Shown here in pieces: positions 1-64,000 of a DNA stretch of 64,000 bases. The stretch is from positions 18,288 through 82,287 of the forward strand of contig JBAQNM010000008.1 of NCBI GenBank assembly GCA_049303795.1, in the 5' to 3' direction. The notes beneath the pieces are model-generated. The model searched no databases. It saw only the letters and a list, made by a program, of their open reading frames with translations, and was not told the DNA's origin. This stretch comes from Candidatus Moraniibacteriota bacterium. GTDB taxonomy: Bacteria > Patescibacteriota > Minisyncoccia > Moranbacterales > UBA2206. Position numbers and translations under genes: made by a program. Every line of letters begins with the position of its first letter. The first letter of the stretch is position 1.

Positions 1-478
1 AAATAAGTAAATCGCCAACATTCATAGCTGAGTAATTACTGAAAAGCACTATTCCAGCTGCAAAAAGCATTAGCATCGCGCCAAAAAAATGAGAAAAAGA
101 GACTGGTTCTTTTTTAGCAATCCAGCCTATTACTATAAAACTAAAGGCTGCTTCGGTTATACTGATAAGCGCTACATTTTGTGGAGAAGTAAAACTAAGA
201 GAGAGATAATAAAAAAGATAGTAAACAATGGCAATAAGTAGCACTGCTATGGCAATATCTTTTACAGCTTTGGTGTTGGTAATGTTTTTCTTCCATTCTT
301 TTTTTATCGTCAAAAGAATCGCAAAAAAAATAGTTGCAACGATATAGCTATAAGCAAGAGTGCTTAAAGGCGAAAGATGATTTGCATAAGCGACGATAGT
401 TAGGACAGGAAATAAACCAGAAAAAATATTCTTTAAAAGCAAAATTCCATCAGTTAGTTTTTTTTCGGAAATAATCAT
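1..478 (-). CDS. Membrane protein, N-terminal part (possibly DMT/EamA-like transporter); C-terminus lies beyond the window
   Basis: Reverse-strand ATG at 476-478 opens an uninterrupted hydrophobic ORF to position 1 (MIISEKKLTDGILLLKNIFSGLFPVLTIVAYANHLSPLS...); multiple predicted TM helices; family is a guess. Confidence 0.4.
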   Translation of the reverse strand, partial: MIISEKKLTDGILLLKNIFSGLFPVLTIVAYANHLSPLSTLAYSYIVATIFFAILLTIKKEWKKNITNTKAVKDIAIAVLLIAIVYYLFYYLSLSFTSPQNVALISITEAAFSFIVIGWIAKKEPVSFSHFFGAMLMLFAAGIVLFSNYSAMNVGDLLI

Positions 479-517
479 AAGTTTAATTATTTAATGAATA
501 ATGAATTTAGTGTTTAA

Positions 518-1606
518 TTAATAGCTCTTATAACTATGCTTTTTAAAATCCATCTTCGCTTTTTTGATAAACTTTCCAAACTGACGATCTTTTTCTTTTT
601 TTTCAAGTTTAGTCATCTTGTAATGTTTTGTTTCTTTTTTCAAATTAACAAAATTAGAATATTTATCCCTATCTAACTCGCCGGATTTTAATGCCAACAA
701 AACTTCACAACCAGGCTCATGAACATGTGTGCAATTAACAAACTTACATTTTTTAGACAAGCTCGTTATTTCATCAAATAAATTATCGACACCACTATTG
801 GCATCCGTCATCCCCACTTCTCGCACGCCTGGGTTATCGATAACAATGCCACCCTGCTCCAAAAAATACATTTCTCTCGCAGTCGTCACGTGTTTTCCCC
901 TGCCTGAACATAATCCGATTTCACCGGTTTCTATTTCACTTTTTCCAAGCAAGCGATTAATGAGAGAAGATTTTCCAACACCAGAAGAACCCAAAAAGCA
1001 ATATGTTTTCCCTTTGGTAATATATTTTTCTAGTTCGTCCAACCTACTATCAGTCAAAGTGCTGGTCACAAGAACATCGATATTTTTAAACCGGTCTTTT
1101 ATTTGATCGAGTTTCGAGGATAATTCTTCTTCGGAAATTAAGTCTATTTTGTTTAATATTATCGCCGGCTTGACCCCACCATCACTTGCCATGGCAAAAT
1201 ATCTTTCATATCGATTCAAATTATAATCCCTGCCTACCGCTTCAATAATAAACACCACATCAATATTTGTTGCTATAATTTGGGTTTCATCCTTGCCACT
1301 ATATTTTCTTTGCATAATGGTCCTTCTCGGCAATACACTCTGAATCGTTGCTTTGCCTTCTTCCAAATTGGAGATCGCCACCCAATCACCAACAGCCGGA
1401 TAATCCTCTCTGGATTTTGCTTTCCAAATCTGTTTGCCCATTATTTTTGCCGAACATTCACCTTGAGCGTTTTTCACCCGATAACCTCCTCTCAGCTCGG
1501 CAATTACTCGAGCAATTTGAAAAAGCTCCAATCCGAGCTTTGCCCGGCTAGCTTCAAAAAATTCATCGTAACCCAAATCTTCAATTTTTATTATTTCTTC
1601 AGGCAT
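518..1606 (-). CDS. rsgA: Ribosome small-subunit-dependent GTPase A (circularly permuted GTPase RsgA/YjeQ)
   Basis: G4 LNKIDL precedes G1 GSSGVGKSS (permuted order); OB-fold N-terminus; C-terminal zinc motif CTHVHEPGC. Confidence 0.85.
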   Translation of the reverse strand: MPEEIIKIEDLGYDEFFEASRAKLGLELFQIARVIAELRGGYRVKNAQGECSAKIMGKQIWKAKSREDYPAVGDWVAISNLEEGKATIQSVLPRRTIMQRKYSGKDETQIIATNIDVVFIIEAVGRDYNLNRYERYFAMASDGGVKPAIILNKIDLISEEELSSKLDQIKDRFKNIDVLVTSTLTDSRLDELEKYITKGKTYCFLGSSGVGKSSLINRLLGKSEIETGEIGLCSGRGKHVTTAREMYFLEQGGIVIDNPGVREVGMTDANSGVDNLFDEITSLSKKCKFVNCTHVHEPGCEVLLALKSGELDRDKYSNFVNLKKETKHYKMTKLEKKEKDRQFGKFIKKAKMDFKKHSYKSY

Positions 1607-1754
1607 GTTCGTATTGTAGCATTGAAAAATTAATTATTGTAGTAATTTATTTAAAAAACCACCACCAAAATTAATCTGATAACGGTTAAGGTTTATTTAT
1701 AAAATGTTAAGTTTAGTCAAATACAGAGAAAAATTAATTTACATTTGTGATTTG

Positions 1755-4700
1755 CTAAACTGAGGCAGTTTTTGCTTGCAAAGCAAAATGTTTAGTCAAA
1801 TCATAAAGTAAGCTTACAAAATTTTCTGTAAAATCATTTTCTCCGGAAATAATGTGCGCTATCTCATGAAGCGAGGTACTGGCCAATTCACGCCCATTCT
1901 TCTCTAATAATAATCCTTCGTTAAAAATAACTTTTTCTTGTTTAACTTGACCAAAGAGAGTAGATTCAATAGGAATAACCGCAAGGCTTTGATCTCTTTG
2001 CTCAATTTTTTCAGCATCATTCCATTTTCTTATTTCTTTTTTTGCTTTTTTTATATGATACGGCATTTGATCAGCGCCATATTCATTTTCAATATCATCA
2101 ATAACCCCTGAAAAAACTTTTGCGCTTTCAGCCACCACTTTGCTTAGCATTTTTTTTGTTTCCGCCGGTAGTGGAAGCTCTTCTGCTTCCATTTTATTTA
2201 TAAAACCTTCAACTGTTGGTAACATCGTCGCAAAAATATTATAATTCTCGCTAGAGACATCCAGCAACTTTTTCCTGTCAACATACATCATATTCATTTG
2301 AATATATCTAGCCTTTTCCGCCACTTCAATACTTTGCTGTTTTTCTTGTTCATTATAAAACTGAGTCGGATACCCATATTCATCAAATTCAAAATTAAGA
2401 TCCGTTCGCAATTTTTCTGAAGAATAAACTAAAAAATCCGGCCAAATCTTTTGAGCCACTTCTGCCCAAACAGCTGTCGCGCATTCATCTTTGCCTATGC
2501 TATAACCGATTTTCAAATCTCTAGTAACTTCACCTTTGGCTGCTATTGATTTTCTTAATATCTCCTCAATTATCAAAGGGTTGGTAATATGCGAAATGAT
2601 ATGTCTACTATAATAAGCTAAGCGAGCAGTATCATATGAATTTCGCTCACGAGTAGTCACAATCTCAGGAACATCATATCCAAAAGACATTAGACGCCCT
2701 GATTCTGCATTAGGATTAATTCTTAATCCATTTTCATAGACAGCCCCTGGCTCATCTAAAAGAATTGATATACTACCTATCTTATATTCTCTTTCTGAAT
2801 TGGGTTTGCGTAATTGCCGTACAAAACGAGCTAAACCGCCATTATTATAAGAATCTTTTTTACGAGGATCGATAATCGATACCCATTCAGACCATTGTTT
2901 AATCTCTTTCTCTGATGCCTTTTCTGACATTCTTAATGTAGAAAATGATCCTACTGCAGATGAATTTTTAAGAGCCGAGATATCAAAAGCAACCAACTGC
3001 TTTTCCACTTCCTTTCCATCTAGAATTACTTGTCGAACCTCACTTACTGCCTGCGCCCTCCAGCCTACCTTCTTTCCATCATTTTCAAAAACAGATTGAT
3101 ACTCAAGATCAAGACCGCTGCGCAAGGCTGCTGCTGCAATCATTTTTTGTCCTTCACCATATTTTCCAGCGAATAAAGGACTTTTTTTGCTACTTGCACC
3201 CATAGTACTAATTTCAGAAGGTGCATATCCATCACCATTATCAGAAACTTTCAAGCCAACGATTTTATCACTAACATTCATCTCATCGCTCGTTATCCAA
3301 ATCTTATTCTCATCCCGCTTCACCTCAAGCATCAATGACACACCTCCCAGCCCAACAGAAGCATCGACATGATTTTGAATTATATCTTGAAAAATTCTAA
3401 CAGGATTATCCCACTCATCTTTTCCGTATTCTATAGGTATTGCAGTGGCAAAAACTCCCTCAATAATTTCATTATTTCCCTTTTCAGCGCTACCTTTTGG
3501 AAAATATTGATATGCTTCCAGTTGCTCTTGAATATAATCGAAAGTAGTTTTGTTGTATTCATTTCTAAACAAGACTATTCCTCCTGGATTCACAGCAATT
3601 TTTCTTGGATTATTAGAATAATCATCAAATTTAACTTCATACTCCCCTATTTTCAGAAAATTATTCCCATCATTTATTATATATTCTTTCTTCTTGCCTT
3701 CACCACGAGAAAGCACTGCGCCTTCTGCCATAGTAGCTGCCACAAAAAAACGTCCGTCGGTAAGTTCATATACTGCATTCCCCTTCCATTCAAAAATTTT
3801 ATTTTCTTTTGATAATTTCAATTCCTGCCAATCATTAATCCCTTTATTATAAAAATGCAAACTATTGTCAGAAACAAAAACACGATCCATCAACACTCTT
3901 TTTGCTCTATTTTGATCAAAATAAGCATTGTCTTGAAGTATATGTCTAGCTTCCGCAAAGCTAAGATTGGAGGATAACGTCTTTCTGTACAATTCATACG
4001 CCAACTTCTTTTTATTTGTTCTAGTTTCAATATTATCAGAAAGAGCCTCTAGCAATCTGATCACAACTTCAGTATTTTTTGTATAATTAAATGAACTCGG
4101 AATTGATCTAAGCAATGGAGAATCTTCAGGAATGAGACGTGTAATTAGCGAATCAATAAAGTATTGCGATTTCTTGAGATATTCCACATCACTTACACTA
4201 AATTCTTCATCAAAATAAGCGTCTCTTGAATCGTTTTGATTATCATCATCAAAATCATCATTATAATCATCATAATTATCCTGCTTGTCCATTGCAGTTT
4301 TATCACCATAAGCCGACAAAAGACACAATTCGATTTGGCGTTGTAACAATGCCTGCTCATCATAACCTTCCCCAGGGTCAATTATTTCATAAGGATCAAT
4401 TATAAGATTGTTGCCTTTTATTCGCATAGCTTTTCTTTCGGTCATATAAATATCACCATATTCATCTTCCCCGTTTTCATTAGAATTAAATGACATGGAA
4501 AAATTTTGCAAAGGAATACCGCTAACAGTGATGACGGAATTCAAAGATTGGACAGCAGAGGAAAAAACTTGGCGTATAGCCCGCTCCTTTCCCCCTTCAA
4601 CAAATTCATTCTTTGGCCTATCCATTTCCTTAGAGCTAAACTCCGATCTAATTTCTTTTAATGATACAACCTTATAATTACCAGGTATTCTTTTAGCAAA

Positions 4701-6260
4701 TTCGGAAATACTATATGATGAAACATCGCCGGCTATAATTTCTATTCTATATCTTCCACATTCCTCTGCATAATTAATATATTTACCCCAACCCCTTTCC
4801 TTATCATCATAATCTTTACCGGATAATATTAAAGTAGGAACATTTTCTTCCAATACAAGCTCCGCTATCATTGTTTCATCGATAATTTTTTGGATTCTTT
4901 CTGCTATTATATTTTTTTCATCCTCCTTATTTTTAACATCTCTTGACAAGATGCTTTCAAAATATATTAGCTCAGGTGCACCTCTTTTTCCTCCTTTTGA
5001 TTCATCACCTATAACATCTCGCACAAGTCTTTTTATAAGTTCCGGATTATCATTATTCTCCCAAAAAGATCTTATCCTTGAAATTATATCGTCCTTTATT
5101 TCATTCCGATCTCTTCCTCCAATAATGCTGGAATCTAAAATATTATAAGAATACCATGGATTGCCATAGCCAAATGATTCGGTTGCAAGTTCCACCCTAA
5201 GCCCTTGCACATATTGCACATCGCTTTTGCTGATCATATTTATTCCAGCCAAATTTTTTTCGGTAATAGGCATTGGATAAGCAAATTCTTCCGAATTAAA
5301 TTCTAAGATATTTCTAGAGAGACCATCATACCTTGGATCAATATTTTCTAACATTTTCTGTCGAAAGTCCTTGTTAGCTTTTTGCAATGAAATAATGGTA
5401 GTTGATCCAGTTTCTTCAATTTCATTTTTTTCAATTTCCACACCTTCAGAAACTAGTTTTCCATTTACTAATTTTGCTCTTGCTTGCCATAAGCGTTTCC
5501 GCTCTCCCTCGTTTGATTGAAAAGAATATTGCGAACGCATTTTCATTTGTGCACCATGACGCAAAAGATGAAGCTCGCTCATTTTTGCACCTTCACCAAA
5601 TTTCCCACGTAAATGTTTCTTCCCCGTTTTACTGGATATATATAAAGCTGAAAGTTGCGAATCATACCCCGGACCACGATCAACAATTTTCATTCCATCA
5701 ATTCTATAAATTTTCCTTCCCAGAAATGACTCTTGATATAGAGGCTCATCTCTCAGCGTCTCATATGGGATCCAACCTAATGGCTTATTTGTTTCAGTGT
5801 TGGTTATCTCATAGGACACCCGTGGAATTTGCATAGACGATTCTTTTGCCTGTTCCATAAATAACGCCACATCAAAAACTCCATCCTTCACAATTCCCTC
5901 CTTAAGTGGCAACTCTGCTGATATCTTTTGCAGATGTTTTTCAGAAATAGCTCGAGCTTCTGGAGTCATATCTTTGGCATGATTTGCAAACATATAACTC
6001 ATATAAAGGAAATCGCTAATTTTCTCCATTGCATCATCTCCTTGTTTTTCTAATTGTTCTTCATCAAAAATAAGCGAAGAAATTTTTTTATAATACCTAG
6101 CCGTTTCTGCATCAAGATGGTTCTGCATTAAATCCCTCACTGTCTGAGCAGTGGTCCAAGTTTTTTCTCCATATTCAACATTAGTTTTCGCCTCATGCGA
6201 TATTAGTCTGGCTTGATAAGCGTCTTCATTATTTCCCCGTGATTTCCATTCCATTGACAT
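1755..6260 (-). CDS. Giant (1501 aa) cytoplasmic protein with two GHKL/Hsp90-like ATPase modules and a C-terminal HExxH motif
   Basis: Module 1: LMQNHLDAE (N-box), DRGPGYD (G1), GKFGEGAKM (G2). Module 2: IIQNHVDAS, DNGDGYA, GKYGEGQKM. Acidic low-complexity linker (DDYNDDFDDDNQND); HEIAHII near C-terminus; no signal peptide. Confidence 0.6.
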   Translation of the reverse strand: MSMEWKSRGNNEDAYQARLISHEAKTNVEYGEKTWTTAQTVRDLMQNHLDAETARYYKKISSLIFDEEQLEKQGDDAMEKISDFLYMSYMFANHAKDMTPEARAISEKHLQKISAELPLKEGIVKDGVFDVALFMEQAKESSMQIPRVSYEITNTETNKPLGWIPYETLRDEPLYQESFLGRKIYRIDGMKIVDRGPGYDSQLSALYISSKTGKKHLRGKFGEGAKMSELHLLRHGAQMKMRSQYSFQSNEGERKRLWQARAKLVNGKLVSEGVEIEKNEIEETGSTTIISLQKANKDFRQKMLENIDPRYDGLSRNILEFNSEEFAYPMPITEKNLAGINMISKSDVQYVQGLRVELATESFGYGNPWYSYNILDSSIIGGRDRNEIKDDIISRIRSFWENNDNPELIKRLVRDVIGDESKGGKRGAPELIYFESILSRDVKNKEDEKNIIAERIQKIIDETMIAELVLEENVPTLILSGKDYDDKERGWGKYINYAEECGRYRIEIIAGDVSSYSISEFAKRIPGNYKVVSLKEIRSEFSSKEMDRPKNEFVEGGKERAIRQVFSSAVQSLNSVITVSGIPLQNFSMSFNSNENGEDEYGDIYMTERKAMRIKGNNLIIDPYEIIDPGEGYDEQALLQRQIELCLLSAYGDKTAMDKQDNYDDYNDDFDDDNQNDSRDAYFDEEFSVSDVEYLKKSQYFIDSLITRLIPEDSPLLRSIPSSFNYTKNTEVVIRLLEALSDNIETRTNKKKLAYELYRKTLSSNLSFAEARHILQDNAYFDQNRAKRVLMDRVFVSDNSLHFYNKGINDWQELKLSKENKIFEWKGNAVYELTDGRFFVAATMAEGAVLSRGEGKKKEYIINDGNNFLKIGEYEVKFDDYSNNPRKIAVNPGGIVLFRNEYNKTTFDYIQEQLEAYQYFPKGSAEKGNNEIIEGVFATAIPIEYGKDEWDNPVRIFQDIIQNHVDASVGLGGVSLMLEVKRDENKIWITSDEMNVSDKIVGLKVSDNGDGYAPSEISTMGASSKKSPLFAGKYGEGQKMIAAAALRSGLDLEYQSVFENDGKKVGWRAQAVSEVRQVILDGKEVEKQLVAFDISALKNSSAVGSFSTLRMSEKASEKEIKQWSEWVSIIDPRKKDSYNNGGLARFVRQLRKPNSEREYKIGSISILLDEPGAVYENGLRINPNAESGRLMSFGYDVPEIVTTRERNSYDTARLAYYSRHIISHITNPLIIEEILRKSIAAKGEVTRDLKIGYSIGKDECATAVWAEVAQKIWPDFLVYSSEKLRTDLNFEFDEYGYPTQFYNEQEKQQSIEVAEKARYIQMNMMYVDRKKLLDVSSENYNIFATMLPTVEGFINKMEAEELPLPAETKKMLSKVVAESAKVFSGVIDDIENEYGADQMPYHIKKAKKEIRKWNDAEKIEQRDQSLAVIPIESTLFGQVKQEKVIFNEGLLLEKNGRELASTSLHEIAHIISGENDFTENFVSLLYDLTKHFALQAKTASV

Positions 6261-6442
6261 ATAACAAAAATATCTGCAATTAAGTGTTTATTTATAATAC
6301 CATTTTAAAACTAATTCAAATGCAAGTCAAAAATTAATCCATCATTAAGAAAGCTGTAAATCAATAGTGAGTGCCACTAAAGCAAATAAAAAGAGCCTGC
6401 AAGATTTCCCTTCTTGAACAGGCTTTGTGAAAAAACAATGTT

Positions 6443-7141
6443 TCAGATTATTTTTGATTTAAAAAGAGCGGCCCATATTTTTGGGCCAGAAATAAGATAT
6501 GCCACATCAAATCTTTTATCCCTTGCCTGGCCTATGGCTAGCCCGACTAAGATTCCAGCATCATCAAATACCCCAGCACCGGAGAAGCCTTTTTCAATAG
6601 ACATTTCCACGGCTATGACCTCTGCGTTGTTTGGCAATTTCCAGACGTCTATTATGCGGCCCCTTGCTAATTTATAACTGTTATCTGAAATATGTCTATA
6701 AGTAAACACGGGTTTTCCGATTAGCAGGTTTTCATCCATTTCCATGCGAGTATCTACGCTTTTATCACTCATTTCGACTGATAAAAACGCCAAGTCCTCT
6801 GAACTATCGACGTAAATTACATCCGCCTTGATTTTTTTATGAGTAATAGAGTCACCATCCAACGGCATCACCGTAATAAACGAAGCGTCTTGAATGATAT
6901 GTTTCGCTGTTGCAAGGATACATCTGCCATTTTTCTTCATCAATATTACTGCCATGCCACGCTCAACGCGTAGAACACTGCCCCTTCTTGATTCTGCGAT
7001 GACAAAATAGGACATTTTTTTAGCATACGCGATTGCTTTTTCATCCGAATAATACGGACTTAGAGTCGACATTGGCACACTTGCGCATGATGCATTCGAG
7101 AAACACACTACGACCAAAAAAATACTCGCGATTATTCTCAT
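6443..7141 (-). CDS. Secreted trypsin-like (S1/chymotrypsin-fold) serine protease
   Basis: Signal peptide MRIIASIFLVVVCFSNASCA after RBS GGGAGGAAG; His-region LATAKHI, GFSGAGVFDDAGILVGLAIG (catalytic Ser region typical of S1/Deg-type proteases). Start trimmed from the 302-aa track ORF to the SD-preceded Met. Confidence 0.5.
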   Translation of the reverse strand: MRIIASIFLVVVCFSNASCASVPMSTLSPYYSDEKAIAYAKKMSYFVIAESRRGSVLRVERGMAVILMKKNGRCILATAKHIIQDASFITVMPLDGDSITHKKIKADVIYVDSSEDLAFLSVEMSDKSVDTRMEMDENLLIGKPVFTYRHISDNSYKLARGRIIDVWKLPNNAEVIAVEMSIEKGFSGAGVFDDAGILVGLAIGQARDKRFDVAYLISGPKIWAALFKSKII

Positions 7142-7356
7142 TTCTTCCTCCCTGGTTAAGAATTCTTTTTTTATCCAATTGTTAAAAAACATTACTTTTT
7201 TATGACTAAACAGTATAACATAAAAAAATAATCCGTCAAGCATATCTAAAAAATAGGACTTTAGATAAAGCCTAAAAATATTAAGCTCACTTATTAATCC
7301 AGCTTTTGCAACTAGCTTAATAAAAATATCAGCTTTATTTAATAAAAACAAAACAA

Positions 7357-7968
7357 TTACAATCTTGAAATTTCCTCGAAAGCCTCGTCCATTTTTTTCA
7401 GATAATGACTCACATTATCCGAATCATAAAAACTCAGCCCATGTTTTTTTAGCGTATCCTCGTGAGGCGACAATCCAATATCACACACCACTAGTCCTCT
7501 TTCAGGCTCCACTAAAATATTTATTGAATTAAAAATTGATTGATCTGAAGGATTGCCGACAATATCCGGATAAAGTTTCCGCTCTTTAACACACATAAAA
7601 AAATCATCAATGAGTTTTTTCAAGAAAGCTAAATCATGCTTATTCTTTTTTAGAAATTCAACAAATTTTAATTTTCCTATTTGCTTGACTGATGGCGCAT
7701 TAATTTTTTTCTGTTTTATGCAAATATACACCTCTCCTTCATAGATACATTCGGATAAAAAAGACTCGGCTATTTTTTCTGGAAAATCCCTACATATTTC
7801 TTGAAGCTTCAAATAATCCTTTTTAGCTCGCTCAAGACTGTTACGTTTATTTATTTTAAAAACATAACCATCTTTTTCAAAAACAAGACTACTTATCCCC
7901 TTTTCACAATCCATCAAATAAAAACCATTCTCTTTGGATATTTCTAATTTTTTATCCATAAATTTCAT
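7357..7968 (-). CDS. Hypothetical protein (possibly kinase-like fold)
   Basis: 203-aa ORF, 17-nt overlap with the upstream gene; no confident family. Confidence 0.35.
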   Translation of the reverse strand: MKFMDKKLEISKENGFYLMDCEKGISSLVFEKDGYVFKINKRNSLERAKKDYLKLQEICRDFPEKIAESFLSECIYEGEVYICIKQKKINAPSVKQIGKLKFVEFLKKNKHDLAFLKKLIDDFFMCVKERKLYPDIVGNPSDQSIFNSINILVEPERGLVVCDIGLSPHEDTLKKHGLSFYDSDNVSHYLKKMDEAFEEISRL

Positions 7969-8731
7969 CCGATTTGATAACTCCCATTTCTTTTAATAAT
8001 ACCTTCATATTATGAACAGAATTTGGAGAAATTTTTTTAATATTATTTTTCAATTCTTTAATCTTATGAAAAATTTCACTATTCGGATTTTCAATGAGCT
8101 TCTTAAATTCATCGGGATAAACATTAGCACTACCGGCCACCAATCCTGCTGTTTTTTTATTTGAGGAATTTATAAATTCAGATTCGCTTCCTTGAAAGAA
8201 TAAAAAATTATCCGAAGAAATTTCTATCAATTGGTTGTTATAATCACTATCCGAAGAACTATCTTTTATACCAATTATTTTAGGATTGGCACTATATTTT
8301 TTAATGATATCCAGATCTAAATTCATACCGCCTTGTATTGCGGGATTGTTATATAGAAGAATAGGAAGATTTGAATGGTTCAGTGCCAATTCTATTTTTT
8401 CAGCTACCTCGCCTTGACCAACCATCGGCGTCAAAACAACCGCAAATGATTTCATTTTATTAGCAACTCCAATTAGTTCCTCTGTTTCTTCCACGGTATC
8501 TGCTGAAACACCAATTAAAATTGATACCTTATCAACAAAAGGAATGCACGCGCTGATAATCATTTTCTTTTCTTCAAGAGATAGTTTCAAGAATTCTCCG
8601 GTTGTTCCTAGGACAAAAATTGCATCAACCCTTCTTTCAATCAAAAAATTCATCAGCTTTTCAAAACTTTCAATATCAAATTGTGAATTTTTTCTAGGGG
8701 TTATAATTGGAACAATCAATCCTTTAAACAT
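7952..8731 (-). CDS. Dihydrodipicolinate synthase (DapA) family protein, short form
   Basis: N-terminal GLIVPIITPRKNSQFDIESFEKLMNFLIERRVDAIFVLGTTGEF matches the DapA/NAL aldolase family opening; 259 aa is shorter than canonical DapA. Confidence 0.55.
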   Translation of the reverse strand: MFKGLIVPIITPRKNSQFDIESFEKLMNFLIERRVDAIFVLGTTGEFLKLSLEEKKMIISACIPFVDKVSILIGVSADTVEETEELIGVANKMKSFAVVLTPMVGQGEVAEKIELALNHSNLPILLYNNPAIQGGMNLDLDIIKKYSANPKIIGIKDSSSDSDYNNQLIEISSDNFLFFQGSESEFINSSNKKTAGLVAGSANVYPDEFKKLIENPNSEIFHKIKELKNNIKKISPNSVHNMKVLLKEMGVIKSDEIYG

Positions 8732-8830
8732 ATTTTAAAAAATCATTATTTACTTTATTTGATTATAGCAGAATGATTAAAATTCATCTAAGATATTGAT
8801 TGTAAAAAAACTAAGTTTTATATCTAATAA

Positions 8831-9427
8831 TTAATGAGAAATAAATGCAAGCTGTCTGCGACGAACAATCAAAAAAATACTAAAAAGCAAGTTTACAAAT
8901 ACCCAAACGACTGGATACAAAAGAGTCAAAACATTGAACGATTGTAACGCAAAAATACTAAGTCCATGCCTGAAAGCTGTTATTTCCCAAGTCAGCAATG
9001 ATTCCTCCTGGGGCTTATTCCAAGATTTTCTTATCGTTGGAGCAAAACCAAAAAATTCAATTGCTGTTAATAAAATCATCGACCAAATAGGCATCTTAGC
9101 AAAAAACCAAAGAATAAGTGCCAGCAAAGAGATAAGAAGAAAAACAATATCTAACAAAGTAATATTCTTTTCGCCATATTTGAGAGAAAGAAAGAAAATA
9201 AAAATACAGATTAGAGCTACTGAGAGCGTAACCCAGGCGCCTACGCCAGCTCCCCCATAAACCTGAAGTGCCCAGATTATAGAACTAGTTAACCCCCAGA
9301 TAAAAAAAGTAAAACTGTGCGGAATAGTTTTTTTTCGCAGTACATCTCTGATATATATCCCATAACCAACGAAAGATAGAGCGACAGCAATAAGACTAAT
9401 AATAATTTTGTAGTTTAATATTTCCAT
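8831..9427 (-). CDS. Integral membrane protein
   Basis: 198 aa, about 6 hydrophobic helices. Confidence 0.4.
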   Translation of the reverse strand: MEILNYKIIISLIAVALSFVGYGIYIRDVLRKKTIPHSFTFFIWGLTSSIIWALQVYGGAGVGAWVTLSVALICIFIFFLSLKYGEKNITLLDIVFLLISLLALILWFFAKMPIWSMILLTAIEFFGFAPTIRKSWNKPQEESLLTWEITAFRHGLSIFALQSFNVLTLLYPVVWVFVNLLFSIFLIVRRRQLAFISH

Positions 9428-9500
9428 TTAAATGCAGTCTTAAATTTTATAAATTAATTATATATTTATCTTACTCTAAATTTAATAAATTTAAAACAGA

Positions 9501-9549
9501 AAACCCACCAACAGCACAGATGGGCTCTCTGTTTTCTATTGGTGGGTTT
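9501..9549 (-). terminator. Hairpin terminator downstream of gene 9553-9870; part of the left copy of the direct repeat
   Basis: aaacccaccaa ... ttggtgggttt, 11-bp stem immediately after the stop codon. Confidence 0.5.
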
Positions 9550-9552
9550 AAA

Positions 9553-9870
9553 TCATTTACGTTTGGTACTAAACTCAAAGGTGGCGTCGTATGTCTCATT
9601 AAATCCGGGGCTATCGTATTTAACTTTCCATCCTGCTGCACGATACGCCGCCTCAACATTAAGCCAGCCTTTTTCAGATATCTCTTTTTCATCCAGGCCC
9701 TTCTTTACCATCAAGACTACCACGTCTTTCTGCTTAATGGTAGCTGAGCCTCCGACAAACTTGCTTGAGATAAGCTCATTAAAGGCTTCAAATACAGCGG
9801 CGGGAAACTCTTGCTTCTTTATTGCTGCTACCTCACTGGGCTTAATAGGTCTAACTTTCTTCGTTGTCAT
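9553..9870 (-). CDS. Small hypothetical protein (105 aa); its 3' end is duplicated at about 20.09-20.16 kb
   Basis: ORF with C-terminus ...GFNETYDATFEFSTKRK; a diverged copy of the last ~20 codons and the terminator recurs at 20022-20144. Confidence 0.4.
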   Translation of the reverse strand: MTTKKVRPIKPSEVAAIKKQEFPAAVFEAFNELISSKFVGGSATIKQKDVVVLMVKKGLDEKEISEKGWLNVEAAYRAAGWKVKYDSPGFNETYDATFEFSTKRK

Positions 9871-9885
9871 AACACGCCTCCTTCC

Positions 9886-10281
9886 TTATTTTTTCATTCT
9901 TTTTTCAGATAGACCAAGCTTCTCAATAATTTTGGTCGCTGCCCGACCAGAATCGCCGATAATATCGGTCATTCGCGGATCGGTAGCAATCAATTTTTCA
10001 AGAGCGGTTTCGTCCTCAACGAAAAAGATTGAATCATGGAACGTGGTAAATCCGTTACCGAAATAAACTTTGTTTCCTTCCACGCGATTAACCTTCTTCT
10101 TCACAAACCCATACACTTTCCCTCTTGGATGAAGTGGGTCCTCATTAATCCAGATGGCATTTCCAGGTTTAAGGTTTCTGATTTCATCCTCGGTGGCCGG
10201 TCGATAATAATTACAAACAGCATAATTATCGTAACCGGTCCATTGATTGTAGGTCAAAACGACAGTGCCAAAGCCTATCAT
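9886..10281 (-). CDS. Hypothetical protein
   Basis: 131-aa ORF co-directional with neighbours; phage-like small-gene context. Confidence 0.35.
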   Translation of the reverse strand: MIGFGTVVLTYNQWTGYDNYAVCNYYRPATEDEIRNLKPGNAIWINEDPLHPRGKVYGFVKKKVNRVEGNKVYFGNGFTTFHDSIFFVEDETALEKLIATDPRMTDIIGDSGRAATKIIEKLGLSEKRMKK

Positions 10282-10300
10282 GTCAGCTTCCTTTCTTTCC

Positions 10301-10855
10301 TTAGGTTAGTTTTCTTCGATCAATTTTTTCAAAAGTTTCTAAATGCTTGAGAGCGACAAACCAAGCCTTCCCCACAAATAATTCATCTTGGTACCACCAC
10401 CCTAATTCTCCTTTCTTCCTTCTGAATACATAGCCTTTTTGCTTAAGCAATTTCCCAACAGTAACTTCATTTAATTCTCTCCAGGGTATTTCATTCCCCA
10501 TTCCGACCCAGTAAGCTAAACGAATTTTCTTTTTTAATGATTCGATAAAGTTTACCAATGGCGGGCAATCTTCCTGTCCTTTTTTATGCTTCTCAGAAGA
10601 ATTGGACAAATATTTTTTGTACTCCGAGTCAAGACTAGCGAGCAAATATAGAGCTTCTTCATATGCCGCATATTCTGCTTTTTCAGCCATTTCCATTCTC
10701 TTTTCGAGGTGTATCGCTTCTTTTTTAATAAGCAATCCGTCTTCATTACATTTGCTTATTATCATATCAAGCTGAGAAACAAGCATTCTCATGAATTTAT
10801 CCATAATAAAATCGTTATGGAGCTCTAATCCCAACACATTCTTTAGCTTTTTCAT
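10301..10855 (-). CDS. Hypothetical protein
   Basis: 184-aa ORF; no recognisable motif. Confidence 0.35.
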   Translation of the reverse strand: MKKLKNVLGLELHNDFIMDKFMRMLVSQLDMIISKCNEDGLLIKKEAIHLEKRMEMAEKAEYAAYEEALYLLASLDSEYKKYLSNSSEKHKKGQEDCPPLVNFIESLKKKIRLAYWVGMGNEIPWRELNEVTVGKLLKQKGYVFRRKKGELGWWYQDELFVGKAWFVALKHLETFEKIDRRKLT

Positions 10856-10993
10856 TGCTTTTTCTCCCCAATTATGTTTTTAAAAAACTATGACATTAAA
10901 AAATAGCACCCTATTTATTATTTGTCAAAATAAAAAGCGGGTATTGGCTATTAGCCTCACCGCTTAGGGGGAAAATCACATCACAACATCAGA

Positions 10994-11530
10994 CTAACAC
11001 CGATCAATCGCATGGGTGAAAGTTTTTTTCTTCTTGTTTTCCAGTTTCGGAACAACAAAAAATTCATCATCCTGCGCGTAGGTAATACCTTCAATCACGG
11101 GACGCTCGGCAAGCAAAGCTTGGCGATCAACCTCTTCGATGATTCGGATAAAATCATCATTGCCCGTTTCTTTGAGCAAGGCGATCACTTCTTCATCGGT
11201 CAGTTTTGTCTCAACACGCGGAGGAGTTAAACGCCAGCCAAAAATTCCGGAATTAAGCGCAATCGTCCGCAACTCTTTTGTCAATTGAGCTTTGCGGGGA
11301 TTGGCGAAAGCGAATAAGGAATTAATTTTGGCATCCCTCTCAACCACCAGCGGCCGTAGCTTCTTCGTAGCCGCCAATTTCAATTCGGCGATCCTCTCTT
11401 TCAATTCTTTTTCAATTGCATTGATCTTGTTCTGGCTATCACCTAATTGACCCAAAACAACATCAGCCTCTGTAATCGAATGCGGAACAACAGTTTTGGA
11501 CTTCTTAATACGAGTGATTGTCTTTACCAT
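10994..11530 (-). CDS. Bacteriophage Mu Gam-like host-nuclease inhibitor family protein
   Basis: Coiled-coil N-terminus followed by conserved region (KINAIEKELKERIAELKLAATKKLRPLVVERDAKINSLFAFANP) resembling Gam family; downstream hairpin terminator at about 10925-10960. Confidence 0.5.
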   Translation of the reverse strand: MVKTITRIKKSKTVVPHSITEADVVLGQLGDSQNKINAIEKELKERIAELKLAATKKLRPLVVERDAKINSLFAFANPRKAQLTKELRTIALNSGIFGWRLTPPRVETKLTDEEVIALLKETGNDDFIRIIEEVDRQALLAERPVIEGITYAQDDEFFVVPKLENKKKKTFTHAIDRC

Positions 11531-11686
11531 TTTTAAATCCTCCTAAGTAGATGTGTGATTTTTGTTTGCACCATATGTGCGGATATCAAAGTACTATTTG
11601 CACTTTAGCGCAACTATGCTATATTGATAATGTGTCGTCGACGCTCGACAAATAACTGCTAATTCGCTCATAAATCACATAAAATT

Positions 11687-12445
11687 ATGCAAAATATCAA
11701 AGGTATTCTCGCTAGTATCAATATTCCAATCTCAGCTCAAGAAATCTATATTGCACTTTTGGAAAATGGCAAAGCTACCGCACGCGTGCTCTCCCATCGC
11801 ACAGGCATCACACGCACATCAATCTATGATCAGATAAAAATTCTTCGCACCAAAGGATTGATTGTTGAACGCTCTATCGAAGGCACTACTATTTTTGAAA
11901 TTGGAGATGCTCGTCAATTGTCCATCCTACTTAACGAACAAGCAGAAAAATTACAAGAGCAACAAAACTTTTTGAAAAAAAATATCACTAATCTGATTAA
12001 TAAATCTCAATCACTACAGCCAAAAATCCGCTTTTTCGAAGGACAGGATGGAGTGAAGCAGTTGTTCAAAGACATTCTCTGGCACGATAACATCACGCTC
12101 TATTTATATTGGCCCTATGAGCAAATGCTTGAATATCTAGGAGAAGATTTCCTACTTTGGTTTAGCAGCAGAAGGAAGGCTCATAATATTCCCATTAAAA
12201 CTATCTGGGGTAATAAAAATGAAAAAATAAAAAAGCATATCTTTACTGATGACGATAAAGATGTGGAACGTCGCTATCTCATACAAAAAGATATTTCTTC
12301 GATGGGTTATATTATTTATGATAAAAAAGTGGCTTTCATAAGTTCATCCAAAGAATCTTTTGGATTTATAGTAGAAAGTATTGAATTTACTAATTTGCAA
12401 AAAATGCAGTTTGATATTTTGTGGAATACTGCTAAGAAAAAATAA
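11687..12445 (+). CDS. TrmB-family HTH transcriptional regulator
   Basis: N-terminal wHTH LENGKATARVLSHRTGITRTSIYDQIKILRTKGLIVE; paralogous to 37306, 57545 and 58352. Confidence 0.55.
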   Translation: MQNIKGILASINIPISAQEIYIALLENGKATARVLSHRTGITRTSIYDQIKILRTKGLIVERSIEGTTIFEIGDARQLSILLNEQAEKLQEQQNFLKKNITNLINKSQSLQPKIRFFEGQDGVKQLFKDILWHDNITLYLYWPYEQMLEYLGEDFLLWFSSRRKAHNIPIKTIWGNKNEKIKKHIFTDDDKDVERRYLIQKDISSMGYIIYDKKVAFISSSKESFGFIVESIEFTNLQKMQFDILWNTAKKK

Positions 12446-12584
12446 AAAGAAGAAAACTGCTCAGACACAGCTTTCTGTTAAGCGGTTATTTTTTAAATTT
12501 ACATCGGTCTTTTGACTAAATTACTATTGTCATATTCATCTTTCCCCATAAGTGCTATTATTAAAATAAATTAATTTACAGCAA

Positions 12585-14342
12585 ATGAATAAAGCGGTTT
12601 ATAAATTCATATTTCGTACCTATGGACATAGCTTCAACCAATGGATTGGTTTTTTTGCCGAAATTTTTCGCGTATCTGTCATGCGAGTATACATAGCAAT
12701 TGCAATAGCTCAGGTCACTTCTAATGTTGCTTCAGGAAATTTTGACGCCGCAAAAAAACATACACTCTATTTCTTTTTCGCATATTTGACAGCGGCCTTG
12801 GTCGGAACATTTGGCGAATGGCTATCCGTACGAACAGAAAGCAGACAATATGCAAAATTATCAGCAGCCTTCTATCAAAAATTAGCAGGTAAAGATCTCT
12901 CCTTTTATCGGGACAACCAGACGGGTTATTTGACAAGTATTTTTAGACAACACCTAGATGCATCAATGCTCCTACTTCGCTTTTTTCGTGGCGAAGCATT
13001 GGGAGCGTTTATCACGCTCACCGTTCCGCCAATTGTTTTGTTTTTTGTATCTCCCCAAATTGGACTAATTGCGATTGCGATTGTTTTTGTTCAATTTATT
13101 TATGTTTTATGGTCATCCTCAAAAGTAGGCAAATATCGCGAAATTTCTCATGAAATGTATCGTAAAACAACTGGGGAAGTTTCCGATATAATAACCAATA
13201 TTGTCGCTTTCAAATCAGGTGGCGTGGAAGATAAGGCCAGATGTCAAATGACTGAATTGGCAAAACAAGAAGCAAAAGCATTTGATGCTCGACGTAAATT
13301 ATCCGCGCTATTAGATCTGCCAAGAAATATAATAACAGCCTGCGGAATCACAATAGCTGTTTATCTTATTGTATCTAACTCTTCCAGTGCCAATCCTCAA
13401 TCTCTTGGTCTGATTGTCTTGACGTTAACATACATGTTTCAGATAATTCGTAGCGTTGACATATTGCCCTTGCTAATCACAACTCATGATGATCTAGTTA
13501 CCAAGCTTTATCCCACCCTAACTTATCTAGATAAAAAATATGAAACAATATCCGATCCAGCCAAGCCCGTAAATTTATCAATCACAAAAGGAGCAATTAA
13601 TATTAATAAAATTAATTTCAGCTATCCATCACATTCAAATAAAAATAAAAAAATACCTGTTTTTAAAAATCTTACAATGAATATTAAAGGTGGTGAACAG
13701 ATTGGCATTGTAGGATTAAGTGGCGCTGGAAAAAGCACACTAGCAAGTTTAATCCTTAGATTCGACGAGATAGACGGTGGCTCAATTAAAATTGATGGCA
13801 TCGACATCCGCGATGTGAAACAAAGCGAACTGCGCCAAAAGATAGCCTATGTTCCTCAAGAGCCCTTGCTTTTTCACAGAAGTATCAAAGAAAATATCGC
13901 TTATTATAACTGCGACACAAGCGACGAAGATATTATCTTGGCTGCCAAAGCGGCTCATGCACATGAGTTTATAGAAAAACTACCCGATGGCTATGACACG
14001 ATCGTCGGTGAAAGAGGAGTCAAATTAAGTGGTGGACAAAAGCAAAGAGTGGCAATCGCTCGCGCCATTCTCAAAAAAGCACCTATTATGATTTTTGATG
14101 AAGCGACTAGTGCGCTCGATAGTGAAAGCGAACAAATCATACAACGAGCACTACCCGAAATTATTGGAAAACAGACAGCCATAGTTGTAGCACATCGGCT
14201 AAGTACTATCGCAGGACTTGATCGTATAATTGTTATGCATGAAGGCAAAATCGTTGAATCGGGAAAGCATGAAGAATTATTGACTTTGGGCGGTCGTTAT
14301 TGTTCTTTATGGAAAAAACAAACTTCAGAATTTGTTGTTTAA
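12585..14342 (+). CDS. ABC transporter, fused permease/ATP-binding protein (exporter type)
   Basis: Six N-terminal TM helices; Walker A GLSGAGKST; signature LSGGQKQR; Walker B IMIFDEATSALD. Confidence 0.85.
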   Translation: MNKAVYKFIFRTYGHSFNQWIGFFAEIFRVSVMRVYIAIAIAQVTSNVASGNFDAAKKHTLYFFFAYLTAALVGTFGEWLSVRTESRQYAKLSAAFYQKLAGKDLSFYRDNQTGYLTSIFRQHLDASMLLLRFFRGEALGAFITLTVPPIVLFFVSPQIGLIAIAIVFVQFIYVLWSSSKVGKYREISHEMYRKTTGEVSDIITNIVAFKSGGVEDKARCQMTELAKQEAKAFDARRKLSALLDLPRNIITACGITIAVYLIVSNSSSANPQSLGLIVLTLTYMFQIIRSVDILPLLITTHDDLVTKLYPTLTYLDKKYETISDPAKPVNLSITKGAININKINFSYPSHSNKNKKIPVFKNLTMNIKGGEQIGIVGLSGAGKSTLASLILRFDEIDGGSIKIDGIDIRDVKQSELRQKIAYVPQEPLLFHRSIKENIAYYNCDTSDEDIILAAKAAHAHEFIEKLPDGYDTIVGERGVKLSGGQKQRVAIARAILKKAPIMIFDEATSALDSESEQIIQRALPEIIGKQTAIVVAHRLSTIAGLDRIIVMHEGKIVESGKHEELLTLGGRYCSLWKKQTSEFVV

Positions 14343-14547
14343 TTTTTCATTCAAGCAACTTCGTTTGACTTAGTCTGCAAAAAACACCTCCTCAATTGTG
14401 CTTTCCAGCGCCTTTGCAATTTCAAAAACTAATTTTAAAGAAAGATTATATTTATTGGACAATTATTTTTTTCATTTTTTTAAATTTAACGATTAACTAT
14501 TTTAATTATACAACAAAACATAAAACTGCACATCAGGCATTTTCTGA

Positions 14548-15147
14548 CTAAAACGACCCTGTTTTCACTTCACCTGCGCGCTCATAATTGGCAAAAATGA
14601 CTCCGCTTGGAGAAACCTTACTATTCGTTAGTTTGAATGCCGCGGGAATAGTGCCTTTGGCAAACAAGCGCTTTCCTTGTCCTAGTGTTACAGGAAATAT
14701 TTTAAGCCAAAACTCATCGACCAAGTCATGCTTCATAAGCGTCTGGACAAGAATGCCACTGCCATAGACATACAAATTCGGTCCACTTTCTTGCTTGAGT
14801 TTTTTTATTTCTTGGAAAGCATCATCACCTTTTAGAAAAATCGAATTTTTCCAACTATGTTTTTCAAGCGTATTTGAAACAACATACTTTTTCACATCAT
14901 TAACACCAGGCCACCCGGCTTCGTGCTCTGGCCAGTATGAAGCAAATATTTCAAAAGTTTTTCTTCCCAAAAGCAATTCAAATGGCTGTGACATCTGCTC
15001 GCTCATAACCTTGCCCGAAAAATCGTCAAAATAAGGCACCGTCCAACCGCCAAATTTGAAACCACCAGAAGTATCTTCCTTTTGTCCGCCGGGCGCTTGA
15101 ATTATCCCGTCGAGTGTAATGAATTCTAATACAATTATTTTTCTCAT
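14548..15147 (-). CDS. Dihydrofolate reductase family protein (RibD C-terminal domain-like)
   Basis: MRKIIVLEFITLDGIIQAPGG opening typical of the YwjB/RibD_C DHFR-like family. Confidence 0.6.
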   Translation of the reverse strand: MRKIIVLEFITLDGIIQAPGGQKEDTSGGFKFGGWTVPYFDDFSGKVMSEQMSQPFELLLGRKTFEIFASYWPEHEAGWPGVNDVKKYVVSNTLEKHSWKNSIFLKGDDAFQEIKKLKQESGPNLYVYGSGILVQTLMKHDLVDEFWLKIFPVTLGQGKRLFAKGTIPAAFKLTNSKVSPSGVIFANYERAGEVKTGSF

Positions 15148-15180
15148 ATGATTATTATCTCAAAAAAATAATTAGAATAC

Positions 15181-15672
15181 TTATTCCTGTTCATAGGCCG
15201 TCTTCAAGTCAGCGATAATAATCTTCTTCATCTTGAGCATCGCTTTCATAACCCTTCCTGCTTTTTGTTGGTCCGGATCTGCCAACATTTCTTCAAGAAT
15301 TAACGGCGTGACCTGCCAGGATAATCCATATTTATCCTTGAGCCATCCGCAAATTTGGGATTTTTTGTCTCCGCCTTCAGTTAGCTTGTTCCAATAATAA
15401 TCAACCTCATTCTGGTCTTTGCACTCGATGATAAAAGAAACGGCCTCTGTGAATTTGAATGGAGGGCCGCCGTTTATGGCGGTAAATTTCTGACCTTCCA
15501 TCTCAAACTCAATTGTCATTATTTCCCCAGCTTTCTTTCCGGAAACTTCTTCCGCTTCTTTCAGATATCGCGTAATTTTTCCAATCTTTGAATTTTTAAA
15601 AATAGAAACATAAAAATTGACTGCCTCTTCGGCTTCGTGGTCATACCACAAAAATGGAGTTATTTTTTGCAT
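15181..15672 (-). CDS. VOC-superfamily protein (PhnB-like)
   Basis: MQKITPFLWYDHEAEEAVNFYVSIFKNSKI matches the PhnB/3-demethylubiquinone-9 methyltransferase-like glyoxalase-fold family. Confidence 0.55.
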   Translation of the reverse strand: MQKITPFLWYDHEAEEAVNFYVSIFKNSKIGKITRYLKEAEEVSGKKAGEIMTIEFEMEGQKFTAINGGPPFKFTEAVSFIIECKDQNEVDYYWNKLTEGGDKKSQICGWLKDKYGLSWQVTPLILEEMLADPDQQKAGRVMKAMLKMKKIIIADLKTAYEQE

Positions 15673-15725
15673 ATATTTGATCTTAAATAAATTAAACTAC
15701 GCTTTGCTTTTTACCTAGGCATTGA

Positions 15726-16118
15726 TCATTTAGCTTTCCAATCAGTTGCCTGCATCAGAGCGAAGCGATTACCTTCAGGATCTTTCACGCTCGCAAACCA
15801 ACCCACACCAGGCAACTCTGATTTTTCCCTCGTGATAGTTCCGCCATTGGCCTTTACCGCTGCCACCGCCGAATCAATATCCGGCACATCGATTGTGCAA
15901 TCAAAAGTATAGAGCTTGTCATCAGCTGGACGCTTATACATCCCGCCATCGATACCGGGAGTTCCTTTTTCCCCGGTCATCACCATCCAATAGTCCATCA
16001 TGCCACTATTTTTTTCATCCATATACTTCTCAATCTTCCAACCTAAAACATTCTCGTAAAATTTTTTGGCACGCTCTACATCATCAGCTTGAATTTCAAA
16101 ATGTATTACTCTGTTCAT
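15726..16118 (-). CDS. VOC family protein (glyoxalase/bleomycin-resistance fold)
   Basis: MNRVIHFEIQADDVERAKKFYENVLGWKIEKY, typical VOC opening. Confidence 0.6.
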   Translation of the reverse strand: MNRVIHFEIQADDVERAKKFYENVLGWKIEKYMDEKNSGMMDYWMVMTGEKGTPGIDGGMYKRPADDKLYTFDCTIDVPDIDSAVAAVKANGGTITREKSELPGVGWFASVKDPEGNRFALMQATDWKAK

Positions 16119-16378
16119 ATTTTTTCACCTTATTAATCCCGCCAGGCGGGACTTTCGTTTGATACGAAATTTTTAATAAGATATGTTAATAATTAGTCTG
16201 CTTGTATTTAAATTAAATAATTTGCATACACATAAAAAAACAAAAAACAACCACCTCAGGCGGTTGTCCTAAAAAACTGCCAGACAAATTAATCTTTCTT
16301 GAAGATAATTCCCCTGACCTCTTGCATACAGAAAAAAGTCAAACTATTACACACCGCCTAAGCACTTCTTTTATTACG

Positions 16379-16615
16379 CTATTTGGTAGATTTATATTTC
16401 AAAAGACGAAAAAGTCCTTTGGATGGTTTATAGACCTCGTTAGGAAATTTTTCTACAAGCTTCCAGACACATCCATTGATCGTTTTGGGATGAAAGTTAG
16501 CATTAGATGTTTTAATTTCTGAGATCAATTCTGACCAATGCAAACCCTCCGGATGCTGCCTAAGCAACTCCAGTGCCATCGCATTTATAGCTCCTGTAAT
16601 TGTGGACTTGGTCAT
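16379..16615 (-). CDS. Small winged-helix-like protein
   Basis: 78-aa ORF; putative wHTH; weak evidence. Confidence 0.3.
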   Translation of the reverse strand: MTKSTITGAINAMALELLRQHPEGLHWSELISEIKTSNANFHPKTINGCVWKLVEKFPNEVYKPSKGLFRLLKYKSTK

Positions 16616-16665
16616 ATTTCTAAGCTTTTTAATACCTCAATTAGAAAATATTCAAACTTTGTAAA

Positions 16666-17472
16666 TCATTTATTTTTAAACCTTGTCATAATAACAACTT
16701 CTTTTTCATGAATATAGCCATTCTTGTCTTGTCTTTTGATAAAAAAATTTCTTGCACTTTCCTTAATTTCGGATGAAATATCATACAAATGCCTCATCCC
16801 TATCCATTCTAAAATCAAATTACCATTCTTATTAAGCTTTTTGTTCTTTGCGACAACACCAGAGAATATAGTGTCAAATTTTTTAATTTTACATTCATAC
16901 CCTCCAAGCCCGTCTAGTAGTGAATCGACTTCATTTCTGGATGAAGCATATTGATTGTCGGTTATTTTTTTGAGTCCGCCTAAAAAAGAATTTGTGTCGT
17001 TTACTATAAAAACCACCAAGCCATCATCGCTAAGCATCTTTTTGATTTTATCCAAATATGCATTGTTTCTGAAAGTATAAATACTATGAATCAAAAAGAT
17101 TATGTCATATTTACTTTTAGTGGAAAATTTCTCGAAGGTGCTCTTTTCTACATTAATAGGATATTTCTTTTTGGACGATTCCTTCACGCAACTTTTTACA
17201 AATTCCTCAGACGGCTCCAATAGATTGGCTCGAGTAGCAATCTTCCTTTGTTTAAATAAAGCGAGCAGATGCCTGAGTCGTTTCCCGTCACCACCACCGA
17301 TGTCTAAGATTTCAAGTTCTTTTTTATTTTTAATTTTTGGATAAATAATATCAAAAAGATTAGAAATCAATGAATCTTTCTTTCCGTAGAGTATGTTTTT
17401 GAATTCATTATATTTCAACGCTCCTTCTTTTGAATTCAAATAATTTAAATATTGGGCTTTAACATCTTTCAT
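16666..17472 (-). CDS. Class I SAM-dependent methyltransferase
   Basis: Motif I ILDIGGGDGKRL and acidic post-I motif. Confidence 0.55.
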   Translation of the reverse strand: MKDVKAQYLNYLNSKEGALKYNEFKNILYGKKDSLISNLFDIIYPKIKNKKELEILDIGGGDGKRLRHLLALFKQRKIATRANLLEPSEEFVKSCVKESSKKKYPINVEKSTFEKFSTKSKYDIIFLIHSIYTFRNNAYLDKIKKMLSDDGLVVFIVNDTNSFLGGLKKITDNQYASSRNEVDSLLDGLGGYECKIKKFDTIFSGVVAKNKKLNKNGNLILEWIGMRHLYDISSEIKESARNFFIKRQDKNGYIHEKEVVIMTRFKNK

Positions 17473-17719
17473 AAATAAATTCTATTAGTTTATTCTATTT
17501 TTGTCTAATGTTTGTATGGGCCGAGCTAATTCATAACGCAAAAAAGTGATGTCTGGCTCTTTTTCTATTTCTTCCAAGCCTTAGCTAGATAAATAAAGAG
17601 AATTAATATTAATAACAATCAACAAAATGCTTCAAACAAATTTTTGGAGCATTTTTTATTGGCGCCCACTAACTGCCGGATTAATTATATTTATAAAAAA
17701 TAAATTTTTCATAAAATTA

Positions 17720-17752
17720 ACAAAGACCGCAGGGTGATGCCGTACGGTCTTT
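17720..17752 (-). terminator. Hairpin terminator
   Basis: aaagaccgcagggtgatgccgtacggtcttt downstream of gene 17796-18710. Confidence 0.45.
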
Positions 17753-17795
17753 ATAAATTTGAGATTCTATTTTTAAATCTTAAAAAATACGCTTT

Positions 17796-18710
17796 CTAGT
17801 TTAGAATGAATTCGATGAATACTGGCAAGTGGTCGCTGATTTTTCTGGCGACAGACAAATCGGAAAATGATGGGACAAAATCTAGGATGCCAACTTGGCA
17901 AATGGTAATATTACCACGAACAAAAATATTATCGTATTCTCTCATGTAATAATTACCGTCTTTCAATTTGCTTTTTAAGGAAGTTTTCCCTTCGATTTGG
18001 TGCCTAAAATTCAACTGATTCTCAAAGACTGAATTTAACTTCTCGTGGCCTAAATTAAAGTCTCCTACAATAATTGCATTATTCGCAGGAAAAACATCTG
18101 GGTTATGGCCAAGCGCAATCACCTCATTCAATGGATTTTTTTTCGTGGGAACCAAATGAAAACTCATCAAGCTGAAAGATTTGTCGTTAACTTTAAAAAA
18201 CATCTTGGCCGGCTCTCTTTCCAAACTATCTTCCAAGGAGTTGATTAAATTTGCTGACCTTGGTAAGGCATTAATACGTCTTGTTTTCCAAAGAAAGCCA
18301 AAACGCTCTCTCCCTTTGCTTTTGTGGGTCGAATTACTTATCACATAATCCCACTTGTTTCCTTTTCGATTCAGATCATCAGCCAAACGAGCCACTGCTT
18401 GAGCGCCAAAATCAGAAGTGCTAACTTCTTGAATGGCAATCAGATCAGCTTCTCGAAACATCTCAGCTATAAACTCCAGTTCTTCGGCTGACTTTGACTT
18501 GCCAAAATTTCCGCCGTTAAAAGAAACTAAAACCAAACTATTCCTTGCACCATTCAACCTTATTATTTTTGTAACATATGGAGATTTAGCTTGGTTGGTC
18601 TGGGTTGCGGCAGTGGTTAAAACTTTGGAGTTTTTTTCAGTGGTTTCTTTTTGGCAGCCAGTCCCAAAAAGTAGTGCAAGAATCAATAAGAATATCGATA
18701 TTTTTTTCAA
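17796..18710 (-). CDS. Endonuclease/exonuclease/phosphatase (EEP) family lipoprotein
   Basis: Signal peptide plus lipobox LLFGTGC; EEP-like conserved Asp/His-containing blocks (GDFNLGHEK, SDHLPV). Confidence 0.55.
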   Translation of the reverse strand: MKKISIFLLILALLFGTGCQKETTEKNSKVLTTAATQTNQAKSPYVTKIIRLNGARNSLVLVSFNGGNFGKSKSAEELEFIAEMFREADLIAIQEVSTSDFGAQAVARLADDLNRKGNKWDYVISNSTHKSKGRERFGFLWKTRRINALPRSANLINSLEDSLEREPAKMFFKVNDKSFSLMSFHLVPTKKNPLNEVIALGHNPDVFPANNAIIVGDFNLGHEKLNSVFENQLNFRHQIEGKTSLKSKLKDGNYYMREYDNIFVRGNITICQVGILDFVPSFSDLSVARKISDHLPVFIEFILN

Positions 18711-18873
18711 TTTTTTTCTCCTTCTCTTTTTTAGTTATCAATGAGCATTCAAATTTAACAATCCAACATAGTATATTAATTAATTAAAGTCAAGAAGAGA
18801 GAAATAAAAAAGCTACGCCATTATTTAGATAATAGGTAGCTCTTTTCTGTTGTTGGGTTAAAAATTCAAAAAA

Positions 18874-19596
18874 TTATTTTTTCTTTCCTGAACGCCGCTT
18901 TGCTTCTTCGATTGCCGCTTTGGCTGAAGATTCAACTGCATCAACAGCGATGACGGCTTTTCGAAGGATAACCAGGATGGCCGGCGGGACATTTTTTTTC
19001 AAAATCCAATGGTCAACTTCGGATATATTAATACCCGAATCTCTGCGTGAATAACTGGCCAGTTCCTGGGAACGTCTTAAGAACAGATCCTCAATCATTT
19101 TTTCTTGCGCCGGTAGCATATGGACATGAAACCGAGAAGCCCTGTGTGCTTGAATAAGTATATCAAATGCAAGTCCAGATTCTTCAGTAATCTTGTATTC
19201 CCAGTGCCGCAGAACTTCTTTTAAAATTGCCGCTTTTGTTTTTTGCAAAACTGGGTGCAGTTGTGAAGCAGGTCCTGGCCCCTCAGCAAATAGATACAGC
19301 TTTTGATAAATTTTTTTCAGATAATGCAGTAACTCGGCATTTATTCGCTTTTCTTCTTTTTTCTCTGTAATTATCATTTCACGATAAGTCCTGACAATCT
19401 TGGGGATGAGCCATTCACCCATGAAGTCATTTTCCAAGCGATGATCATGGGCCTGCGTTGCCAGCTCAAAAACTTTTTCCAGGTGATGTAGTTTTTCTTT
19501 TGAGCTGGATATTCTTGGATTGAAAAGGTAGCCCATAATTACACCAGCCGGGTTTTCTTCGAATTCTTTTTTGTCTCTGTCATAACGATCGTACAT
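18874..19596 (-). CDS. Hypothetical protein
   Basis: 240-aa ORF. Confidence 0.35.
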   Translation of the reverse strand: MYDRYDRDKKEFEENPAGVIMGYLFNPRISSSKEKLHHLEKVFELATQAHDHRLENDFMGEWLIPKIVRTYREMIITEKKEEKRINAELLHYLKKIYQKLYLFAEGPGPASQLHPVLQKTKAAILKEVLRHWEYKITEESGLAFDILIQAHRASRFHVHMLPAQEKMIEDLFLRRSQELASYSRRDSGINISEVDHWILKKNVPPAILVILRKAVIAVDAVESSAKAAIEEAKRRSGKKK

Positions 19597-20414
19597 GGTT
19601 TTTCCTCCTTACAGTTTAACTGCGATTTCTTCTTGCGCGTACGCAAAAAGTCCAAATCACTGTTCGTAAACAGCGTTCAGAAAGTTTATTAAAATTTTTA
19701 AAAAACACACTTTCTAAATATAAATGGAAGAAAGCTTTCCATCATAGCATATTATTATTATAAAGTCAAGAAAATGTACAGTTAACACCTATTAACTATT
19801 AACCAATGAATATGCCAAAGGGAAGAGAAATTACCCCTTTATAAAAGGAGAAAATCGAAGTATATTTAATAAATTCAAGCCTATAAATTTGCCCAAAGAT
19901 AAAAAAGAACTAGAGCTTTTATACTCTAATTATCCAGTTCTGCTCTCAATAGCTGATATATTCAGAAGTTTAAATCTTAATAAATTTGAATTGGATATGC
20001 AATTGCTAAATTTCACAGTATAAAAACAGAAGACCCACCATTGACACAGATGAGTTCTCTGTTGGTGGGTTGCTAAATCATTTATCGCTTATTTAATGAT
20101 GCGAATAAACTCGAAGGTGGCATCATACGTCTCATTAAATCCAGGCTTTGGCTCGGCAAGTGGCATAAATAATGGTTGTATAGAAAATAGAAACGCAAGA
20201 CCCATCCGCCTAATTTCTTGACTACTTGCTTAGTAGAAAAGGCGGTCACTACCAAGGCAATCGCCATAACCCAAAAACAAGTAACGATAAATAATAAATG
20301 AATGCTTGTCATAACTTGATTTGCTATATCATAAATTTAAGTATTATTTAAAGTAGATTGAAGAATTATTGCAATAATGAGTTTTATGAATTTAGGCGAA
20401 ATTACATCAAATAA

Positions 20415-21599
20415 TCACTTTTCTTGAAATTGAACCCTCACTATCCTAATTAGCGGGTAAATCCCAATGATAAGGAAAGCGGTAACTGAAATTTCCATTA
20501 AGATCATCATTGAAAATCTATCCAGTATTATTCCACCAGTAAGCATAAAGACTGTCGCTCCCATACGTATAAGTAGGCTATTTAATGAAAGGACGCTTGA
20601 ACGCACTGACTTTGTGATGACTGAATTCATATCAACCATAAGCTTTGTTTCAAAATATCCACGCATTAGATGAGCAATGAACATGCCAGCGAGAGCGATA
20701 ATTGGCATATTTGTAATTCCAATAGATAAAATAGAAACCAATAAAATAAGTGTTACAATAATAATATTCAGCTTTGAAAACTTTTCATAAAATTTTACAC
20801 CAGCAGCTACGAGTAACGTAGCTACACCCGCCAATACTCCCCAAGAAACAATATTTAATCCTAATGTTAGAAATAATGGATTATACAGCCATTTAAAACT
20901 AAAGAAGAAAGTGCCTATTAAAGCAGAAACGATCATTATATTCAAAAGTTGCTTATTGGTCATTGAATATTTTAAACCTTCTATGCCAACTCCTAATAAA
21001 TTATTATCTTCAGTTTTTTCTCGCACCCTGATTTTAGTCGTAATAACCATGAAAGACGCACCCACTAAAAAAATTGCCGTGAGATATAATGGGATTCTTA
21101 AATCAATTGCAGAAACAAAACCTCCAATTGAAACTGCCAAAAATGTCACCACTACTCCATAGAACTTAACTTGTGAATAATCTTTTTTAAAATCACTGGA
21201 TACTGCGTGTAAAAGCGCGTTATCGCTCCCTGAAACAAGCGAGCCCCCAAGAGCTAATAAAAACAATGTTGCTCCATAAAATAAAATGCCACCCGAAAAT
21301 GAAAGTAGGACATATGATAAGGCTAGAATTATATAACCAAAAAATACAGATATTCTATGAGAATAATAATCGCCAATGACTCCGGTTGGATATTCTAAAA
21401 GTACGCTCATTACATAATAAAAACCTATGAGCTGAAAAACATAAGTTGTAGAAATATCTCTACTAGTCAAATATAAAACCATCGTTGCAACCCAAAAACG
21501 CGCAGAAAAAAATATTTTAGCTAGTTTTACTTTTGTTAAATCATTCATATAAAAAAATAATACCACACAAAACAAGCGTAGAGAAATTTTCTTATTCAA
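20415..21599 (-). CDS. Polytopic membrane transporter (MFS-like, about 12 TM)
   Basis: 394 aa, repeated hydrophobic helices; family inferred only from topology. Confidence 0.45.
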   Translation of the reverse strand: MNKKISLRLFCVVLFFYMNDLTKVKLAKIFFSARFWVATMVLYLTSRDISTTYVFQLIGFYYVMSVLLEYPTGVIGDYYSHRISVFFGYIILALSYVLLSFSGGILFYGATLFLLALGGSLVSGSDNALLHAVSSDFKKDYSQVKFYGVVVTFLAVSIGGFVSAIDLRIPLYLTAIFLVGASFMVITTKIRVREKTEDNNLLGVGIEGLKYSMTNKQLLNIMIVSALIGTFFFSFKWLYNPLFLTLGLNIVSWGVLAGVATLLVAAGVKFYEKFSKLNIIIVTLILLVSILSIGITNMPIIALAGMFIAHLMRGYFETKLMVDMNSVITKSVRSSVLSLNSLLIRMGATVFMLTGGIILDRFSMMILMEISVTAFLIIGIYPLIRIVRVQFQEK

Positions 21600-22015
21600 A
21601 ATTACCTAATTATTTCATCTATTCCATCCTGTTTATAAAAAAGTTTGAATCCCACTCGGATATCCAAAATAAAAGCTTATGTAAAGCATTTGATATTTTG
21701 GCTTATTTTATTTTTTGGAACCGTGATTATTGGCTATAAAAAAGTAAAAGGCCACTCAAAATCAGTGGCTTTATACACTAGCTCCGAAGCCTGGAAGAAG
21801 TCCGAACCGCTTTGAAAAAAGAAGGAGCAACAAATTGCCACAGTGGCAGATTAGGTTAATTAACCCAGAGTAGGACTAATCGCCACTTGTTTGCCCGTGT
21901 GTCAAACGATTAAGCAAAAATGGCAGACTTGCCCAATAGGGAGAAATCAACGCGATCGTGAGCAAAATTTGAATCCCGATAAAATGCCTCGGTAAAGGCC
22001 TTTTTTGGTTATGTA

Positions 22016-22061
22016 TTGACAATATTTTTGCCACATGATATTATGTTCCCATAATGGGAAC
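22016..22061 (+). promoter_or_regulatory. Sigma70-type promoter (TTGACA-17-TATTAT) followed by a 17-bp palindromic operator overlapping the higB start codon
   Basis: ttgaca 22016-22021; tattat 22039-22044; gttcccataatgggaac 22045-22061 is a perfect inverted repeat containing ATG 22054. Confidence 0.6.
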
Positions 22062-22359
22062 AATTACACAGTCAATAATAATGAATATCCTCGGTAAAGA
22101 AAAATTACATGCTTTCAAGCAAAGGCACGCTGATGTCCGTTCACAGGTAGATGCCTGGGAGGCTGAAGTGGCTATAGCAAAGTGGTGTACGCCACAAGAC
22201 ATAAAACAGCGATATGCCAGCGCCAGTTTTTTGGCAGATAACATAGTAATATTTAACTTGAAAGGGGTAAGGTATAGATTAAAAACAAAGGTTAATTATC
22301 CATATGAAGCAGTACTAATAATGAACGCTGGAACACATAATGAATATACGCGTTGGTAA
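22054..22359 (+). CDS. higB: Type II toxin HigB-family (RelE/ParE superfamily) mRNA interferase
   Basis: C-terminal KGVRYRLKTKVNYPYEAVLIMNAGTHNEY resembles the HigB core (…IAFIDFRFKKIFVKHIVTHAEYDK); 7-nt overlap with the downstream HTH gene. Confidence 0.65.
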   Translation: MGTITQSIIMNILGKEKLHAFKQRHADVRSQVDAWEAEVAIAKWCTPQDIKQRYASASFLADNIVIFNLKGVRYRLKTKVNYPYEAVLIMNAGTHNEYTRW

Positions 22360-23582
22360 TAACAAGCAAAACTATGACAACTAAAATTAAGGTTATCAAA
22401 ACTGAAGAGGATTACCAAGGGGCTCTCAAGATGGTTGAAGAGCTAATGGACAAAAATCCCGACACCAATTCAGAAGACGGCGAAAAGCTGAGTCTTCTAA
22501 TAACATTGGTTAAGGATTACGAGTCTAAATCTATCCCTGAATCTTTACCTGATCCAATTGATGCGATCCTATTCAGGATGGAACAGCAGAATCTAAAACC
22601 ATCAGATTTAGTACCTTATATTGGAAGCAGAAGCAAAGTTTCTGAAATCCTTTCTCGCAAACGCCCACTAACCCTTTCAATGATAAGATCTCTTGAGGCT
22701 AACTTAGGTATTCCAGCTAAAGTCCTTCTGAAAGAATCAGATGAATTTAGAAATGCCGAGGATATTACATGGAATAGGTTTCCATTAAATGAAATGAAGA
22801 AACGTGGATATTTCAATGATTTACCAAAAATAACAGATATAAAGGTACTGATGGAGAATTTTTTTCAACCCATTGGATCTCCCATGCAGCTTGCTGGAAT
22901 GCTTCGTAAAACAAATTACAGATCAACTAGGCCAATGGATAAGCATGCGCTGATTGCTTGGTCCGCAATGATTGTAAAAAAAGCCAACGAAATAAAATCA
23001 GTTAAAAAATTTCAAAAAGACACTGTCAACTTGGACTTTATGCAAAAGCTGGCGAAACTAAGTGCTGAGGAAAATGGTCCTCTTCTTTCTCGCGATTTTC
23101 TTGAGAAACATGGAATCATACTAATAATTGAGCCACATTTTCCACAAACTTATCTTGATGGTGCAGCATTAATGCTTCATGGAAAAAATCCCATTATAGG
23201 GTTAACTCTTAGATATGATCGCATTGATAATTTCTGGTTTAATTTAATGCATGAATTGGCACATATAGCGCTACATTACGATGATAATTCAAACTTTTTT
23301 TATGACGATTTAGAAAATTCAGATCTATCAAATACAAAAGAGAATGATGCAGACAAATTAGCATGCGAAGCCCTTGTTCCTGAAAACAAATGGATCAATA
23401 GTTCTGCAAGACTAATCTCCATGCCTATAGCCGCTGAAAGTTTAGCAAAAGAATTGGGAATACACATAGCCATTGTGGCTGGGAAAATGAGACGCGGGGG
23501 TGATAAATATATTTATTTAAATAACATAATCAATCAGGCTAAAATCAGGACATATTTCCCTGAAATATCCTGGAAAAAATAA
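22353..23582 (+). CDS. HigA-like XRE HTH antitoxin domain fused to ImmA/IrrE-family (DUF955) zinc metallopeptidase domain
   Basis: HTH region SDLVPYIGSRSKVSEILSRKRPLTLSMIRSLEANLGIPAKVLL; C-terminal HEXXH NLMHELAHIALHY. Confidence 0.65.
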   Translation: MVITSKTMTTKIKVIKTEEDYQGALKMVEELMDKNPDTNSEDGEKLSLLITLVKDYESKSIPESLPDPIDAILFRMEQQNLKPSDLVPYIGSRSKVSEILSRKRPLTLSMIRSLEANLGIPAKVLLKESDEFRNAEDITWNRFPLNEMKKRGYFNDLPKITDIKVLMENFFQPIGSPMQLAGMLRKTNYRSTRPMDKHALIAWSAMIVKKANEIKSVKKFQKDTVNLDFMQKLAKLSAEENGPLLSRDFLEKHGIILIIEPHFPQTYLDGAALMLHGKNPIIGLTLRYDRIDNFWFNLMHELAHIALHYDDNSNFFYDDLENSDLSNTKENDADKLACEALVPENKWINSSARLISMPIAAESLAKELGIHIAIVAGKMRRGGDKYIYLNNIINQAKIRTYFPEISWKK

Positions 23583-23583
23583 T

Positions 23584-24681
23584 ATGTCTGATTCAAAAAT
23601 TTACACACCCATATTAAGATGGAAGGCTGCTGAGAAAGAAGCTCTCCAAGAGCTAAAGGATGAAAATAAAAACTTCATTATTCCGCTATTGGAACTGCTG
23701 ATGCCTCAACCAAAAAAAGCGAAAAAGGGAGAAGCTCCAAAAGTGCAGAGTCCAGCTGAACTACTCATGGAATCAGTAGAAATTTTTGAGTCAACATCGA
23801 ATGAAATAGCACAAGATATCAAAAAACATTGGGGAAATAAACATTTCTTTTTAGATTTCAAATTATTGCATGCACCAATTATATTAGAGGGATTAAAAAA
23901 TGTACTAACTACGGGCGATAGCGCAGGCATCTCAACAATACCGGTAATGCATTTGAGTTACGATGCTGATATTAAAAATGGCATCATTTCACTAGTAAAA
24001 AAGCATAACGCTGAATTATGCTTGAGATTGTCACGATCTGATATAAGCGAAGATTCCATTGCAACTAAAATCAACGAGTTTCTGAAAAGCTATGATTTGA
24101 AAGAAGAAATCATACATTTAATAGTTGATCTAAAAATCACGGACGAAGATTATTCTACGCTTACTGGCAAGATTAACAGCATTCCTAATATAAATAAGTG
24201 GAAAACATTTGCTATAGCGAGTGGCGCTTTCCCTCCGGACTTAACACAATTCACTACGCCCGATTTATACCGAATACCTCGTACAGACTGGACAAACTGG
24301 GTAAATTTAATAAAAAATCTTACAAGGAAACCCTCCTTCGCAGATTATACAATTCAGCACCCTATTTATAAAGAACCGACTGGCAATGTAAACCCGAGTG
24401 CGAGCATAAGATACACAACCCATTCCGAGTGGATGATTATGCGAGGCAGAGGCTTGCGTTCACCAAAAAGTGGTGGATTTGCTCAGTATCCACCACAAGC
24501 GAAACTACTATCAGACCAGCCAGAATTTGCTGGTGCAGGTTTTTGTTTTGGCGATGATTATATCGAAGAAAAAGGTAAAGATATACATACGAAGAAAACT
24601 GGAACTCCAAGAACCTGGTTGCGAGCCGGAATTAATCGACACTTGGCATGCACTGTAGCTCAGATCGCCAGTTTAACCTAG
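23584..24681 (+). CDS. Uncharacterised protein, possibly Beta-protein (sce7725-like) family; third gene of the higB operon
   Basis: Starts 2 nt after the preceding stop; N-terminal YTPILRWKAAEKEALQEL resembles the Beta_protein family opening. Not verifiable without an HMM search. Confidence 0.4.
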   Translation: MSDSKIYTPILRWKAAEKEALQELKDENKNFIIPLLELLMPQPKKAKKGEAPKVQSPAELLMESVEIFESTSNEIAQDIKKHWGNKHFFLDFKLLHAPIILEGLKNVLTTGDSAGISTIPVMHLSYDADIKNGIISLVKKHNAELCLRLSRSDISEDSIATKINEFLKSYDLKEEIIHLIVDLKITDEDYSTLTGKINSIPNINKWKTFAIASGAFPPDLTQFTTPDLYRIPRTDWTNWVNLIKNLTRKPSFADYTIQHPIYKEPTGNVNPSASIRYTTHSEWMIMRGRGLRSPKSGGFAQYPPQAKLLSDQPEFAGAGFCFGDDYIEEKGKDIHTKKTGTPRTWLRAGINRHLACTVAQIASLT

Positions 24682-25303
24682 AGCGCAATTGCTCCCTGAC
24701 TATCTCTTTCAAGGTTTTTTTATCCAAAACTTCAGCTAGCCTCTCATATATAGCTTTTCTATTTTTTGAACGCATGCCTTTGTCCTGTCCAATTTTTTCT
24801 AAAATCCCCAGCGCCTCTTCTCTCCATAACAGTGCTGCGACAGCCGCGCTGTTTTGATTTTTATTTTGTTCAGCCTCTCTTATCTTGCAAAAAGAAACTG
24901 CGTTATTTGAATCTACAATTTTTGCAATTGTTATGCCCCACCAATCAGGAACTATTTTTATTGCTTCGTGCAAATGATTTTTACCCACCACTAATGTCAC
25001 TCTGTCGAGAACTGTATTGTATACTTCAATTTGACCAGGTAATCTCTTGAGGGTATCTTTGTCACTTTTTAATTCATAGCCATGAATAACACCGTTAACA
25101 ACGGCAATATCAATACGAGCCTCGCCATGAGTAAGTCCCAGTTCTTCAATTATCTTCGTATTTTTAAGACTTCCATAAGACTCTTCCAGTTTTTCTTTGA
25201 GCGCAGTTCGAATCATCCTATCATTCGTAAGAATAAAATGTTGACTATGTATTTTAGGCAACTGTTTTTTCATATTTTGTTTTTGTATTATTTCTTTTTT
25301 CAT
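24632..25303 (-). CDS. sce7726-like protein with PD-(D/E)xK nuclease-type motif
   Basis: GEARIDIAVVNGVIHGYELKSDKD carries D...E-x-K spacing typical of PD-(D/E)xK; 3' end overlaps the convergent gene by 50 nt. Confidence 0.4.
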   Translation of the reverse strand: MKKEIIQKQNMKKQLPKIHSQHFILTNDRMIRTALKEKLEESYGSLKNTKIIEELGLTHGEARIDIAVVNGVIHGYELKSDKDTLKRLPGQIEVYNTVLDRVTLVVGKNHLHEAIKIVPDWWGITIAKIVDSNNAVSFCKIREAEQNKNQNSAAVAALLWREEALGILEKIGQDKGMRSKNRKAIYERLAEVLDKKTLKEIVREQLRSRLNWRSELQCMPSVD

Positions 25304-25354
25304 TATAACAAATAAAATAAAAAAATGACACTAAAAATATCCTTGCTAATTGGT

Positions 25355-26275
25355 TTATTTTGTAATGAAATCCAATGCCCCTTTTTCAATCATATCGAGT
25401 GTAAGAAGATAATCATTATGATTAAAGGTTTCTCTCAATGGACGCTGTGTAGTTTTCCAACCATTGCCGTCAGTAATCCAAATAAATTTATACTTTCCAT
25501 CCAATACATCAAAGAGGTTCCTATATTCGCCAGCCGTAGATTTCAGCTTTGAACCACCGCCTCCATAAAAATTAGTCTCAAAAATAAATAGCTCTTTACC
25601 ATTTTTAACAACAAAATCATATCTCCGGGAGGACTTATCAACTGGCACATCAAAGCCCCATTGAGCTTTAATTTTTCCAGCAGTCGCTTCTTTGAGATAT
25701 TCAAAGCCATTTCTCTTACATAAATCACTGATGAAGAATTCGACTATATCTTCCATGTAATGCCCGCTCCTATTTTTTCGTCCATTACTATCAAGTCCAG
25801 CCTCAACGCCAATCATATAGTCGACAAGATTTTTTATTTTCTGAGATATAATCAAATCCTTCAATCCTGATTCCTTAACAAATTTAAGATATTTTTCCAC
25901 ATCTTCATCGGTCGGATTTTCCTTACTAAAATCATACTCCTCATAAACAAATTTTTTGTGCTTGTAATCAACAAGAATTTTGAAACTTGCACTATTGCCT
26001 CCATCCCTGACCACTAAGGCAGGAATGGCTTTTATGGCTTCGGGGTTTTGTTTGACTAGGAATCTAAACTCCTCATCAAAGTTTTCCTTGCCAACTAAAT
26101 AATTCAGGTTATTCAAAGCAAGCTCAATTTTCTTGGTATTTTCAAACACCTTGTCCCAATTCACAAAATATGACCACAGCAGAATACTTGGCTTAATGTT
26201 TTTAATAAGGCAATCAAACACTTCGTCATTACTATTGCAATTTAATGTGTTCCTGTAAAAATCTAGGTTTTTCAT
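25355..26275 (-). CDS. Type II restriction endonuclease, DpnII/MboI family (GATC specificity inferred)
   Basis: N-terminal LWSYFVNWDKVFENTKKIELALNNLNYLVG resembles the DpnII family start (…DFPKVY…ALN.MN.LIG); last gene of the methyltransferase operon. Confidence 0.55.
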   Translation of the reverse strand: MKNLDFYRNTLNCNSNDEVFDCLIKNIKPSILLWSYFVNWDKVFENTKKIELALNNLNYLVGKENFDEEFRFLVKQNPEAIKAIPALVVRDGGNSASFKILVDYKHKKFVYEEYDFSKENPTDEDVEKYLKFVKESGLKDLIISQKIKNLVDYMIGVEAGLDSNGRKNRSGHYMEDIVEFFISDLCKRNGFEYLKEATAGKIKAQWGFDVPVDKSSRRYDFVVKNGKELFIFETNFYGGGGSKLKSTAGEYRNLFDVLDGKYKFIWITDGNGWKTTQRPLRETFNHNDYLLTLDMIEKGALDFITK

Positions 26276-27090
26276 TGTATTGTTTTTAGTTGATTAAACC
26301 TTTTTATTGATAAGTCTAAATACTTTTTTTCCAAGTCTATTCCGATAAACTTCCTCCCGTGTTTCACTGCTGCAATCCCTGTCGTCGAGCTTCCCGCAAA
26401 CGGATCTAACACGACATCGTTCTTGTTTGTACTTGCCAGAACAACCCTATTGAGCAAATCCAACGGCTTCTGTGTTGGATGCTTTCCGAAAAACTTCTCT
26501 TCTTTCTTAGGGGTATTGATTGACCAAACAGATCTCATTTGCAAACCACTCTTTTTCATTTGGTCTTCAGGCCACTCACCATTTTTCATTAAATCATAAT
26601 TGAAGATATGACCAGCTTTTTGGTCTTTTCGCGCCCAAAGCAGTGTTTCATGACTTGCAGTAAAAAAGCGACAGCTCAAGTTTGGTGATGCATTTGGCTT
26701 AAACCAAGAAATATCATTAAGGATTCTGAAGCCATGCTTTTGAAGCGCAAATCCGCATTGATAGATTGAATGGTATGTTCCGCTAATCCAAATAGTTCCA
26801 TGAGGCTTCAACACTCTCCTGCAGGCCTCAATCCAAGACAAGTGGAAATTAAAATCATCCTCAACTCCTTTACTCAAATCCCAGTCTCCCTTTTTAACAC
26901 TAACCATTTTTCCATTCTGACATGTAAATGTTCCACTTGAAAGGAAATACGGCGGATCCGCAAAAATCATATCGATTGAACCTTCCGGCAATTGACTCAG
27001 CAACTTCAAGGCATCGATATTATAAAGAACAAAATTATCTGCCTTAAAAAATGGCTTTTCTTTTACTGATGATAATATCTTGTTAGCCAT
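26272..27090 (-). CDS. DNA methyltransferase (N6-adenine/N4-cytosine type; DpnA-like second methylase)
   Basis: DPPY motif IFADPPYFLSSG; SAM-binding motif I-like FAGSSTTG near C-terminus (beta-class order). Confidence 0.75.
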   Translation of the reverse strand: MANKILSSVKEKPFFKADNFVLYNIDALKLLSQLPEGSIDMIFADPPYFLSSGTFTCQNGKMVSVKKGDWDLSKGVEDDFNFHLSWIEACRRVLKPHGTIWISGTYHSIYQCGFALQKHGFRILNDISWFKPNASPNLSCRFFTASHETLLWARKDQKAGHIFNYDLMKNGEWPEDQMKKSGLQMRSVWSINTPKKEEKFFGKHPTQKPLDLLNRVVLASTNKNDVVLDPFAGSSTTGIAAVKHGRKFIGIDLEKKYLDLSIKRFNQLKTIQ

Positions 27091-27104
27091 TTTTATAATT
27101 TATC

Positions 27105-27956
27105 CTAGTAATTCAAAATCAAAAGCTCTTTAATTTTTCCTCTTCCGCTAGCTTTGCAGTTAATCGCCCTATTTGCCATGACAGTCTCACGACGGTATTT
27201 TTTATATATTTCATTGATGAATGGCGTGTGCGAATTACTCAACATCACATAGCAGCCTCTTTTATCAAGTTCATCAAAAACATTCCTGAGTTTCAGCTGA
27301 TCTTCTTTTGTAAAACTATCCTTGTGATAACTGGTAAATTTAGCTGTTTCAGTTAATGGATGATATGGCGGATCGAAGTAAACAAAATCTCCTTTCTTTG
27401 CTTCTGCAACAGCTTTTTCAAATGAAACAGATGTTAACTTTGTATGTTTTAAAACTTTTGAAACTAACAAGATATTTTCTCTATCAAGAATGGTTGGATT
27501 TTTTGCCTTTCCAAATGGAGTATTAAAACCACCTTTTGAATTTTCCCTATACATCCCATTGAAGCAAGTCTTATTTAGAAAAATAAGATAAGCACTCTTT
27601 TTTAGTTCAGTATTCGATGTATTGTTAAATTTATCTCTTATTTTATAGAAAAGCTCCTTTTGGTTTTCTTCATTTCCATTTTTATATTCATTCTCTAACT
27701 TCTTAAGAATCTTCATTACTTCCTCAGGCTTATTTTTTATATTCTTATATGTAGAAATAAGCGTTGCATTGACGTCATTTATGTGAGCTTTTGTCGGGCT
27801 CAAATTAAAAAACAAAGCGCCACCTCCAATAAAAGGCTCAAAGTAATTATTGAAATCTTTTGGATAGTATTGTTCAAATTGAGACAATAACTGAGCTTTG
27901 CCACCAACCCACTTTAAGAAAGGTCTAGCTTGAATGTCTTTATTTCTTGGAGTCAT
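27105..27956 (-). CDS. Dam-family N6-adenine DNA methyltransferase (DpnM-like)
   Basis: LKWVGGKAQLL N-terminal SAM motif; DPPY VYFDPPYHPL. Confidence 0.8.
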   Translation of the reverse strand: MTPRNKDIQARPFLKWVGGKAQLLSQFEQYYPKDFNNYFEPFIGGGALFFNLSPTKAHINDVNATLISTYKNIKNKPEEVMKILKKLENEYKNGNEENQKELFYKIRDKFNNTSNTELKKSAYLIFLNKTCFNGMYRENSKGGFNTPFGKAKNPTILDRENILLVSKVLKHTKLTSVSFEKAVAEAKKGDFVYFDPPYHPLTETAKFTSYHKDSFTKEDQLKLRNVFDELDKRGCYVMLSNSHTPFINEIYKKYRRETVMANRAINCKASGRGKIKELLILNY

Positions 27957-27964
27957 GATTTTTA

Positions 27965-28189
27965 TTATTTAATTAGCTCCTCAAGGGGTTCCTTGAAGGC
28001 ATCGGCAATCTTTTTTATAGTACTAATTCTTGGATCCGGAGTCCGCCCACTCTCGATTTTTGCAATGGTGTGATAATCAAGCCCTGTTTCCCTAACCAAG
28101 TCACTCTTGGAAAGATGATTCTTTTTTTTGAGCCTTTTTACATTCTTTGCGATTTCAGAACATGCCTTATTTAGTGCTTCTTTTTTCAT
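27965..28189 (-). CDS. XRE-family HTH protein (putative controller of the RM operon)
   Basis: 74 aa, HTH LSKSDLVRETGLDYHTIAKIESGRT; first gene of the co-directional RM operon. Confidence 0.55.
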   Translation of the reverse strand: MKKEALNKACSEIAKNVKRLKKKNHLSKSDLVRETGLDYHTIAKIESGRTPDPRISTIKKIADAFKEPLEELIK

Positions 28190-28319
28190 ATTGATAAAGT
28201 TTTACTATGTATCATAATACTATGTATAATTATACCAAATTAAGGGAAAAGCGCAAATAGAAAAAACCGACCTGAAGCCGGTAAAAGTAAGTAGCAAAAG
28301 AGGTAATTTTATACGATAT

Positions 28320-28559
28320 TTAACCTTCTGTTTTTAGTCGATCAATTTTTTCCGAAACAATCTCCATCACTTCTGTCAAAAGGACAACCAATAGAGCCCA
28401 AAGAGCGGTCCAGGTGGCATAAATAAGCAGCTCACGGCCAAATTCCAGCTTATACAGGCCAATAGCAACAATGGCGCCATCCACAAGCGCAAAAAGCGCC
28501 AAGATCATTCGCAAGAGTCTGAAAAATATTCTGAGTGAGTAAAATGTCTTTAATGTCAT
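28320..28559 (-). CDS. Small membrane protein
   Basis: 79 aa, two TM helices. Confidence 0.3.
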   Translation of the reverse strand: MTLKTFYSLRIFFRLLRMILALFALVDGAIVAIGLYKLEFGRELLIYATWTALWALLVVLLTEVMEIVSEKIDRLKTEG

Positions 28560-28573
28560 ATGATTTAAAAATT

Positions 28574-30367
28574 CTAATCATTCAATTTGTCAGCTAATTT
28601 ATTCTGTTCCCTAAATAGTGTAGCATCTCGATCAATCAATCCCTGCTCTTCAGCACTAAGCCATTGATTTGTTTCCATTTTGGATAATATCATTCTTGCA
28701 TTTGAAATCCTTTCTGAAATTATAGAGTTTATCCGATTAATATCCTTTTTATGTTCCTTGTAATAAATATCGTATTTCTTCAAATCCTCCCAGCCTGGTT
28801 TTATTTTCTTCAGATCAGAAACAGTTGATCTCCAGGAATCAATATCTGACTGCTTGTAATTCGGTGGCGAATAACCTGCCAAATGTTGAATAATTACTTG
28901 AGTAGGGCAACCATTCATTTCTCCTCGCACAACCGCAACTCCAATATCCTGGTACTCCTTACTTAAAATAAATTCTTTGGATTCCGGAAATTCAAACTGA
29001 TTTTCTATAAGCTCTTCGGAGCTATAATATCCCTGTGTTGGTAATTCTCCATAAACAATATTTGAGTATCCAGCATCACGCATGGCTTTTTTCATACCAT
29101 AACCACTCTTGTCGGCATCAAAAGAAAAATCGGCATATTTCAATATGACATCACCTCGAAGCTTGGCTGATTGTTCGAGTCTTGATTGATATTTTAATGG
29201 TGGCAAGCCTACTTCTTTACGTTTTTCATTTACTAAATTTGTATATTTATTTGTATCTAAAACAACAAGAGAGCTGTTATCAAGGTCATGAGTAGTATCG
29301 CGCCAATTTTTATCAAGCTTACCATGCTGTTTTTCCAAGGGAATGACATTGAGTATATCGTCATAATCAATAACACCTAATTTTGATCTAGAATCTTGGC
29401 TAGCCTTTCTATTATCTCCCATTACAAATATTTTTCCTTCCGGGATTGTTATTGGTTGGCATTCTGAAAAGAATTGACTGCCAAGCGTAGATCTTGGTTC
29501 GGCTATGTAAGGCTCCTTTTGGGGTATATTGTTTAGATAAAAAATTCTATCCCTGATTTCAATAGTATCACCTGGTAAGGCCACTACTCGCTTAATGTAG
29601 CTAGTGTCTTCTTTAGATAGTTCTTTGACCATATCATTTGAAAAAACCACAATATCTCCGCGCTTAATTTCATATGAAAAGAATTTCTGTCCCATAAATT
29701 CAATGCCTGACGGATACGTTATTGTTCTTGTGGGTAAAGTTATTTTTTCAGAATTTTCATCATCTCCCTTCGGAAATGTTGGATACATTGATCCACCCGA
29801 AACCATTATTGGAGAAATCATTTGACCTGTTCTGGTGCCAACAAACCAAGCTGTTGCAATATAGCCACCAATCCACATTGGCAAAATGATGATAAAAGAT
29901 ACAAAAAAAGCTCCTGATTTAAGAGCAAAAGTTTTAAATTTGAATTCTTTCCAATATTGTCTAATACCAAGAGATTTCAACTTTCTAAATAATTCAATTG
30001 GCTGCAAGATATTCCATAAAAGAAATATTGGTAAAATTGTTAGAATAAGAGCAGCTTTTATACATGCAGATATTGGATTATTTTTTGTAATATTTTTCCC
30101 TTGCAATTTATAAGTAATTGCGATTAGTCCAACACTAAAAGAAATTACGCCCATCACAACAGCAAGGACAAGCATCAAAATGTGTGTATTTGAAATTTGA
30201 GTGGCTGTTTTGTTTTCAATCAAAATAAAAATACCAACAAATGCCAGTACACAAAGAAACCAAAATGAAAAAGAAGTTAGAACCAGAGGCGAAAGTTTAT
30301 CTTTTAATTTCGTTATTTTCATAATCAATCTCAATTCCATAATCGTACCCCTCCATGGCTGGAACAT
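28574..30367 (-). CDS. Membrane-anchored signal peptidase I (S26) domain fused to a C-terminal CAP (SCP/PR-1-like) domain
   Basis: Several N-terminal TM helices; SPase boxes VSGGSMYPTFPKGD, YIKRVVALPGDTIE, VMGDNRKASQDSR; C-terminal CAP-like region (GYSNIVYGEL..., HLAGYS). Confidence 0.55.
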   Translation of the reverse strand: MFQPWRGTIMELRLIMKITKLKDKLSPLVLTSFSFWFLCVLAFVGIFILIENKTATQISNTHILMLVLAVVMGVISFSVGLIAITYKLQGKNITKNNPISACIKAALILTILPIFLLWNILQPIELFRKLKSLGIRQYWKEFKFKTFALKSGAFFVSFIIILPMWIGGYIATAWFVGTRTGQMISPIMVSGGSMYPTFPKGDDENSEKITLPTRTITYPSGIEFMGQKFFSYEIKRGDIVVFSNDMVKELSKEDTSYIKRVVALPGDTIEIRDRIFYLNNIPQKEPYIAEPRSTLGSQFFSECQPITIPEGKIFVMGDNRKASQDSRSKLGVIDYDDILNVIPLEKQHGKLDKNWRDTTHDLDNSSLVVLDTNKYTNLVNEKRKEVGLPPLKYQSRLEQSAKLRGDVILKYADFSFDADKSGYGMKKAMRDAGYSNIVYGELPTQGYYSSEELIENQFEFPESKEFILSKEYQDIGVAVVRGEMNGCPTQVIIQHLAGYSPPNYKQSDIDSWRSTVSDLKKIKPGWEDLKKYDIYYKEHKKDINRINSIISERISNARMILSKMETNQWLSAEEQGLIDRDATLFREQNKLADKLND

Positions 30368-30816
30368 GTGCCGGAATTATTTTCCGAATAACTTATAATT
30401 CCGTCATTGCAATATGCCGTTGGCACTCTGAGCGGGAGTGGAAATACATTCATGTTATTACTGAGCATATTGGCTTTGAGTTCTTTGGCTCTAGAAATTG
30501 TATTTTGTGAGTAATCATTCAGTACTTTCCTGCAATAATCAAAATGATGAGTTGATATACGTTGATAATTTTCTATAACCTGCTTACTGCAATCTCCGTC
30601 TGTATCATTGGGTGTGCATGAAAAGGAATTCAGTTCGATGGTGTCGTCTTTATTAAAAGACACTCCAGCAAGGTTTACTTTCTTTGCGAGAAATTTACTT
30701 TCAGTAGAAACCATGCCATTAATATACCCCAATACATATCCGCCCATCACAAAACATATAGCCAATATCAATAGCCAATAATTAAATTTACTTTTATGAT
30801 TTTCTTTGTGTTCCAT
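30331..30816 (-). CDS. Cys-rich membrane-anchored/secreted protein
   Basis: Start trimmed to MEHKENHK (the upstream track ORF runs into a GC-rich structured element); one TM then Cys-rich domain. Confidence 0.4.
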   Translation of the reverse strand: MEHKENHKSKFNYWLLILAICFVMGGYVLGYINGMVSTESKFLAKKVNLAGVSFNKDDTIELNSFSCTPNDTDGDCSKQVIENYQRISTHHFDYCRKVLNDYSQNTISRAKELKANMLSNNMNVFPLPLRVPTAYCNDGIISYSENNSGTCSSHGGVRLWN

Positions 30817-30836
30817 AAAAAATAAGCAACAAAAAA

Positions 30837-30978
30837 GGACAACCTGCTGGTTGTCACACCCAACTGAACACGAACACGAGGTTGCGCTCAATTGTTTTAG
30901 CAAGGTTGCCCTGTTCCAAGAACAACCTCGCCTGATAATCAGGGCGTTCGTGCTAATCATATTCAGTTGAGTGTGACA
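30837..30978. other. GC-rich nested inverted-repeat element (candidate structured RNA or recombination site)
   Basis: gacaacc/ggttgtc; gtcacacccaactgaa vs ttcagttgagtgtgac; cacgaac/gttcgtg; cgaggttg/caacctcg, all nested within about 140 bp. Confidence 0.4.
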
Positions 30979-31067
30979 TTAATAAAATACCATCAAACAG
31001 CTTAATATACAAGTGTTTGATTGATTTTTTCCGCTCGCTAGGGTAGATTAAAGAAAAGGGAAAACTT

Positions 31068-31910
31068 ATGAATGAATTGGCAGCAGAAATTGCGTTTGCT
31101 AGGTATGGCCTTAATCAAAGATTTCAGGCCGTGCATGATCGTGCGGGAAAAGACGACGGCGATCTTTTTTTATCAGCTCGCGATGCCTATATTAGGTATA
31201 TTAGGAATAGTTTAATTTTGGAAAAAATATTAGATGAAGGCTTACTGAGTAAACTTATTCCTAGCGAGGACTTACCTTCTGAAGAACGACCTGATCTATT
31301 TTTTATGACTAATGATGAAGTAGCTGATGAAATAAAAAAGGAATTCGCTACTATTTGCAAAGTACATGACATTCTAACCAAAGGACTCGGTGAGACACTC
31401 TCTTTTGCAATTCCACATAATGCAAGCAATGCGGATACTGCGTATCTTCATAATTCCATATCAGCACAATCTGGACAGCCAGCTCTACGGCAAGATATTT
31501 CAAAAAACAACAAGCCTAATATTCAGCACATAACAGTAGTCAAAGAAACTAATAGGACTAACCGTTTTATAATAATAAACAAAGATTATCCGGAGGCTAT
31601 TGAAGTTAAGGGTTTGAATTTTTCTAAGCATGTTAAGGCATTATCTGATGCTATATTAAGTAAAACTGATACACTGGAAACTGATGACTTTCTACGATGC
31701 ATGAATTTTTTAAATACCCACTCCGGATGCAGGATATACAGAAGTCGTGATGGAAAGTCACAAAAATACCACCTTACAAATATCGTAAGCATCAAAAAAG
31801 CTTTTACTGGTGAGCGTCTAGAGCTAGCTGATAAAATAAAAGCAGAGATAATAACTCATGCGGTCTACCAAAAACGTTTAAGCAATCATACATCCAACAA
31901 GCAGACTTAA
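31068..31910 (+). CDS. Hypothetical protein
   Basis: 280-aa ORF. Confidence 0.35.
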   Translation: MNELAAEIAFARYGLNQRFQAVHDRAGKDDGDLFLSARDAYIRYIRNSLILEKILDEGLLSKLIPSEDLPSEERPDLFFMTNDEVADEIKKEFATICKVHDILTKGLGETLSFAIPHNASNADTAYLHNSISAQSGQPALRQDISKNNKPNIQHITVVKETNRTNRFIIINKDYPEAIEVKGLNFSKHVKALSDAILSKTDTLETDDFLRCMNFLNTHSGCRIYRSRDGKSQKYHLTNIVSIKKAFTGERLELADKIKAEIITHAVYQKRLSNHTSNKQT

Positions 31911-32041
31911 TTAAGTTACTTAACTATTGCATCCATAAAAAAGCGCTTTAAAAGGCGCTTTTTTTCGCTTGTTTTAAGTAACTTGGCTATGTTTTTAAGC
32001 ATGGGTTTCGTGTTTCACTAAATACAGTAACACGAAATCAT

Positions 32042-32209
32042 ATGACTACATTTTCTAAAAAAGAAATAGAAGAATTAGTGAGATTGCATCGCGAGGAATT
32101 GGGATTAGATGTCTCCGAAGAAGAAGCTTGCCAATATGCTACACAGCTAGTGGAACTTTTTCGTGTTGCTTATCGGGACATTCCAGACACTAAATCACCG
32201 CCTTAAAAA
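32042..32209 (+). CDS. Small acidic protein (55 aa) upstream of the primase-like gene
   Basis: ATG 32042 to TAA 32207-32209; MTTFSKKEIEELVRLHREELGLDVSEEEACQYATQLVELFRVAYRDIPDTKSPP. Confidence 0.3.
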
Positions 32210-32210
32210 T

Positions 32211-32777
32211 ATGGAATATAAAGCACCAAAATTTACTGACCGGGAATTGCTTGAGCTTTTCCCTGAAGCCAGGAAAATAATCCCAATAAAAATCAAAGAA
32301 GTTGAGGCAGACATATGTGAAAAGAAAGCTGCTATTGAAGATCAACTAAGGAGGCTTTATTCCATGAAGACGGATAGCTTCTCTGAGTGGTTCGGGGAGG
32401 AACTAATAAGAAAACTCGTTATGCCGGAACTCACCGCTATGGAGAAAAATCTTTTCCGACTGAAGCGCTTCCAGCAGCTGATGCATCCCAAATCAAAAAA
32501 ATCCAATTGGTTCAAGTTTGAAGAAAAGATCGAGGTTGCTAGGAATTATTCGATTGAAGCAGTGGCCCGGGACAAGCTGGAGCTTAAGCAAGCAGGCAAA
32601 AATCTTATTTCACTCTGTCCATTCCATGATGAAAAGACTCCTAGCTTCTATATCTACCCCGAAACAAACTCATTTCATTGTTTTGGGTGCCAGGAACACG
32701 GAGATGTAATTAAATTAACTATGGCTCTCTATTGTCTGGAGTTCAAAGAGGCAGTTGAGTTGCTACAAAACAAATGA
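32211..32777 (+). CDS. DNA primase-type zinc-finger (CHC2) protein
   Basis: CPFHDEKTPSFYIYPETNSFHCFGCQEHGDVIKL is a zf-CHC2 (DnaG-like) motif; start taken at ATG 32211, in frame with track ORF 32163. Confidence 0.5.
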   Translation: MEYKAPKFTDRELLELFPEARKIIPIKIKEVEADICEKKAAIEDQLRRLYSMKTDSFSEWFGEELIRKLVMPELTAMEKNLFRLKRFQQLMHPKSKKSNWFKFEEKIEVARNYSIEAVARDKLELKQAGKNLISLCPFHDEKTPSFYIYPETNSFHCFGCQEHGDVIKLTMALYCLEFKEAVELLQNK

Positions 32778-34102
32778 GTAAAACTACACAATTAGAAGAC
32801 ATCAAAAACGATGTAAAAAACAATACTCCAGCCAAAAACGAGAGATTCGTTAAACTAACCCCAAGAACAAAAATAGGAATTGAGGAGTGGAAAAACATCC
32901 TAAGTGACAACTTTCCCGATCTGGCTTTTGCCGCTGAAGCAGGACTCAGTGTGATTGGACAGTTGCTCATAGATGACGTAAAAAATCCCTTCGCGCTCGT
33001 CTATGTTGACGTTCCATCGTCCGGAAAAACAGTAACATTAAACTTTTTCTCTACCATCAAAGAATTAGTCTTTACGGCAGATGACTTCACTCCGGCATCA
33101 TTCGTTTCACATGCGGCCAACAGAAAGAAAGAAGATTTAGAAAAAATTGATATGCTTCCACAAATACGATACAAAACGCTCTTAGTCAGAGATATGGCGC
33201 CAATTTTTGCCAAAAGAGATGAAGATGTGCAAGAAATGCTCGGGATCTTGATAAGAGTCTTAGATGGTGAAGGATATGAAAAAAGTGGTGGAGTGCATGG
33301 AAAGCGCGGTTATATTGGTGATTATTTGTTTATGCTTCTATCGGCCTCTACTCCAATAAGACCAAGGATCTGGAAAGTGATGGGAAATTTGGGATCGCGG
33401 CTATTTTTCTTCAATATCGATGGCGCAGAAAAAGATGAGCTGGCACTTGCTAACCAGTTAAAAACATCATGCAGAGATAAAGAGATTATCTGCCGTGAAG
33501 CAACAGAGGAATTCATAAAAACACTTTGGAGTAAGTATCCGCAAGGAATCATATGGGACAAGGAAAAAGATGATACGAATCTTACTCAAATCATTGCTCG
33601 CCTAGCTATGGTATTAGCAAAACTTAGAAGTCCCATAAATGTATGGGAGGAAGCAGCTGGGCAGAAAAAATATAACCACACACAAATAATAGTTGAGATG
33701 CCGGATCGATTGAACCAGCTCCTGTATAACGTTACGCGCGGACATGCACTTATTTGTGGACGAAAAAACATAACCCGAGATGATTTAGTGATGACCATAC
33801 GAGTAGCATTGGACTCAGCTTTGCCAAATCGATCCAAAATTTTTAAGCACTTGATTTATAATAATGGCCAGTTAGGCACAAACGAAGTTATGCAAATTCT
33901 TAAATGTTCTAGGCCCACCGCTCTGAAGATAATGCAGGAAATGACTCTTCTTGAATTAGTAGGTACAGATGACGACTTAGAAGACGAATCACATTTTATT
34001 GGCAAACAAGAACAAAACATAATTCTCAAGGATAAATACTCCTGGTTCATTAGCGATGAGTGTAAAAAGTTAATCAGTCACGGTGTCAGAAATGGTTCAT
34101 AA
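32774..34102 (+). CDS. Replication-associated protein with P-loop-like motif
   Basis: VDVPSSGKTVTLNFF Walker-A-like; translationally coupled to the primase zinc-finger gene (overlap ATGA). Confidence 0.4.
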   Translation: MSKTTQLEDIKNDVKNNTPAKNERFVKLTPRTKIGIEEWKNILSDNFPDLAFAAEAGLSVIGQLLIDDVKNPFALVYVDVPSSGKTVTLNFFSTIKELVFTADDFTPASFVSHAANRKKEDLEKIDMLPQIRYKTLLVRDMAPIFAKRDEDVQEMLGILIRVLDGEGYEKSGGVHGKRGYIGDYLFMLLSASTPIRPRIWKVMGNLGSRLFFFNIDGAEKDELALANQLKTSCRDKEIICREATEEFIKTLWSKYPQGIIWDKEKDDTNLTQIIARLAMVLAKLRSPINVWEEAAGQKKYNHTQIIVEMPDRLNQLLYNVTRGHALICGRKNITRDDLVMTIRVALDSALPNRSKIFKHLIYNNGQLGTNEVMQILKCSRPTALKIMQEMTLLELVGTDDDLEDESHFIGKQEQNIILKDKYSWFISDECKKLISHGVRNGS

Positions 34103-34640
34103 AGCAAATCTGACGCTGTGCCAGAAGAATATGGCAAAAAAAGAAAAAAGGAGCAAGAGAACTATTATGGCCATTAAGGAATCTCAAGAAGACGAGATGG
34201 CAGAAGCAATAATGCTCGCAGAATTTGACAGAAAAATGACACCCAAATTCAAAGCTTGGTCAGCTCTGTATATGGACAAGAGCAACAAAGAATATTGGGG
34301 AAATGCCACCAGGTGCGCCCTGGAAACATACAACACAACAAATATTGCGAGCGCAGCACGAATAGGTCACGACAACACAAGAAAACTCAAGATTTTCATA
34401 GGTACAATTTTGGAATATGAAGGAATGGGAATGAGTGAAATGGTAAAGATTGGCGCGGCCAAGATGCTTAAGGGAACATTCCAGGACTGGAAAGAATTGA
34501 TGATTATGGCGGGATATTATGATCCAAATTACAAACCAGACGTGGAAATAAACATAGGAGCTATCTACAATATCGCCAACTTGAGTGCCGATATTGCAAA
34601 GGCTAGAAGAGATCGAGGGCTCGACAAAATTAGGCACTAG
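34083..34640 (+). CDS. Hypothetical protein
   Basis: 185-aa ORF. Confidence 0.3.
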   Translation: MSEMVHKANLTLCQKNMAKKEKRSKRTIMAIKESQEDEMAEAIMLAEFDRKMTPKFKAWSALYMDKSNKEYWGNATRCALETYNTTNIASAARIGHDNTRKLKIFIGTILEYEGMGMSEMVKIGAAKMLKGTFQDWKELMIMAGYYDPNYKPDVEINIGAIYNIANLSADIAKARRDRGLDKIRH

Positions 34641-34694
34641 CTATTATTCGTGTTTCGGGTATTGTGTTGTTACAAAACCCAAACAAAAAAAGAA

Positions 34695-36311
34695 ATGAAT
34701 CAAGAAATTGCTAAACCAATTAAATATTTCCTCTATGCAAGAAAGTCCTCTGAAAGCGAGGATCGCCAAATGCAATCCATTGAGGCTCAGATAGGAGAAC
34801 TTACCCAAATAGCCGAACAGCAAAACATAGAAGTTGTGCGGGTATTTTCTGAATCCAAATCGGCCAAGGCTCCGGGTCGAGAAGTATTTGAGGACATGAT
34901 AAAAAGAATCAAGAAAGGCGAAGCTAATGGAATAGTCTGCTGGAAATTAAATCGCCTAGCTAGAAATCCAGTGGACGGCGGAGAAATAAGCTGGATGCTT
35001 CAGCAAGGAATAATCCAGCATGTCCTAACCTTTGGAAGAAACTACTATCCGAGCGACAATGTCTTGATGATGGCGGTAGAGCTCGGCATGGCCAACCAAT
35101 TCATTCGCGACTTGAGTGTAGACACCAAGCGAGGGCTTCGCCTTAAAGCTGAGAAAGGCTGGTGTCCCAATATGAGCGTCTTGGGCTATACCTACAATCC
35201 AAATAAAATCAAAGGAGAAAAAGAAATAATAAATGATCCAGCAAGATTTGATTTAGTGAAGAAAATGTGGAAGACGGTTATCTCGAGAAAATATACCGTC
35301 AATGAAACTTACAACCTAGCGATAAAAGAATGGGGTCTCACAAACAGAAAAGGTGGCAAAGTCTCGATCGCTTCATGGTATGCCATGCTTCATAACCCCT
35401 TCTACTATGGCTGGTTTGAATTTCCTAAAGGCAGTGGCAATTGGATTCAAGGTAAGCACGAACCCATGATAACTAGAACAGAATTTGATAAGATTCAAGC
35501 GATGCTTGGCCTGAGGGGAAATACGCGTCCTAAAAACTACGACTTTGCCTATACTGGAATAATGCGCTGTAAAATTTGCGGGGCTATGATTACGGCTGAG
35601 AATAAAACTAAAAAGAATAAAAATGGAAATGTTCATCATTACATTTTCTACCATTGCTCAAAAAGGAGAGATCCAAACTGCCCCGGAAGAAAATCTGTGG
35701 AAGAGAAAAAACTAGAAGAACAAATTCAACAGCTCATACAAACAATCGACATCCCGCCCGGCTTCAAGGAATTCGCAATCCAGCACCTCAAAAAGAATTA
35801 TGCCGAAGAACTGGGAGCTGGTAAGCGGATCCACGACAGCCAAACTCGAGCCCTTGAGGCCAGTAAAAATAAACTTAGTAGACTTGTAGACATGCGGCTC
35901 AATAACGAGCTGTCAGAGGCAGAATTCAGCTTCAAGAAGCAAGAATTACGCAAGGAACAAGAGCTCTTGGACAATGCCCTGAGGAATGAAGAAGCTCCAA
36001 AGGAAACTTGGATGGAAAAACTGGAAAAGACCATGGATGTTGCCGAGGATATTTGCGAAAGGTTCAAAAATGGAGATTGGCGCGGCAAAAAACAACTGGT
36101 TGCGAGCCTTGGCCAAGACCTCCATATGAAAGACAGCCAGTTTGTTATCGGAGAAGAAAACCCAATTCTCCGAATAAAGAAGATCGCAAAGACTTCTAGG
36201 GCAATTTACGAAAAAGCAACGGACCCGCCGGATAGTAAGGAGATGGAACTTGCCTACGCCAGCTCTACGAAACTTCAAGGACAACTAAAGGAATTGGTCA
36301 GAGAAAAATAA
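34695..36311 (+). CDS. Large serine recombinase (integrase)
   Basis: Catalytic YARKSS; resolvase domain, recombinase domain, Cys-rich zinc ribbon (CKICGAMI...CSKRRDPNCPG), coiled-coil C-terminus; start taken at MNQEIAK within track ORF 34650. Confidence 0.85.
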   Translation: MNQEIAKPIKYFLYARKSSESEDRQMQSIEAQIGELTQIAEQQNIEVVRVFSESKSAKAPGREVFEDMIKRIKKGEANGIVCWKLNRLARNPVDGGEISWMLQQGIIQHVLTFGRNYYPSDNVLMMAVELGMANQFIRDLSVDTKRGLRLKAEKGWCPNMSVLGYTYNPNKIKGEKEIINDPARFDLVKKMWKTVISRKYTVNETYNLAIKEWGLTNRKGGKVSIASWYAMLHNPFYYGWFEFPKGSGNWIQGKHEPMITRTEFDKIQAMLGLRGNTRPKNYDFAYTGIMRCKICGAMITAENKTKKNKNGNVHHYIFYHCSKRRDPNCPGRKSVEEKKLEEQIQQLIQTIDIPPGFKEFAIQHLKKNYAEELGAGKRIHDSQTRALEASKNKLSRLVDMRLNNELSEAEFSFKKQELRKEQELLDNALRNEEAPKETWMEKLEKTMDVAEDICERFKNGDWRGKKQLVASLGQDLHMKDSQFVIGEENPILRIKKIAKTSRAIYEKATDPPDSKEMELAYASSTKLQGQLKELVREK

Positions 36312-36495
36312 CTCCACGCGAAAAATGCGAGGAGTTATTTTTTTATTCTATCAGATTTCCAAATTTAGGTTCGAACCTCTTCGAAATCCCATTATTACAG
36401 GGTTAAATGCGTTTTTTGGTCATTATCAGTCCTGTTCTCGTCAGGCCTATTTTTTGATAGGTTCGAACCTCCTGAATTTGGCTTATATAACGCAC

Positions 36496-36522
36496 AAACC
36501 ACCTCTTTTGAAGGTGGTTTCT
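36496..36522. terminator. Hairpin
   Basis: aaaccacctcttttgaaggtggttt, 9-bp stem. Confidence 0.4.
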
Positions 36523-36530
36523 GCGCAATG

Positions 36531-36603
36531 CTCCGCGACCAGGACTCGAACCTGGAACAAATTGATTAACAGTCAATTGCTCTACCATTGAGCTATCGCG
36601 GAA
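36531..36603 (-). tRNA. tRNA-Asn (GTT)
   Basis: Reverse complement TTCCGCGATAGCTCAATGGTAGAGCAATTGACTGTTAATCAATTTGTTCCAGGTTCGAGTCCTGGTCGCGGAG folds as a cloverleaf; anticodon loop CTGTTAA. Confidence 0.85.
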
Positions 36604-36843
36604 TATTTAATATACAAAACAAAATAAGTATAACAAGGGATTTAAAATAAATCAATAGTCGGGCTTAAATATAGTATTTTCTTATAATTTTTAAATTTTA
36701 ATAAAATGTAAATTTGAACCTTTTCAGATAAACTTACCTGTGGATAACTTTTTATTTGCAGGAATAAAATTGACAATATTATTTCATAAAACTGCTTTAA
36801 ATAGGCGTAATTAGTTATTCATATAAAATCAGTAGAAAAAGAC

Positions 36844-36872
36844 TTGACAATAATTTAGAATGATATATACTG
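36844..36872 (+). promoter_or_regulatory. Consensus-like sigma70 promoter (TTGACA-16-TATACT)
   Basis: ttgacaataatttagaatgatatatact. Confidence 0.45.
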
Positions 36873-36977
36873 AAGATAATAAGTTCTTTATAAACAACAA
36901 AAAGTGAAACCCGAGCAGGAATGCAAATAAAAATACTTGGCGATTATGTCAGGGATAAAACGATGAATTCAATGATT

Positions 36978-37227
36978 TCATCTTCACCCTCAAACTTACA
37001 TCTCCTTGTACTTTATTTCCCTCCTACCTCATTCTTCTTTCCTTTACCACCACCCAATCCCTTTCCACCTTATTCCCCTCTTCTTCCTCCTTCTCTTTCT
37101 TCCTTCTCCTCCTTCCTCATCCTCACCTTTCCTTTTCCCTTCCTCCCCTCTCCCTTCTCCTCCCTCACCCACTTTTATTCCTCTCCTTCATTCCTTCCTC
37201 CCCCTTTCACTTTTACCCCCCCCGAAG
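36978..37227 (+). repeat. About 250-bp polypyrimidine (C/T-only) low-complexity tract with at least 6 CCTCC motifs
   Basis: Virtually no purines on the + strand across the tract; stands out against an AT-rich genome. Confidence 0.7.
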
Positions 37228-37305
37228 ATTAAATTAATGCATTTAATCTTCTTTTTCTTTACATATCAAGTTTATAATTCATATAACAACTTAAAATATA
37301 AAAAA

Positions 37306-38061
37306 ATGGATATCTCAATTTTAAAAAAGATAGGTCTGGATGACAAAGAAATTAAAGTTTATTTAAAACTGCTTGAATATGGCGCAATCTCGGTGCGGGG
37401 CCTGGCAGAAATCTCCGAACTTAATCGTGGAACTACCTATGACATCCTAAAAAGACTTCAGGAAATGGGCTTGATCAGCTATTATTATCAAGAAAAAAAG
37501 CAAAAATTTGTCGCTGAGGAGCCGGAAAAACTTTTGGAAATTTTGAAAAATAAGGAACGAGAAATCAAAGAAACAGAAAATAGAATTCTTTCCCTTATTC
37601 CGGAGCTCAAATCAATTCAGGGCAAGGAAGGAGCGAAACCGACTTCTAAATTTTATGAAAATAGAAGTGGAATTAGAACAATTCTGGACGATCTGCTTTT
37701 TTCAATGAGTGAATTGGATAAAAAAGATAGGGAATATTATATTTATTCTTCAACGGAGGCCAGCTCGGATATCAATAAAGCCTACCCAACCTTCACCAAA
37801 GAAAGAATAAAAAAAGAAATAGCGGTAAAATGCATTTCTTTGGCCAAGGGTGGTGGCGTGCATGGATTGGACGAAAGGCGTTGGATGGATACAGATGAAG
37901 ATTCTGCCACTTTTATTTTAATTTATGCCAACAAATGCGCTTTCATTTCCCGCGATTCACAAGGCTTGCCGGTCGGCGTAATCATTGAAAACAAAATGAT
38001 TTATGAAACGCAACGAATGATCTTTTTGAAATTATGGGGTTTTTTAGGAAAAAATATTTAA
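37306..38061 (+). CDS. TrmB-family HTH transcriptional regulator
   Basis: MDISILKKIGLDDKEIKVYLKLLEYGAISVRGLAEISELNRGTTYDILKRLQEMGLI; start trimmed from the track ORF, which runs back into the CT tract. Confidence 0.55.
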   Translation: MDISILKKIGLDDKEIKVYLKLLEYGAISVRGLAEISELNRGTTYDILKRLQEMGLISYYYQEKKQKFVAEEPEKLLEILKNKEREIKETENRILSLIPELKSIQGKEGAKPTSKFYENRSGIRTILDDLLFSMSELDKKDREYYIYSSTEASSDINKAYPTFTKERIKKEIAVKCISLAKGGGVHGLDERRWMDTDEDSATFILIYANKCAFISRDSQGLPVGVIIENKMIYETQRMIFLKLWGFLGKNI

Positions 38062-38070
38062 ACTAAAAAA

Positions 38071-39057
38071 ATGCGTCTAAAAAATATTGTCACAATTGGC
38101 GGAGGAACTGGGAGTTTTATGCTTCTATCAGGACTAAAAAAATATCCGGTTAATATTTCGGCGATTGTGTCGATGGCAGATGATGGCGGCTCAACCGGTA
38201 TGCTTCGCGATGAACTGGGAGTACTTCCTCCAGGTGATGTCAGGCAGTGCTTAGTAGCTTTATCAGAGTCTTCTGAAACATTACGAAAACTTATGAACTA
38301 TCGCTTTAAACAAGGCGGACTGAAAGGTCACAACTTCGGCAATATTTTTTTGTCAGCGCTAGAGAAAGTTAGTGGTAATTTTGAAAAAGGAGTGGAAGAG
38401 GCTTCTAAAATATTAAACATCAAAGGAAAAGTTATTCCGGTTATCAATAAAAGTGTGCGAATGCACATAAAACTTAAAAATGGAAAAATTATTATTGGAG
38501 AAAATAATCTTGACCATAATGAGGAGATAAGAAGAATCGGACTAGAAAAAATATTTCTAAAACCCATAGTTCCAGCCAATAGAAAAGCATTAGAGAAAAT
38601 AAAAAAAGCCGACCTGATTATAATAGGACCTGGAGATTATTATGGCTCTATTATGCCAAACTTATTAGCCAAAAATATACCAGAAGCAATAAATAACTCT
38701 CGAGCTAGAATTATTTATGTATGCAACCTTACTAATAAAAAAGGACAGACTGATAATTTTAGTTTAGAAAAATATACTAGCGAGATAAATAAAATGCTTG
38801 GCTCGTCCAAAATCGATACGGTCATTTTTAATAATAAAAAAATAAATCCTTCTTTGATAAAAAAATACGAAACAAGGGAAGGGAAAAGTTCTGTTGTAAA
38901 AAAAATGGAAGAAGTGAAATTGAGATATAAAATAATTGAAGCGGATATTATAAGAAATATTAGAATCGAAGCGATAAAAAATGGACAATCTTTTATTCGT
39001 CATGACAGCGATAAACTAGCAAAAGTCATAATGAAAATAATGAACAAAAAAATATGA
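38071..39057 (+). CDS. YvcK/CofD-like family protein (gluconeogenesis factor, UPF0052)
   Basis: IVTIGGGTGSFMLLSGLKK...SMADDGGSTG typical of the YvcK N-terminus. Confidence 0.75.
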   Translation: MRLKNIVTIGGGTGSFMLLSGLKKYPVNISAIVSMADDGGSTGMLRDELGVLPPGDVRQCLVALSESSETLRKLMNYRFKQGGLKGHNFGNIFLSALEKVSGNFEKGVEEASKILNIKGKVIPVINKSVRMHIKLKNGKIIIGENNLDHNEEIRRIGLEKIFLKPIVPANRKALEKIKKADLIIIGPGDYYGSIMPNLLAKNIPEAINNSRARIIYVCNLTNKKGQTDNFSLEKYTSEINKMLGSSKIDTVIFNNKKINPSLIKKYETREGKSSVVKKMEEVKLRYKIIEADIIRNIRIEAIKNGQSFIRHDSDKLAKVIMKIMNKKI

Positions 39058-39701
39058 AACTCTTTATAGATTTCGATGATGTCTTATTTAATGCCAAAAA
39101 ATTCAAGACTGATTTGATCAATATTTTCATTAAAAATGGCGTAAGCAAGCTGGAGTTTGAAAATTCCTATTATTCTTTTCGAAAAAAAGACCAAGCTTTG
39201 GGAAAATACTATGACCTTAAAAAACAAATTTCCGCTCTCAAAAAAATCAAAAGACTGAATCATGAAAAGTTAGCTAACGAATTAGCCGACTTCACAGCCA
39301 ATCTTGAAAGCTATGTTTTTTCTGATGTGAAAATATTTCTAGAAAAATTTCCCAAAAAAGATTTATTCCTCATAACTTATGGCCATGAAAAATTTCAAAA
39401 ATTAAAAATTAAAAATTCTGATTTGAAAAAATATTTTAGTCAGATAATAATTACTAAAAATTATAAAGCTGATGATATAAAAGAAGTTTCTGAGAAGCTA
39501 GAATTATCTCTTGAGGAAAAAATAATCCTAATTGATGATCGTCCGGAACAAATCGAGATTGCAAAAAAGAAGAATAAAAAAATTATCACGCTTCGACTGC
39601 GCAGAAAAGAAGGTCGCTATAAAAATTTGATTTGCAAAAATACGGATTATGAAATAAAAAATTTAAAAGAAGCATTAAAAATAATTAATAATCTAAAATA
39701 A
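39054..39701 (+). CDS. HAD-like hydrolase family protein (putative)
   Basis: Motif I LFIDFDDVLF (DxDxV); 4-nt overlap with the upstream gene. Confidence 0.4.
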   Translation: MKLFIDFDDVLFNAKKFKTDLINIFIKNGVSKLEFENSYYSFRKKDQALGKYYDLKKQISALKKIKRLNHEKLANELADFTANLESYVFSDVKIFLEKFPKKDLFLITYGHEKFQKLKIKNSDLKKYFSQIIITKNYKADDIKEVSEKLELSLEEKIILIDDRPEQIEIAKKKNKKIITLRLRRKEGRYKNLICKNTDYEIKNLKEALKIINNLK

Positions 39702-39705
39702 CCAT

Positions 39706-41544
39706 ATGTGTGGAATAATCGCTTATATTGGCAAACAAAAAGCTGTTCCAATTCTTATGGAAGGGCTAAAACAACTAGAATATCGCGGTTACGACAGCTC
39801 GGGTTTTTCAATTCTAGATGCTAAAAAAATAACCACCGTGAAGGCGATGGGAAAAGTAGCAGAGTTGCAAAATAAAATCGGCAATAGAAATTTTTCAGAA
39901 AATATCGGCATCGCACACACACGTTGGGCAACACACGGAAAACCCAGTGATGAAAATTCACACCCCCACGGAGATTGCCAGGGAAATATTTTTTTAGTAC
40001 ACAATGGCATTATTGAAAACTATCAAGAACTTAAAAAAATACTGCGAAAGAAAAAACATAAATTTCTAAGCGAAACCGACTCGGAAGTTCTGGCCCATCT
40101 CATCGAAGAATTTAATAAAAAACTAGACTTCAAAAAATCAGTGCTAGAAGCATTGAAACTTATTCGCGGAACCTATGGCTTGGCAATAATCAACAAAAAC
40201 GAACCGGAAAAAATAATCATTGCTAGAAATGGCTCTCCCTTAATCTTGGGAATTGGCAAAGATGAATTTATCATAGCGTCCGACGCCAGCGCAATTGTTC
40301 GTCACACTGACAAAGTAATTTATTTGGATGATGGAGAAATGGCAGAAATAACTTTCGATAGTTTTGAAATTACAAACATTAAAAACAAACTTGTTAGCAA
40401 AGAAATTTCCAAATTAACTTGGACACTGGAAGAATCAAAAAAGGGCGGATTTGCACATTTCATGCTCAAGGAAATTTTCGAACAACCGGAAGTGATTCGC
40501 AATGGAATGTTGGGAAGAATCGACCGCTTTCTTTCAGAAACTAGCACGCCAATGCTTGGCGGTCTTCGTTCGATCGAAAAAAAACTAAAAAAGATCAAAA
40601 AAATTATCATTGTTGCTTGTGGCACTTCCCATTATTCCGGTTTGGTTGGAGAATATATGCTCGAAGAATATGCTGGCATTCCAACAGAAGTGGAATATGC
40701 CAGCGAGTTTCGCTATCGAAAACCAATTCTAGATTCTTCGACGGCAGTGGTGGCAATTTCTCAATCCGGAGAAACAGCCGACACCCTAGCCGCCATTCGC
40801 GAAGCCAAAAACAAAGGGGCGCTGACACTGGGAATCGTGAACGTCGTTGGTTCAACAATTGCGCGCGAAACCGATGCCGGCACACACACGCTCTCTGGTC
40901 CAGAGATTGGGGTAGCCTCAACCAAAGCTTTTACCACGCAACTTGTGGTTTTGACGCTTTGGACTTTGATGTTTGGTCGACAAAGATCTATGTCGAATGT
41001 GATGAGTAAAAGAATCGCTTCGGAGTTAAAAAAAATTCCAACACTAATTGAAAATATTTTAAAAAATTCCAAAGAAATTAAAAAGATTGCCAAAAAATAT
41101 TCGAGCGCCAAAGATTTTTTGTATTTAGGAAGGAAATATAATTTTCCCATTGCCTTGGAAGGCGCCCTAAAAATAAAAGAGGTTTCTTATGTTCACGCCG
41201 AAGGTTATCCTACCGGAGAAATGAAGCATGGACCGATTGCCCTTATCGATGAAAGTTTTCCCTCAATTTTTATTTGCCCGAAAGATAGTGTCTATGAAAA
41301 AAATTTAAGTGGTATGCAAGAAATTAAGGCGCGTGGTGGGAAAATAATTGCCATTGCTACGGAAGGCGACAAAGAAATTGCCAAAATTGCCGACGACGTA
41401 ATTTATATTCCAAAAACTCTCGAGATGCTCACCCCGCTCATTTCCGTCATCCCACTCCAACTTTTCGCCTATTATTTTGGCGTGGCCAAAGGTTATGACG
41501 TGGACAAACCAAGAAATCTAGCGAAGTCTGTGACAGTGGAATAG
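39706..41544 (+). CDS. glmS: Glutamine--fructose-6-phosphate aminotransferase
   Basis: N-terminal MCGIIAY (Ntn Cys); two SIS domains; 612 aa. Confidence 0.9.
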   Translation: MCGIIAYIGKQKAVPILMEGLKQLEYRGYDSSGFSILDAKKITTVKAMGKVAELQNKIGNRNFSENIGIAHTRWATHGKPSDENSHPHGDCQGNIFLVHNGIIENYQELKKILRKKKHKFLSETDSEVLAHLIEEFNKKLDFKKSVLEALKLIRGTYGLAIINKNEPEKIIIARNGSPLILGIGKDEFIIASDASAIVRHTDKVIYLDDGEMAEITFDSFEITNIKNKLVSKEISKLTWTLEESKKGGFAHFMLKEIFEQPEVIRNGMLGRIDRFLSETSTPMLGGLRSIEKKLKKIKKIIIVACGTSHYSGLVGEYMLEEYAGIPTEVEYASEFRYRKPILDSSTAVVAISQSGETADTLAAIREAKNKGALTLGIVNVVGSTIARETDAGTHTLSGPEIGVASTKAFTTQLVVLTLWTLMFGRQRSMSNVMSKRIASELKKIPTLIENILKNSKEIKKIAKKYSSAKDFLYLGRKYNFPIALEGALKIKEVSYVHAEGYPTGEMKHGPIALIDESFPSIFICPKDSVYEKNLSGMQEIKARGGKIIAIATEGDKEIAKIADDVIYIPKTLEMLTPLISVIPLQLFAYYFGVAKGYDVDKPRNLAKSVTVE

Positions 41545-41689
41545 CCCTTGATTTATTAAGATAAAATATCACTAATTATTTACACAAATAAATTATAAAA
41601 CAAGGGTTTATATTAAATAAACTTCGAATATTTATTAGCTTGACATTCAGACTAAAATTTAGTAGCTTTGCGTTAGGTAACAAATTTAC

Positions 41690-41716
41690 CAAATCCAATG
41701 ATAGGCATTGGATTTA
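41690..41716 (+). promoter_or_regulatory. 10-bp stem hairpin in the metK 5' leader
   Basis: aaatccaatgataggcattggattt, about 40 nt upstream of metK ATG. Confidence 0.3.
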
Positions 41717-41754
41717 CCGTCCCTTAACAACCAATTTTTAGAGGAGAAAACGTT

Positions 41755-42909
41755 ATGATCTCAGGAATGCCCCAAAACGAACTGAAGAAGATGGAAAGAT
41801 CAGCAGAAAGCGTAACGCCAGGCCATCCGGACAAAATCTGTGATAGAATGGCAGACATGTTCGTTGATGAATGCATGAAAGCAAATCTCGACGTCGCCCC
41901 CAATAAAATGGTCGGGCGTATGGCGGCTGAGGTTACCGGAGGACATGGAGAAGTCTATGTCACCGGTGAATGCCGGATTGCAGGAGCGGAAACACAGGAA
42001 GATCTCCAGACTTTTATCGGCGGATGTGAAAAAAATATCAAAGCCATTTACAAAGAGATCACTGGATGCCAGTTGAACCACGTTCGCCTGAATATGGTTC
42101 CTCAGTCGGCAGATATTGCCGCTGGTGTTGACATTGGCGGCGCAGGAGATCAAGGAGTAATGATCGGGTATGCAACAAATGAAACGCCCGAAATGTTACC
42201 CAGACCTTTTCTGCTGGCCAGAAAAATCACCAAGGCACTCTATGCAGAAGCCATGAATAACCCTGATACCTGGATGCAAACTGACGGAAAGTCAGTGGTA
42301 ATCATGCGCAATGGAACAGTCGCTTCAGTTGTCGTGGCCATTCAACACAAAAATGGCAACGATAAGGAAGCAATGACGGAAGATTTACTGAAAAGGATCG
42401 TCATGCCCGTTCTCGGATACGCACCAACTCGTTTTGTCGTCAATGGCGCAGGAATATTCTGCATCGGCGGGTTCGAGGCCGACGCCGGCACAACCGGACG
42501 TAAATTGATTATTGATAACTACGGTCCCGAACTGCAAATCGGCGGCGGAGCATATTCCGGAAAAGATGCAACCAAGGTTGATCGGTCAGCAGCATACATG
42601 GCTCGTTATATTGCCAAAAATGCTGTAGCCCATGGGATCGGCGGATCGGAAAAAGTTACCGTTCAGTTTGCCTACGCCATCGGAATTGAACAGCCCGAGG
42701 CTATCATTGCAATCAACCAGAAAGGCGTCGACATCTCCGGATGGGTACGACACAACTTCGATCTCAGTCCCAGAGGCATCATTGAACGCCTGAATCTCTG
42801 GCGTCCGATATATCAGGAAGTCTGTACCGGCGGCCATTATGGCCTGAACCATGAGGCGTCAGACAAATTGGACGTCTGGACATGGGAAGATATTGACCCT
42901 TCACTTTAA
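41755..42909 (+). CDS. metK: S-adenosylmethionine synthetase
   Basis: GHPDKICD, GAGDQGVMIGYA, TGRKLIIDNYG, GGGAYSGKDATKVDRSAAY MetK signatures; GC-rich relative to surroundings. Confidence 0.8.
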   Translation: MISGMPQNELKKMERSAESVTPGHPDKICDRMADMFVDECMKANLDVAPNKMVGRMAAEVTGGHGEVYVTGECRIAGAETQEDLQTFIGGCEKNIKAIYKEITGCQLNHVRLNMVPQSADIAAGVDIGGAGDQGVMIGYATNETPEMLPRPFLLARKITKALYAEAMNNPDTWMQTDGKSVVIMRNGTVASVVVAIQHKNGNDKEAMTEDLLKRIVMPVLGYAPTRFVVNGAGIFCIGGFEADAGTTGRKLIIDNYGPELQIGGGAYSGKDATKVDRSAAYMARYIAKNAVAHGIGGSEKVTVQFAYAIGIEQPEAIIAINQKGVDISGWVRHNFDLSPRGIIERLNLWRPIYQEVCTGGHYGLNHEASDKLDVWTWEDIDPSL

Positions 42910-42921
42910 AGGAGAATCACC

Positions 42922-44241
42922 ATGACAAACAAAAAACCCACCGACCAGAACAGAAGTATGATGGGCATGCGCAGCGCCGACACCGGTAATTGGGGTGTTG
43001 GCACTTCAATCTTACATGCAGGTTACGACGCAGACAGATCCGAAGGAGCAGCAGTTGTACCATATTTTCCATGCTCAACTTATGCCTTTTCTTCGGCAGA
43101 AAAAGGAGCCGAGGCATTTGAGCTGGCGTTAGCCGGCAGTAATGAAGGTGAACTGATCTACGCTCGGGTAAACCACCCGAATGCGCAGATACTGGAGGAT
43201 CGATTGAAATATATCGAGCCAGGTACTGACACGGCATTGATTTTCAATTCGGGAATGTCAGCCATCTTCACAAGCATACTGGCACTTCTACCAAAAGAAA
43301 AGACCTTGGTCTTCTCTGATCCGCTTTACGGAGGAACGTATCATTTTTTTGAAACCATTCTGGGCCAAAAGTTCGGCTATAATGTGCAGATGGTCGACAC
43401 GAGTGATATTGAGAAAACCGGAAAGCTTTTTGCGGAAATTGGGTCAAATCTGGGTATGGTGTTTTTGGAAACACCAGCTAACCCAACCCTGAGGATGACC
43501 GATATTAAACTGGTTGCAAAGATGGCAAAAACAGCTAATCCGAATTGTTTTGTTATGGTGGATAATACCTTCTTGGGATTATTCCAAGCCGTATTCAAAA
43601 TTTCGCGAGATGTTGATTTTGTCGTTTACTCAGCGACCAAATACATCGGCGGTCATTCCACGGTGGTGGCAGGGGCTCTTATGGCCCGAGAAGAAATGCG
43701 CACCCATATTCCCAGCATTAAAGAAATGCGCATCATGGCTGGAACGATTCTGCCACCATACGAAGCATGGACATTGCTTCAGCAGATCAAAACCTACCCC
43801 ATGCGTATGAGAAAACAGGCCAAAAATGCGACTATTATCGCAAAGGCCTTGCAAAAAAATCAATTCGTAAAGAAAGTCATTCATCCATCTCTCCTGACGG
43901 AAAATGACCCGGCATACGAAATTTATAAAAGGCAGTGCACTGGTCCCGGAGCGATAATTTCTTTTTATCTCTACAAAGATCAGCGCAAATATGCCTCCCT
44001 CTTTCTTGACGCAGTTAAGCAAACAAATATCATCATGATGGCCGTTTCCCTTGGTGGGGTTGAAACATTAATCGAACACCCCGCCTCGATGACCCATAGT
44101 GAGATGCCACCGGAAGTGCAACGCAAAAACGGAATCAGTGAGTCGCTCATTCGATTGTCCGTTGGCATTGAAGACCCCGAGGACATCATCGCTGCCCTTA
44201 TCGGATCACTAAACATCATTGATTTTATTGGTCTCGGCTAG
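42922..44241 (+). CDS. PLP-dependent Cys/Met metabolism enzyme (O-acetylhomoserine sulfhydrylase/methionine gamma-lyase family)
   Basis: SATKYIGGHSTVVAGAL (PLP-Lys region) and overall MetY/MetC-like fold signature. Confidence 0.7.
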   Translation: MTNKKPTDQNRSMMGMRSADTGNWGVGTSILHAGYDADRSEGAAVVPYFPCSTYAFSSAEKGAEAFELALAGSNEGELIYARVNHPNAQILEDRLKYIEPGTDTALIFNSGMSAIFTSILALLPKEKTLVFSDPLYGGTYHFFETILGQKFGYNVQMVDTSDIEKTGKLFAEIGSNLGMVFLETPANPTLRMTDIKLVAKMAKTANPNCFVMVDNTFLGLFQAVFKISRDVDFVVYSATKYIGGHSTVVAGALMAREEMRTHIPSIKEMRIMAGTILPPYEAWTLLQQIKTYPMRMRKQAKNATIIAKALQKNQFVKKVIHPSLLTENDPAYEIYKRQCTGPGAIISFYLYKDQRKYASLFLDAVKQTNIIMMAVSLGGVETLIEHPASMTHSEMPPEVQRKNGISESLIRLSVGIEDPEDIIAALIGSLNIIDFIGLG

Positions 44242-44339
44242 GAAAAGCTGGACCAAAATTAAAATCAATAAAAAAACAATCTTAAAGAGGGGGTGCGATC
44301 TTTGTATCGCTCCCCCTTCATTATTAAAAGGAGGTGCTC

Positions 44340-46004
44340 ATGAACAGAAATGTTTTAATTGCTAAGGCCTGGCCATATGCCAATGGTCCTTTGCATATTG
44401 GACATCTGGCAGGACTACTCGGTGCCGATGTCTTGGCGAGATATTTTCGCCTGGCCGGAGACAACATACTATTCGTATCAGGAACCGACTGTCATGGAAC
44501 GCCCATTATGAATCGGGCGATTGACGAAGGAATCAACCCTGAAGATGTTGTTAAAAAATACCACAAACAATTCACCGAGTGTTTTCAGAGATTAGGCTTT
44601 ACTCATGATCTCTACACGCTCACCTATACACCGGAACATCACAAGATGGTGCAGCAAATTTTTCGCAAGCTTCATGAAAAAGGACATCTCGTTCCCAGAA
44701 ATGAAATTCAGTTATTCTGTCCGGACTGCAATCAGTTTTTAGTGGATAGGCTGGTTGAAGGAAATTGTCCCTATTGCCATGAAGCAAATGCGCGCGGAGA
44801 TCAATGCGATGCTTGCAGTAAAACCTACGAAGCCATTGAACTTCTTGACCCGCATTGCAAAAAATGCGGTCAAGCTGCGGAAAAAAGAGCATCGGAACAT
44901 CTGTATTTTGATTTGGCCAATTTTTCAGAACAACTCCAGAGCTGGTCTTCTCAAGTTAACGGTCAGTGGAGAGAAAACGCCAAAAGCGTTACGCAAAGCT
45001 GGCTGGACAGCAACTTGCACGACAGGGCGGTTACCCGTGATTTAGAATGGGGCATCGATGTCCCCGTTCAAGGTTTCGAGAAGAAAAAAATCTATGTCTG
45101 GTTTGATGCGGTATTGGGTTATTTAACAACCTCCATTATTCACTGCGGCGGCGATATTGAAAGCGGCCCGTGGGAAAAATGGTGGCGCCCAAATAAAGAC
45201 CTGCTTCATTACTACGTTCACGGGAAAGACAATATTCCCTTCCACACAATCATCTTTCCGGCAATGCTCATGGGACTTGGAAACCTGGAGCTGCCCACCC
45301 ACATTATTTCATCTGAATATCTTAACCTGCCGGCTGGTCACAAATTCTCCAAGTCTTCCGGCTACGGAGCAACCCTACCTCAATTCTTTGATCTGGTTGA
45401 TTCGGTCGAAGCTCTTGAAGTGGATTCAATGAGATTCTTCTTGATCATCCGTGGTCCGGAAACAAAAGATTCCCATTTCTCATGGGAAGATCTGACAATG
45501 CTTCACAACTCCGAACTGGTTAATAAATTCGGCAATATTGTGAGCAGAATTACAAGTCTGATCTCGAATAAATTCGATAATTCTGTTCCGAAATCATCAG
45601 ATCGCTCTCATGAACAAATCGCCTTATTGGAAAAAGTGGCCATAGCATATCAGGCCACTGGTGAATACATTGAAAAAGGTGAGTTTCGCCTGGGCTGTCA
45701 GACAGTCATCGAACTGATAAGGGAGGCCAATAACCTGATCAATCTGGAAGAGCCCTGGAAACAAATCAGTCTTGATCCGCAAAAAGCAATGGACACGCTA
45801 AACACATCAGTGCAGGTTTTGTTTAATCTGCGAACATTGCTCGAACCATTTATTCCATTTGCGGCGCAAAAATTAACCGAGATATTGAATGCCTCATCCA
45901 TTCCAAAGCAGTGGAAAATGCAAATACTGCCAAATGGCTGGAAACTGGGTGAAAACAATCACATCTTCACTCGAATTAAAGAAGACCAACTGCCGAAAGA
46001 ATAG
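44340..46004 (+). CDS. metG: Methionyl-tRNA synthetase
   Basis: HIGH motif PLHIGHLAG; zinc knuckles CPDC...CPYC...CDAC; KMSKS variant HKFSKSSG; RBS aaaggaggtg. Confidence 0.9.
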   Translation: MNRNVLIAKAWPYANGPLHIGHLAGLLGADVLARYFRLAGDNILFVSGTDCHGTPIMNRAIDEGINPEDVVKKYHKQFTECFQRLGFTHDLYTLTYTPEHHKMVQQIFRKLHEKGHLVPRNEIQLFCPDCNQFLVDRLVEGNCPYCHEANARGDQCDACSKTYEAIELLDPHCKKCGQAAEKRASEHLYFDLANFSEQLQSWSSQVNGQWRENAKSVTQSWLDSNLHDRAVTRDLEWGIDVPVQGFEKKKIYVWFDAVLGYLTTSIIHCGGDIESGPWEKWWRPNKDLLHYYVHGKDNIPFHTIIFPAMLMGLGNLELPTHIISSEYLNLPAGHKFSKSSGYGATLPQFFDLVDSVEALEVDSMRFFLIIRGPETKDSHFSWEDLTMLHNSELVNKFGNIVSRITSLISNKFDNSVPKSSDRSHEQIALLEKVAIAYQATGEYIEKGEFRLGCQTVIELIREANNLINLEEPWKQISLDPQKAMDTLNTSVQVLFNLRTLLEPFIPFAAQKLTEILNASSIPKQWKMQILPNGWKLGENNHIFTRIKEDQLPKE

Positions 46005-46074
46005 GCAGAAAAACGGTTTTCAAAAAAACAACACGCCCCTGGGTCCGTCAAGGATTCCAGGGGTTTTTATTTAC

Positions 46075-46848
46075 CTAAATCAATTTATCTCCAACAGACA
46101 GATCAAAATAATTTTTAGCTGATCCACCCTGAACGACAATTTCTACAAAGCGCATTTTTTCCAAGCCTGAGCTTCCAGTTATAAAAGCAGCCTGTTTATC
46201 TGGAACATCTTTTAGTCTTTTATAATGCGAGATATACGTTTCTTTAATGATAATATTATCAGGCAATTCTTCTTCTAAAAAAGTAGTCTTGCAATTACCA
46301 AAATTATCAATCCACCAAATTACCTCTCCTATTTCAGCAAATTCTTCAATAGCTATTAAATCTGATTCAACTTCCTTTTCCTTAATTATATATTCAGCAA
46401 TGCGAGGTAGAAAATCAAAACTACGAAATTGCGTATTAATAATATATTCTTTTTGCTCTGCTGTTATATATCCTTTTTTAAATAAACTTTCGACTACAAC
46501 TGGAATATTCAAATTATTGATAAAATTTGTCAGCTTTAATTTCTTAACTAAAGATAAAGATAATCCGTCAATAGTAGATATAATCAAAGCATTTTTATAT
46601 TTAAAATACCCAAATGGAGATCCGTTTTTCCATTTTTTAGCCTTAGCATCTCTGGGAGCAACATTAACCAAAATCACACCTTGCCTTTCCTCGAGAGCAT
46701 CCAAAGCATCAATTAAATTTCCAGCAGCTTCAATTTCATTATTTACCCGAATATAATTTACTGGGCATTGCAATATTGAGCTGGTTCTGGTAACTTGCCT
46801 GCCTACCGCGTTATCATCGCTACAATCATTTATTATTGTTACTATCAT
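46075..46848 (-). CDS. SAM hydroxide adenosyltransferase-like (DUF62) family protein (putative)
   Basis: C-terminal WIDNFGNCKTTF resembles the conserved ID-FGN-TN motif of DUF62; N-terminal block weakly similar. Confidence 0.45.
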   Translation of the reverse strand: MIVTIINDCSDDNAVGRQVTRTSSILQCPVNYIRVNNEIEAAGNLIDALDALEERQGVILVNVAPRDAKAKKWKNGSPFGYFKYKNALIISTIDGLSLSLVKKLKLTNFINNLNIPVVVESLFKKGYITAEQKEYIINTQFRSFDFLPRIAEYIIKEKEVESDLIAIEEFAEIGEVIWWIDNFGNCKTTFLEEELPDNIIIKETYISHYKRLKDVPDKQAAFITGSSGLEKMRFVEIVVQGGSAKNYFDLSVGDKLI

Positions 46849-47040
46849 AGTTTATTTGTTAAATATTAAAAATTTTAAATAAATAAAAACAGCCTCTCTA
46901 GGAAGGCTGGGATATTTTAGTGTGTAATAAAACTAAAATGCAACCTTCCTATTCTAAGGCATCATATCCATCATGAGTTGCATTAATACATTATTCATGT
47001 TTTTCATATTACATTATTGCTATGAATAATGCAAGGATCT

Positions 47041-48843
47041 TTATTTCAAATATTGTTTTCTGAGTTCCCGAGAATCTCCGTGTTCAATAAATCGATCTTC
47101 AATGCCAATCAATTTTATTTTAGTTTTAATATTTTTCTTTGCTAATTCTTCTAAAATGGCACTACCAAATCCCCCCGCCTTAACATTTTCCTCCAAAATA
47201 ATCGCTTCGTCAGCAAGCTTAATAGCACTAATTAATTTCTGATCAAGTGGCTTTATAAAACGTGCATTATAAACCGCGCAGTCTGGACTTTTTTTGGCCA
47301 TTCGCAAAGCTTTTTCTATTTGATTGCCGAGAGAAATAATCACCTTTTTCTTACCTTTCTTAATTAGCTCAGCTTTCCCCAAAACAATCGGCATTAAATC
47401 CGAATTCATCAATTCATTTTCTGCACTTCCTCGCGGGTAGCGGATAGCCACTGGCCTCTTTAATTCAAAAGCGAATTTAAGCATCATGGCCAATTCAATA
47501 CCATCACGCGGCGCCATCAAAACTAAATTAGGGATGAAGCGTAAAAAACTAATATCAAAAACGCCATGATGAGTTGGCCCATCTTCGCCAACAATACCGG
47601 CGCGATCAATGGCGAAAACTACTGGTAAATTTTGCAAACAAACATCTTGAATAATTTGATCCAATGCTCGTTGCAAGAAAGTTGAATAAACCGCCACAAC
47701 GGGCAAAAATCCATTTCTAGCCATACCGGCTGCAAAAGTCACTGCGTGATCTTCGCAAATTCCTACATCAAAAAATTGCTCGGGCAAAGTATTTGCCAAC
47801 ATATTTAGTCCCGTCCCACTGGGCATCGCCGCTGTAATCCCAATTATTTTGGGATTTTTTTTCGCTAATTCCAAAACTGTCTCGCCAAAAATATCAGTAA
47901 ATGATTTGGTCTGGGCTTTTTTTTGACTGTCACCATTTTCCAAAATAAATGGCGACACTCCATGGAATTTTTCCGCTCGCTCCTCCGCCGGAAAATAACC
48001 CATACCTTTTATTGTCCTAGCATGAATCAAAACCGGTCCAGGATAATTCTCAGCTCTCTTCAGAGCCTTCGTCATTTCTGAAATTGAATGACCATCAATC
48101 GGGCCAATATAATGAACACCTAATTTTTCAAAAAGTAATCCTGGTGTTCCAACCTGCTTAAAAGCTTTCTTTAGTTTGCTAATATTTTTCAAGTAAGCAG
48201 TATTATCAGAAGAACAACTTGCAATTAAACGATCGATATTCTTCTTCACTTCCTGATATGTTTTAGTTTTTTCAATGCGCTTGGTATAAAGCGAAAGCGC
48301 ACCTACATTTTCAGCAATTGACATGCGATTATCATTCATAATGATAATCATTTTAGTTTGCAAGTAACCAATTTGATTGATTGCTGAAAGCGCCAATCCT
48401 CCTGTAAAAGATCCGTCTCCAATCACTGCCACTACCCGATTTTTTCTCCCTAACTTTTGATTTGTTTCGGCAATTCCCATTGCCATGGAAATAGAAGTGC
48501 TGGCATGTCCTGTTTTGAAAAGATCATATTTACTTTCAGCTGGATCAGGAAAACCGCTTAATCCACCTTTTTTTCGCAGTGTTTTAAAAAACTTCTTACG
48601 CCCGGTCAAAATTTTATGCACATAACTCTGGTGGCCAACATCCCAAATCAAAGAATCCTTGGGACAATCCAAGAATTTATGCAGAGCGATAGTAAGTTCC
48701 ACCACACCTAAATTAGACGCTAGATGTCCCCCGCTTTCCGAAACTTTTTCTAGCAAAAATTGGCGAATATCTTTCGCTAAAATAATCAACTGCTTTGGTG
48801 AAAGTTTTTTCAAATCAGTAGGAAAATCGACTTTTTCTAACAT
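47041..48843 (-). CDS. dxs: 1-deoxy-D-xylulose-5-phosphate synthase (transketolase-like)
   Basis: GGHLASNLGVVELTIALH, DVGHQSYVHKILTGR, TPP motif GDGSFTGGLALSAINQ; 600 aa. Confidence 0.8.
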   Translation of the reverse strand: MLEKVDFPTDLKKLSPKQLIILAKDIRQFLLEKVSESGGHLASNLGVVELTIALHKFLDCPKDSLIWDVGHQSYVHKILTGRKKFFKTLRKKGGLSGFPDPAESKYDLFKTGHASTSISMAMGIAETNQKLGRKNRVVAVIGDGSFTGGLALSAINQIGYLQTKMIIIMNDNRMSIAENVGALSLYTKRIEKTKTYQEVKKNIDRLIASCSSDNTAYLKNISKLKKAFKQVGTPGLLFEKLGVHYIGPIDGHSISEMTKALKRAENYPGPVLIHARTIKGMGYFPAEERAEKFHGVSPFILENGDSQKKAQTKSFTDIFGETVLELAKKNPKIIGITAAMPSGTGLNMLANTLPEQFFDVGICEDHAVTFAAGMARNGFLPVVAVYSTFLQRALDQIIQDVCLQNLPVVFAIDRAGIVGEDGPTHHGVFDISFLRFIPNLVLMAPRDGIELAMMLKFAFELKRPVAIRYPRGSAENELMNSDLMPIVLGKAELIKKGKKKVIISLGNQIEKALRMAKKSPDCAVYNARFIKPLDQKLISAIKLADEAIILEENVKAGGFGSAILEELAKKNIKTKIKLIGIEDRFIEHGDSRELRKQYLK

Positions 48844-48869
48844 AATATTTTTAGTAACAATTGCAATAA

Positions 48870-49187
48870 CTATTTCGGAGATTTTTTGAAAGCATTAAAA
48901 CTATTGGCAAATGCTTCGGCAATTCTTCTTGAAGTATATGTATCCCCCAAATCCGTATCCACCTCCACTTTGGATATATCCTCTTTTGTTAATTCATTCT
49001 TCTTCAAAAGCTCATCAAAAAACGGCAACAGTTTTTGAGAAATATTTTCTTCCTGATTAAATTCAATCTCGTCAATCAGTTTTTCTTGATCTTTTAAAAT
49101 TAACCGAATAACTTTATTTTTTATTTCAATGATGATTTGCATAACTATGTGAGATTTGCACGTTTGTTTATTAAAACTTTCAAGCAC
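48870..49187 (-). CDS. Hypothetical protein
   Basis: 105-aa ORF. Confidence 0.3.
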   Translation of the reverse strand: MLESFNKQTCKSHIVMQIIIEIKNKVIRLILKDQEKLIDEIEFNQEENISQKLLPFFDELLKKNELTKEDISKVEVDTDLGDTYTSRRIAEAFANSFNAFKKSPK

Positions 49188-49211
49188 TAAATGTGCAAAA
49201 TTTACTATTAT

Positions 49212-50039
49212 TTATTTTTTAACTTTATCCCAATTAAAATTCCAAGGATCATCTTTTCGTCCCGGTGCAATCTGATTGTGTCCTAGAATATTGTTAATTT
49301 TATATTCGCCTTTCAAGCTCTTGATCAATTTATTCAAACTGTCATATTGATCTTGTGTCAATTTTTCAGTTTTAGTTGTCATCATTTCAATACCCAGAGA
49401 AAAGCCATTCACGCCCGTTCGCGAGTCTGGCATCTTACTCTCTCCTGCATGATAGGCGATGTCATAATCCCTGACAAGTCTATAGATTTGACCTTTTCGA
49501 TCAATCAAGTAATGCGGAGCAACGCCATAAGATTTATATTCAGCGATGAGGCCACTCACACTATACGGATCATCTCCAATCGCATCATATGAAGAATGAA
49601 TAATGATTGTATCAATTTTTCGGCCTGAACTTTTTTGAAAACCCCAGTTGACTAATTTATCTGTAATTTTTAAGGTTGAACTTTTCACCTCTTGAATTTC
49701 TTCCTTCACAACGTCCGGAATGTTTTTCTTTTCTTCATCATCAATATTGACTTGCTCTAGTGCAATCTTTCCGTCTTCTTTTTTATCCATTTCTATGGCG
49801 GGCTTTTCTGGTTGCACCTGCACAGCATCTTCCTCCTCAACATCCTTTTCAATCATTTCTGCTATTGGGCTATCGATAGAAGCTTCCTGCAAATCCAATT
49901 CCACTTTTCCATCAATGTTCTGTACTTTTTTATAATACAAAAAGCTACCCGCAATAATGAGAATAGATAGGCTTAAAATGGCAATTATTTTAACCGATTT
50001 TTTCCTTAGCATAGATCTATCATAACAATTTTTGAGCAT
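49212..50039 (-). CDS. N-acetylmuramoyl-L-alanine amidase (amidase_2/PGRP domain), membrane-anchored
   Basis: TM anchor, acidic linker, C-terminal IIIHSSYD...YHAGES amidase_2-like blocks. Confidence 0.55.
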   Translation of the reverse strand: MLKNCYDRSMLRKKSVKIIAILSLSILIIAGSFLYYKKVQNIDGKVELDLQEASIDSPIAEMIEKDVEEEDAVQVQPEKPAIEMDKKEDGKIALEQVNIDDEEKKNIPDVVKEEIQEVKSSTLKITDKLVNWGFQKSSGRKIDTIIIHSSYDAIGDDPYSVSGLIAEYKSYGVAPHYLIDRKGQIYRLVRDYDIAYHAGESKMPDSRTGVNGFSLGIEMMTTKTEKLTQDQYDSLNKLIKSLKGEYKINNILGHNQIAPGRKDDPWNFNWDKVKK

Positions 50040-50437
50040 ATTGACAACATTTTGTTTAACTATTATATTTGAAGTAGTTAATTTTATATCATTCTGAGCG
50101 AAGTAAAGAATCTACCTGTATTAAATACCAATCATTCTTCATTACGCTTAGGATGATAGTAAAATTACAAAAAAATGTTCTTTGAACTAAAAATAAAGTT
50201 GCTTAATTTTAGTAACTTTTAAAAAATCACATATTTTTCGTTGACCGTGCCCGCGCTTTTTATTTCGGGCTAAACCTAAACCTCGATCCTTCGTGATCGG
50301 AAACCCTTTAACGGAAAAGGCTAAAGCGTTACAGAGTGAAAAATCCACCGAATGTTCGGTGGTGTCGACGCAATGATCATCGCGTCGAATGAAAAACATT
50401 TTCATTCATTTTCATCAATTTTTTTGGAGGTGCCGCC

Positions 50438-50572
50438 ATGATGAGTAAACATTCCCCGTTACACGAAGAAGATCTGCACGAAGACCTGATTGAAAAAGCC
50501 GTGAAAAGACTGCATGCGCATACCGTCGAAGACGTCGCCGTTACCGGCCGACAGGACCTGGGAATCGTTTAA
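50438..50572 (+). CDS. GC-rich small ORF (44 aa, His/acidic-rich) with strong RBS and terminator
   Basis: GGAGG 7 nt before ATG; MMSKHSPLHEEDLHEDLIEKAVKRLHAHTVEDVAVTGRQDLGIV; followed by terminator at 50608-50650. Confidence 0.35.
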   Translation: MMSKHSPLHEEDLHEDLIEKAVKRLHAHTVEDVAVTGRQDLGIV

Positions 50573-50607
50573 CGGAAATAATGTGAATCCCGGTTTACTG
50601 AAGGGTA

Positions 50608-50650
50608 GACCCGCCCCCGTTGCACAAGTGCCGCGGGGGTAAATTTTTTT
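50608..50650 (+). terminator. Rho-independent terminator
   Basis: cccccg...cggggg stem followed by T7 tract. Confidence 0.55.
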
Positions 50651-50762
50651 AATGTGTCCGTTTAAGTATTTAAAAAAAATAATAGTCAACTATTTTCCTC
50701 TTTTTGAAAATCTGTGCTAAACTTAACTCTGTTGTTAAATAAATAATTTATAAAAAAATAAA

Positions 50763-51116
50763 ATGCAAAACATCCAAGACCTGTTCGACACGCTTCAAGT
50801 TACAAAAAAGGAGCAAAAAGAAATCAAAAAAGAATACCGTGATACGCTAACAAATGCCAATGGATACACGGAAGTGGAAGAGGAGTTGAAAAAATTGAAA
50901 GAAAAAAAGAAACAAATTGAAGCCACAACTCAAAGCCGTATGGGTGAACGCTATGTGCTTTTGGAAAATCTTAAAGCTAAAGTGGAAGAAATCGATCAAG
51001 CCATCACCGATATCGCTATGTCCACTCTGATGGAAGGGAAAAGTATTGAAATCAAAGATCAATATGATAATCTCTACGAACCAATCTATAAAATCAGTTT
51101 CAAAAAAGCTTCTTAA
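50763..51116 (+). CDS. Hypothetical coiled-coil protein
   Basis: 117 aa, Lys/Glu-rich heptads. Confidence 0.35.
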   Translation: MQNIQDLFDTLQVTKKEQKEIKKEYRDTLTNANGYTEVEEELKKLKEKKKQIEATTQSRMGERYVLLENLKAKVEEIDQAITDIAMSTLMEGKSIEIKDQYDNLYEPIYKISFKKAS

Positions 51117-51244
51117 TTATTAAAAGCTAACAAAAAAAAGTAACGGGAATATGTCACAAACATATTCCTTTTTTGTTTGACAGAAAGCCTTTTTTAGACT
51201 AAAATTCTAAACTGAATATAAGTTGATAATTTAAATTTAAATTT

Positions 51245-52321
51245 ATGAAAAAAATTCTAATTCCCGCTGCGCTGATTATTATCGTTATTGTTTTTTTGGT
51301 TTATAGCAAAAAAAACCCACAGGAAACAATCTCAACTGATTCTGGCAAAAAATCAAGTCCAATTGCCATCAAAACAATCGCAGATAGCGCTACATTAAAG
51401 GAAAATTTGGTTTTACCAGGTATCGTATCTGGAATAAATGAAGCGACTATTACTGCTAAGTCGGGAGGCTCAATCACTGCACTTAACTTTGATCTAGGCA
51501 GAACAGTTGCCAGCGGACAATTGCTTGCCAAGATAGATGACACGGGAAATAATCTTGAAACAGGCAAAAATGACTTGCAAAGCGCCAACGTCCAACAATT
51601 GGAAAAAGCAAGATCTCTAGCCAAGAAATCTCTCGAATTGGCAGAAAAAAATTACAAGAAAGACACTAATATCGCTAACCGCACAGCTCGCGATATTGCC
51701 AAATTACAACTTCAAAATGCGGAAATAGCATTACAATCAGCTCTGGATAATCATCTGATTACCGCACCAATTTCCGGAAAAATAATTGCCAAAAATGTTT
51801 CACTTGGTGATAGCGTCGCGCCAGGGCAAACATTGGCAATCATCAGCAAATCAGACCAAGTGAAAATCCAGTTTTTCGTCGATCAAGCTCAATATCCTTA
51901 TTTTTCAATCGGAATGTTTTTGGATCTAACTGATAATAATCAAAACATTTTTAAGGCTAAGGTCTCAAATATTTCTCCACAAGCTGACAATGCCACTAAA
52001 AAATTCCTAATCGAAGCAATTCCTACCGAAAAAAATAGTCTGTTAAGCGGAACAGTTGTTGATGTGTCATTAGTAATTGAAAAACACACTAGCGAAAATA
52101 ACAACATTTTCATTCCTCTTTCCGCGATTACTATCGGTCAAAATGAAAACTACCTATTCATCGTAGAAGATGGTAAGGCTAAAAAAACTACAACTTCAAT
52201 CAAAAATATTTTCGGAGAAATAGGCGAAATAAATCTCAATTTGCCAAAAGAAACTCAAATCATAGTCAGTGGAAATAAATCACTCCAGAACGGAGATGCC
52301 ATAGAAATTAAGAACGACTAA
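51245..52321 (+). CDS. Efflux RND transporter periplasmic adaptor subunit (HlyD/MFP family)
   Basis: N-terminal TM anchor, biotinyl/lipoyl-like hairpin, coiled-coil, beta-barrel; directly upstream of the RND permease. Confidence 0.7.
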   Translation: MKKILIPAALIIIVIVFLVYSKKNPQETISTDSGKKSSPIAIKTIADSATLKENLVLPGIVSGINEATITAKSGGSITALNFDLGRTVASGQLLAKIDDTGNNLETGKNDLQSANVQQLEKARSLAKKSLELAEKNYKKDTNIANRTARDIAKLQLQNAEIALQSALDNHLITAPISGKIIAKNVSLGDSVAPGQTLAIISKSDQVKIQFFVDQAQYPYFSIGMFLDLTDNNQNIFKAKVSNISPQADNATKKFLIEAIPTEKNSLLSGTVVDVSLVIEKHTSENNNIFIPLSAITIGQNENYLFIVEDGKAKKTTTSIKNIFGEIGEINLNLPKETQIIVSGNKSLQNGDAIEIKND

Positions 52322-52350
52322 ACACCTTTTTTACTTTTTTATAAAAAATC

Positions 52351-55300
52351 ATGGAAAACCAAAAAGAAGAACTTAAATCATCAGATCATCGCTACTTGGA
52401 ACAATTAGAATTTGATCCAAATCTAAGAAAAACTTGGCTCAATTTTTTTGTGGTAAATTTCCGCGTTGTCATCTTGCTAATTATTCTACTCACCGGCTGG
52501 GGTATCTATTCCTATCAACGACTACCTCTTGAATCCAATCCGGAAGTCAAAATCCCTTTTGCGCTAATTGCCACATTCTATCCTGGCGCTGCGCCAACTG
52601 ACGTGGAAGAATTGGTGACTAAAAAAATTGAAACCGCCATTTCCGGCGTCAAAGGAATTAAAAAAATTACTTCTAGTTCAACAAATTCGTTGTCCGCTAT
52701 TTCAGTTGAATTTGAAACAAGTGAAAATCAAGATGACGCCATCAGACGCTTACGCGATAAATTAACTTCAATTAAAGATTTGCCTACTGATGCCAATGAG
52801 CCAGAATTAAGTGAAATCTCCTTTGATGATCGACCAATTCTCTCTTTTTCCCTGACTGGACCTTATGATGGATTCACTTTGCGTAACTATGCTGATGAAA
52901 TCAAAGACGATTTAGAAAAATTAGCAGACGTTCGCGAAGTTAAAATTTCCGGTGGAGATGAAAAAGAATTTTCCATCAGTTATGATCCGCAAAAATTATC
53001 CGCTTACAATCTTTCCGCTAACACTGTTAATCAAATTATTTCTGTTTCAAACAATGCTATTCCCGGAGGAAATTTTGAAGGACAAGAATTCAACTATCCT
53101 ATCCGCGTCGATAATCGTTTTTTTGATGCCGAGAAATTAAAAAATATTCCTATTTTTCATGGCGAAAATGGCTCAATCGTCTATCTTAAAGATATTGCCG
53201 AAGTAGAAGAAAAAACCATCAAACGCACAAATTATTCACGTTTTTCCATCGAAGGTTCTCAGCCCCAATCCTCTGTCAATCTTGATATTATTAAAAAAAC
53301 TGGTGGTTCTATCATTGATACTGCCGATATGTCCAAACAAATAGTCGACGCGAAAATAAAAACATTTGCTCCCGGCGTGAAATATAGCACCACCACTGAT
53401 TTTTCTAAGATTATTCAAAAAGATTTTGATCAGCTAACTCACGACTTCCTAATTACACTTGTTTTGGTTTTTGGTGTATTATTTTTAATTGTCGGTTTCA
53501 AAGAAGCCATCGTAGCCGGACTGGCAATCCCGTTGGTTTTTTTCGCCACTTTTGGCGTGATGAATATGACTGGAATTACACTCAATTTTCTTTCAATTTT
53601 CTCTCTTATTCTAGCTTTAGGACTCTTAGTTGATGATGCGATTGTTGTTGTCAGCGCAACAAAACAATATCTAAAAACAGGAAAATTCACTCCGGAGGAA
53701 GCAGTTCTTTTGGTGTTAAAAGATTTTAAGGTTGTATTAACCTCAACCACACTTGCCACCACCTGGGCTTTTCTGCCACTTCTTTTCGCATCCGGAATTA
53801 TCGGATCTTTTATTAAATCTATTCCCATCACAGTTTCTGTCACACTGATTGCTTCGCTCATTATTGCACTAATAATCAATCATCCTCTGGCAGCAGTGTT
53901 GGAAAGAATTCGCCTTACGAGAAAATCTTTTTGGATTTATCTCAGTCTCCTTTCAGCCCTTACTATTTTTATTTTCTGGCAAAAAAATATTTATACCTTC
54001 GTTATTGGAGTAATTTTAATTTTTATTCTTTTCTTGCTCACAAAATGGTATAAGCTGGAAGGCAAGAAAAAATTAGAAAAAAATGAGCTACTTACAGAGT
54101 TAGAATGGAGTAGTGATGAGGCCATCAAAGAAAAACTGCGTTGCCAAGGCAGGTGTAAAGATGAAGATTTCTTAAGTAAACTGATTCATGGCATTATTCA
54201 TTTTGATAAAGTTATTCCGCTTTATGAAAAATATCTGCGCCTATTTATTTCCACTAAAAAAAGACGTCTAACTTTATTATTCGCAACCCTAGTTCTTTTT
54301 ATTTTCGCTGTTTCTCTGCCAGCACTTGGTATCGTGCCAACTGAATTTTTTCCCGCTTCTGATAGCGACAACATCTATATTAATCTTGAAGCACCAATTG
54401 GACTGAAAGTGGAAGAAACTGATAAGCTCATCACACAAGTAGAAGTAAAGCTTTTGAAATATCCGGAGGTTAGCAATTTTTCCACTGTAGTTGGAAAACC
54501 GGGAACATCCTCGGATGGATTATCTGATGGAGCTTCAAGCACGGTTTCACATCTAGCCGGTATTACCATTACTCTTGTTGATAAAAAAGATCGAAACATT
54601 GCATCCTATGACCTATCAAAAAAAATCCGTATGGATTTAGGCAATATAGAAGGCGCTGTAATTAGTGTTGAAACTCCAAGTGGTGGCCCACCTTCCGGTT
54701 CATCCTTTGAAGCGCGACTTATCGGCGATGATCTTCAAGTATTAGATAAAATTGCATCAGACCTTCGTCCCAAGCTAGAAAGCATCACGGGAGTCATTAA
54801 TGTTGACACCTCGCTCAAATCAGCTCCAGCCGAATACACATTCATGCTTAATCCTGCCAAAATGGAACTTTATGACCTCAATACTGCCCTAGTTGGTTCC
54901 ACAATCCGCATGGCTATTTCCGGCACAGAAATTAGCACTGTGATAAAAAACAACGAGGAAATAAAAGTTAATGCCAGATTTCTAGAAGAAAAACTACCAG
55001 ATCTCACCGCTATTCAAAATTTACAAATAACCAACTTGAAAGGTCGGCCGGTTTTCCTTAAAGATGTGGCCAGAATAGAATTGAAGCCTTCTGTTGGAAC
55101 CATAACTCATATTGACCAAAAAAAAGCCGTCTTGCTTAGCGCCGGAGTGGAAGGAAAAACAAGACCAAATGAAGTTGTTTCTAGTTTTCAAAAAAAGGTT
55201 GCCTCTGAATATGTAATGCCCGATGGTTATTCCATTGTCTATGGAGGCGAAAATGAACAAAACGCCGAATCTGTTGCTTCCATTATTCGCGCTATGGTAA

Positions 55301-55761
55301 TTGCGATGGTTCTTATTCTCTCCACTCTAATTATTCAATTCAATTCCTTCAAACAGTCTATTATTGTCCTCGTAACACTTCCCCTTGCCCTTATTGGAGT
55401 ATTTATTGGTATGGCATTTTTTCAAATCACATTGAGCTTTCCAGGACTAATTGGAATTCTGGCCCTATTTGGTATTGTGGTTAAAAACGCCATTATACTC
55501 ATCGACAAAATCAATCTTAATATCAAAAGCAAGATTCCTTTTTTCGAATCAGTTATTGATGCAGGAAAATCAAGAATTGAAGCCATTTTCATCACTTCCA
55601 TTTGCACCATCTTTGGCATTGTTCCAATCACACTTTCCAATGAAACTTGGCGCGCCCTTGGAAGCACAGTCATCTTCGGACTCCTTCTTTCTTCCTTTCT
55701 TACTCTCTTTGTTGTCCCTGCCCTCTATCTCACTTTCGTAAAAGAAAAAGAGCATTTCTAG
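52351..55761 (+). CDS. RND efflux transporter permease (AcrB/AcrD/AcrF family)
   Basis: 1136 aa, two 6-TM bundles with large periplasmic loops. Confidence 0.85.
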   Translation: MENQKEELKSSDHRYLEQLEFDPNLRKTWLNFFVVNFRVVILLIILLTGWGIYSYQRLPLESNPEVKIPFALIATFYPGAAPTDVEELVTKKIETAISGVKGIKKITSSSTNSLSAISVEFETSENQDDAIRRLRDKLTSIKDLPTDANEPELSEISFDDRPILSFSLTGPYDGFTLRNYADEIKDDLEKLADVREVKISGGDEKEFSISYDPQKLSAYNLSANTVNQIISVSNNAIPGGNFEGQEFNYPIRVDNRFFDAEKLKNIPIFHGENGSIVYLKDIAEVEEKTIKRTNYSRFSIEGSQPQSSVNLDIIKKTGGSIIDTADMSKQIVDAKIKTFAPGVKYSTTTDFSKIIQKDFDQLTHDFLITLVLVFGVLFLIVGFKEAIVAGLAIPLVFFATFGVMNMTGITLNFLSIFSLILALGLLVDDAIVVVSATKQYLKTGKFTPEEAVLLVLKDFKVVLTSTTLATTWAFLPLLFASGIIGSFIKSIPITVSVTLIASLIIALIINHPLAAVLERIRLTRKSFWIYLSLLSALTIFIFWQKNIYTFVIGVILIFILFLLTKWYKLEGKKKLEKNELLTELEWSSDEAIKEKLRCQGRCKDEDFLSKLIHGIIHFDKVIPLYEKYLRLFISTKKRRLTLLFATLVLFIFAVSLPALGIVPTEFFPASDSDNIYINLEAPIGLKVEETDKLITQVEVKLLKYPEVSNFSTVVGKPGTSSDGLSDGASSTVSHLAGITITLVDKKDRNIASYDLSKKIRMDLGNIEGAVISVETPSGGPPSGSSFEARLIGDDLQVLDKIASDLRPKLESITGVINVDTSLKSAPAEYTFMLNPAKMELYDLNTALVGSTIRMAISGTEISTVIKNNEEIKVNARFLEEKLPDLTAIQNLQITNLKGRPVFLKDVARIELKPSVGTITHIDQKKAVLLSAGVEGKTRPNEVVSSFQKKVASEYVMPDGYSIVYGGENEQNAESVASIIRAMVIAMVLILSTLIIQFNSFKQSIIVLVTLPLALIGVFIGMAFFQITLSFPGLIGILALFGIVVKNAIILIDKINLNIKSKIPFFESVIDAGKSRIEAIFITSICTIFGIVPITLSNETWRALGSTVIFGLLLSSFLTLFVVPALYLTFVKEKEHF

Positions 55762-55782
55762 AAAACAACATAAAATATACTC

Positions 55783-55818
55783 AAAAAAAATTCTCATTAA
55801 TGAGAATTTTTTTTATTG
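55783..55818. terminator. Bidirectional palindromic terminator
   Basis: aaaaaaaattctcattaatgagaatttttttt between convergent genes. Confidence 0.6.
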
Positions 55819-55834
55819 ATACATAGAAAGTTTT

Positions 55835-56260
55835 CTATACTTCATCTCCTGATACGATCTTGATACCATTTTTTCTCAACAAGTCAGTAGTTATGCCATA
55901 GCCCGAAATTATCTTTCCAGAAAATGTTCCGTCATAAATTTGTCCACATCCGCAAGATGGGCTTTTTTGCTTTAATATCGCTTCCTTCACATTGAAAAGC
56001 TTAGCTATTTTTAAAACTTCCTTCGCTCCTTTTTGAAACTCTTTCGTTACATCTTTTCCATCATTAGTGACAACCCTACCATCTTTAAGTTCATAAGGCC
56101 CCCTAGGAATCGGTAAACCACCGAGCTGTTCTGGACAAACAGGGATTAGCACTTCTTTCTCTAAGAGCTCTAAAACTTTTTTATTCGGTTTTGCTTCTCC
56201 ATTGTAACGGCAATTTATTCCCAGCAGACAAGCACTACATAGTTTCATGTTATTGTTCAT
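55835..56260 (-). CDS. DUF523-family protein
   Basis: CSACLLGINCRYNG Cys motif characteristic of DUF523. Confidence 0.55.
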   Translation of the reverse strand: MNNNMKLCSACLLGINCRYNGEAKPNKKVLELLEKEVLIPVCPEQLGGLPIPRGPYELKDGRVVTNDGKDVTKEFQKGAKEVLKIAKLFNVKEAILKQKSPSCGCGQIYDGTFSGKIISGYGITTDLLRKNGIKIVSGDEV

Positions 56261-56492
56261 GATGATATAAATACTTTCTCATGTTACCACCCCTTAATAA
56301 ATATTTCAATAAAATAAAAAAACAGAGGCTAATAGAAAAATTAGGTAGGCGGGTATCATGCGGTGGCTATTACGCTAGGATGTCAATCTAGCGATACAAG
56401 TTCGATTCTTCCTACTAACTCACAAAAAAAGCCCAGACTCTTTGAATTTGAGTTAGGGCTTAAGATTAAGTGTATTCTTTTTGGTTAAATTG

Positions 56493-57347
56493 CTATTTAA
56501 CTCTATTGCAAATCTCCGCATATTTCTCTTTCCAATTTTCTGGATCAAGAAGTATATAGTACTCATGATTACCCGATTTAAACCCAGGAAGATCAAAACA
56601 ATCTATGTATCCACTTTCCCATTCTTCTTTTTTAGGATCCTTAAAATAAACCATTTTATCATACTCTTTATCAATTGAAACTACTTGTGAGGTAAGCAAT
56701 TCTATTTTTTTGTGTTCTCTTCTTGTTCCTTCTGCCAACATAGAACCGTAAATTTTATGAATAAGATCCGGATCAGAAAAGAGACTCCTACCACAAACTT
56801 CTCTAACAGTTTTTTCCACTTTTCGCACAATACTAAAATCCATATCCATTGAGTCTTCCTCCTCTCCATAGTGCAAAAAAAGGCGTTCTGAAAAAAGGTG
56901 ACTTACAAGAGAAAGATTTTCGCATCCCCAAAGCTCACCAATTCCTTTCTCGAAAAGATTCAGTAAATCTTTTATGTCACCTGAAAATAATATAAAAAAG
57001 GGGCCTATTGGGAGTAAGTTTTCATATTGTTTATAAAATAGACTTATTTTTTTCGAATCAATTATACAATTAACAAGGATTTCTTTTGCTTCTTGCCTTT
57101 TGTCGCCAGCTAAAAGCAAAATTGCATTTGCATTTCCTTCATCAAGTAACTGTTCCACTGCGCCAATTTTTATAGCGCCATTGTACTTACGAAAATAGCC
57201 ATTAAGCACGAGAAGAATTTTTATCCTCTCTGCCAATTCACATTCCATATCAAATCCGTGATCCGGATTTTCGCATCTGTGGTTGTAAACCACATCCACA
57301 CACAGCTCTAAATGTTTCAGTAATTTTTTCATACTCGCCTCCTTCAT
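56493..57347 (-). CDS. Hypothetical protein
   Basis: 284-aa ORF. Confidence 0.35.
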   Translation of the reverse strand: MKEASMKKLLKHLELCVDVVYNHRCENPDHGFDMECELAERIKILLVLNGYFRKYNGAIKIGAVEQLLDEGNANAILLLAGDKRQEAKEILVNCIIDSKKISLFYKQYENLLPIGPFFILFSGDIKDLLNLFEKGIGELWGCENLSLVSHLFSERLFLHYGEEEDSMDMDFSIVRKVEKTVREVCGRSLFSDPDLIHKIYGSMLAEGTRREHKKIELLTSQVVSIDKEYDKMVYFKDPKKEEWESGYIDCFDLPGFKSGNHEYYILLDPENWKEKYAEICNRVK

Positions 57348-57544
57348 AAATATACTTATTGTTAAGGTACAGGGGGAAACCTAATTAGCGTAGCCTACTT
57401 AAGTTTCAAAAAAATATAACATCATCAATATCCATAGTCAATATTTCAAGACAAAATTTTTGAATATATTAACTAATTAAGCGTTTATTGACTTATATAA
57501 GCCACAATGCTAAACTGTATTTAGTATTATAATTTACGACAAAT

Positions 57545-58285
57545 ATGAGTATAAAAAATATTTTTGAAAAAATTGGATTAAATCAAAAAGAAGCGAGTAT
57601 ATATTTAGCTTCCTTAGAATTGGGTATGTCCACAGCTAGTCAAATAACTGATAAAACGGGACTTCACCGAACATATTTTTATGATATCGCTAAAGACCTC
57701 ATACAAAAAGGCTTTATCAAACAATCAAAAAAAGGGAAAAAAACTTATTTTTCTGCCGAGACACCGGATAAAATTTTAAAAATGGAGGAACAGAAAATTG
57801 ATGAGCTAAAGAAAGCTATTCCAGAATTAAACGCCATAAACAATTCAAAGGAAAAGAAGCCAAAAGTATATTATTATGAAGGCAAGAGAGGGATTGAAAA
57901 AATAAATAATGACACTCTCAGAACAAACGACTCAGAACTAGTCGGTTTTACCACTCCTCGTTTTATTTCAGCGGACGAGAAAAAAATTAGTGATGATTAT
58001 ATCAAAAGAAGAAAGGATATTGGAAAAAAAGTGAGGGTTATTGGAGAAATGAGTAATGAGATACTAGAAATAAAGAAAAAAGATAAAAATGAATTAAGAG
58101 AAACCAGAATATTACTCAAAGATACATTTCATTCTGAAATAGAAATGATAATCGGAGATGACAAAGTTTATATTGTTAATTACAAAGATGAATTTGGAAT
58201 GGTAATTGAAGATAAAGAAGTTGCCAGAGTGCAAAAACAAATTTTTGAGATAATTTGGAACAGTGGTAAAATTATAGACCCCTAG
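57545..58285 (+). CDS. TrmB-family HTH transcriptional regulator
   Basis: LNQKEASIYLASLELGMSTASQITDKTGLHRTYFYDIAKDLIQKGFI. Confidence 0.55.
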   Translation: MSIKNIFEKIGLNQKEASIYLASLELGMSTASQITDKTGLHRTYFYDIAKDLIQKGFIKQSKKGKKTYFSAETPDKILKMEEQKIDELKKAIPELNAINNSKEKKPKVYYYEGKRGIEKINNDTLRTNDSELVGFTTPRFISADEKKISDDYIKRRKDIGKKVRVIGEMSNEILEIKKKDKNELRETRILLKDTFHSEIEMIIGDDKVYIVNYKDEFGMVIEDKEVARVQKQIFEIIWNSGKIIDP

Positions 58286-58320
58286 TCGCTTTAATATAAA
58301 AATAAGTATTTAGATAATAA

Positions 58321-58349
58321 AAAAATTCTCATTTATTGAGAATTTTTTT
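58321..58349. terminator. Bidirectional palindromic terminator, near-identical to the one at 55783-55818
   Basis: aaaaattctcatttattgagaattttttt between convergent genes. Confidence 0.55.
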
Positions 58350-58351
58350 GC

Positions 58352-59095
58352 TTATAGGCCCATCCCCTTCTCCCACGCCAGCTCAAAAAAAGGTCGCATA
58401 GAATTCACCAACTCTTTTGATTCTACCACAAAAATAAAAGGCTTTTCATCAAGTAAAGTGATGGCTAATTTATTTTCAAATAAGGTAAAATCCATCTTGC
58501 TGTCATTGAGCGCTGACCAGCTTTTCACTTCTTGATTAACTTCCAAAAATTTTCTTCCAACTTTCAAATTAAACTCAGTTTCCGGAATGAGATGCCTGGC
58601 TTGCAATTTATGATATCCCTTTTTGAATTCTCGATGCCATTTTTCAGCGATTCCCGGAAAAACATTTTCCAGTAATTCATAATTAGAAACAAAAAAAGCT
58701 TCTTTGCTAGCGCTCATTTCTTCATAGATTTTTAGAATCCCTTCCTTGGTATCATAAAAATGAATTTTGGGTTTTTTGTCGCCCTTATTTTGGAGAGAAT
58801 GAATAAAAGGCAACATTTCAGAAAAATCTTTCGCCACCAGTCTAAGCTTATTGAGAATAGCCGAAGGATCAGAAGCTTGAAAGATATTGACATTTGAATT
58901 GCCCGGAAGTCTGCTTGCATAACCTCTTTTAATCAATCCTTCCAGAATTATATAAATTATTGGTCGTTTTAATTCTGTTTTTTGAGCAATTTCAAAAACT
59001 TTTCCTTGTCCCAACTCAAAAAGTGCCAAATACACCTTGGCTTCTTTCTCAGTAAAACCGGATTGTTCTAGCAATTCCACTAATTGATTATCCAT
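58352..59095 (-). CDS. TrmB-family HTH transcriptional regulator
   Basis: FTEKEAKVYLALFELGQGKVFEIAQKTELKRPIIYIILEGLIKRGYA. Confidence 0.55.
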   Translation of the reverse strand: MDNQLVELLEQSGFTEKEAKVYLALFELGQGKVFEIAQKTELKRPIIYIILEGLIKRGYASRLPGNSNVNIFQASDPSAILNKLRLVAKDFSEMLPFIHSLQNKGDKKPKIHFYDTKEGILKIYEEMSASKEAFFVSNYELLENVFPGIAEKWHREFKKGYHKLQARHLIPETEFNLKVGRKFLEVNQEVKSWSALNDSKMDFTLFENKLAITLLDEKPFIFVVESKELVNSMRPFFELAWEKGMGL

Positions 59096-59282
59096 AAAAT
59101 CAGCTTAACAAAACGTCTGGATATTGTCAATATTTTTGACAATATAATCTAGATTTTGCTTTAAAATAGCTAAAATAAAACATTATACTATATTTTCAAA
59201 TTGACTATTACTAAAAATAGTTATATTTTTATCTATTCAGAAGAGATGTTTTTTAACAATTAAATAAGGGAGAAGATAGATT

Positions 59283-59657
59283 ATGAAGGAGCTTAATTAC
59301 GAGAAGGAATCTATTAAAAAAGCAAATGATGCGTTACTGAAACTTATGTTTACATATTTGGTAACTAGTAACGGATTGGGGCTGGTTAATGAAGAATTAA
59401 TTTCAATTTCCACTGGAGGTTTTTTAAAAACTGACATGGAAAGTATCAAAATTATTAATTTGATTGGCACGTTAACCCACATGTTAATGTTTAACGTGGT
59501 CAAAATAACAGGAGGAAAGTACAATGAAAAAATATTTTATGGGAATGATAGATATGTAATCTCTCTTGAAGTTTCTATATCTGAAGTTATGAGAATTGAT
59601 CTGCCGGAGCGAACGGTCATTCTCAGAGCTCAAAAGACATCAGAATTCAAACCTTAA
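59283..59657 (+). CDS. Hypothetical protein
   Basis: 124-aa ORF preceded by GGGAGAAG RBS. Confidence 0.3.
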   Translation: MKELNYEKESIKKANDALLKLMFTYLVTSNGLGLVNEELISISTGGFLKTDMESIKIINLIGTLTHMLMFNVVKITGGKYNEKIFYGNDRYVISLEVSISEVMRIDLPERTVILRAQKTSEFKP

Positions 59658-59674
59658 GGAAGGAGAAAAAAAGC

Positions 59675-60079
59675 ATGAGAATAAAAAAAATACCAGCAAT
59701 TTCATTCACTAATACGCTTTACGTATTAGCGCTCATGTTGTCTATTTTCATAATGTTTTGGGTAGTTTATGGAATCACATTAGATGAACCAAGCAACTCA
59801 AGGCCTCGTCCTTTCGAACAAGTTGAAGTCAGTGCTTTTATTCGAAACACAACAAAAGAAGACTTTGTTGTCCAAAAAGAAGTCGAACCCATAAAAATAG
59901 GCAGCGACATCCCATTTGGCAAAGCCATTGTTAAGCAGGAAGAGGAATATTTTGCAGTTTTAGTGATTCCCTATCAAAAAATTCCCATCGGGACTAGCGT
60001 AGATCTCGCTTTGGTAAATTTTTGGCCCAGCAGAATATTTTTAAGCTGTATCTATGTTGTCAGCAAAATACACAAATAA
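59675..60079 (+). CDS. Hypothetical membrane-anchored protein
   Basis: 134 aa with N-terminal TM helix. Confidence 0.3.
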   Translation: MRIKKIPAISFTNTLYVLALMLSIFIMFWVVYGITLDEPSNSRPRPFEQVEVSAFIRNTTKEDFVVQKEVEPIKIGSDIPFGKAIVKQEEEYFAVLVIPYQKIPIGTSVDLALVNFWPSRIFLSCIYVVSKIHK

Positions 60080-60093
60080 AAAAGGAACGCACT

Positions 60094-60384
60094 ATGAAAA
60101 TTATAAATTTTTTAAAATTCATTTTAAGCCCTGCCTATAAAAAAGAAATGAGGAAAAAGGAATTAATTTTTGTTCAAAGTCAAATATTTTCAATCTCTTC
60201 GGAGATTGAAGAATCAAAAGTTACCACCAGAAAAATCCATGAAAATGCCATTGATAAAAATTCATCTTATGAAAATAAAAGGAACACTGGAAGAAATGAA
60301 GATTTGAGACATAATTATCAGCTTCTTGATGAATATCAACGGCGTGAAAAATATCTTAAAAAATATCTTAAAGAAAAATTATAA
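60094..60384 (+). CDS. Hypothetical protein
   Basis: Start at MKIINFLKF inside track ORF 60022-60384. Confidence 0.3.
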   Translation: MKIINFLKFILSPAYKKEMRKKELIFVQSQIFSISSEIEESKVTTRKIHENAIDKNSSYENKRNTGRNEDLRHNYQLLDEYQRREKYLKKYLKEKL

Positions 60385-60490
60385 AACAATTTATTTTCAC
60401 AAAAAAAACTCAAGCCTCGTCGTCTTTTAAAAGACGACGAGGATTTTTAATTAAACAAAAAACAGCCGAGAAGACTGTTTTTTAATTCTG

Positions 60491-60562
60491 AGCGGGTAGG
60501 GGGAATCGAACCCCCCTCCTCAGCTTGGAAGGCTGATATAATAGCCACTATACGACACCCGC
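60491..60562 (-). tRNA. tRNA-Gly (TCC)
   Basis: Reverse complement GCGGGTGTCGTATAGTGGCTATTATATCAGCCTTCCAAGCTGAGGAGGGGGGTTCGATTCCCCCTACCCGC; anticodon loop CTTCCAA. Confidence 0.85.
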
Positions 60563-60632
60563 TTTCTAATTCATAATCTACTGACTATTCAATTTTAGCA
60601 AAACTAATAGCTTCTATCAACTATCCCTCGTG

Positions 60633-60703
60633 TCGGGGCGCCGAGACTCGAACTCGGACTACTTGGTCCCAAACCAAGCGCGCTACCATTACACAACGCC
60701 CCG
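60633..60703 (-). tRNA. tRNA-Pro (TGG)
   Basis: Reverse complement CGGGGCGTTGTGTAATGGTAGCGCGCTTGGTTTGGGACCAAGTAGTCCGAGTTCGAGTCTCGGCGCCCCGA; anticodon loop TTTGGGA. Confidence 0.8.
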
Positions 60704-60851
60704 TAAGTTACTTGTAAATCATATCCCTAAATAAACCCTTAGTCAATGCCTTAAGACAACAAAATCCCAAATGCATGGGATTTTGTCGCTATCTTCTTAT
60801 ATTCTACTAAAACAATAAATCTTAGTATACAGAAAATATGCTTTATAGAAA

Positions 60852-61136
60852 CTATTTAACAGCTTCCTTCAAAGCCTTACCAGCTGTAAATTTAGGAACA
60901 GTCATTGCTGGAATTTGGATTTTAGCCTTAGTTTGAGGATTGATTCCTTCGCGAGCTGCACGGTTAGAAACTTTAAATGTTCCAAAACCTGTCATTGTTA
61001 CTTTCTCTCCGCTTTTCAATGATTTAGTGATAACTTCGATCATTGTTTCCAATGTCATTTCAACATCCTTTTTGGAAAGATCAGTTTTTTCGCTGATTGC
61101 GCTTACCAAGGCATCCTTATTCATATTGTTTGCCAT
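60852..61136 (-). CDS. hup: DNA-binding protein HU
   Basis: GFGTFKVSNRAAREGINPQT arm motif; 94 aa. Confidence 0.85.
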   Translation of the reverse strand: MANNMNKDALVSAISEKTDLSKKDVEMTLETMIEVITKSLKSGEKVTMTGFGTFKVSNRAAREGINPQTKAKIQIPAMTVPKFTAGKALKEAVK

Positions 61137-61249
61137 ATTATCACCTCCTTCCAGTTGCGTCCGAAAAACCTACCGGACAGCTATTAATTTTTATCTCTTT
61201 TTCACTTATATGTATATTCTACTACAATTGCTTTAAATAAAGCAAATGC

Positions 61250-62782
61250 TTATCTGGCATATTCCGTAGCTCGCATTTCTCGAATAACATTAACCTTAAT
61301 CTCGCCGGGATATTTCAATTCTTTTTCAATTTTATCCGCAATTGTTCTACTAAGCTTAATTGCGCCCAAATCATCAATCTTATCAGGTTTAACGAAAACA
61401 CGGATTTCGCGTCCCGCTTGGATAGCATAGGTTTTTTCCACTTCTGGAAAGGAATTAGCCACAGACTCCAGCTCTTCCAATCTTTTCAAATAGTTTTCCA
61501 GAGTGTCTTTTCTTGCTCCAGGACGACTGGCAGAAATGGCGTCAGCTGCAGAGATAATCATTGATTCTGGAGTTTCAAAAGGATAGTCTTCATGATGCGA
61601 TTTCATGGCGTTAATCACTTCCTTACTGATATTGAACTTCTCTAAAATCTTAATTCCAATCTCCACATGAGTTCCCTGAACCTCATGATCAATCGCTTTG
61701 CCAATATCATGAAGAAGTCCAGCTCTCTTAGCGAGATTAACGTCAGCGCCCAATTCTGCAGCTAGTGCACCTGAAAGATGTGCCACCTCCAAAGAATGCA
61801 ACAGTGCATTTTGACCATAGCTAGTGCGATATCTCAAACGACCCAAAATATGAATCAGTTTTGGCTCAAGCCCAACCACTCCAACATCATAGGCAGCTGC
61901 TTCACCAGCCTCTTTTATTTTATTGTTAATTTCTGATTTAGCGAATTCCACCGCCTCTTCAATTTTAGTTGGATGGATACGACCATCAGCAATTAATTTT
62001 TCAATCGCAATTCGAGCAATCTCTCTTCTAATTGGGTCAAAACCAGAAACAACAATAGCCTCCGGAGTATCATCCACAATAATCTCAATTCCGGTTAAAC
62101 GTTCAAGCGCTTTAATATTTCTCCCTTCTCTTCCAATAATCCTACCCTTAACCTCATCAGAAGAAATAGCCACAATACTTGTTGTAACATCAGCCGAATG
62201 TGTTCCGGCGTATTTCTGAATCGCTTGAGTCATAATATCCTTTGCTTTTTTCTCTAAAGTATCTCTTCCTTCAATTTCAAGAGATTTAATTTTTTTCAAA
62301 AGAATCTCGCCACTCTCCTCTTCGGTTAGTTGTAGAAGAATTTTTTTGGCATCAGCTTGAGAAAGCTCAGCAATTTTCTCTAATCTTTTCAACTCTTGCT
62401 TTCTCGTTTCTTCAGTTTCTTTTTTAATTTTTGCCACTTCAGCCACCTTTTTTTCCAAAGCAAGATTACCAGTCTCAAGTTCTTTGACCTTTAATTCTAG
62501 AGCTTCTTCCTTTTTCTCCAAGCGCGTTTCTGTCCGTCTTAATTGCTCCTCTTTCTCCTCTTCCTTTTTTCTAACCTCTTCCAAGATACTAACTGCTTTG
62601 TTTTTTGCTTCTAAAATAGTTTCTTGCGCTTTTTTTTCAGCTGATTCAGTTACTTTCAGCGCCTTACCTTCTGCGGTCGAAAGTTGATTTTTAGCAATTG
62701 TTTGCCTTGCATAATAACCCAAGAAGGCACCTACTGCCAAACATAAAAAAACAGTGACGATTCCTGCTATACTTATTTCCAT
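61250..62782 (-). CDS. rny: Ribonuclease Y
   Basis: N-terminal TM, long coiled-coil, KH domain, HD domain (HSLEVAHLSGALAAELG...LLHDIGK). Confidence 0.9.
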   Translation of the reverse strand: MEISIAGIVTVFLCLAVGAFLGYYARQTIAKNQLSTAEGKALKVTESAEKKAQETILEAKNKAVSILEEVRKKEEEKEEQLRRTETRLEKKEEALELKVKELETGNLALEKKVAEVAKIKKETEETRKQELKRLEKIAELSQADAKKILLQLTEEESGEILLKKIKSLEIEGRDTLEKKAKDIMTQAIQKYAGTHSADVTTSIVAISSDEVKGRIIGREGRNIKALERLTGIEIIVDDTPEAIVVSGFDPIRREIARIAIEKLIADGRIHPTKIEEAVEFAKSEINNKIKEAGEAAAYDVGVVGLEPKLIHILGRLRYRTSYGQNALLHSLEVAHLSGALAAELGADVNLAKRAGLLHDIGKAIDHEVQGTHVEIGIKILEKFNISKEVINAMKSHHEDYPFETPESMIISAADAISASRPGARKDTLENYLKRLEELESVANSFPEVEKTYAIQAGREIRVFVKPDKIDDLGAIKLSRTIADKIEKELKYPGEIKVNVIREMRATEYAR

Positions 62783-62979
62783 AATATTTTTTGCTATTCA
62801 GTTGATAAATCATAATTGTAATTAACTATCAAATTTCTATTTACCAAGCTAAACTAGACCAATTTAAACAAATTATTTAACCTCTTTATGGTATTATAGA
62901 AAAGGTTTTTTGTCAAAATGAAATGAAAATGCTATTATTTATTAGCAAGAAAAATATAAATTAAACCAAAAAATATTTT

Positions 62980-64000
62980 ATGTATAAACCAGTTGTTTTA
63001 GTTATTGTTGATGGCTGGGGAATCAGTGAAAAGACGCAAGGCAACCCGATTGACATGGCCAATTTGCCAACAATTAAGAAACTTGATAAATTTTACCCCC
63101 GAATTGACCTTCAGGCCTCAGGTATTTCCGTTGGATTGCCTTGGGGAGAAATGGGAAACTCTGAGGTTGGTCATATCACCCTTGGAACCGGACAAACTAT
63201 CTATCAAAATATGCCCCGCATCACCATGGCAATTCAAAATGGTGAATTTTTCAAGAATAGCGCTTTTCTTCAAGCTATTGAACATGCTAGAAAAAACCAT
63301 TCAGCTGTTCATTTGATGGGTCTTGTTGGAAAAGGTGGTATTCATTCAACTGTTGATCATCTCTATGGACTGCTTGAACTCATGCATGATCAAAAATTTG
63401 ATAATGTATTTATCCACGTTTTCACTGATGGTCGCGATTCCTCTCCAACTTCAGGAGTAGAATCAGTAAAGGAACTCCAGGAACGCTTAAAATCATACAA
63501 AGTTGGTCAAATTGCTTCAATTGGTGGTCGCTATTATGGAATGGATCGAAATAATAACTGGGATCGGATTAAACTTGCCTATGACTCTATGACTGAAGGA
63601 ATTGGCGAGAAAACAGAAGATCCGATCAATTACCTCAATGAATCTTATAAAAAAGAAATTCTTGATGAATATATCAATCCTGCAATTGTCACGAAAAATG
63701 GCCAACCGATTGCCACAATCAAAGATAATGATGCTGTTATTTTTTTCAACTTCAGAGAAGATCGTGCACGTCAAATCACAAAAGCCTTTGCCCTTCCTGG
63801 CTTTAATAAGTTTGAAAAAAAACCAATCAAAAATCTTCTTTTTGTTACCATGGTACAATATGAGAATGACCTACCCGTAACAATTGCTTTTCCTATTGTT
63901 GAAGTAACTACATGTCTAGGAAAAGTTCTATCGGAACATAAACTGACTCAATTACGCATCGCCGAAACAGAGAAATTTGCTCACGTTACCTATTTTTTTA
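62980..64000 (+). CDS. gpmI: 2,3-bisphosphoglycerate-independent phosphoglycerate mutase (N-terminal 340 aa; continues beyond window)
   Basis: MYKPVVLVIVDGWGI opening, EVGHITLGTG, no stop before the window end. Confidence 0.8.
   Translation, partial: MYKPVVLVIVDGWGISEKTQGNPIDMANLPTIKKLDKFYPRIDLQASGISVGLPWGEMGNSEVGHITLGTGQTIYQNMPRITMAIQNGEFFKNSAFLQAIEHARKNHSAVHLMGLVGKGGIHSTVDHLYGLLELMHDQKFDNVFIHVFTDGRDSSPTSGVESVKELQERLKSYKVGQIASIGGRYYGMDRNNNWDRIKLAYDSMTEGIGEKTEDPINYLNESYKKEILDEYINPAIVTKNGQPIATIKDNDAVIFFNFREDRARQITKAFALPGFNKFEKKPIKNLLFVTMVQYENDLPVTIAFPIVEVTTCLGKVLSEHKLTQLRIAETEKFAHVTYFF

Follow-up and report, generated by a model that had tools for sequence, protein, structure and literature searches.

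The 1501-aa protein encoded on the minus strand at positions 1755..6260 of the window (the whole 64,000-nt stretch of DNA analysed here) is, by profile comparison, the tandem form of a smaller 'GHKL + zincin' unit of ~440-490 aa (PHROG 6077; PF25856 MPN635_N), a link that is new here. The initial annotation had described two GHKL heads and a C-terminal HExxH motif in one chain, but missed that the giant is, on the same grounds, a duplicated form of a unit common to phages and DPANN archaea. As aligned, module 1 is a partial copy of this unit, comprising ATPase head and transducer only, and module 2 is a complete copy, with a minimal zinc-peptidase-like domain of the HExxH(x6)D type at its end. 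In the structural models a ~500-aa spacer separates the copies; its alpha/beta region is joined by a disordered, acidic tether to a bundle of helices and then a beta-rich domain.

The coding sequence is complete, stop codon included, as judged from the ORF list and its translation, and re-translation from the given coordinates confirmed every motif quoted for the protein. More than 60 homologues span 1430-1570 aa and thus match the giant in length, which rules out the possibility that the ORF is a fusion artefact. No transmembrane segment is present (Kyte-Doolittle 19-residue mean, maximum 1.08), and the protein is predicted to be soluble and cytoplasmic. It is net acidic, with no obviously basic DNA-binding patch. 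A promoter-like site (TTGACT-17-TAAAAT; 6302..6330, minus strand) lies ~40 nt upstream of the ATG; it was located by consensus scan and in the sequence, and is a consensus match only, such matches being no commoner than in shuffled sequence. A terminator-like hairpin with a T-run, recognized by consensus scan only, lies just downstream of the stop codon (1657..1687, minus strand). The source organism is an ultra-small bacterium of the Patescibacteria/CPR.

An HMM that we built from 72 minimal proteins matches the giant with a full-sequence E of 1.4e-32. Both modules are matched (module 1, aa 189-462 against HMM positions 50-278; module 2, aa 994-1357 against positions 42-359), as is the tail (aa 1432-1497 against positions 375-440). 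The PHROG 6077 profile matches aa 188-422 (E 2.6e-11), and the connection to PF25856 comes from precomputed annotation of relatives, not from a score of the giant itself. When C-termini are aligned across subtypes, the HExxH(x6-7)D..F tail is collinear with the ATPase. Comparison of the giant tail with the C-terminus of a phage protein by hhalign gives a probability of 80.7% (E 1.3e-5), and comparison of the giant with a one-headed protein also gives 95.5%. Furthermore, the best BFVD Foldseek match of the C-terminal half is a 437-aa phage protein (602 columns, E 1.4e-12).

The one-headed unit is found in large phages, Bacillota, Actinobacteria and DPANN archaea; examples are Moorella phage MTATph1 CDS0173 (WPA89660.1), Exiguobacterium phage vB_EalM-132 gp137 (AYP68649.1) and homologues in Nanoarchaeota. 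Patescibacteria carry two-headed forms of 970-1940 aa with a single tail. The one-headed proteins share with the giant the GHKL motifs, the HExxH(x6)D..F tail and, behind the head, an NRDRN-type motif, and they are collinear with module 2 plus tail. In contrast, the giant has an additional N-terminal ATPase module, which contains a 90-aa helical insertion and has no tail of its own, and a ~500-aa spacer with two further domains. It is also chromosomal in Patescibacteria, and the Pfam version searched does not recognise it. No family member has an annotation beyond 'hypothetical' or 'ATP-binding protein', and no description of the family was found in the literature on GHKL with Patescibacteria, SprT or zincin/metallopeptidase, on bacterial sacsin homologues, on MPN635 or on rIIA.

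The two full sets of Bergerat motifs noted initially are present in the protein, and none of their key residues varies among 35 full-length homologues that share 28-58% identity. Head 1 (aa ~25-295; 5376..6188, minus strand), delimited by invariant residues, hhalign and an order of elements in AlphaFold (AF2) models that is the same as in head 2, carries motif I as DLMQNHLDA (aa 43-51; 6108-6134, minus strand) and the G1/G2 boxes as DRGPGYD...GKFGEGAKM (aa 194-227; 5580-5681, minus strand). A helical insertion of ~90 aa (aa 55-145; 5826-6098, minus strand) separates motif I from the first strands. Head 2 (aa 931-1115; 2916..3470, minus strand), delimited by invariant residues, Pfam and Foldseek, carries DIIQNHVDA (aa 959-967; 3360-3386, minus strand) and DNGDGYA...GKYGEGQKM (aa 1007-1040; 3141-3242, minus strand). 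The invariant positions are N47, D194/G196/G198 and G219/G222/E223/G224/K226 in head 1, and N963, D1007/G1009/G1011 and G1032-G1037 (including G1032, G1035 and G1037) in head 2. Both N47 and N963, the Mg-coordinating Asn of motif I, sit in predicted helices and are in register with ELISNASDA of E. coli HtpG. Low-pLDDT segments lie between the G1 DxGxG and G2 GxxGxG boxes, with the ATP-lid of head 1 at aa 205-214. The general base of canonical GHKL ATPases is Glu. In the giant Asp (D43, D959) takes the place of this Glu four residues ahead of the Asn and is invariant; the substitution is conservative, and with it hydrolysis could be slow or ATP could act as a switch only.

The two halves derive from a true internal duplication. 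BLASTP of the N-terminal against the C-terminal half gives E 7e-11, and profile-profile comparison by hhalign (aa 146-421 against aa 974-1243) gives a probability of 98.9% and E 3e-17. AF2 models, run separately for each half, are confident (pLDDT 85.3 and 83.8). With the C-terminal half, Foldseek recovers TRAP1 (4j0b; E 4e-7, probability 1.0, ~700 aligned columns), GyrB (3zkb; E 7e-5) and Hsp90 N-domains, all with a probability of ~1.0; full-length TRAP1 and the GyrB 43K fragment have better E-values than the Hsp90 N-domains alone. The N-terminal half on its own gave weak, non-significant matches (TopoVI-B at the top, E 6.7e-3; MORC4, E 0.033; GRP94), and the fold of head 1 is assigned through its homology to head 2 in the hhalign comparison. 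Pfam HATPase_c is sub-threshold on the giant (aa 954-1022), the homologue P0008 clears the threshold of HATPase_c_3 (31.7 vs 25 bits), and no NCBIfam model matches, in keeping with the remark that no standard housekeeping family fits. Together, the predicted fold, the score of the homologue and the duplication bear out the assignment of the giant as a tandem GHKL ATPase of the Hsp90/TopoVI-B/MORC type.

Each head is followed by a transducer-like region with a basic motif, RDRN or RERN, that is invariant in the 35 sequences; NRDR is invariant in the minimal family too. Region 1 (aa 296-421; 4998..5375, minus strand) contains IDPR and GRDRNE (nt 5100-5117) with D308, R310, R383, D384 and R385 invariant, and it aligns both with its module 2 equivalent (hhalign) and with PHROG 6077. 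Region 2 (aa 1116-1245; 2526..2915, minus strand) contains IIDPR and TTRERN (nt 2637-2657) with R1204 and R1206 invariant. The spacer begins with an alpha/beta region (aa 422-650; 4311..4997, minus strand) that AF2 models confidently. The poly-acidic, low-complexity linker that had been noted follows at aa 651-690 (4191..4310, minus strand), with a net charge of -12, pLDDT <50 and predicted disorder, and it is confined to a closer subclade of relatives. The rest of the spacer (aa 691-930; 3471..4190, minus strand) consists of a bundle of helices and a beta-rich domain, defined from AF2 secondary structure. The earlier estimate of about 600 aa between the heads is fair, as aa ~295 to ~935 correspond to ~640 aa. 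Profiles of aa 420-650 and aa 690-935 found no meaningful match among PDB sequences; the Octarellin match among these inter-module searches is to a designed beta-alpha repeat. A helical connector in the AF2 model (aa 1246-1420; 2001..2525, minus strand) is collinear with positions ~280-375 of the minimal-family HMM. No degenerate second zincin was detected after module 1 when aa 422-700 were compared with aa 1244-1501 by hhalign.

The protein ends in a predicted minimal zincin-like domain of three strands followed by a helix (aa 1421-1501; 1758..2000, minus strand). This tail is very small, at ~80 aa. Its helix bears HEIAHIISGEND (aa 1465-1476; nt 1833-1868, minus strand), which carries HExxH, and VIFNEGLLL (nt 1905-1931, minus strand) precedes that helix. 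N1447, E1448, H1465, E1466, H1469, D1476 and F1481 are invariant in the 35 homologues. The H, E, H and D residues of HExxH(x6)D, catalytic Glu included, are kept in 35/35 giants, in the 32-sequence minimal family and in every subtype that possesses a tail. HExxH, first reported simply as a motif near the C-terminus, can therefore be read from this invariance as a conserved zincin-like element and no chance pentapeptide, and both predicted ATP-binding sites and the predicted metal-binding motif are, in the alignments, under strict conservation.

The beta-beta-beta-helix layout of the tail, together with FNExLL...HExxH...D, bears a weak similarity to a minimal SprT-like zincin. SprT, Spartan and Wss1, which are DNA-dependent metalloproteases, likewise have a small beta-sheet and then an active-site helix. 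When the full-length profile is compared with PDB sequences, the sole match, a marginal one, is the SprT domain of Spartan (6mdw). Against the tail profile this domain scores E 0.03 (range 0.03-0.15), with FNExLL...HExxH in register, such that xxFNExLL...LHExxH of the giant aligns with IRLSEPLL...LHEMIH of Spartan. Pfam SprT-like reaches ~12-13 bits, below its cut-off of 25.6. The putative third ligand is an Asp at +7 in the giant (D1476, assigned from invariance only) and a distal His in SprT/Spartan, and neither a zinc-ribbon nor a DNA-binding module was detected in the giant. As to the question raised earlier, whether the HExxH region models as a metallopeptidase, the layout is zincin-like, but the resemblance to Spartan/SprT is marginal.

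The dimeric GHKL ATPases (Hsp90, GyrB, MutL, MORC and Topo VI-B) clamp their N-terminal heads on ATP binding. By analogy, the giant may be an ATP-gated protease in which a GHKL clamp of paired heads controls a C-terminal zinc protease, a reading that we favour tentatively, at a little under even chances. The two heads of one chain would pair together as a pseudo-heterodimer, and their closure, driven by ATP, would capture a macromolecular client and either present it to the sole C-terminal zinc protease or uncover that protease. Proteolysis would then be powered by a GHKL clamp and not by an AAA+ ring, and the single-headed relatives of phages and DPANN archaea would act likewise as homodimers. 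Folded proteins are one candidate class of client, based on the Hsp90/TRAP1 structures that match best. The other candidates are proteins bound or crosslinked to DNA, based on the SprT/Spartan-like tail and on phage relatives located in DNA replication and repair modules; phage one-headed genes sit among genes for helicase, SSB, dUTPase, ligase, exonuclease and UvrD-like proteins. The phage links and the SprT-like tail hint at DNA-bound proteins as possible clients. Genes adjoining the phage relatives and those adjoining the actinobacterial one-headed relatives showed no mutual homology.

A role in genetic conflict is possible but rather unlikely. The giant would be a single-gene anti-phage sensor/effector, its ATPase sensing an invader and its zincin acting as the effector, or else it would resemble T4 rIIA and be a phage factor for takeover or counter-defence that has been domesticated; either would be compatible with the clamp-protease mechanism. 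Such a role fits the rare and patchy distribution of the family (217 clusters at E<=1e-3 among 1.84 billion representatives), the occurrence of relatives in large phages and mobile-element-like contigs (PHROG 6077), and the lack of synteny even between 57%-identical orthologues. A Mu Gam-like gene also lies 5 kb from the giant gene within the window. T4-type rIIA proteins, which have an N-terminal GHKL ATPase and a variable C-terminal domain, are BFVD structural neighbours of the C-terminal half (E 8e-7 to 4e-4). rIIA works with rIIB; unlike this pair, the giant has no conserved partner gene, and we know of no report of an HExxH tail in rIIA. As in the giant's family, rIIA is a stand-alone GHKL protein of large phages, and rIIA-centred GHKL systems are listed as poorly understood phage counter-defence systems in a comparative analysis (PMC7824862). 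No rIIA-annotated gene was returned by tblastn against phage records.

The genomic neighbourhoods argue against a conflict role, and the defence-island setting suggested initially found no support. The flanks differ at every bacterial locus and are mostly housekeeping, with no recurrent defence, toxin or mobile genes in 43 loci, and PADLOC (PADLOC-DB v2) returned no match for the giant or its relatives. A scan of IMG/VR with family patterns found no viral contig bearing the 1500-aa type. Also, full-length orthologues of 28-58% identity with invariant predicted catalytic residues occur in several Patescibacteria classes, which looks like long-term retention and not like fast turnover.

We consider it quite improbable that the giant is purely an Hsp90- or MORC-like chaperone or DNA clamp, with an HExxH tail that is structural or metal-binding and has no peptidase activity. 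Its best matches among solved structures are chaperones, with the Hsp90 family first (E 4e-7, probability 1.0), and DNA-manipulating GHKL ATPases. Members of the Hsp90 family (HtpG, TRAP1 and Grp94) resemble the giant in having a Bergerat head followed by a middle/transducer region and a flexible ATP lid, and in part of the giant's family a charged linker after a head adds to the likeness. The tail comprises only ~80 aa, and a ~1060-aa relative from Melainabacteria lacks HExxH, so protease activity is not obligatory across the superfamily. Against a purely non-proteolytic role stand the complete conservation of HExxH(x6)D in giants and minimal family, and the FNExLL strand ahead of the helix, which corresponds to the part of Spartan around its substrate-binding edge strand. 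Unlike Hsp90, the giant has Asp for the catalytic Glu, two heads per chain and a zincin tail, and no Hsp90 C-terminal dimerisation domain was recognised in it. No HSP90/HtpG model (NCBIfam, Pfam) matches the giant, and comparison of the family with E. coli HtpG by hhalign covers motifs I-II only (E 0.005, probability 6.7%).

The resemblance to sacsin-like or MORC-like ATPases proposed initially stands for the architecture but not for membership. Sacsin, with repeated Hsp90-like SRR modules, likewise has several GHKL-type heads per polypeptide, and MORC has a GHKL head plus transducer and acts as an ATP-driven clamp. The giant is without the CW, coiled-coil, DnaJ and HEPN modules of these proteins, its duplication is internal to its own family and not common to sacsin, and membership of either group was rejected (no Pfam or NCBIfam model match; MORC4, Foldseek E 0.033).

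That the giant is a divergent DNA enzyme similar to a type IIB topoisomerase B-subunit or to MutL is very unlikely. Topo VI-B heads the weak Foldseek list of the N-terminal half and MutL is the only, weak PDB match of the head 2 profile (E 0.16), but these matches are not significant and the significant ones are to Hsp90/TRAP1. Topoisomerase or MutL identity was rejected on these grounds and on the absence of a Toprim, Spo11 or MutL C-terminal endonuclease domain and of a conserved partner gene.

The initial annotation also linked the giant to an adjacent secreted trypsin-like protease. This neighbour (6443..7141, minus strand; 232 aa) is a predicted secreted S1 serine protease that is DegQ/HtrA-like but lacks a PDZ domain. 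It has the reported Shine-Dalgarno sequence (GGGAGG, 6-7 nt ahead of the ATG) and a hydrophobic, signal-like N-terminus (MRIIASIFLVVVCFSNASCA), and it matches Pfam Trypsin_2 (42.4 vs a threshold of 27.6 bits, E 1.6e-10) and DegQ (6z05; E 4e-5, His/Asp/Ser triad in register); in the direction of transcription the gene precedes the giant gene and does not follow it. A two-gene module, suggested by the shared orientation and the distance of 182 bp, is already contradicted and highly improbable, as tblastn of 4-7 kb flanks at 43 related loci found no protease homologue at E<=1e-3, all-vs-all clustering of flanking ORFs gave no neighbour cluster in >3 bacterial loci, the protease is predicted to be secreted and the giant cytoplasmic, and the 182-bp spacer holds the promoter-like consensus match. 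Searches with the window's other neighbours likewise revealed no conserved partner at the 43 loci, and synteny was seen among DPANN loci only. The absence of the protease from these loci and the lack of a conserved bacterial neighbour indicate that there is neither an operon nor a defence-island context. By this comparison of loci the protease is unrelated to the giant and its adjacency coincidental, which removes a misleading lead.

To our knowledge, the ATP-dependent proteases that have been studied well (Lon, FtsH, Clp, HslUV and the proteasome) all use AAA+ motors. If the working proposed here is true, the conserved joining of a zincin to a GHKL clamp ATPase would represent a different coupling of ATP to proteolysis. 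It is conceivable, though we regard it as doubtful, that large phages, DPANN archaea and CPR bacteria share a new class of energy-dependent protease with a GHKL clamp and a built-in zinc peptidase, from which CPR bacteria derived single-chain pseudo-dimers by duplication of the head. The single-chain, two-headed form would be a natural asymmetric GHKL 'dimer', useful for examining the division of labour between ATP sites in Hsp90, MORC and GyrB. The ~440-aa one-headed phage version offers a tractable experimental entry, as the Exiguobacterium and Moorella hosts are cultured. The family joins three 'dark matter' groups, the CPR bacteria, the DPANN archaea and the large phages, and, on that doubtful reading and if its clients are DNA-bound proteins, it would provide a Spartan/Wss1-like remover of DNA-protein crosslinks or DNA-bound proteins to organisms that perhaps lack the usual ones.

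The gene at positions 1755..6260 on the minus strand, as given by the ORF list and its translation, encodes a 1501 aa protein (the 'giant'). All of the Bergerat-fold motifs described in the initial annotation were found when each was re-translated from its coordinates. Head 1, the first of two GHKL ATPase heads, carries motif I (DLMQNHLDA, aa 43-51) and G1 and G2 boxes (DRGPGYD...GKFGEGAKM, aa 194-227), and head 2 carries the corresponding sequences DIIQNHVDA (aa 959-967) and DNGDGYA...GKYGEGQKM (aa 1007-1040). The HExxH motif near the C-terminus is likewise present (HEIAHIISGEND, aa 1465-1476), as is the poly-acidic linker (aa 651-690, net charge -12), which is limited to the subclade closer to the giant. 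The protein is predicted to be soluble and cytoplasmic because it has no hydrophobic segment (maximum Kyte-Doolittle 19-residue mean of 1.08).

A database search returned 66 relatives, all annotated as 'hypothetical', and those named by organism are mostly from Patescibacteria MAGs. Most are 1430-1570 aa long with query coverage of 97-100%, which rules out the reading of this ORF as a fusion artefact. Thirty-five full-length members, 28-58% identical to the giant, were aligned. In both motif sets, the Mg-binding Asn, the DxGxG box and the GxxGxG box are invariant. The same holds for a basic motif behind each head (GRDRN, aa 382-386; TRERN, aa 1203-1207) and for residues N1447, E1448, H1465, E1466, H1469, D1476 and F1481 of the C-terminal tail. 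Furthermore, the two halves align with each other by BLASTP (E 7e-11) and, between aa 146-421 and aa 974-1243, by hhalign (probability 98.9%, E 3e-17), with the motif-I segments aligning separately; judged by these alignments, the halves are homologous. A chance origin of the motifs is rejected by their invariance among the 35 members and by the homology of the halves. Both heads have Asp in place of Glu at the general-base position, and ATP hydrolysis may therefore be slow.

AlphaFold2 models were made with the family alignment in two pieces, residues 1-650 and 651-1501, and both are confident (pLDDT 85.3 and 83.8, respectively). The order of elements is the same in both heads: the motif-I helix, three strands leading to DxGxG, a low-confidence lid, the post-G2 helix and four long strands. 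Module 1 (head 1 and the region that follows it) has an insertion of approximately 90 aa, helical in the model, between motif I and the first strand. For the C-half model, the structure search returned full-length TRAP1/Hsp90 (best E 4e-7, probability 1.0, approximately 700 aligned columns), together with the 43K ATPase fragment of GyrB (E 7e-5) and numerous N-domains of Hsp90. Because multi-domain targets score better, the modelled region after the head appears to resemble a middle or transducer domain. The N-half alone yielded only weak GHKL matches in its structure search (Topo VI-B at E 6.7e-3, MORC4 and GRP94), so head 1 is assigned chiefly because it is homologous to head 2. With Pfam, the giant reaches only 14.6 bits on HATPase_c, and its homologue P0008 exceeds the HATPase_c_3 threshold (31.7 versus 25 bits). 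The GHKL fold proposed initially is thus upheld, and the giant belongs to the GHKL superfamily, with one atypical residue. The proposed sacsin-like or MORC-like character is not: none of the sequence tests made supports membership in the Hsp90/HtpG, MORC, sacsin, MutL or Topo VI-B families.

The C-terminal tail (residues ~1426-1501) is predicted by AlphaFold2 to form three short strands, the HExxH helix and a final helix. When searched against PDB sequences, the C-terminal profile matched only the Spartan SprT domain (E 0.03), which also ranked first for the profile of the whole family (E 0.08). The alignment places IRLSEPLL...LHEMIH of Spartan on VxFNExLL...LHExxH of the tail, and Pfam SprT-like scores are sub-threshold in both the giant and its phage relatives. 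These data fit a tail that is a probable minimal zincin.

A locus scan with one genome per species yielded 37 loci, and motif mapping of their ORFs revealed a graded size series. Proteins of ~1500 aa (the type in the window), ~1360 aa and ~1940 aa have two heads and HExxH and occur in several Patescibacteria classes. Those of ~970 aa have two heads and HEKTH (Paceibacterota, Saccharibacteria, Kerfeldbacteria and Nomurabacteria), those of ~490 aa have one head and HExxH (Nanoarchaeota/DPANN-type MAGs), and those of ~1060 aa from Melainabacteria have no HExxH. The C-terminal tails of all types can be aligned. By locus, proteins of 1360-1940 aa are found at L016-L020, ~970 aa at L025-L035, ~1060 aa at L036-L037 and ~490 aa at L038-L043.

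The giant also matches PHROG 6077, a phage family of function unknown (E 2.6e-11; E 1.5e-33 for the 970 aa form). A tblastn search of phage genomes identified proteins of 446 aa in Moorella phage MTATph1 (L044:4863-6203) and 437 aa in the SPO1-like Exiguobacterium phage vB_EalM-132 (L045:4827-6140). Both have a single GHKL head, an NRDR-type motif (NRDRN and NRDRS, respectively) and a C-terminus reading HETLHKYSGARDCTREF or HETIHRVTGANDNTEAF. Their genes lie inside blocks for DNA replication, repair and nucleotide metabolism, with helicase, SSB, dUTPase, ligase, exonuclease and UvrD-like genes as neighbours. The giant family aligns with the Moorella phage protein over both the ATPase module (hhalign 95.5%, E 1.4e-8) and the tail (80.7%, E 1.3e-5). 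In BFVD, the C-half model is matched best by a phage protein of 437 aa (E 1.4e-12; 602 aligned columns; target TM 0.53).

Searching with a phage protein as query retrieved 143 relatives with no annotation beyond 'hypothetical' or 'ATP-binding protein', and for many of them the precomputed annotations include Pfam family PF25856 (MPN635_N). Those with a named source are ~440-490 aa in Bacillota and Anaerolineae and ~700 aa in Micromonosporaceae, and a profile search added ~490 aa Nanoarchaeota proteins. We built an HMM of this minimal, one-headed family from 72 proteins of 425-500 aa. Within the minimal family, invariance again falls on the G2 box, NRDR and H-E-H-D. The HMM finds the giant at E 1.4e-32, with module 1 covering positions 50-278 and module 2 plus the tail covering positions 42-440 collinearly. 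From this coverage, we read the giant sequence as a partial unit with head and transducer, followed by a spacer and then by a complete unit. The giant thus belongs to the PHROG 6077/MPN635_N-type family as well, which is uncharacterised. MPN635 is known only as a non-essential gene of M. pneumoniae (PMC9825166), and our literature search found no paper on a GHKL-zincin fusion or a tandem CPR form.

When aa 930-1501 were searched exhaustively with HMMER against 1.84 billion representatives, no more than 217 clusters reached E<=1e-3, 76 of them E<=1e-30. The family thus has a sparse, patchy distribution and is not carried by all CPR bacteria. No protein of the 1500 aa type appeared in the IMG/VR scan.

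The secreted trypsin-like protease reported beside the giant is encoded upstream of it at 6443..7141 (minus strand). The gene has a GGGAGG Shine-Dalgarno sequence, and its product has a signal-like N-terminus and passes Pfam Trypsin_2, bearing out that report. In an alignment with the protease domain of DegQ, its His, Asp and Ser are in register; a PDZ domain is absent. The protease also matches PHROG 9683 'protease' (E 1.2e-12) and, among PADLOC models, the protease portion of 'RT-Protease_XI' (E 3e-9), probably through the generic S1 fold only. The 182 bp between the protease stop and the giant start contain a promoter-like TTGACT-17-TAAAAT, and a hairpin with a T-run lies 3′ of the giant stop codon; both are consensus matches only. 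Co-occurrence of the two genes, raised initially, did not hold: tblastn with the protease, the DapA-like gene, RsgA and adjacent ORFs of the window gave no match in the 4-7 kb flanks of any of the 43 related loci. Flanking-ORF clustering found no neighbour cluster in more than three bacterial loci and synteny among DPANN loci only, which share an upstream NPPF-motif methyltransferase-like gene. No small partner gene common to the phage and actinobacterial versions was found.

Several other features of the window were recorded. The short DapA/DHDPS-family ORF (7952-8731, minus strand, 259 aa; 124.7 versus the NCBIfam dapA cut-off of 206 bits) overlaps the next ORF (7357-7968) by 17 nt and may encode a divergent aldolase rather than a true DapA. 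A phage Mu Gam-like gene (10994-11530, minus strand; Pfam Phage_Mu_Gam, E 1.6e-24) lies ~5 kb from the giant gene, flanked by two ORFs without a family match and a TrmB-type regulator. The region 32163-36602 may be an integrated element because it holds a large serine recombinase (34650-36311; Resolvase, Recombinase and Zn_ribbon_recom) adjoining a tRNA gene (36531-36602, minus strand), with elevated GC (0.40-0.415) and an AT skew that is strongly positive. A methionine-related cluster (41755-46004; MetK, a Cys/Met PLP-dependent enzyme and methionyl-tRNA synthetase) has a GC content of 0.44-0.47 against a background of ~0.35. The window also encodes a 409 aa protein with a weak IrrE/Peptidase_M78 domain (22353-23582, plus strand), a signal peptidase S26 domain in an unusually long 597 aa protein (28574-30367, minus strand) and a 1136 aa AcrB/AcrD/AcrF-family RND transporter (52351-55761, plus strand; E 1.3e-180), the last of these in a genome that seems to be from Patescibacteria.

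At the level of sequence, the giant family has two conserved ATP-binding heads and one conserved HExxH(x6)D tail, and the ATPase is evolutionarily coupled to the tail from one-headed to two-headed forms. In Hsp90, GyrB, MutL, MORC and Topo VI-B, ATP binding leads to dimerisation via the heads. By analogy with these GHKL dimers, the giant can tentatively be pictured as an ATP-gated clamp-protease: the heads within a single chain would associate as a pseudo-heterodimer, and their closure would capture a client and either present it to the zinc peptidase or unmask the peptidase.

The main alternative concerns role and holds that the giant acts in conflict, being phage-derived, rIIA-like or defensive. 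This would be compatible with the same chemistry, and after other uncharacterised phage proteins the next BFVD matches are T4-type rIIA proteins, structural neighbours of the family. The defence-island setting suggested initially was not found: neighbours at five homologous loci on long contigs are entirely different and mostly housekeeping, and no PADLOC model matches the giant. We consider a conflict role unlikely.

For the clamp-protease model, clients associated with DNA are suggested by the SprT-like tail and by the replication and repair genes around the phage homologues, and folded proteins as clients by the Hsp90-like fold. The overall acidic charge of the giant gives no support for direct DNA binding.

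Follow-up and report, generated by a model that had tools for sequence, protein, structure and literature searches.

The 3' end of a protein-coding gene is the integration site of prophages and islands such as the e14 element and phage 21 (both in icd of E. coli), which carry a substitute 3' end; the resulting order is the 5' part of the gene, the substitute 3' end, the island and then, downstream, the displaced 3' remnant. Large serine recombinases move elements that split genes--the Bacillus skin element in sigK, SPbeta in spsM and Listeria A118 in comK--leaving both halves of the target, one at each end of the element. In the Vibrio cholerae T6SS model displaced gene fragments are said to accumulate immediately downstream of the active gene. 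For the effector/immunity genes of that system, orphan 3' fragments are attributed to gene displacement via homology-facilitated illegitimate recombination, in which an incoming homologous gene leaves a truncated older copy (PMC5361080).

The locus described here lies in a 64-kb window (the whole stretch of DNA analysed, 64,000 nucleotides) from the chromosome of a Candidatus Moraniibacteriota bacterium, a member of the CPR. The 3' end of a small gene, p105, occurs there twice together with a terminator, and the two copies bracket about 10.5 kb of other genes. The features concerned, in window coordinates, are:

9476-9612, minus strand: left repeat unit (p105 codons 87-100, tail STKRK and stop, terminator hairpin, about 20 nt beyond)
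9496-9549, minus strand: left intrinsic-terminator hairpin (predicted fold; 14-bp outer stem and inner 5-bp stem, then U-run)
9553-9870, minus strand: p105, intact gene, 105 aa (open reading frame and translation), last gene of the run Gam, p184, p131, p105
9613-20005, no strand: bracketed 10.4-kb segment (genes annotated with Pfam)
14370-14460, minus strand: presumed XRE-type HTH relic, C-terminal part (...LSLKLVFEIAKALESTIEEVFFAD*, from translation), with stop codons just upstream
19597-20414, no strand: 818-bp stretch without a called gene, from the MFS stop to the p240 start, holding the right repeat unit
20006-20148, minus strand: right repeat unit (relic codons, diverged tail, terminator hairpin, about 20 nt beyond)
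20026-20072, minus strand: right terminator hairpin (predicted fold; stem weakened by a 7-nt deletion, U-run still 3')
20089-20148, minus strand: coding relic KPGFNETYDATFEF-IRIIK-stop (translations and family alignment)

The right copy is best explained, with a probability of roughly 0.6, as the pseudogene relic of a second p105 homologue, that is, as an ordinary leftover of genome rearrangement and not as an integration scar. It would comprise the last 14 codons, the tail and the native terminator of that homologue, either a paralogue or an acquisition from some related organism, which would have remained functional for the greater part of the time in which it and the left copy diverged; its head would then have been lost through a deletion or rearrangement that broke the gene between codons 86 and 87. 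Read in this way, neither copy is an attachment site, nothing marks the 10.5 kb between them as a mobile unit, and this DNA is part of a rearrangement-prone accessory stretch of the chromosome.

That direct repeats occur near 9493-9610 and 20022-20144, as the original prediction held, is borne out. Positions 9476-9612 and 20006-20148 are imperfect direct repeats, 71-83% identical: pairwise blastn aligns 9476-9609 with 20006-20145 at 71% identity over 147 columns including gaps (E 5e-17), and a repeat search returns two blocks of 78% identity (9476-9533 with 20006-20063, and 9555-9609 with 20091-20145), the second 6 nt out of register with the first. Matches are found at 14 of 20 nt beyond the hairpin, at 39 of 47 within it (with one 7-nt indel) and at 35 of 42 in the coding stretch; the last of these covers 14 conserved codons (K/S87 to F100), to which diverged five-codon tails are appended, rather than the 20 or so codons first proposed. 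Weak similarity reaching 9436/19966 barely exceeds chance: of window segments matched for composition, about 0.8% score equally high. The arrangement is not an assembly artefact, because contigs of this organism from several independent assemblies are at least 99.95% identical to the window and arranged in the same way, and one Logan contig covers both repeats.

Just two copies of the repeat unit are present in the window. A 29-nt coding pattern matches exactly at these sites only, with no further site in the 64 kb at up to 3 mismatches (0 expected), and a 15-nt hairpin pattern is likewise exact only there, three further sites having 2-3 mismatches; hence the similarity is not that of a common terminator motif devoid of coding identity, the case that the original prediction had named against itself. 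It is, moreover, barely credible that the copies lack specific shared ancestry and owe their resemblance to protein constraint on the C-terminus combined with two similar terminators. The coding part alone would allow this, being 74-81% identical over 40-60 nt to orthologues in other CPR classes, about equal to copy versus copy; but the similarity of hairpin and flank is confined to this pair, both within the window and among 133 p105 loci, and the joint alignment has the low E value given above. Because that similarity is pair-specific, neither copy has a closer relative than the other, and each has its own terminator. A terminator hairpin particular to the species stands downstream of most p105 orthologues.

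Both hairpins are predicted intrinsic (Rho-independent) terminators: each has a stable G+C-containing stem, a U-run directly after it and a position 3' of a stop codon. The left one folds at -26.7 kcal/mol (z -4.65) and the right one, which is weaker, at -19.3 kcal/mol (z -1.9). Going downstream from the MFS gene (20415-21599), the latter is the first strong hairpin to be met, and it probably now ends the transcripts of that gene.

Read on the minus strand, the right copy ends in ...MPLAEPKPGFNETYDATFEFIRIIK* with its stop codon at 20089-20091, so that the description of it as a decapitated 3' remnant, a p105-type gene end with terminator, stands. The family alignment identifies PGFNETYDATFEF as the conserved C-terminus of the whole p105 family, in which E92, F98 and F100 are invariant and NETYDATFEF recurs exactly in several distant members. 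Homology of the relic to this family stops sharply between codons 86 and 87 (window 20148/20149); upstream of codon 87 none remains, and the frame carries a stop. The repeat thus has a sharp boundary inside the gene and a fading one in the downstream intergenic DNA, which is the shape of a truncated gene. Decay is evident from the 7-nt hairpin deletion and from a net 11-nt indel between FEF and the left-type stop context (AAATCATTTA), which is recognisable but out of frame, and no contig's gene list contains a gene call between MFS and p240. Partial family homology with a sharp breakpoint, a signature of coding selection (below) and lost coding capacity are accordingly all found in the right copy. 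Ordinary pseudogene relics likewise are homologous to a gene in part only, up to a sharp breakpoint, lack a start codon context and a gene call and contain indels, and here too a relic of another gene is nearby; there is no essential difference, the right copy being unusual only in that its terminator is preserved well enough that it may still work.

Across the 13 shared codons all 5 nucleotide differences are synonymous (pS 0.65, dN 0); the sample is tiny, and the chance that 5 randomly placed changes would all be silent is 1e-4 to 2e-3. Therefore both copies appear to have diverged under selection at the protein level and to have been working genes for most of their divergence, during which synonymous sites came near saturation (about 3/8 are unchanged). 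Residue 87 is K, the family consensus, in the right copy and S in the left one; hence the right copy was not copied from the left gene. The hairpin is somewhat better conserved than the synonymous sites, which counts against the relic reading and could reflect constraint or gene conversion instead of plain relic decay.

The same observations weigh on a segmental (tandem) duplication of a p105-containing block in place, followed by deletions, which we regard as quite unlikely. The present order (relic, B genes, A genes, intact p105) would then be a circular permutation of an ancestral A-p105-B. Formally the locus does have this form (relic-terminator, p240...RibD_C, ABC, TrmB, Gam, p184, p131, p105-terminator), with a p105 3' end at both ends, and in another Moraniibacteriota species (locus L014) p105 is followed by an EEP gene of the same strand and preceded by a TrmB-like gene. 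Duplicated copies start out identical, however, and a decapitated relic should change regardless of codon position, whereas only silent differences are seen, at synonymous sites near saturation, and it is the right copy that has the consensus K87; at least three events would also be required.

The original prediction took the repeats for a scar left when an element integrated site-specifically into a gene's 3' end. As in e14 and phage 21 in icd, there are two diverged copies of a gene 3' end in direct repetition, which differ largely at silent positions; one of them has lost its head, and direct repeats stand at both ends of the segment. The polarity is wrong, however. In e14 and phage 21 the remnant is downstream of the intact gene, at the element's far end, and an integrase lies beside one att site; here the remnant, in the direction of the gene, is upstream of intact p105, and the bracket encloses the intact 5' part (9613-9870) and contains no integrase. 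Because the 5' part is inside, recombination between the repeats would leave a headless chromosomal gene. Pfam finds no recombinase among the bracketed ORFs, in agreement with the earlier remark that the bracket lacks an integrase; the region 9.6-20 kb matches its surroundings in GC content and tetranucleotide profile; and recurrent use of p105 as a target is not seen. A scan that detected the window as a positive control found a second 3'-end-plus-terminator copy within 8-10 kb at none of the 133 other p105 loci. Since p105 is intact in the window, there is no interrupted target gene to find. On these grounds the integration scar is not supported. A duplicated gene 3' end is by itself insufficient to call such a scar; what tells an att scar from the relic of a second homologue is on which side of the intact gene, in that gene's direction, the remnant lies, and how silent and replacement changes are distributed.

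The two other systems compare as follows. As in the Vibrio cholerae T6SS orphans (PMC5361080), an incoming homologous gene may leave a truncated older copy, but unlike the displaced fragments of that model, the relic is 10.5 kb upstream with unrelated genes between. As with skin, SPbeta and A118, a truncated gene end adjoins accessory DNA, and the window encodes a large serine recombinase (34650-36311), which is the recombinase nearest to the bracket and lies 14.5 kb past the right copy. Those elements leave both target halves, whereas tblastn with 24 family members (E up to 100) detects no p105 5' half elsewhere in the 64-kb window, and the DNA around the recombinase is unrelated in sequence to the right-copy junction; the locus therefore does not fit a gene split by such an element.

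Direct repeats that exactly bracket an accessory block are nonetheless also expected from insertion, which counts against the relic reading, as does the rarity of two p105 genes per genome: a two-copy state needs a special event. It is possible, but unlikely, that a circular element of about 10.5 kb carrying a complete p105 recombined into the 3' end or terminator of a chromosomal p105. Homologous (Campbell-type) recombination, or a recombinase acting in trans, would have yielded two full p105 copies flanking the element, after which the chromosomal 5' part beside the MFS gene, and perhaps a TrmB-like partner too, would have been deleted. Consistent with this are the direct repeats around accessory and orphan genes that include a Mu Gam-like gene, divergence at synonymous sites only, as befits an element-borne homologue of its target, similarity extending 20-60 nt beyond the terminator at both copies, the presence of p105-family genes on 68 contigs classed as viral by IMG/VR, and the large serine recombinase 14.5 kb off. 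But an extra deletion is required to mend the polarity; the block has no integrase, replication, transfer or virion gene, and its composition is indistinguishable from that of its flanks; no long exact core exists; no other p105 locus of the 133 has such a bracket; the right-copy junction is unrelated to recombinase-proximal DNA; and the genes flanking the bracket on the outside are equally accessory. The longest exact stretch common to both repeats is 14 nt (GTCTCATTAAATCC), a length in principle enough for a crossover core, but it falls in the most protein-constrained codons. Very improbable is the variant in which the repeats are att sites of an integrase-less island of about 10.5 kb with its own p105, mobilised in trans (the large serine recombinase could be the agent), the 5' part having been lost later; if true, this would make it an early case of satellite-like mobile elements in Patescibacteria.

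The genes of the bracketed segment are the 5' part of p105, p131, p184, the Mu Gam-like gene, a TrmB-like gene, an ABC exporter and the XRE relic, followed by RibD_C, two VOC-type genes, p78, a SAM methyltransferase, an EEP nuclease/phosphatase and p240 with its promoter region; sigma-70-like sites lie upstream of p240 within 19597-20414. The segment does have an accessory look, since it comprises orphan genes, enzymes of detoxification type, an exporter and a further gene relic. Its phage-like label suits Gam and fails for the three small genes p105, p131 and p184, which have no match in PHROGs, Pfam, NCBIfam or PADLOC; for p131, a search of 5.8 billion proteins yields nothing but the protein itself. 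Two marks of rearrangement in the neighbourhood favour the relic reading, namely the XRE relic and a defence island at 22-28 kb. The two-copy episode of p105 would thus be set in a region that collects accessory and defence genes, and it suggests that even in small CPR genomes a gene normally present once can for a short time be present twice, one copy then being deleted. The sequence at 14370-14460, which we take to be of XRE type from its typical C-terminal pattern, is unrelated to the p105 relic.

The p105 family is uncharacterised, chromosomal and widespread in Patescibacteria, with members in 59 species-level genome loci. The p105 protein matches a Candidatus Moraniibacteriota MAG protein at 100% and has 26 further homologues, the next being 69% identical. 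Each of the remaining p105-bearing genomes in the set of 59 species loci has one copy only; in favour of the relic reading, a Kaiserbacteria genome contains a second, independent decapitated p105 relic (L063:4500-4577). We infer the order of events, because the organism's contigs are all at least 99.95% identical, the next homologue is at 69%, and the search, in which a pattern scan of JGI metagenome DNA returned 0 matches, yielded no close relative or genome with an empty site.

At 12 of the 59 species loci a conserved TrmB-like gene is divergent from (head-to-head with) p105; two of the closer relatives have this partner, in L071 adjoining p105 and in L069 with two genes between. The partner is absent at both copies in the window, and no protein of the window MAG is among the best 120 matches to it. 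The deletion that beheaded the second p105 may also have taken the partner, in which case the right copy would be the original locus. An AlphaFold2 model of p105 (mean pLDDT 79) gives weak matches only to winged-helix-like folds, so that such a fold may be present. The family is flagged here as a widespread small Patescibacteria protein often encoded head-to-head with a highly conserved TrmB-like regulator, a pairing that may deserve more study than the repeat.

The original prediction placed imperfect direct repeats of about 120 bp at the 3' end of p105 (the 105-aa gene at 9553-9870, minus strand) and some 10.5 kb away, and this repeat is confirmed: the left copy (9476-9612) and the right copy (20006-20148, minus strand) align by pairwise blastn at 71% identity over 147 columns (E 5e-17). 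A repeat search of the window returns two pairs of blocks--9476-9533 versus 20006-20063 and 9555-9609 versus 20091-20145--each 78% identical and 6 nt out of register, which are joined in one gapped local alignment. By component, the copies match as follows:

20 nt beyond the hairpin: 14 of 20
hairpin: 39 of 47, plus one 7-nt indel
14 codons: 35 of 42

Fading similarity possibly continues as far as 9436/19966 or so (its score is reached by about 0.8% of composition-matched segments); at the opposite, coding end it breaks off abruptly. No more homology was found between the flanks, either between p198 (the gene beyond the left copy) and p240 (a gene beside the right copy) or between 7.0-9.7 kb and 17.5-20.25 kb. 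Both hairpins are followed by a U-run, the left folding at -26.7 kcal/mol (z -4.65) and the right at -19.3 kcal/mol (z -1.9). The arrangement is not an assembly artefact, because independently obtained assemblies of this organism agree with the window at 99.95% identity or more, and a single contig runs through both copies; 24 unmatched bases at the start of one compared contig (L004) are presumably sequencing adapter, which they resemble by eye, rather than a variant junction. Nor do the copies represent a common terminator motif devoid of coding identity: in the 64-kb window both the coding pattern and the hairpin pattern match exactly only at these two sites (the other sites resembling the hairpin pattern all differ from it at 2-3 positions), and no other p105 locus has the hairpin.

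On the minus strand the right copy reads ...AEPKPGFNETYDATFEFIRIIK-stop; the C-terminus PGYNETYDATFEF is conserved throughout the p105 family. Its description as a decapitated remnant is apt: a 14-codon 3' end is left, no p105 homology remains upstream of codon 87, and the 818 bp between the MFS gene (20415-21599) and p240 contain no called gene in any contig's gene list. (Homology up to 20307 in one tblastn alignment, with the p105-family protein P0015, is spurious, showing low similarity, gaps and a stop.) The relic also carries indels, one of 7 nt within the hairpin and another, by our own count of net 11 nt, after FEF and before a left-type stop context that can still be recognised.

The 13 codons shared by the two copies differ at 5 nucleotides, all five of them silent and at third positions (pS 0.65, dN 0); the probability that 5 randomly placed changes would all be silent is 1e-4 to 2e-3, a figure that refers to 13 codons only. 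At position 87, K, the family consensus, is found in the right copy, and S in the left. Because the divergence is silent only and K87 is kept in the right copy, the latter is not a decayed duplicate of the left; from these few codons, each appears to have evolved separately as a functional gene during most of the divergence between them. Duplication in place with later deletions could formally produce the observed gene order, yet it is at odds with both of these features and is improbable. Coding similarity by itself is not diagnostic of closeness: orthologues in other CPR classes still reach 74-81% identity to the coding part. The similarity of hairpin and flank, on the other hand, is specific to the left/right pair, and the two loci are therefore each other's nearest relatives; resemblance arising without any common ancestry of the copies is excluded by the same similarity and retains a negligible probability.

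Integration into the 3' end of a gene yields, in order, the 5' part, a substitute 3' end, the island and the displaced 3' remnant. The order observed in the gene direction is the MFS gene, remnant and terminator, p240 ... the Mu Gam-like gene, p184, p131, intact p105 and terminator, p198. Thus the remnant lies upstream of the intact p105, whose 5' part is inside the bracket, and a crossover between the repeats would leave a headless gene in the chromosome. This polarity contradicts the site-specific integration scar of the original prediction, which also lacks supporting evidence: there is no recombinase between the repeats (the absence of an integrase had already been remarked upon), the longest exact stretch common to both copies is 14 nt, though in principle that is long enough for a crossover core, in GC content and tetranucleotide profile the bracketed segment ranks with the most typical parts of the window (r 0.97-0.98), and a comparable second copy occurs at 0 of 133 other p105 loci, in a comparison that did detect the window as control. 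A pattern scan of JGI metagenome DNA for an empty site or alternative junction gave 0 matches; exact-protein look-ups for MFS and p240 brought up this arrangement and no other, and the one for p198 gave no record. Splitting of the gene by a serine-recombinase element is rejected: elsewhere the window contains no p105 5' half, and the right-copy junction resembles recombinase-proximal DNA in neither direct nor inverted orientation. In the main rival reading, a circular element bearing its own p105 would have recombined into the chromosomal p105, whose 5' part was lost later; this would account for both the bracket and the silent divergence, but it needs one extra event and finds no positive support in mobility genes, compositional signal or recurrence, and is considered unlikely.

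The reading favored here, with a probability of roughly 0.6, takes the right copy to be what remains, as a pseudogene relic, of a second p105 homologue that a deletion or rearrangement decapitated within an accessory, rearrangement-prone stretch. The second homologue would have been functional during most of its divergence from the left copy; a deletion or rearrangement would then have decapitated it, leaving its 3' end and terminator in place. The relic may mark the native p105 locus, and its hairpin may now terminate MFS transcripts. (Truncation of the MFS gene by the same deletion is unsupported: a hydropathy scan of its 394-aa product, inspected by eye, already shows about 12 hydrophobic segments.) The right copy is an ordinary kind of feature--a gene relic plus terminator--in an unusual organism. 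Truncation of this sort occurs elsewhere too, as a Kaiserbacteria genome shows with an independent p105 relic, likewise decapitated. That relic (within L063:4100-4700; Candidatus Kaiserbacteria, JACPGH010000002.1) retains residues 78-103, ...AGWKVAYDKPGYNESYDAFFRFSQK-stop. Three copies of the partly palindromic-looking ACTTGAGWATATAAGG, at 4149, 4476 and 4651, flank it and a small ArsR-like HTH gene, and there is no other occurrence in the 14.5-kb locus.

The bracketed genes had been termed accessory, and orphan genes and a second gene relic bear this out:

14370-14460, minus strand: headless C-terminal fragment (...LSLKLVFEIAKALESTIEEVFFAD-stop) of what we take, from a recognised C-terminal pattern, to be an XRE-type HTH protein, between the ABC exporter and the RibD_C gene

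The same rearrangement-prone stretch includes a defence island just past the MFS gene:

22054-28189: defence island with PD-Lambda-2, a sce7726-family gene and DpnII restriction-modification; its PD-Lambda-2-like trio comprises a HigB-like protein (101 aa), an M78 peptidase (409 aa, PADLOC E 6e-149) and a Beta protein (365 aa)
24632-25303: sce7726/cll-family gene
25355-28189: DpnII endonuclease, two DNA methyltransferases and a small HTH gene

Within the bracket, a 35-nt motif (18762-18796 and 19738-19772, 80% identical) precedes both the EEP gene and p240. Its minus strand contains TTGACT and, after a spacer of 17 nt, TATGAT or TATGTT; the promoters of both genes are probably built alike.

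The p105 product matches a hypothetical protein from a Candidatus Moraniibacteriota MAG at 100% identity, which places the window in a CPR/Patescibacteria genome; the next-closest homologue is 69% identical. The family turned up at 59 loci in species-representative genomes, nearly all labelled Patescibacteria, and is found as well on 68 contigs classed viral by IMG/VR. On CPR chromosomes it lies among housekeeping genes, for example those for Obg, a pseudouridine synthase, a phosphoribosyltransferase and a NUDIX hydrolase, and most loci have a terminator hairpin of their own behind p105 that is specific to the species. The small genes p105, p131 and p184 had been called phage-like, but PHROGs, PADLOC, NCBIfam and Pfam recognise none of them, and a phage or defence role finds no library match. 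Both p131 and p184 are without relatives in IMG/VR, p131 being an orphan with no homologue but itself among 5.8 billion proteins, and the genes upstream of p105 here (Mu Gam-like, p184 and p131) are found with it at no other locus compared. No PDB sequence matches p105; its AlphaFold2 model (mean pLDDT 79) gives only weak winged-helix-like matches in a fold search (E at least 0.09). On some viral-classed IMG/VR contigs (regions compared: L072:7290-8291, L085:7891-8324 and L086:7983-8628) the p105 domain forms the C-terminal end of a longer ORF, of 333 aa in L072; on others of this set a second p105-like C-terminus adjoins the first, which suggests tandem paralogues. The P0015 lineage is rejected as donor of the relic: it has an identical KPGFNETYDATFEF, but its contig (L146) is 60% GC and its DNA is no closer to the relic. 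That contig is packed with small genes and looks phage-like.

At 12 of the 59 species loci, and in two of the closer relatives, p105 is accompanied by a highly conserved TrmB-like gene, whose product, a regulator of some 245 aa, shows 45-87% identity among the loci compared (L014, L044, L010, L071, L069 and 9 more). The gene lies upstream on the opposite strand, in most such loci head-to-head with p105 at a distance of about 100 bp (up to about 1.1 kb in a few), which points to a conserved regulator-target pair. This partner is missing at both copies in the window, and no protein of this MAG is among its top 120 matches.

Elsewhere, a candidate small integrative element is seen near tRNA-Asn:

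31068-36602: region of the candidate element, with serine recombinase and primase-like gene
32163-32777: CHC2 zinc-finger primase-like gene
32774-34640: two orphan genes
34650-36311: large serine recombinase, 553 aa
36530-36602, minus strand: tRNA-Asn, its 3' end about 220 nt from the recombinase gene end

Two exact copies of TAGGTTCGAACCTC (36366 and 36458) lie between recombinase gene and tRNA-Asn; no duplicate of the tRNA-Asn 3' end was found. A polypyrimidine tract of about 230 nt (36990-37225), nearly all C/T on the plus strand in a genome of about 35% GC, separates tRNA-Asn from a TrmB-like gene that seems in fact to begin at about 37307. Finally, 41755-46004, which encodes S-adenosylmethionine synthetase, a Cys/Met PLP-dependent enzyme and methionyl-tRNA synthetase, stands out by an atypical tetranucleotide profile (r 0.75) and a much higher GC content, 0.44-0.49 versus about 0.35; this shift could reflect horizontal transfer or expression-linked bias.

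Follow-up and report, generated by a model that had tools for sequence, protein, structure and literature searches.

Does a cluster of four small genes in a Candidatus Moraniibacteriota (CPR) genome form an anti-phage system of its own, and does the convergent nuclease gene at its end belong to it? The original prediction, which had the CPR host right, described a toxin, an HTH-peptidase fusion, a large protein and a facing nuclease as a defense or abortive-infection type architecture in a combination not yet described. We analyzed the cluster within a 64-kb window (the whole stretch of DNA under study, 64,000 nucleotides) and across related loci. The defense reading agrees with matches to the PADLOC PD-lambda-2 models; the claim of novelty proved too broad. 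Genes A, B and C correspond to PD-lambda-2, a three-gene operon tested in 2022, and pairing of beta with cII is already known from P4 gop-beta-cII. Of the proposed combination, the union of all four genes is the sole part without a description in the literature searched, where we found no papers connecting PD-lambda-2 with cII/sce7726. We hold it very probable that the locus is a PD-lambda-2-type cassette with the cII-like gene (gene D) as its integral fourth gene.

Gene content and family assignments

Open reading frames were found at 22054-22359 (+), 22353-23582 (+), 23584-24681 (+) and 24632-25303 (-), and three starts were moved downstream (Table 1). Gene A probably begins at ATG 22081: the PADLOC PD-Lambda-2_A profile aligns from residue 10, and ATG 22054 belongs to the conserved palindrome. 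Gene B is assigned to ATG 22374, from which its product shows 100% full-length identity to a 402-aa NCBI protein of a Candidatus Moraniibacteriota MAG. The 7-nt overlap of A and B proposed earlier was an artefact of choosing the longest ORF; the true gap is 14 nt. Gene D probably begins at ATG 25273, since its homologues measure 206-213 aa and its upstream ATG is covered by a TATAAT box. The ATG of C (23584) lies one base past the stop codon of B (23580-23582).

Table 1. Features of the cassette (positions in the 64-kb window)
Feature	Position	Strand	Details
Four-gene cassette, A-B-C (+) and convergent D (-)	~22000-25340		
Putative sigma-70-type promoter of A-B-C	22016-22044	+	TTGACA 22016-22021; 17-nt spacer with TG; TATTAT 22039-22044
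Presumed operator palindrome	22044-22062	.	TGTTCCCATAATGGGAACA; perfect 9+1+9; directly 3' of -10 box
Gene A, HigB-like RelE-fold protein	22081-22359	+	92 aa; longest ORF from 22054
Gene B, HigA-like HTH fused to ImmA/IrrE (M78) metallopeptidase	22374-23582	+	402 aa
HigA-like antitoxin/HTH domain of B	22395-22718		~residues 8-115
HELAH zinc motif of B	23250-23264		residues 293-297
Gene C, P4 beta-family protein	23584-24681	+	365 aa; predicted TIM barrel
C/D dual-coding tail-to-tail overlap	24632-24681	.	50 nt
Gene D, sce7726 / Phage_P4_cII-family PD-(D/E)xK nuclease-like protein	24632-25273	-	213 aa; longest ORF to 25303
Catalytic candidates of D	D55 25109-25111; E67 25073-25075; K69 25067-25069	-	invariant D...ExK
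Candidate own promoter of D	25302-25331	-	GTGTCA; 18 nt with TG; TATAAT; pattern match

The A-B-C operon can, from its profile matches, be identified as PD-lambda-2, an anti-phage system already known. The three PADLOC models of that system were all matched in the correct order, PD-Lambda-2_A by protein A over its full length (E = 9.5e-38), PD-Lambda-2_B by protein B (5.8e-149, residues 9-404 on profile positions 2-398 of 402) and two PD-Lambda-2_C models by protein C (8.2e-45 and 1.7e-34), and the genes are adjacent, co-oriented and ordered as PADLOC defines the system. Consistent with the HigB assignment of the original prediction, protein A matched PF09907 HigB_toxin (E = 3e-19); its residues Y65, R66, Y73, G84, H86, Y89 and W92 are invariant in 78 sequences, and R66, H86 and Y89 count among the presumed catalytic ones. 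As in HigBA type II toxin-antitoxins, a HigB-family protein is encoded next to a HigA-type domain, here the one in B.

Both domains of the predicted HTH-ImmA/IrrE fusion in B were supported, and only its length changed, from 409 to 402 aa. The match to Peptidase_M78 (6e-6, 26.5 bits) exceeds the Pfam cutoff of 22 and the HEXXH motif is intact, with H293, E294 and H297 of HELAH invariant in 17 sequences, as is characteristic of ImmA/IrrE peptidases. Pfam gave no HTH in the N-terminus of B even at E <= 10; the link to HigA comes from a profile search of solved structures, in which residues 8-115 of an alignment of B and 16 homologues matched E. coli HigA (5ycl/5ifg, E = 1.6e-10). Protein B also weakly matched the PADLOC capP model (1.1e-4), and it matched RmrA models, and the match of its profile to solved CapP was insignificant (E = 0.4).

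Protein C falls, as proposed, in the Beta_protein family (PF14350, E = 1.6e-54), with a weak match to the PADLOC 'beta' model (1.2e-7). A suggested likeness to sce7725 found no support: protein C matched no NCBIfam model of that family at E <= 10, and neither did P4 beta or E. coli C beta. Structure prediction, put forward earlier as a check, yielded a TIM barrel and no specific fold relative beyond generic barrels. TGT and DpdA scored no better than other generic TIM barrels in the fold search, and the one clear structural match was gp33 of Gordonia phage Powerball. The generic barrel of beta carries many polar residues that are invariant, which would suit an enzyme as much as a sensor. Sequence searches of solved structures with C and with D returned nothing significant.

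Protein D matched NCBIfam NF033832 (sce7726) at E = 7.8e-54 (182.4 bits, cutoff 70), PADLOC cll at 3.3e-30 and also PF26915. Its restriction-endonuclease-like fold together with the D...(D/E)xK motif places it in the PD-(D/E)xK superfamily, bearing out both the sce7726-like assignment and the D...ELK signature read from the sequence earlier. Of the models proposed for HMM verification, Beta_protein and sce7726 were recovered and sce7725 was not; HigB_toxin and Peptidase_M78 were matched as well.

Promoter, operator and surroundings

The A-B-C promoter scored 11/12 in a consensus scan, the top promoter-like site of the region, and a TTGACA/TAnnnT pair stands at the equivalent position in related loci. 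The palindrome said to control it is a perfect one, with a core of TTCCCA-N3-TGGGAA. Allowing at most one mismatch, TTCCC-N5-GGGAA occurred in the 130 nt preceding gene A in 68/76 related loci, compared with 38 matches in the remaining 854 kb of those loci and a single match in the entire 64-kb window, a conservation that exceeds chance. We presume that the HigA-like HTH of protein B binds this palindrome. No operator copy was found upstream of D, and other core matches were scattered. Gene D would need a promoter of its own, because its upstream neighbor differs in each related locus; a candidate scoring 10/12 in the consensus scan sits in the gap past the DpnII stop codon.

The gap borders a DpnII-type restriction-modification operon that adjoins the cassette, as the original prediction had noted. 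Gene D lies 51 nt past the DpnII stop codon and has the orientation of that operon, and PADLOC and DefenseFinder define PD-lambda-2 as three genes, both of which could suggest that D is an unrelated neighbor, either independent or the last gene of the DpnII operon, grouped with A-B-C by chance. Against this, DpnII stands next to the cassette in 0/80 related loci, and conservation links no window neighbor to it; the adjacency is real, but membership of the restriction-modification genes in the system is not supported. Placement of the locus inside a mobile element also failed to find support: no tRNA lies nearby, integrase and transposase domains are absent within ~10 kb, and the flanks hold only short AT-rich chance repeats.

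Constancy of cII and divergence of beta

Related loci argue that D belongs to the cassette. The genome set comprised 80 loci anchored on B from at least 15 phyla, 74 with sufficient sequence for D, and in 73 of these 74 D follows C, convergent and overlapping. Seven B loci are without D: six end at a contig edge, and the seventh (L073) is also without C. Identity of B across loci is 45-74%, over at least 15 phyla, so the loci are not one recently spread clone. The overlap, of exactly the predicted extent in the window, recurs in 73/73 genome loci (26-101 nt, with a mode of 50 in 36 loci) and in 75/77 viral loci with adjacent beta (11-140 nt, with gaps in the remaining pair of loci), and every length in both sets equals 2 mod 3, a single phase. 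One phase across all 73 loci and the same pairing in P4, Rac-SA53, Powerball and 77/80 viral loci speak further against a chance neighbor, a reading that co-occurrence already refutes and that we regard as scarcely credible. Judged from these neighborhoods, the cII-like gene is a constant partner of the PD-lambda-2 operon across many phyla, which we did not find described in the literature searched; nor did we find there the stand-alone pairs, the rapid divergence of beta or the conserved operator. With family HMM matches and this co-occurrence in 73/74 loci, the refuting outcome named in the original prediction clearly did not arise. No fifth conserved gene surrounds the cassette in related loci; flanking genes are not conserved, and the commonest flanking family, a serine recombinase, appears in 9/70.

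The cassette is modular. Viral loci carry beta-cII without A or B in 77/80 cases (21 lineages at 90% identity), with HigB or peptidase genes beside beta-cII in 0/80, and stand-alone or A/B-less beta-cII is also found in Rac-SA53, Gordonia phage Powerball and P4. A-B pairs without beta were found on plasmids; such pairs stand alone or adjoin other defense-type cargo, namely DUF6527/ThiF/multiubiquitin genes and AbiE.

Protein C is conserved at its ends and variable in its center (residues 46-200). Median identity to the window proteins was 36% for C, 48% for A, 54% for D and 55% for B, and C was the lowest-identity protein in 63/65 loci. Compared with the closest locus (L001), nucleotide identity was 80-88% for A and the start of B and 70-85% for D, whereas C reached 45-59%. 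Beta is thus the fastest-evolving part of the cassette and, on account of this low identity and local divergence, is proposed as its specificity element.

Proposed working and known systems

In the working that we propose, a dimer of B would occupy the TTCCCA-N3-TGGGAA operator abutting the -10 box and autorepress the operon, while A and B, bound in a HigB-HigA-like complex, would keep one another inactive. The fast-diverging beta would sense a phage product, and the metallopeptidase of B, thus activated, would cleave B itself or a partner, by analogy with ImmA, IrrE and CapP, which cut their HTH repressors. The operon would then be derepressed and the HigB-like RNase released, halting translation, with the cII-like nuclease acting as a second effector or DNA sensor. 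This specific order of events is offered as a doubtful first sketch. That the four genes make up a self-contained anti-phage cassette of abortive-infection type, working along such lines, is on the whole the reading we lean toward.

PD-lambda-2 of E. coli (ECOR42; Vassallo et al. 2022, Nat Microbiol) is an abortive infection defense in which B is toxic alone, A rescues and C is required for defense (PMC9519451). Toxicity of B and rescue by A are a misfit with a simple reading of HigB as the toxin. The E. coli system has no cII and the defending ECOR42 clone ends 396 nt past C, so cII is dispensable for the activity of that system against lambda-vir. The gop-beta-cII locus protects against lambda and P1 as a toxin-antitoxin-like anti-phage system (PMC9122126), with phage protein orf184 as trigger (bioRxiv 10.1101/2023.04.06.535777). 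Defense by both relatives makes it improbable that the cassette is a selfish TA-type addiction module, or what is left of a domesticated prophage or satellite, kept by post-segregational killing and with no anti-phage role in its host. HigB/HigA ancestry, the frequency of A-B pairs on plasmids and wide horizontal transfer across phyla would suit such an origin, but turnover of beta alleles between otherwise similar cassettes fits contact with phage proteins, and the cassette here adjoins a restriction-modification system.

A stronger competitor holds that beta-cII, a TIM-barrel enzyme or sensor with a PD-(D/E)xK nuclease as effector, is the true immune core, and HigB/HigA-peptidase no more than a replaceable front end for regulation or addiction. 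In fused form this front end would correspond to CapH/CapP or ImmR/ImmA and would derepress the downstream cargo when damage or infection is signaled. This reading draws on beta-cII without A or B in 77/80 viral loci, Rac-SA53 and Powerball, on A-B alone or beside DUF6527/ThiF/multiubiquitin or AbiE cargo, on the matches of B to capP (1.1e-4) and RmrA, on the conserved operator, suggestive of a transcriptional switch, and on the other front ends borne by beta-cII in P4 (gop) and a P4-like satellite (227-aa protein plus 300-aa ImmA/IrrE). We nonetheless consider it rather unlikely: E. coli PD-lambda-2 defends without cII, toxicity of B neutralized by A is TA-like and not that of a plain regulator, and the invariant RelE-type residues of A suggest a role beyond regulation.

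Our preferred four-gene reading has consequences for annotation. In environmental bacteria the cassette nearly always has the nuclease gene as its fourth member; current tools would report a three-gene PD-lambda-2 and leave the cII-like gene orphaned, and work on the mechanism of PD-lambda-2 may have dealt with a reduced form that is not typical. By gene content, the cassette joins a HigB/HigA-peptidase front end to beta-cII, the pair at the core of P4 gop-beta-cII as well, giving two separately named systems a shared two-gene core. We entertain, tentatively, that they form one superfamily in which an ancient beta-cII core with dual-coding overlap is an autonomous two-gene immunity module of phages and prophages onto which front ends (Gop, the HigB/HigA-peptidase pair, or a shorter peptidase together with some other partner) were plugged; in most PD-lambda-2-type systems cII would then be the effector that has been overlooked, and the variable center of beta would set the phage recognized. 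The variable region of beta and the conserved operator are testable handles on sensing and regulation, and a complete defense cassette beside a restriction-modification system is documented in a small CPR genome.

The cassette shares with PD-lambda-2 a HigB-like protein, a HigA-HTH::ImmA/IrrE peptidase and a P4 beta-like protein in identical order and orientation, tightly coupled. It differs in the added convergent cII/sce7726 gene, where E. coli strain C has a SIR2 gene instead, in its CPR host and in sequence: B is 42% and C 22% identical to strain C, the one representative compared. With P4 gop-beta-cII (Ghisotti 1990; Rousset et al. 2022) it shares beta (PF14350) followed by convergent cII (sce7726 / PF26915), D being 26.5% identical to P4 cII. 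HigB and the HigA-peptidase fusion occupy the Gop position here, and in P4 a gap of 27 nt, in which a terminator is annotated, separates beta from cII, whereas ours overlap by 50 nt. No kinship of Gop with A or B emerged, no cassette protein matched the PADLOC gop models, and P4 Gop matched nothing in 160 related loci. A P4-like satellite has a 227-aa protein and a 300-aa ImmA/IrrE protein before beta-cII, where P4 has gop.

The ImmR/ImmA, DdrO/IrrE and CapH/CapP pairs likewise combine an Xre-type DNA-binding domain with an M78 HEXXH peptidase, and the promoter they control carries a palindromic operator. In our cassette the two functions are fused, the DNA-binding part is HigA-like and paired with a HigB-like protein, and cleavage is proposed by analogy. 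The temperate-phage pairs of Rac-SA53 ('beta' / 'CII phage-like') and Powerball (gp33 / gp32) are without HigB or peptidase genes; they are convergent and 3'-overlapping in the same phase as the cassette, and their cII proteins are 38-48% identical to protein D.

Gene layout and family membership

An ORF scan recovered all four genes of the original prediction at the positions it had proposed: a HigB-like gene (A), a HigA-HTH::ImmA/IrrE peptidase gene (B), a 365-aa beta-like gene (C) and a cII/sce7726-like PD-(D/E)xK nuclease gene (D). The 3' ends of the convergent genes C and D share exactly 50 nt, and the TTGACA/TATTAT site upstream of A is the top promoter-like site of the region. Because the ATG at 22054 falls within the palindrome and the PADLOC profile alignment of A begins at residue 10, A most likely starts at ATG 22081. 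Translated from ATG 22374, B is 402 aa long and 100% identical to an NCBI protein of a Candidatus Moraniibacteriota MAG; from this start, a 14-nt gap separates A and B in place of the 7-nt overlap first proposed. The most likely start of D is ATG 25273, yielding 213 aa, in line with homologue lengths, and a TATAAT box covers the ATG upstream of it.

Features of the window and of two E. coli comparison loci (L084 and L085)
Feature	Coordinates	Strand	Remarks
A-B-C promoter	TTGACA 22016-22021, TATTAT 22039-22044	+	17-nt spacer; promoter-like pattern score 11/12
Palindrome TGTTCCCATAATGGGAACA	22044-22062		Perfect; directly 3' of promoter
Gene A, longest ORF	22054-22359	+	ORF scan
Gene B, longest ORF	22353-23582	+	ORF scan
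Gene C	23584-24681	+	ORF scan
Gene D, longest ORF	24632-25303	-	ORF scan
Promoter-like site of D	25331-25302	-	Pattern match
DpnII-type restriction-modification operon	25355-28189	-	Complete
DpnII endonuclease	25355-26275	-
Second methylase (N6_N4) of DpnII operon	26272-27090	-
Dam-family methylase of DpnII operon	27105-27956	-
HTH controller protein of DpnII operon	27965-28189	-
L085, E. coli QDFD216 P4-like satellite	3791-6971		227-aa protein, 300-aa ImmA/IrrE, beta, convergent sce7726 gene
L084, E. coli strain C, NZ_CP029371.1	4573-8784		HigB, ImmA/IrrE, beta, then convergent SIR2-family gene (505 aa)

Most of the proposed family assignments held. A matches PF09907 HigB_toxin (3e-19), as expected of the HigB family, and its R66, H86 and Y89 are invariant, in a GTH.EY motif. 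Pfam itself gave no match to an HTH in B; its profile matches solved E. coli HigA over residues 8-115 (1.6e-10), the Peptidase_M78 match exceeds the family cutoff, and HELAH at residues 293-297 is invariant, bearing out the predicted fusion of a HigA-like domain to an ImmA/IrrE peptidase. C had been called Beta-protein/sce7725-like; it matches PF14350 Beta_protein (1.6e-54), the P4 beta family, and the sce7725 part of the call fell away, with no match to that family even at E <= 10. The sce7726-like assignment of D was confirmed by NCBIfam (7.8e-54), and D also matches Pfam PF26915 Phage_P4_cII. We regard the PADLOC scan as decisive for the predicted identity of the genes: each of the three PD-Lambda-2 models is matched by its counterpart, at 9.5e-38 for A, 5.8e-149 for B and 8.2e-45 for C, and D is recognised (3.3e-30) by the 'cll' model, which stands for cII in P4 gop-beta-cII.

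The promoter is preceded by a ~415-nt non-coding stretch (21600-22015) with several short hairpins, such as GGCCACTCAAAATCAGTGGC at ~21751-21770 and TGCCACAGTGGCA at 21836-21848. Elsewhere in the window, 28574-30367 (-) encodes a 597-aa protein that unusually fuses a signal peptidase S26 domain to a C-terminal CAP (cysteine-rich secretory protein) domain. GC content is 0.44-0.49 at 42001-46000, across ORFs 41755-46004, versus ~0.35 elsewhere; no Rfam family, rRNA included, was detected in this GC-rich segment.

A constant fourth gene, a variable third gene and a conserved operator

Related loci anchored on B (n=80; B identity 45-74%) were collected from species-representative genomes of CPR lineages, Planctomycetota, Gammaproteobacteria, Bacteroidota, Acidobacteriota, Chloroflexota, Nitrospirota, Armatimonadota, Omnitrophota, Atribacterota and others. 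Profile searches of six-frame ORFs located A in 77, C in 78 and D in 73 of the 80, with D convergent to C wherever present. Six of the seven loci lacking D end at a contig edge, and the seventh (L073) also lacks most of C. The 3' ends of C and D overlap in 73/73 loci, by 26-101 nt (mode 50 nt, 36 loci) and always by a length of 2 mod 3; thus, the dual-coded overlap is inherited, not re-invented. No conserved genes beyond A-D were found in the flanks, and DpnII accompanies the cassette in 0/80 loci. With D retained beside the operon in 73/80 loci and no other neighbour kept, the possibility that D is a chance neighbour is excluded. The four genes form an autonomous cassette, whose position beside a DpnII operon is specific to the window genome. 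The commonest flanking family is that of large serine recombinases (within 3.5 kb in 9/70 loci, on either side), a possible clue to the mobility of the cassette.

C is the fastest-evolving part. C shares a median 36% identity with its window counterpart, compared with 48% for A, 54% for D and 55% for B, and it is the least identical protein in 63/65 loci, with variation concentrated in residues 46-200. Nucleotide identity to the closest locus (L001) is 80-88% across A and the start of B, 45-59% in C and 70-85% in D. A specificity element that is exchanged or diversifies quickly would be expected to leave such a mosaic.

The palindrome that the original prediction placed at the shared promoter is also conserved: its core, TTCCC-N5-GGGAA (<=1 mismatch), lies just 3' of a -10-like box in 68/76 loci. 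The remaining 854 kb of those loci contain 38 further matches, all scattered, and none was located as an operator upstream of D. It is natural to infer from the sequence that the HigA-like domain of B would autorepress the operon through this operator.

Modularity and proposed mechanism

Both halves of the cassette occur separately. A survey anchored on D yielded 80 viral-contig loci (21 lineages at 90% identity), of which 77 carry beta next to D in convergent orientation and none has A or B; the two genes overlap in 75/77, again by 2 mod 3. Annotated stand-alone pairs include 'CII phage-like' and 'beta' of Rac-SA53 and gp32/gp33 of Gordonia phage Powerball, and among viral models gp33 alone clearly resembles C in structure. 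Conversely, plasmids carry HigB plus HigA-peptidase pairs (~40% identity) on their own, and some of these adjoin other cargo. On Neorhizobium (L095, 683-4643) and Paraburkholderia (L081, 3693-5919) plasmids, the pair lies, without beta, beside DUF6527, ThiF-like and multiubiquitin genes, which suggests that it can be the front end of other defence cargo.

Our preferred model is a mechanism inferred from homology, gene linkage, conserved catalytic residues, the conserved operator and what experiments have shown for distant relatives. B would repress the operon and pair with A, and beta would sense a phage product. The activated peptidase would then cleave B or a partner, freeing the HigB-like RNase and derepressing the operon, with cell arrest as the outcome; the cII nuclease could be a second effector or a DNA sensor. 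The main rival model, favored by the stand-alone beta-cII modules, holds that A-B is a CapH/CapP-like switch and beta-cII the true effector pair. E. coli PD-lambda-2 counts against it on two grounds. A and B behave like a toxin-antitoxin system, with toxicity from B alone and rescue by A (PMC9519451), and defence proceeds without cII: the defending ECOR42 clone extends only 396 nt past C, where a full cII gene cannot fit, so cII is dispensable in ECOR42.

Relation to PD-lambda-2 and gop-beta-cII

[quoted passage not shown] The P4 gop-beta-cII system confers protection from lambda and P1, and its Gop protein is toxic when beta is absent (PMC9122126); toxicity is triggered by the phage accessory protein orf184 (bioRxiv 10.1101/2023.04.06.535777). 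The P4 record places gop and beta on one strand with cII convergent to them, and RefSeq labels P4 cII a 'sce7726 family protein'.

Two E. coli loci show further combinations. In the P4-like satellite (L085), the sce7726 gene overlaps beta by 23 nt, the 227-aa protein has a weak GNAT-like match, and the four genes are hotspot cargo, seemingly midway between gop-beta-cII and PD-lambda-2. In the PD-lambda-2-like locus of strain C (L084), whose B and C are 42% and 22% identical to those of the window, a SIR2 gene adjoined by an integrase takes the place that cII holds in the window subfamily, and may represent an effector swap or a separate defence gene. This form occurs in only 4/5426 complete E. 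coli genomes.

In the literature searched, we found no description of a constant four-gene cassette in which the overlap is phase-locked, of a shared beta-cII core linking PD-lambda-2 and gop-beta-cII, or of the hypervariable beta and conserved operator of these cassettes. Since both systems were already known, the original prediction that this exact combination was undescribed is wrong for the A-B-C operon, which is PD-lambda-2, and for the beta/cII pairing, which is that of P4 gop-beta-cII. What the window encodes is a PD-lambda-2 system to which a gene of the P4 cII family is joined, and both families are known.

Follow-up and report, generated by a model that had tools for sequence, protein, structure and literature searches.

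What is the island that ends at the tRNA-Asn(GTT) gene in this genome of a Candidatus Moraniibacteriota bacterium, and where does it begin? An earlier note on the window (the whole stretch of 64,000 nucleotides that was analysed) had proposed an integrative element at positions 22016-36603, with a left boundary guessed to lie at 21.6-22.0 kb. Our answer, to which we assign a probability of roughly 85%, is that positions 21781-36535 are an integrated plasmid-like element inserted by a serine recombinase at the last bases of tRNA-Asn. It measures 14,749 bp (14.75 kb) from the attL core at 21781-21786 to the attR core at 36530-36535, and the same 6-bp core, GCTCCG, corresponding to nucleotides 69-74 of the host tRNA-Asn(GTT), is found at both ends. 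The left third consists of exchangeable defence cargo, comprising PD-Lambda-2, a P4 cII-like gene and DpnII-type restriction-modification, while the conserved backbone encodes membrane and secreted proteins, a DnaG zinc-finger protein, an MCM-like AAA+ protein and the 538-aa large serine recombinase. The GC content of the island does not set it apart from its flanks. The earlier reading of an integrated plasmid-like element abutting tRNA-Asn finds support in a backbone shared with relatives, in paired junctions and in a left end located with a matrix, and every gene item listed at that time was recovered in the window by Pfam, ARAGORN and ORF checks.

The integrase and its attachment sites

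The recombinase gene lies at 34695..36311 on the plus strand (the open reading frame spans 34650-36311, with 34695 as the likely start), and its product, 100% identical to a 'recombinase family protein, Candidatus Moraniibacteriota' (P0001), carries the Pfam domains Resolvase (PF00239, 1.2e-18), Recombinase (PF07508, 1.8e-8) and Zn_ribbon_recom (PF13408, 1.8e-8). The YARKSS motif, already pointed out near tRNA-Asn(GTT), is present together with all three domains, and Y14, A15, R16, S18 and S19 do not vary among 20 homologues. With the predicted catalytic serine in an R-x-S-S context and the Recombinase and zinc-ribbon domains C-terminal to the catalytic domain, the protein classes, by its sequence, as a large serine recombinase. 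Its stop codon lies 218 bp from the tRNA 3' end, close to the 220 bp previously claimed. The gene directly upstream (34083..34640, plus strand) encodes a conserved protein of 157-185 aa that is 51-65% identical in loci L001-L004 and has no family match in Pfam, PHROGs or NCBIfam; its position makes it a candidate recombination directionality factor.

The tRNA-Asn(GTT) gene of the host occupies 36530..36602 on the minus strand (ARAGORN; Rfam, 73.9 bits) and is intact after insertion. The attR core (36530..36535, plus strand) is formed by tRNA nucleotides 69-74 read on the opposite strand, and the T-loop, which reads CTCGAACC on the plus strand and begins 15 nt from the core's first base, forms the B' arm. 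Thus, the island does end at tRNA-Asn, but not at 36603 as had been thought: the element stops at 36535, and 36536-36602 are the host tRNA body.

How can the opposite end be recognised? A copy of the tRNA 3' half, searched for between 14 and 40 kb and then throughout the window, is absent; a comparison of the right end with the left region by direct and inverted 16-mers returned low-complexity noise and one weak match near 21.99 kb; and Rfam gave no significant match in the GC-richer intergenic region at 21.6-22.1 kb. The lack of a long tRNA-derived direct repeat is explained by a serine integrase that uses a 6-bp core. A position-weight matrix made solely from the element-side arms of relatives, with the window left out, scored 31.8 bits at 21781 on the plus strand, the next best site in the window reaching 12.1; across the whole window 21781 is the single strong match, and it lies on the expected strand and in the expected place. 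Similarly, the regular expression GCTCC-N14-16-T[TC]NGAAC has one match in the 64 kb as against 0.09 expected, and 10 relatives match it too, at their left ends or attP-type junctions. This expression was derived after a few relatives had been inspected, and the matrix test, albeit performed without the window, is not fully blind. In locus L125, which shares its replication module with the window, a site of 25.7 bits is accompanied by an attR that matches. Hence, the arm matrix of the relatives fixes the formerly vague left boundary at 21781-21786, and position 22016, once taken as the first base of the element, belongs instead to the promoter of the first cargo operon, the true start being 21781-21787.

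Read from the chromosome inwards, the host-side B arm contains an intrinsic-terminator hairpin, GCCACTGATTTTGAGTGGC then CTTTTACTTT (21751..21769, minus strand; terminator scan), 12 nt beyond the attL core, which would represent the original tRNA-Asn terminator from before the insertion. A comparable hairpin with a T-run is found to the left of attL in L049, and the B arms of other relatives are T-rich. The attL core GCTCCG (21781..21786, plus strand) is identical to the attR core, and the end-to-end identity is confined to these 6 nt; in the four complete elements (those of the window, L046, L049 and L059) attL and attR agree over only 6-8 nt. The element-side P' arm AAGCCTGGAAGAAGTCCGAACCGCTTTG follows (21787..21816, plus strand), with the family motif T[TC]NGAAC beginning 20 nt from the core's first base, and is succeeded by a non-coding left end (21817..22053, plus strand) that bears the palindrome GGTTAATTAACC at 21854-21865 and a strong promoter at 22016-22044 (TTGACA-17-TATTAT with TG).

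The distance of the motif from the core depends on the arm in which it resides. In the tRNA arm it starts at +15 in 28 of 28 loci, and in the element arm it is found at +20 in the window and in 5 of 11 relatives' arms when a strict 8-mer is demanded, or in 9 of 10 under the looser T[TC]NGAAC. For serine integrases, the distance between the centre and the zinc-domain motif is reported to be 5 bp shorter in attB half-sites than in those of attP (PMC3783163), and the step from +15 to +20 equals this shift; here the 5-bp offset applies to the right-hand arms only, the left half-sites (the B and P arms) displaying no clear inverted copy of the motif, and the sites look asymmetric. The outer recognition motif of the enzyme is most probably the T-loop TCGAACC on the tRNA side and T(T/C)(A/C)GAACC on the element side. 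The 538-aa recombinase most likely joined attP of the element to a chromosomal attB spanning the last bases of tRNA-Asn, with the exchange taking place inside the 6-bp core GCTCCG (tRNA positions 69-74), somewhere within which the crossover dinucleotide probably lies. The tRNA body remains intact and host-encoded, its 3' trailer alone being swapped, and the original tRNA terminator would have been displaced by 14.7 kb to its present place just beyond attL, with the element hairpin next to the tRNA substituting for it.

Exchangeable cargo and conserved backbone

The first cargo operon (22054..24681, plus strand) consists of three genes, A-B-C, on one strand (PADLOC, Pfam). Although previously described as toxin-antitoxin genes, they correspond in PADLOC to the components of PD-Lambda-2: the HigB-like A (22054-22359, 9.5e-38), B with an HTH and an M78 peptidase domain (22353-23582, 5.8e-149) and C, a Beta protein (23584-24681, 8.2e-45), all on the plus strand. 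With its three adjacent components, the operon is a predicted PD-Lambda-2 anti-phage defence system. Next to it, on the minus strand, lies the gene of a phage P4 cII-like protein of 223 aa (24632..25303; PADLOC 'cll', 3.3e-30; PHROG 984; a precomputed PF26915 match). The restriction-modification cluster reported earlier is indeed there, as a DpnII-type type II operon at 25355..28189 on the minus strand (Pfam, PADLOC) that encodes an HTH control protein (27965-28189), a Dam-like D12 methyltransferase (27105-27956; PF02086, 1e-63), an N6_N4 methyltransferase (26272-27090; PF01555, 4.1e-60) and the DpnII endonuclease (25355-26275; PF04556, 4.4e-90). The element thus illustrates how PD-Lambda-2 and restriction-modification genes may move between small-genome bacteria.

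The inner edge of the variable cargo region, as judged from gene maps of relatives, is marked by a conserved 79-aa membrane protein (28320..28559, minus strand; 62-74% identity in L003 and L004 by tblastn). The signal peptidase-CAP fusion and the membrane proteins anticipated from the sequence were both located with Pfam. The former is a polytopic membrane protein with S26 signal-peptidase and CAP/YkwD domains (28574..30367, minus strand; Pfam, NCBIfam), which is 58% identical in L001 and of which the N-terminal membrane part alone is conserved in L003. Its neighbour is a membrane-anchored DUF3761 protein (30331..30960, minus strand; Pfam), 81% identical in L003, for which gene callers choose a start at 30816 (161 aa); DUF3761 also occurs in the L049 and L123 elements. 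A rightward operon then opens with a gene for a 280-aa protein (31068..31910, plus strand) whose backbone position, not its sequence, is conserved among relatives, and which has no family match in Pfam, PHROGs or NCBIfam. The small acidic protein that follows (32042..32206, plus strand; 54 aa, pI 4.67) had been noticed before and is 50-57% identical in L001-L004.

The replication module proper comprises two genes on the plus strand that overlap by ATGA and are translationally coupled through this overlap. The first encodes a DnaG-type CHC2 zinc-finger protein (32163..32777; PF01807, 2.4e-25; 188 aa from the gene callers' start at 32211). It had been called a primase; the zinc finger and the ATGA overlap with the P-loop gene are as described, but there is no primase catalytic domain, PF01807 being the sole match and Toprim and polymerase domains being absent by Pfam and NCBIfam. 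In relatives, the equivalent slot holds a Toprim (L002-L004) or Prim-Pol (L001) domain fused to the next protein. The second gene (32774..34102) encodes the P-loop protein of 442 aa, which has no sequence match in Pfam, NCBIfam or the PDB and about 1000 homologues, mostly in candidate-phyla bacteria. Its Walker-A-like motif VPSSGKT is kept, G84, K85 and T86 being invariant in 35 homologues. The AlphaFold2 model (pLDDT 82.5, pTM 0.85) resembles an MCM-like AAA+ ATPase with a C-terminal winged helix, and its top Foldseek matches are MCM2-7 subunits (E about 1e-7, TM 0.4-0.48, probability 1.00), so that the protein is predicted from its modelled fold to belong, with its Walker A lysine, to the MCM/BchI/RavA clade of AAA+ proteins. 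In this fold comparison it shares the AAA+ core and the C-terminal winged helix, and the pairing or fusion with a primase-type domain, with the MCM proteins of mobile elements, archaea and eukaryotes. Unlike MCM helicases, however, it has no N-terminal OB/zinc domain, and its partner is only a DnaG zinc finger. It is presumed to be a replicative helicase or initiator, and the zinc-finger and MCM-like proteins presumably replicate the element after excision.

Relatives and alternative explanations

Relatives whose recombinases are 61-91% identical to that of the window have the same backbone with different defence cargo, and all of them lie directly against tRNA-Asn at its 3' end; on the far side of the tRNA come rpoD-dnaG in these relatives and TrmB-CofD in the window. 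More broadly, of about 84 related loci, 48 have a tRNA gene (for Asn, His, Ala or Leu) where the integrase frame stops, and at least 10 further loci have a tRNA-Asn split by an intron. The four target tRNAs track integrase subclades over about 50 independent loci from metagenome relatives. Several junctions come in pairs. L075 and L078 share the integrase DNA of L076 at 100% identity, but the sequences part as soon as the final 7 nt of tRNA-His have been passed, and the alternative flank of this pair encodes a Replic_Relax protein, a coupling protein and a primase. Between L066 and L068 an identity of about 96% extends as far as GCTCCGCG, beyond which the two no longer agree in the tRNA T-stem. 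The flank of L055 has its homologue in the left end of the element of L112. Taken as pairs, these junctions assign the crossover to the very 3' terminus of the tRNA. Two other candidates were rejected: a crossover in the anticodon loop, prompted by L002, whose tRNA is interrupted by a group I intron, and a tRNA 3'-half copy carried by the element, contradicted by the junction pairs and the 6-bp identity. The L004 element exceeds the 12.8 kb retrieved, its left end lying beyond them. The integrase family is widespread in candidate-phyla bacteria and we found no description of it; neither did a literature search reveal a described serine integrase that targets tRNA genes, which does not by itself prove that none has been described. 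To our knowledge, little has been done to characterise mobile elements in Patescibacteria (the candidate phyla radiation).

Is the window copy still mobile? Neither an empty attB nor an attP or circular junction was present in three metagenome-assembled genomes of the species or in several of its Logan contigs, all of which are integrated; look-ups of exact proteins (TrmB, HigB, the MFS protein and the integrase) returned the integrated arrangement only; and among 25 genomes with a CofD homologue none was syntenic to the left of CofD and none had tRNA-Asn there. Family members do occupy tRNA-Asn in other genomic contexts. It could therefore be argued that the island arrived as described and is now fixed, a vertically inherited defence island in which integrase and att sites persist without excision, all the more because every assembly of the species with flanks also has the island, no circular junction was seen, and the integrase gene of the window's clade is uncoupled from the att site. 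We regard this as a serious but rather unlikely alternative. The integrase retains its full length and has invariant catalytic residues, both att arms are close to the family consensus, the non-coding right end is under purifying selection, and the same clade bears different cargo in other genomes. An uninterrupted gene order shared by all related genomes, with no sign of excision, had been named in advance as evidence against an element. The island is indeed present in all assemblies of the species, yet the order to the left of CofD differs in distant relatives, and attP-type junctions occur in family members; the window copy may still be excisable.

The remaining alternatives concern the extent and nature of the integrated plasmid-like element. 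Could it be larger, reaching left of 21781 to include the genes at 14.5-21.6 kb (RibD_C, glyoxalase, methyltransferase, nuclease and, at 20415-21599, an MFS transporter)? These genes look accessory, their order is not conserved in relatives, and L049 sets a precedent with a decayed older attL next to the active one. Nevertheless, the absence of a second P'-arm-like site in the window (the next best scores 12 bits), the terminator and core falling exactly at 21751-21786, and the absence of these genes from related elements make such an extension very improbable. A prophage or phage satellite deserves even less credence. Serine integrases are common in phages, and a P4 cII-like gene together with PD-Lambda-2 is typical of P4-type satellite hotspots, but Pfam and PHROGs detected no capsid, terminase, portal, tail or lysis gene in the element, and a collection of viral contigs contained no close relative of the integrase, merely a distant family of about 430 aa without a link to tRNA. 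A distant relative (L075, 44% identical) has relaxase and coupling-protein genes instead (Replic_Relax and TrwB-like), whereas the window element itself has no relaxase, coupling-protein or type IV secretion genes and no oriT by Pfam, PHROGs and NCBIfam. Hardly credible, finally, is the idea that the closeness of the tRNA is coincidental and the recombinase an invertase or resolvase for something else. The lack of a long direct repeat of the tRNA and the fact that characterised serine integrases target mostly protein-coding genes would fit it, but about 50 independent loci display the arrangement, their four tRNAs tracking integrase subclades, and the junction pairs and the family survey contradict it.

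The integrase 3' end and known systems

In most relatives the integrase frame runs antisense into the tRNA, whereas in the clade of the window it ends 218 bp before the tRNA and is followed by a conserved non-coding stretch, the P-arm region (36312..36529, plus strand; alignment of five loci). This stretch is the relic of an ancestral integrase C-terminal coding region, the homologous stretch being coding in relatives. It begins with a hairpin and T-run right after the integrase stop (about 36310-36345), contains the 14-mer TAGGTTCGAACCTC twice (36366-36379 and 36458-36471, as against 0.23 expected) and ends in a hairpin at 36496-36520, immediately next to the 3' end of the tRNA. Its identity to the window copy in four relatives is 72-94%, compared with 49-70% at third-codon positions of the integrase; by this measure it is under purifying selection and forms a conserved, functional part of the element.

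The Resolvase, Recombinase and zinc-ribbon domain set is shared with phiC31, Bxb1, A118/LI, SPbeta SprA, CcrAB and XisF, the similarity to XisF and Ccr recombinases being sub-threshold in NCBIfam. With the large serine integrases of phages and ICEs the window enzyme has in common the very short identity of the ends and the 5-bp motif offset between attB and attP (PMC3783163). It differs from them in that it targets the final 6 nt of a tRNA together with the T-loop rather than a protein-coding gene, that its family switches among tRNA-Asn, -His, -Ala and -Leu, and that one arm per site has a clear motif. Insertion at a tRNA 3' end, a tRNA-proximal integrase, a functional tRNA and defence cargo are features of P4-like satellites, actinomycete pSAM2-type elements and Islander/TIGER islands as well. 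In contrast to tyrosine-integrase tRNA islands, however, the enzyme is a serine recombinase and the repeat is 6 bp instead of tens of bases of duplicated tRNA 3' sequence; consequently, repeat-based island finders would miss the left end. Under-reporting of such islands may stem from methods that depend on duplicated tRNA ends and miss the far end. The window supplies a precisely bounded example and a search rule, GCTCCG plus the arm motif upstream of a tRNA-abutting integrase, and a short, near-universal tRNA-end target with naturally re-targeted relatives could seed genome-engineering tools.

What does the position of the crossover imply for the integrase itself? The serine integrase gene of streptococcal ICEs that insert into rumA contains the att site (PMC4701971), and most relatives of the window likewise have their crossover inside the integrase 3' end, so that the C-terminus differs between the integrated and excised forms. 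In the window family the partner is a tRNA gene read antisense, unlike rumA, and the window's clade has lost the coupling, its own stop lying before the core. Perhaps, and this we offer tentatively, as somewhat less probable than its converse, these features belong to a large family of serine integrases, of which we found no description, for which the universal tRNA T-loop is the outer recognition motif and in which tRNA switching occurs through a changed reading of the acceptor end. The ancestral attP, the tRNA terminator and two T-loop-like palindromes (GGTTCGAACC) would be overprinted on the integrase 3' coding region, the C-terminus would switch between the integrated and excised states, and the palindromes would be accessory protein-binding sites. 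We know of no accessory sites of this kind for serine integrases. In two different reading frames the palindromes keep a fixed nucleotide sequence, and they are retained where the region is non-coding, as in the window, and it is this persistence across frames and beyond coding sequence that suggests a role in binding an accessory protein.

Predicted crossover at the 3' end of tRNA-Asn and the limits of the element

A tRNA-integrated element that carries defence genes is in general ordinary. What sets the present one apart is that the integrase at the tRNA end is of the serine and not the tyrosine type, together with a core of only 6 bp, the apparent use of the T-loop as a recognition motif with an overprinted integrase 3' end, as read from the sequences, and the breadth of the family within a poorly studied phylum. 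No published description of such elements was found in the literature searched, the coverage of which was partial, and large island databases may already contain such cases uncommented.

The source belongs to Candidatus Moraniibacteriota (Patescibacteria/candidate phyla radiation); its integrase is 100% identical to a protein labelled thus, and contigs with this identical integrase reach 113.6 kb. The integrase (538 aa, 34695-36311, plus strand) is, as the earlier note had recognized, a large serine recombinase with the YARKSS motif; it has Resolvase, Recombinase and zinc-ribbon domains, and its gene does end close to tRNA-Asn(GTT) (36530-36602, minus strand), its stop at 36311 leaving 218 bp to the 3' end of the tRNA. 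This distance is about 215 bp in 5/5 close relatives. Past the tRNA lie rpoD-dnaG in L001, L002 and L004 (related loci found via integrase homologues) and TrmB-CofD in the window; since these flanks differ, the element tracks the tRNA and not its neighbourhood.

A metagenome scan with the integrase alignment yielded 80 further loci (37-62% identity), which are counted here together with L001-L004. A minus-strand tRNA, mostly Asn, lies at the integrase stop in 48 loci of this survey, with subclades at His(GTG), Ala(GGC) and Leu(TAG), and at least 10 of the loci that seemed to have no tRNA turned out to be intron-split tRNA-Asn genes, which ARAGORN overlooks. L002 was considered as an exception to the tRNA-Asn rule and rejected as such, its tRNA-Asn being present (11836-12467) and split in the anticodon loop by a group I intron (Rfam RF00028, 68.8 bits) that also holds an ORF-sized insert. 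A tRNA-Asn split in this way occurs also in L125 (13969-14395, RF00028, 44.7 bits) and in L052, L065-L067, L071, L100 and L105; group I introns in the anticodon loop split the tRNA-Asn genes of many related bacteria. At two loci (L048 ~11232, L077 ~5824) the tRNA-Asn breaks off right after the T-loop TCGAACC, with unrelated DNA beyond, and a second element may have inserted in the T-loop there.

According to three comparisons among relatives, the predicted crossover lies at the very 3' end of the tRNA. Loci L075 and L078 are 100% identical to L076 across the integrase and split from it right after the last 7 nt of tRNA-His; because the alternative flank carries genes for Replic_Relax, a primase and two coupling-protein-like ATPases, it is element DNA. 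Between L066 and L068, identity is about 96% as far as GCTCCGCG of tRNA-Asn, and the T-stem beyond differs. In several further loci, GCTC(C)(G) at the integrase end is followed by an arm that is not tRNA; in L055, this flank shows homology with the left end of the L112 element (7.5 kb).

The element-side arms of the relatives follow a common pattern, GCTCCG-N5-TGGAnGAAG-T(T/C)(A/C)GAACC, a loose regular expression of which has a single match in the 64-kb window, at 21781 on the plus strand, against 0.09 expected. A position-weight matrix built from nine relatives, the window excluded, scores 31.8 bits at the same position and strand, the runner-up on either strand of the window reaching 12.1, and also locates the left end of the L125 element, which ends in the intron-split tRNA-Asn and whose replication module is 74% identical. 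Between the ends of the element in the window, identity is confined to GCTCCG (21781-21786 and 36530-36535, the latter being tRNA nucleotides 69-74); a short shared core is likewise the only end identity in L046, L049 and L059, and the elements measure from 7.3 to 14.7 kb. Thus attL was found at 21781, and position 22016, where the earlier note had begun the element, proves to be the near-consensus promoter of the PD-Lambda-2 defence operon (22016-22044), preceded by 230 bp of non-coding DNA just inside attL. The attP reconstructed from these limits joins window 36476-36535 to 21787-21846, and attB joins 21727-21786 to 36536-36595, the 40-mer across the latter junction being CTTTATACACTAGCTCCGCGACCAGGACTCGAACCTGGAA. 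An intrinsic terminator just outside attL (21769-21751, minus strand) appears to lie where it could have served the tRNA prior to the insertion, and the same terminator arrangement lies outside attL in L049. Base composition, considered as a possible mark, does not distinguish the window's island.

The palindrome GGTTAATTAACC (21854-21865), about 76 bp inside attL, roughly mirrors a right-hand box about 68 bp inside attR; in L049, GGTTCGAAAC lies about 62 bp inside its own attL. L049 also holds decayed copies of the attL arm at 3840-3900 and 4020-4060, each preceded by a hairpin and lying a few hundred bp outside the active attL, which suggest that this tRNA had received insertions before; farther out, there is a type III restriction gene. 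In L109, near-identical element-side arms stand 1,080 bp apart (2498 and 3578) downstream of one integrase and may represent a tandem array or a remnant.

Half-sites and the end of the integrase gene

In the tRNA arm of 28/28 loci, an TTCGAACC-like 8-mer, which corresponds to the tRNA T-loop (TCGAACC), begins 15 nt from the first core base. Its counterpart in the element arm (TCCGAAC in the window) begins at 20 nt both in the window and in 5/11 relatives' arms, and the looser T[TC]NGAAC does so in 9/10 arms. In the Listeria A118-type integrase, the motif for the zinc domain lies 5 bp farther inward in attB than in attP, and such a shift has been proposed also for other serine integrases (PMC3783163). 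If the centre lies inside GCTCCG, the motifs of the present family occupy approximately positions 11-19 and 16-24 of the half-sites, in agreement with that arrangement (PMC3783163). No convincing inverted copy of the motif was found in the left-hand arms, and the att sites therefore look asymmetric.

What is the significance of the 218 bp that separate the integrase gene from the tRNA? The corresponding stretch is in most members of the family the 3' end of the integrase gene, the frame of which enters the tRNA antisense by 10-42 nt in most survey loci; at tRNA-Asn loci the protein ends in ...LLRGxDSNxxPID*, with the stop codon within the anticodon loop. In this stretch, GGTTCGAACC occurs twice (-173 and -70 relative to the first core base), the copies being read in two frames, as G-S-N and F-E-P, and a hairpin inside the ELAYSSS coding region adjoins the tRNA end. 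Both boxes occupy these positions in 27/28 loci, with integrases only 37-60% identical to the window's, and their nucleotide sequence is fixed despite the two frames and is kept also where the region is non-coding.

The latter applies to the clade of the window, whose integrase has a diverged C-terminus without boxes (LGQDL and EKATDPP replacing LGSNL and RFEP), a stop codon of its own and a hairpin followed by a T-run. Located 3' of this gene is a non-coding copy of the old region with both T-loop-like palindromic boxes intact (36366-36379 and 36458-36471, TAGGTTCGAACCTC) and a hairpin at 36496-36520. In four relatives, the non-coding stretch is 72-94% identical to the window copy, whereas the third-codon positions of the integrase are only 49-70% identical in the same comparison, which argues that the stretch is functional as DNA or RNA. 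From its layout we infer that it would serve as the P arm and provide the tRNA transcript with a substitute hairpin, and our best guess for the boxes is that they are putative extra integrase-binding sites. An att site within the integrase gene has a precedent in streptococcal ICEs inserted in rumA, where it brings about a C-terminal swap upon integration (PMC4701971). The tail of the window's integrase (36270-36311, ending in KLQGQLKELVREK) weakly resembles the translation from the core into the element arm (21781-21830, LLRSLEEVRTALKKE); the gene end may come from an old attP-type junction, perhaps via deletion in a tandem pair.

Backbone, cargo and replication module

One backbone is common to the window's element and to L001-L005, compared as integrase homologues with 61-91% identity. 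It begins with a 79-aa membrane protein, a large membrane/secreted protein and often a DUF3761 protein, continues after a divergent promoter region with an unknown protein, a small acidic protein and a primase-type domain with a conserved ~440-aa module, and closes with a protein of about 160-185 aa and the integrase. The protein next to the integrase (34167-34640 in the window) is by its position a candidate directionality factor. All the features named in the earlier note are present in the window, and to this backbone belong the small acidic ORF (54 aa), the S26-peptidase/CAP fusion with a DUF3761 membrane protein, and the CHC2 zinc-finger gene, coupled to the next gene by an ATGA overlap. 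The defence cargo differs per element and is located left of the 79-aa gene: AlwI-type restriction-modification in L001, type I restriction-modification with AAA_21/DUF4435 in L002 or with a faint TIR-domain match in L003, and methyltransferases, RmuC and a faint TIR-type match in L004, seen in its leftward extension L149. The restriction-modification genes of the window form a DpnII-type operon with two methyltransferases and a control protein. The supposed toxin-antitoxin/defence cluster contains a HigB-like/HTH-M78/Beta-protein trio that PADLOC assigns to PD-Lambda-2 (components A, B and C, E-values 9.5e-38, 5.8e-149 and 8.2e-45), with an adjoining 223-aa gene called P4 cII-like. Pfam, PHROGs and NCBIfam revealed no conjugation or virion genes in the window's element.

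The primase-type domain is exchanged among family members: the window, L122 and L125 have only a DnaG zinc finger, whereas L002-L004 have Toprim and L001 has Prim-Pol. The 442-aa module found no family match in sequence searches; its confident AlphaFold2 model (pLDDT 82.5, pTM 0.85) resembles the AAA+ plus winged-helix part of MCM helicases (E about 1e-7), and G84, K85 and T86 are invariant among its homologues. The earlier reading of a primase/P-loop replication module was thus right in spirit, given the MCM-like fold, but the window's 'primase' has no catalytic domain. In L122-L124, a 76% identical zinc-finger and MCM-like module is partnered by a different, 529-aa serine recombinase, the reading frame of which overlaps an entire tRNA-Arg(TCG) gene. 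L001 (9439-9903) and L002 (9431-9904) carry an extra ORF of about 155 aa directly upstream of the integrase, 48% identical to the Recombinase domain of their own integrase (residues about 139-286).

Assemblies and flanking DNA

In three metagenome-assembled genomes and Logan contigs of the species, the island sits at the same place, and no circular junction for it was found among them. Nor was an empty site found among same-species assemblies or among genomes related through CofD, which are too distant for synteny with the window. Position 36558 is the end of two Logan contigs with the integrase, and 36580 is the start of another; since both positions are inside tRNA-Asn, an assembly-graph branch across the anticodon stem-loop is suggested, caused by strain variation or by a similar tRNA elsewhere in the community. 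In GCA_049286985.1, two contigs meet at 23611-23616, the boundary of PD-Lambda-2 components B and C. A CT-rich (polypyrimidine) tract, roughly 240 nt long and containing loose repeats of 7-21 nt, precedes the TrmB-like gene (36985-37225), and three other assemblies have contig ends at 37185-37204. Left of the element (14548-21599) runs a series of accessory-looking minus-strand genes, for RibD_C, a 3-demethylubiquinone-9 methyltransferase-like protein, a glyoxalase/bleomycin-resistance fold protein, a methyltransferase, a secreted nuclease/phosphatase-family lipoprotein and an MFS transporter. Within this run, the two promoter-like 35-mers that begin at 18762 and 19738 share 80% identity.
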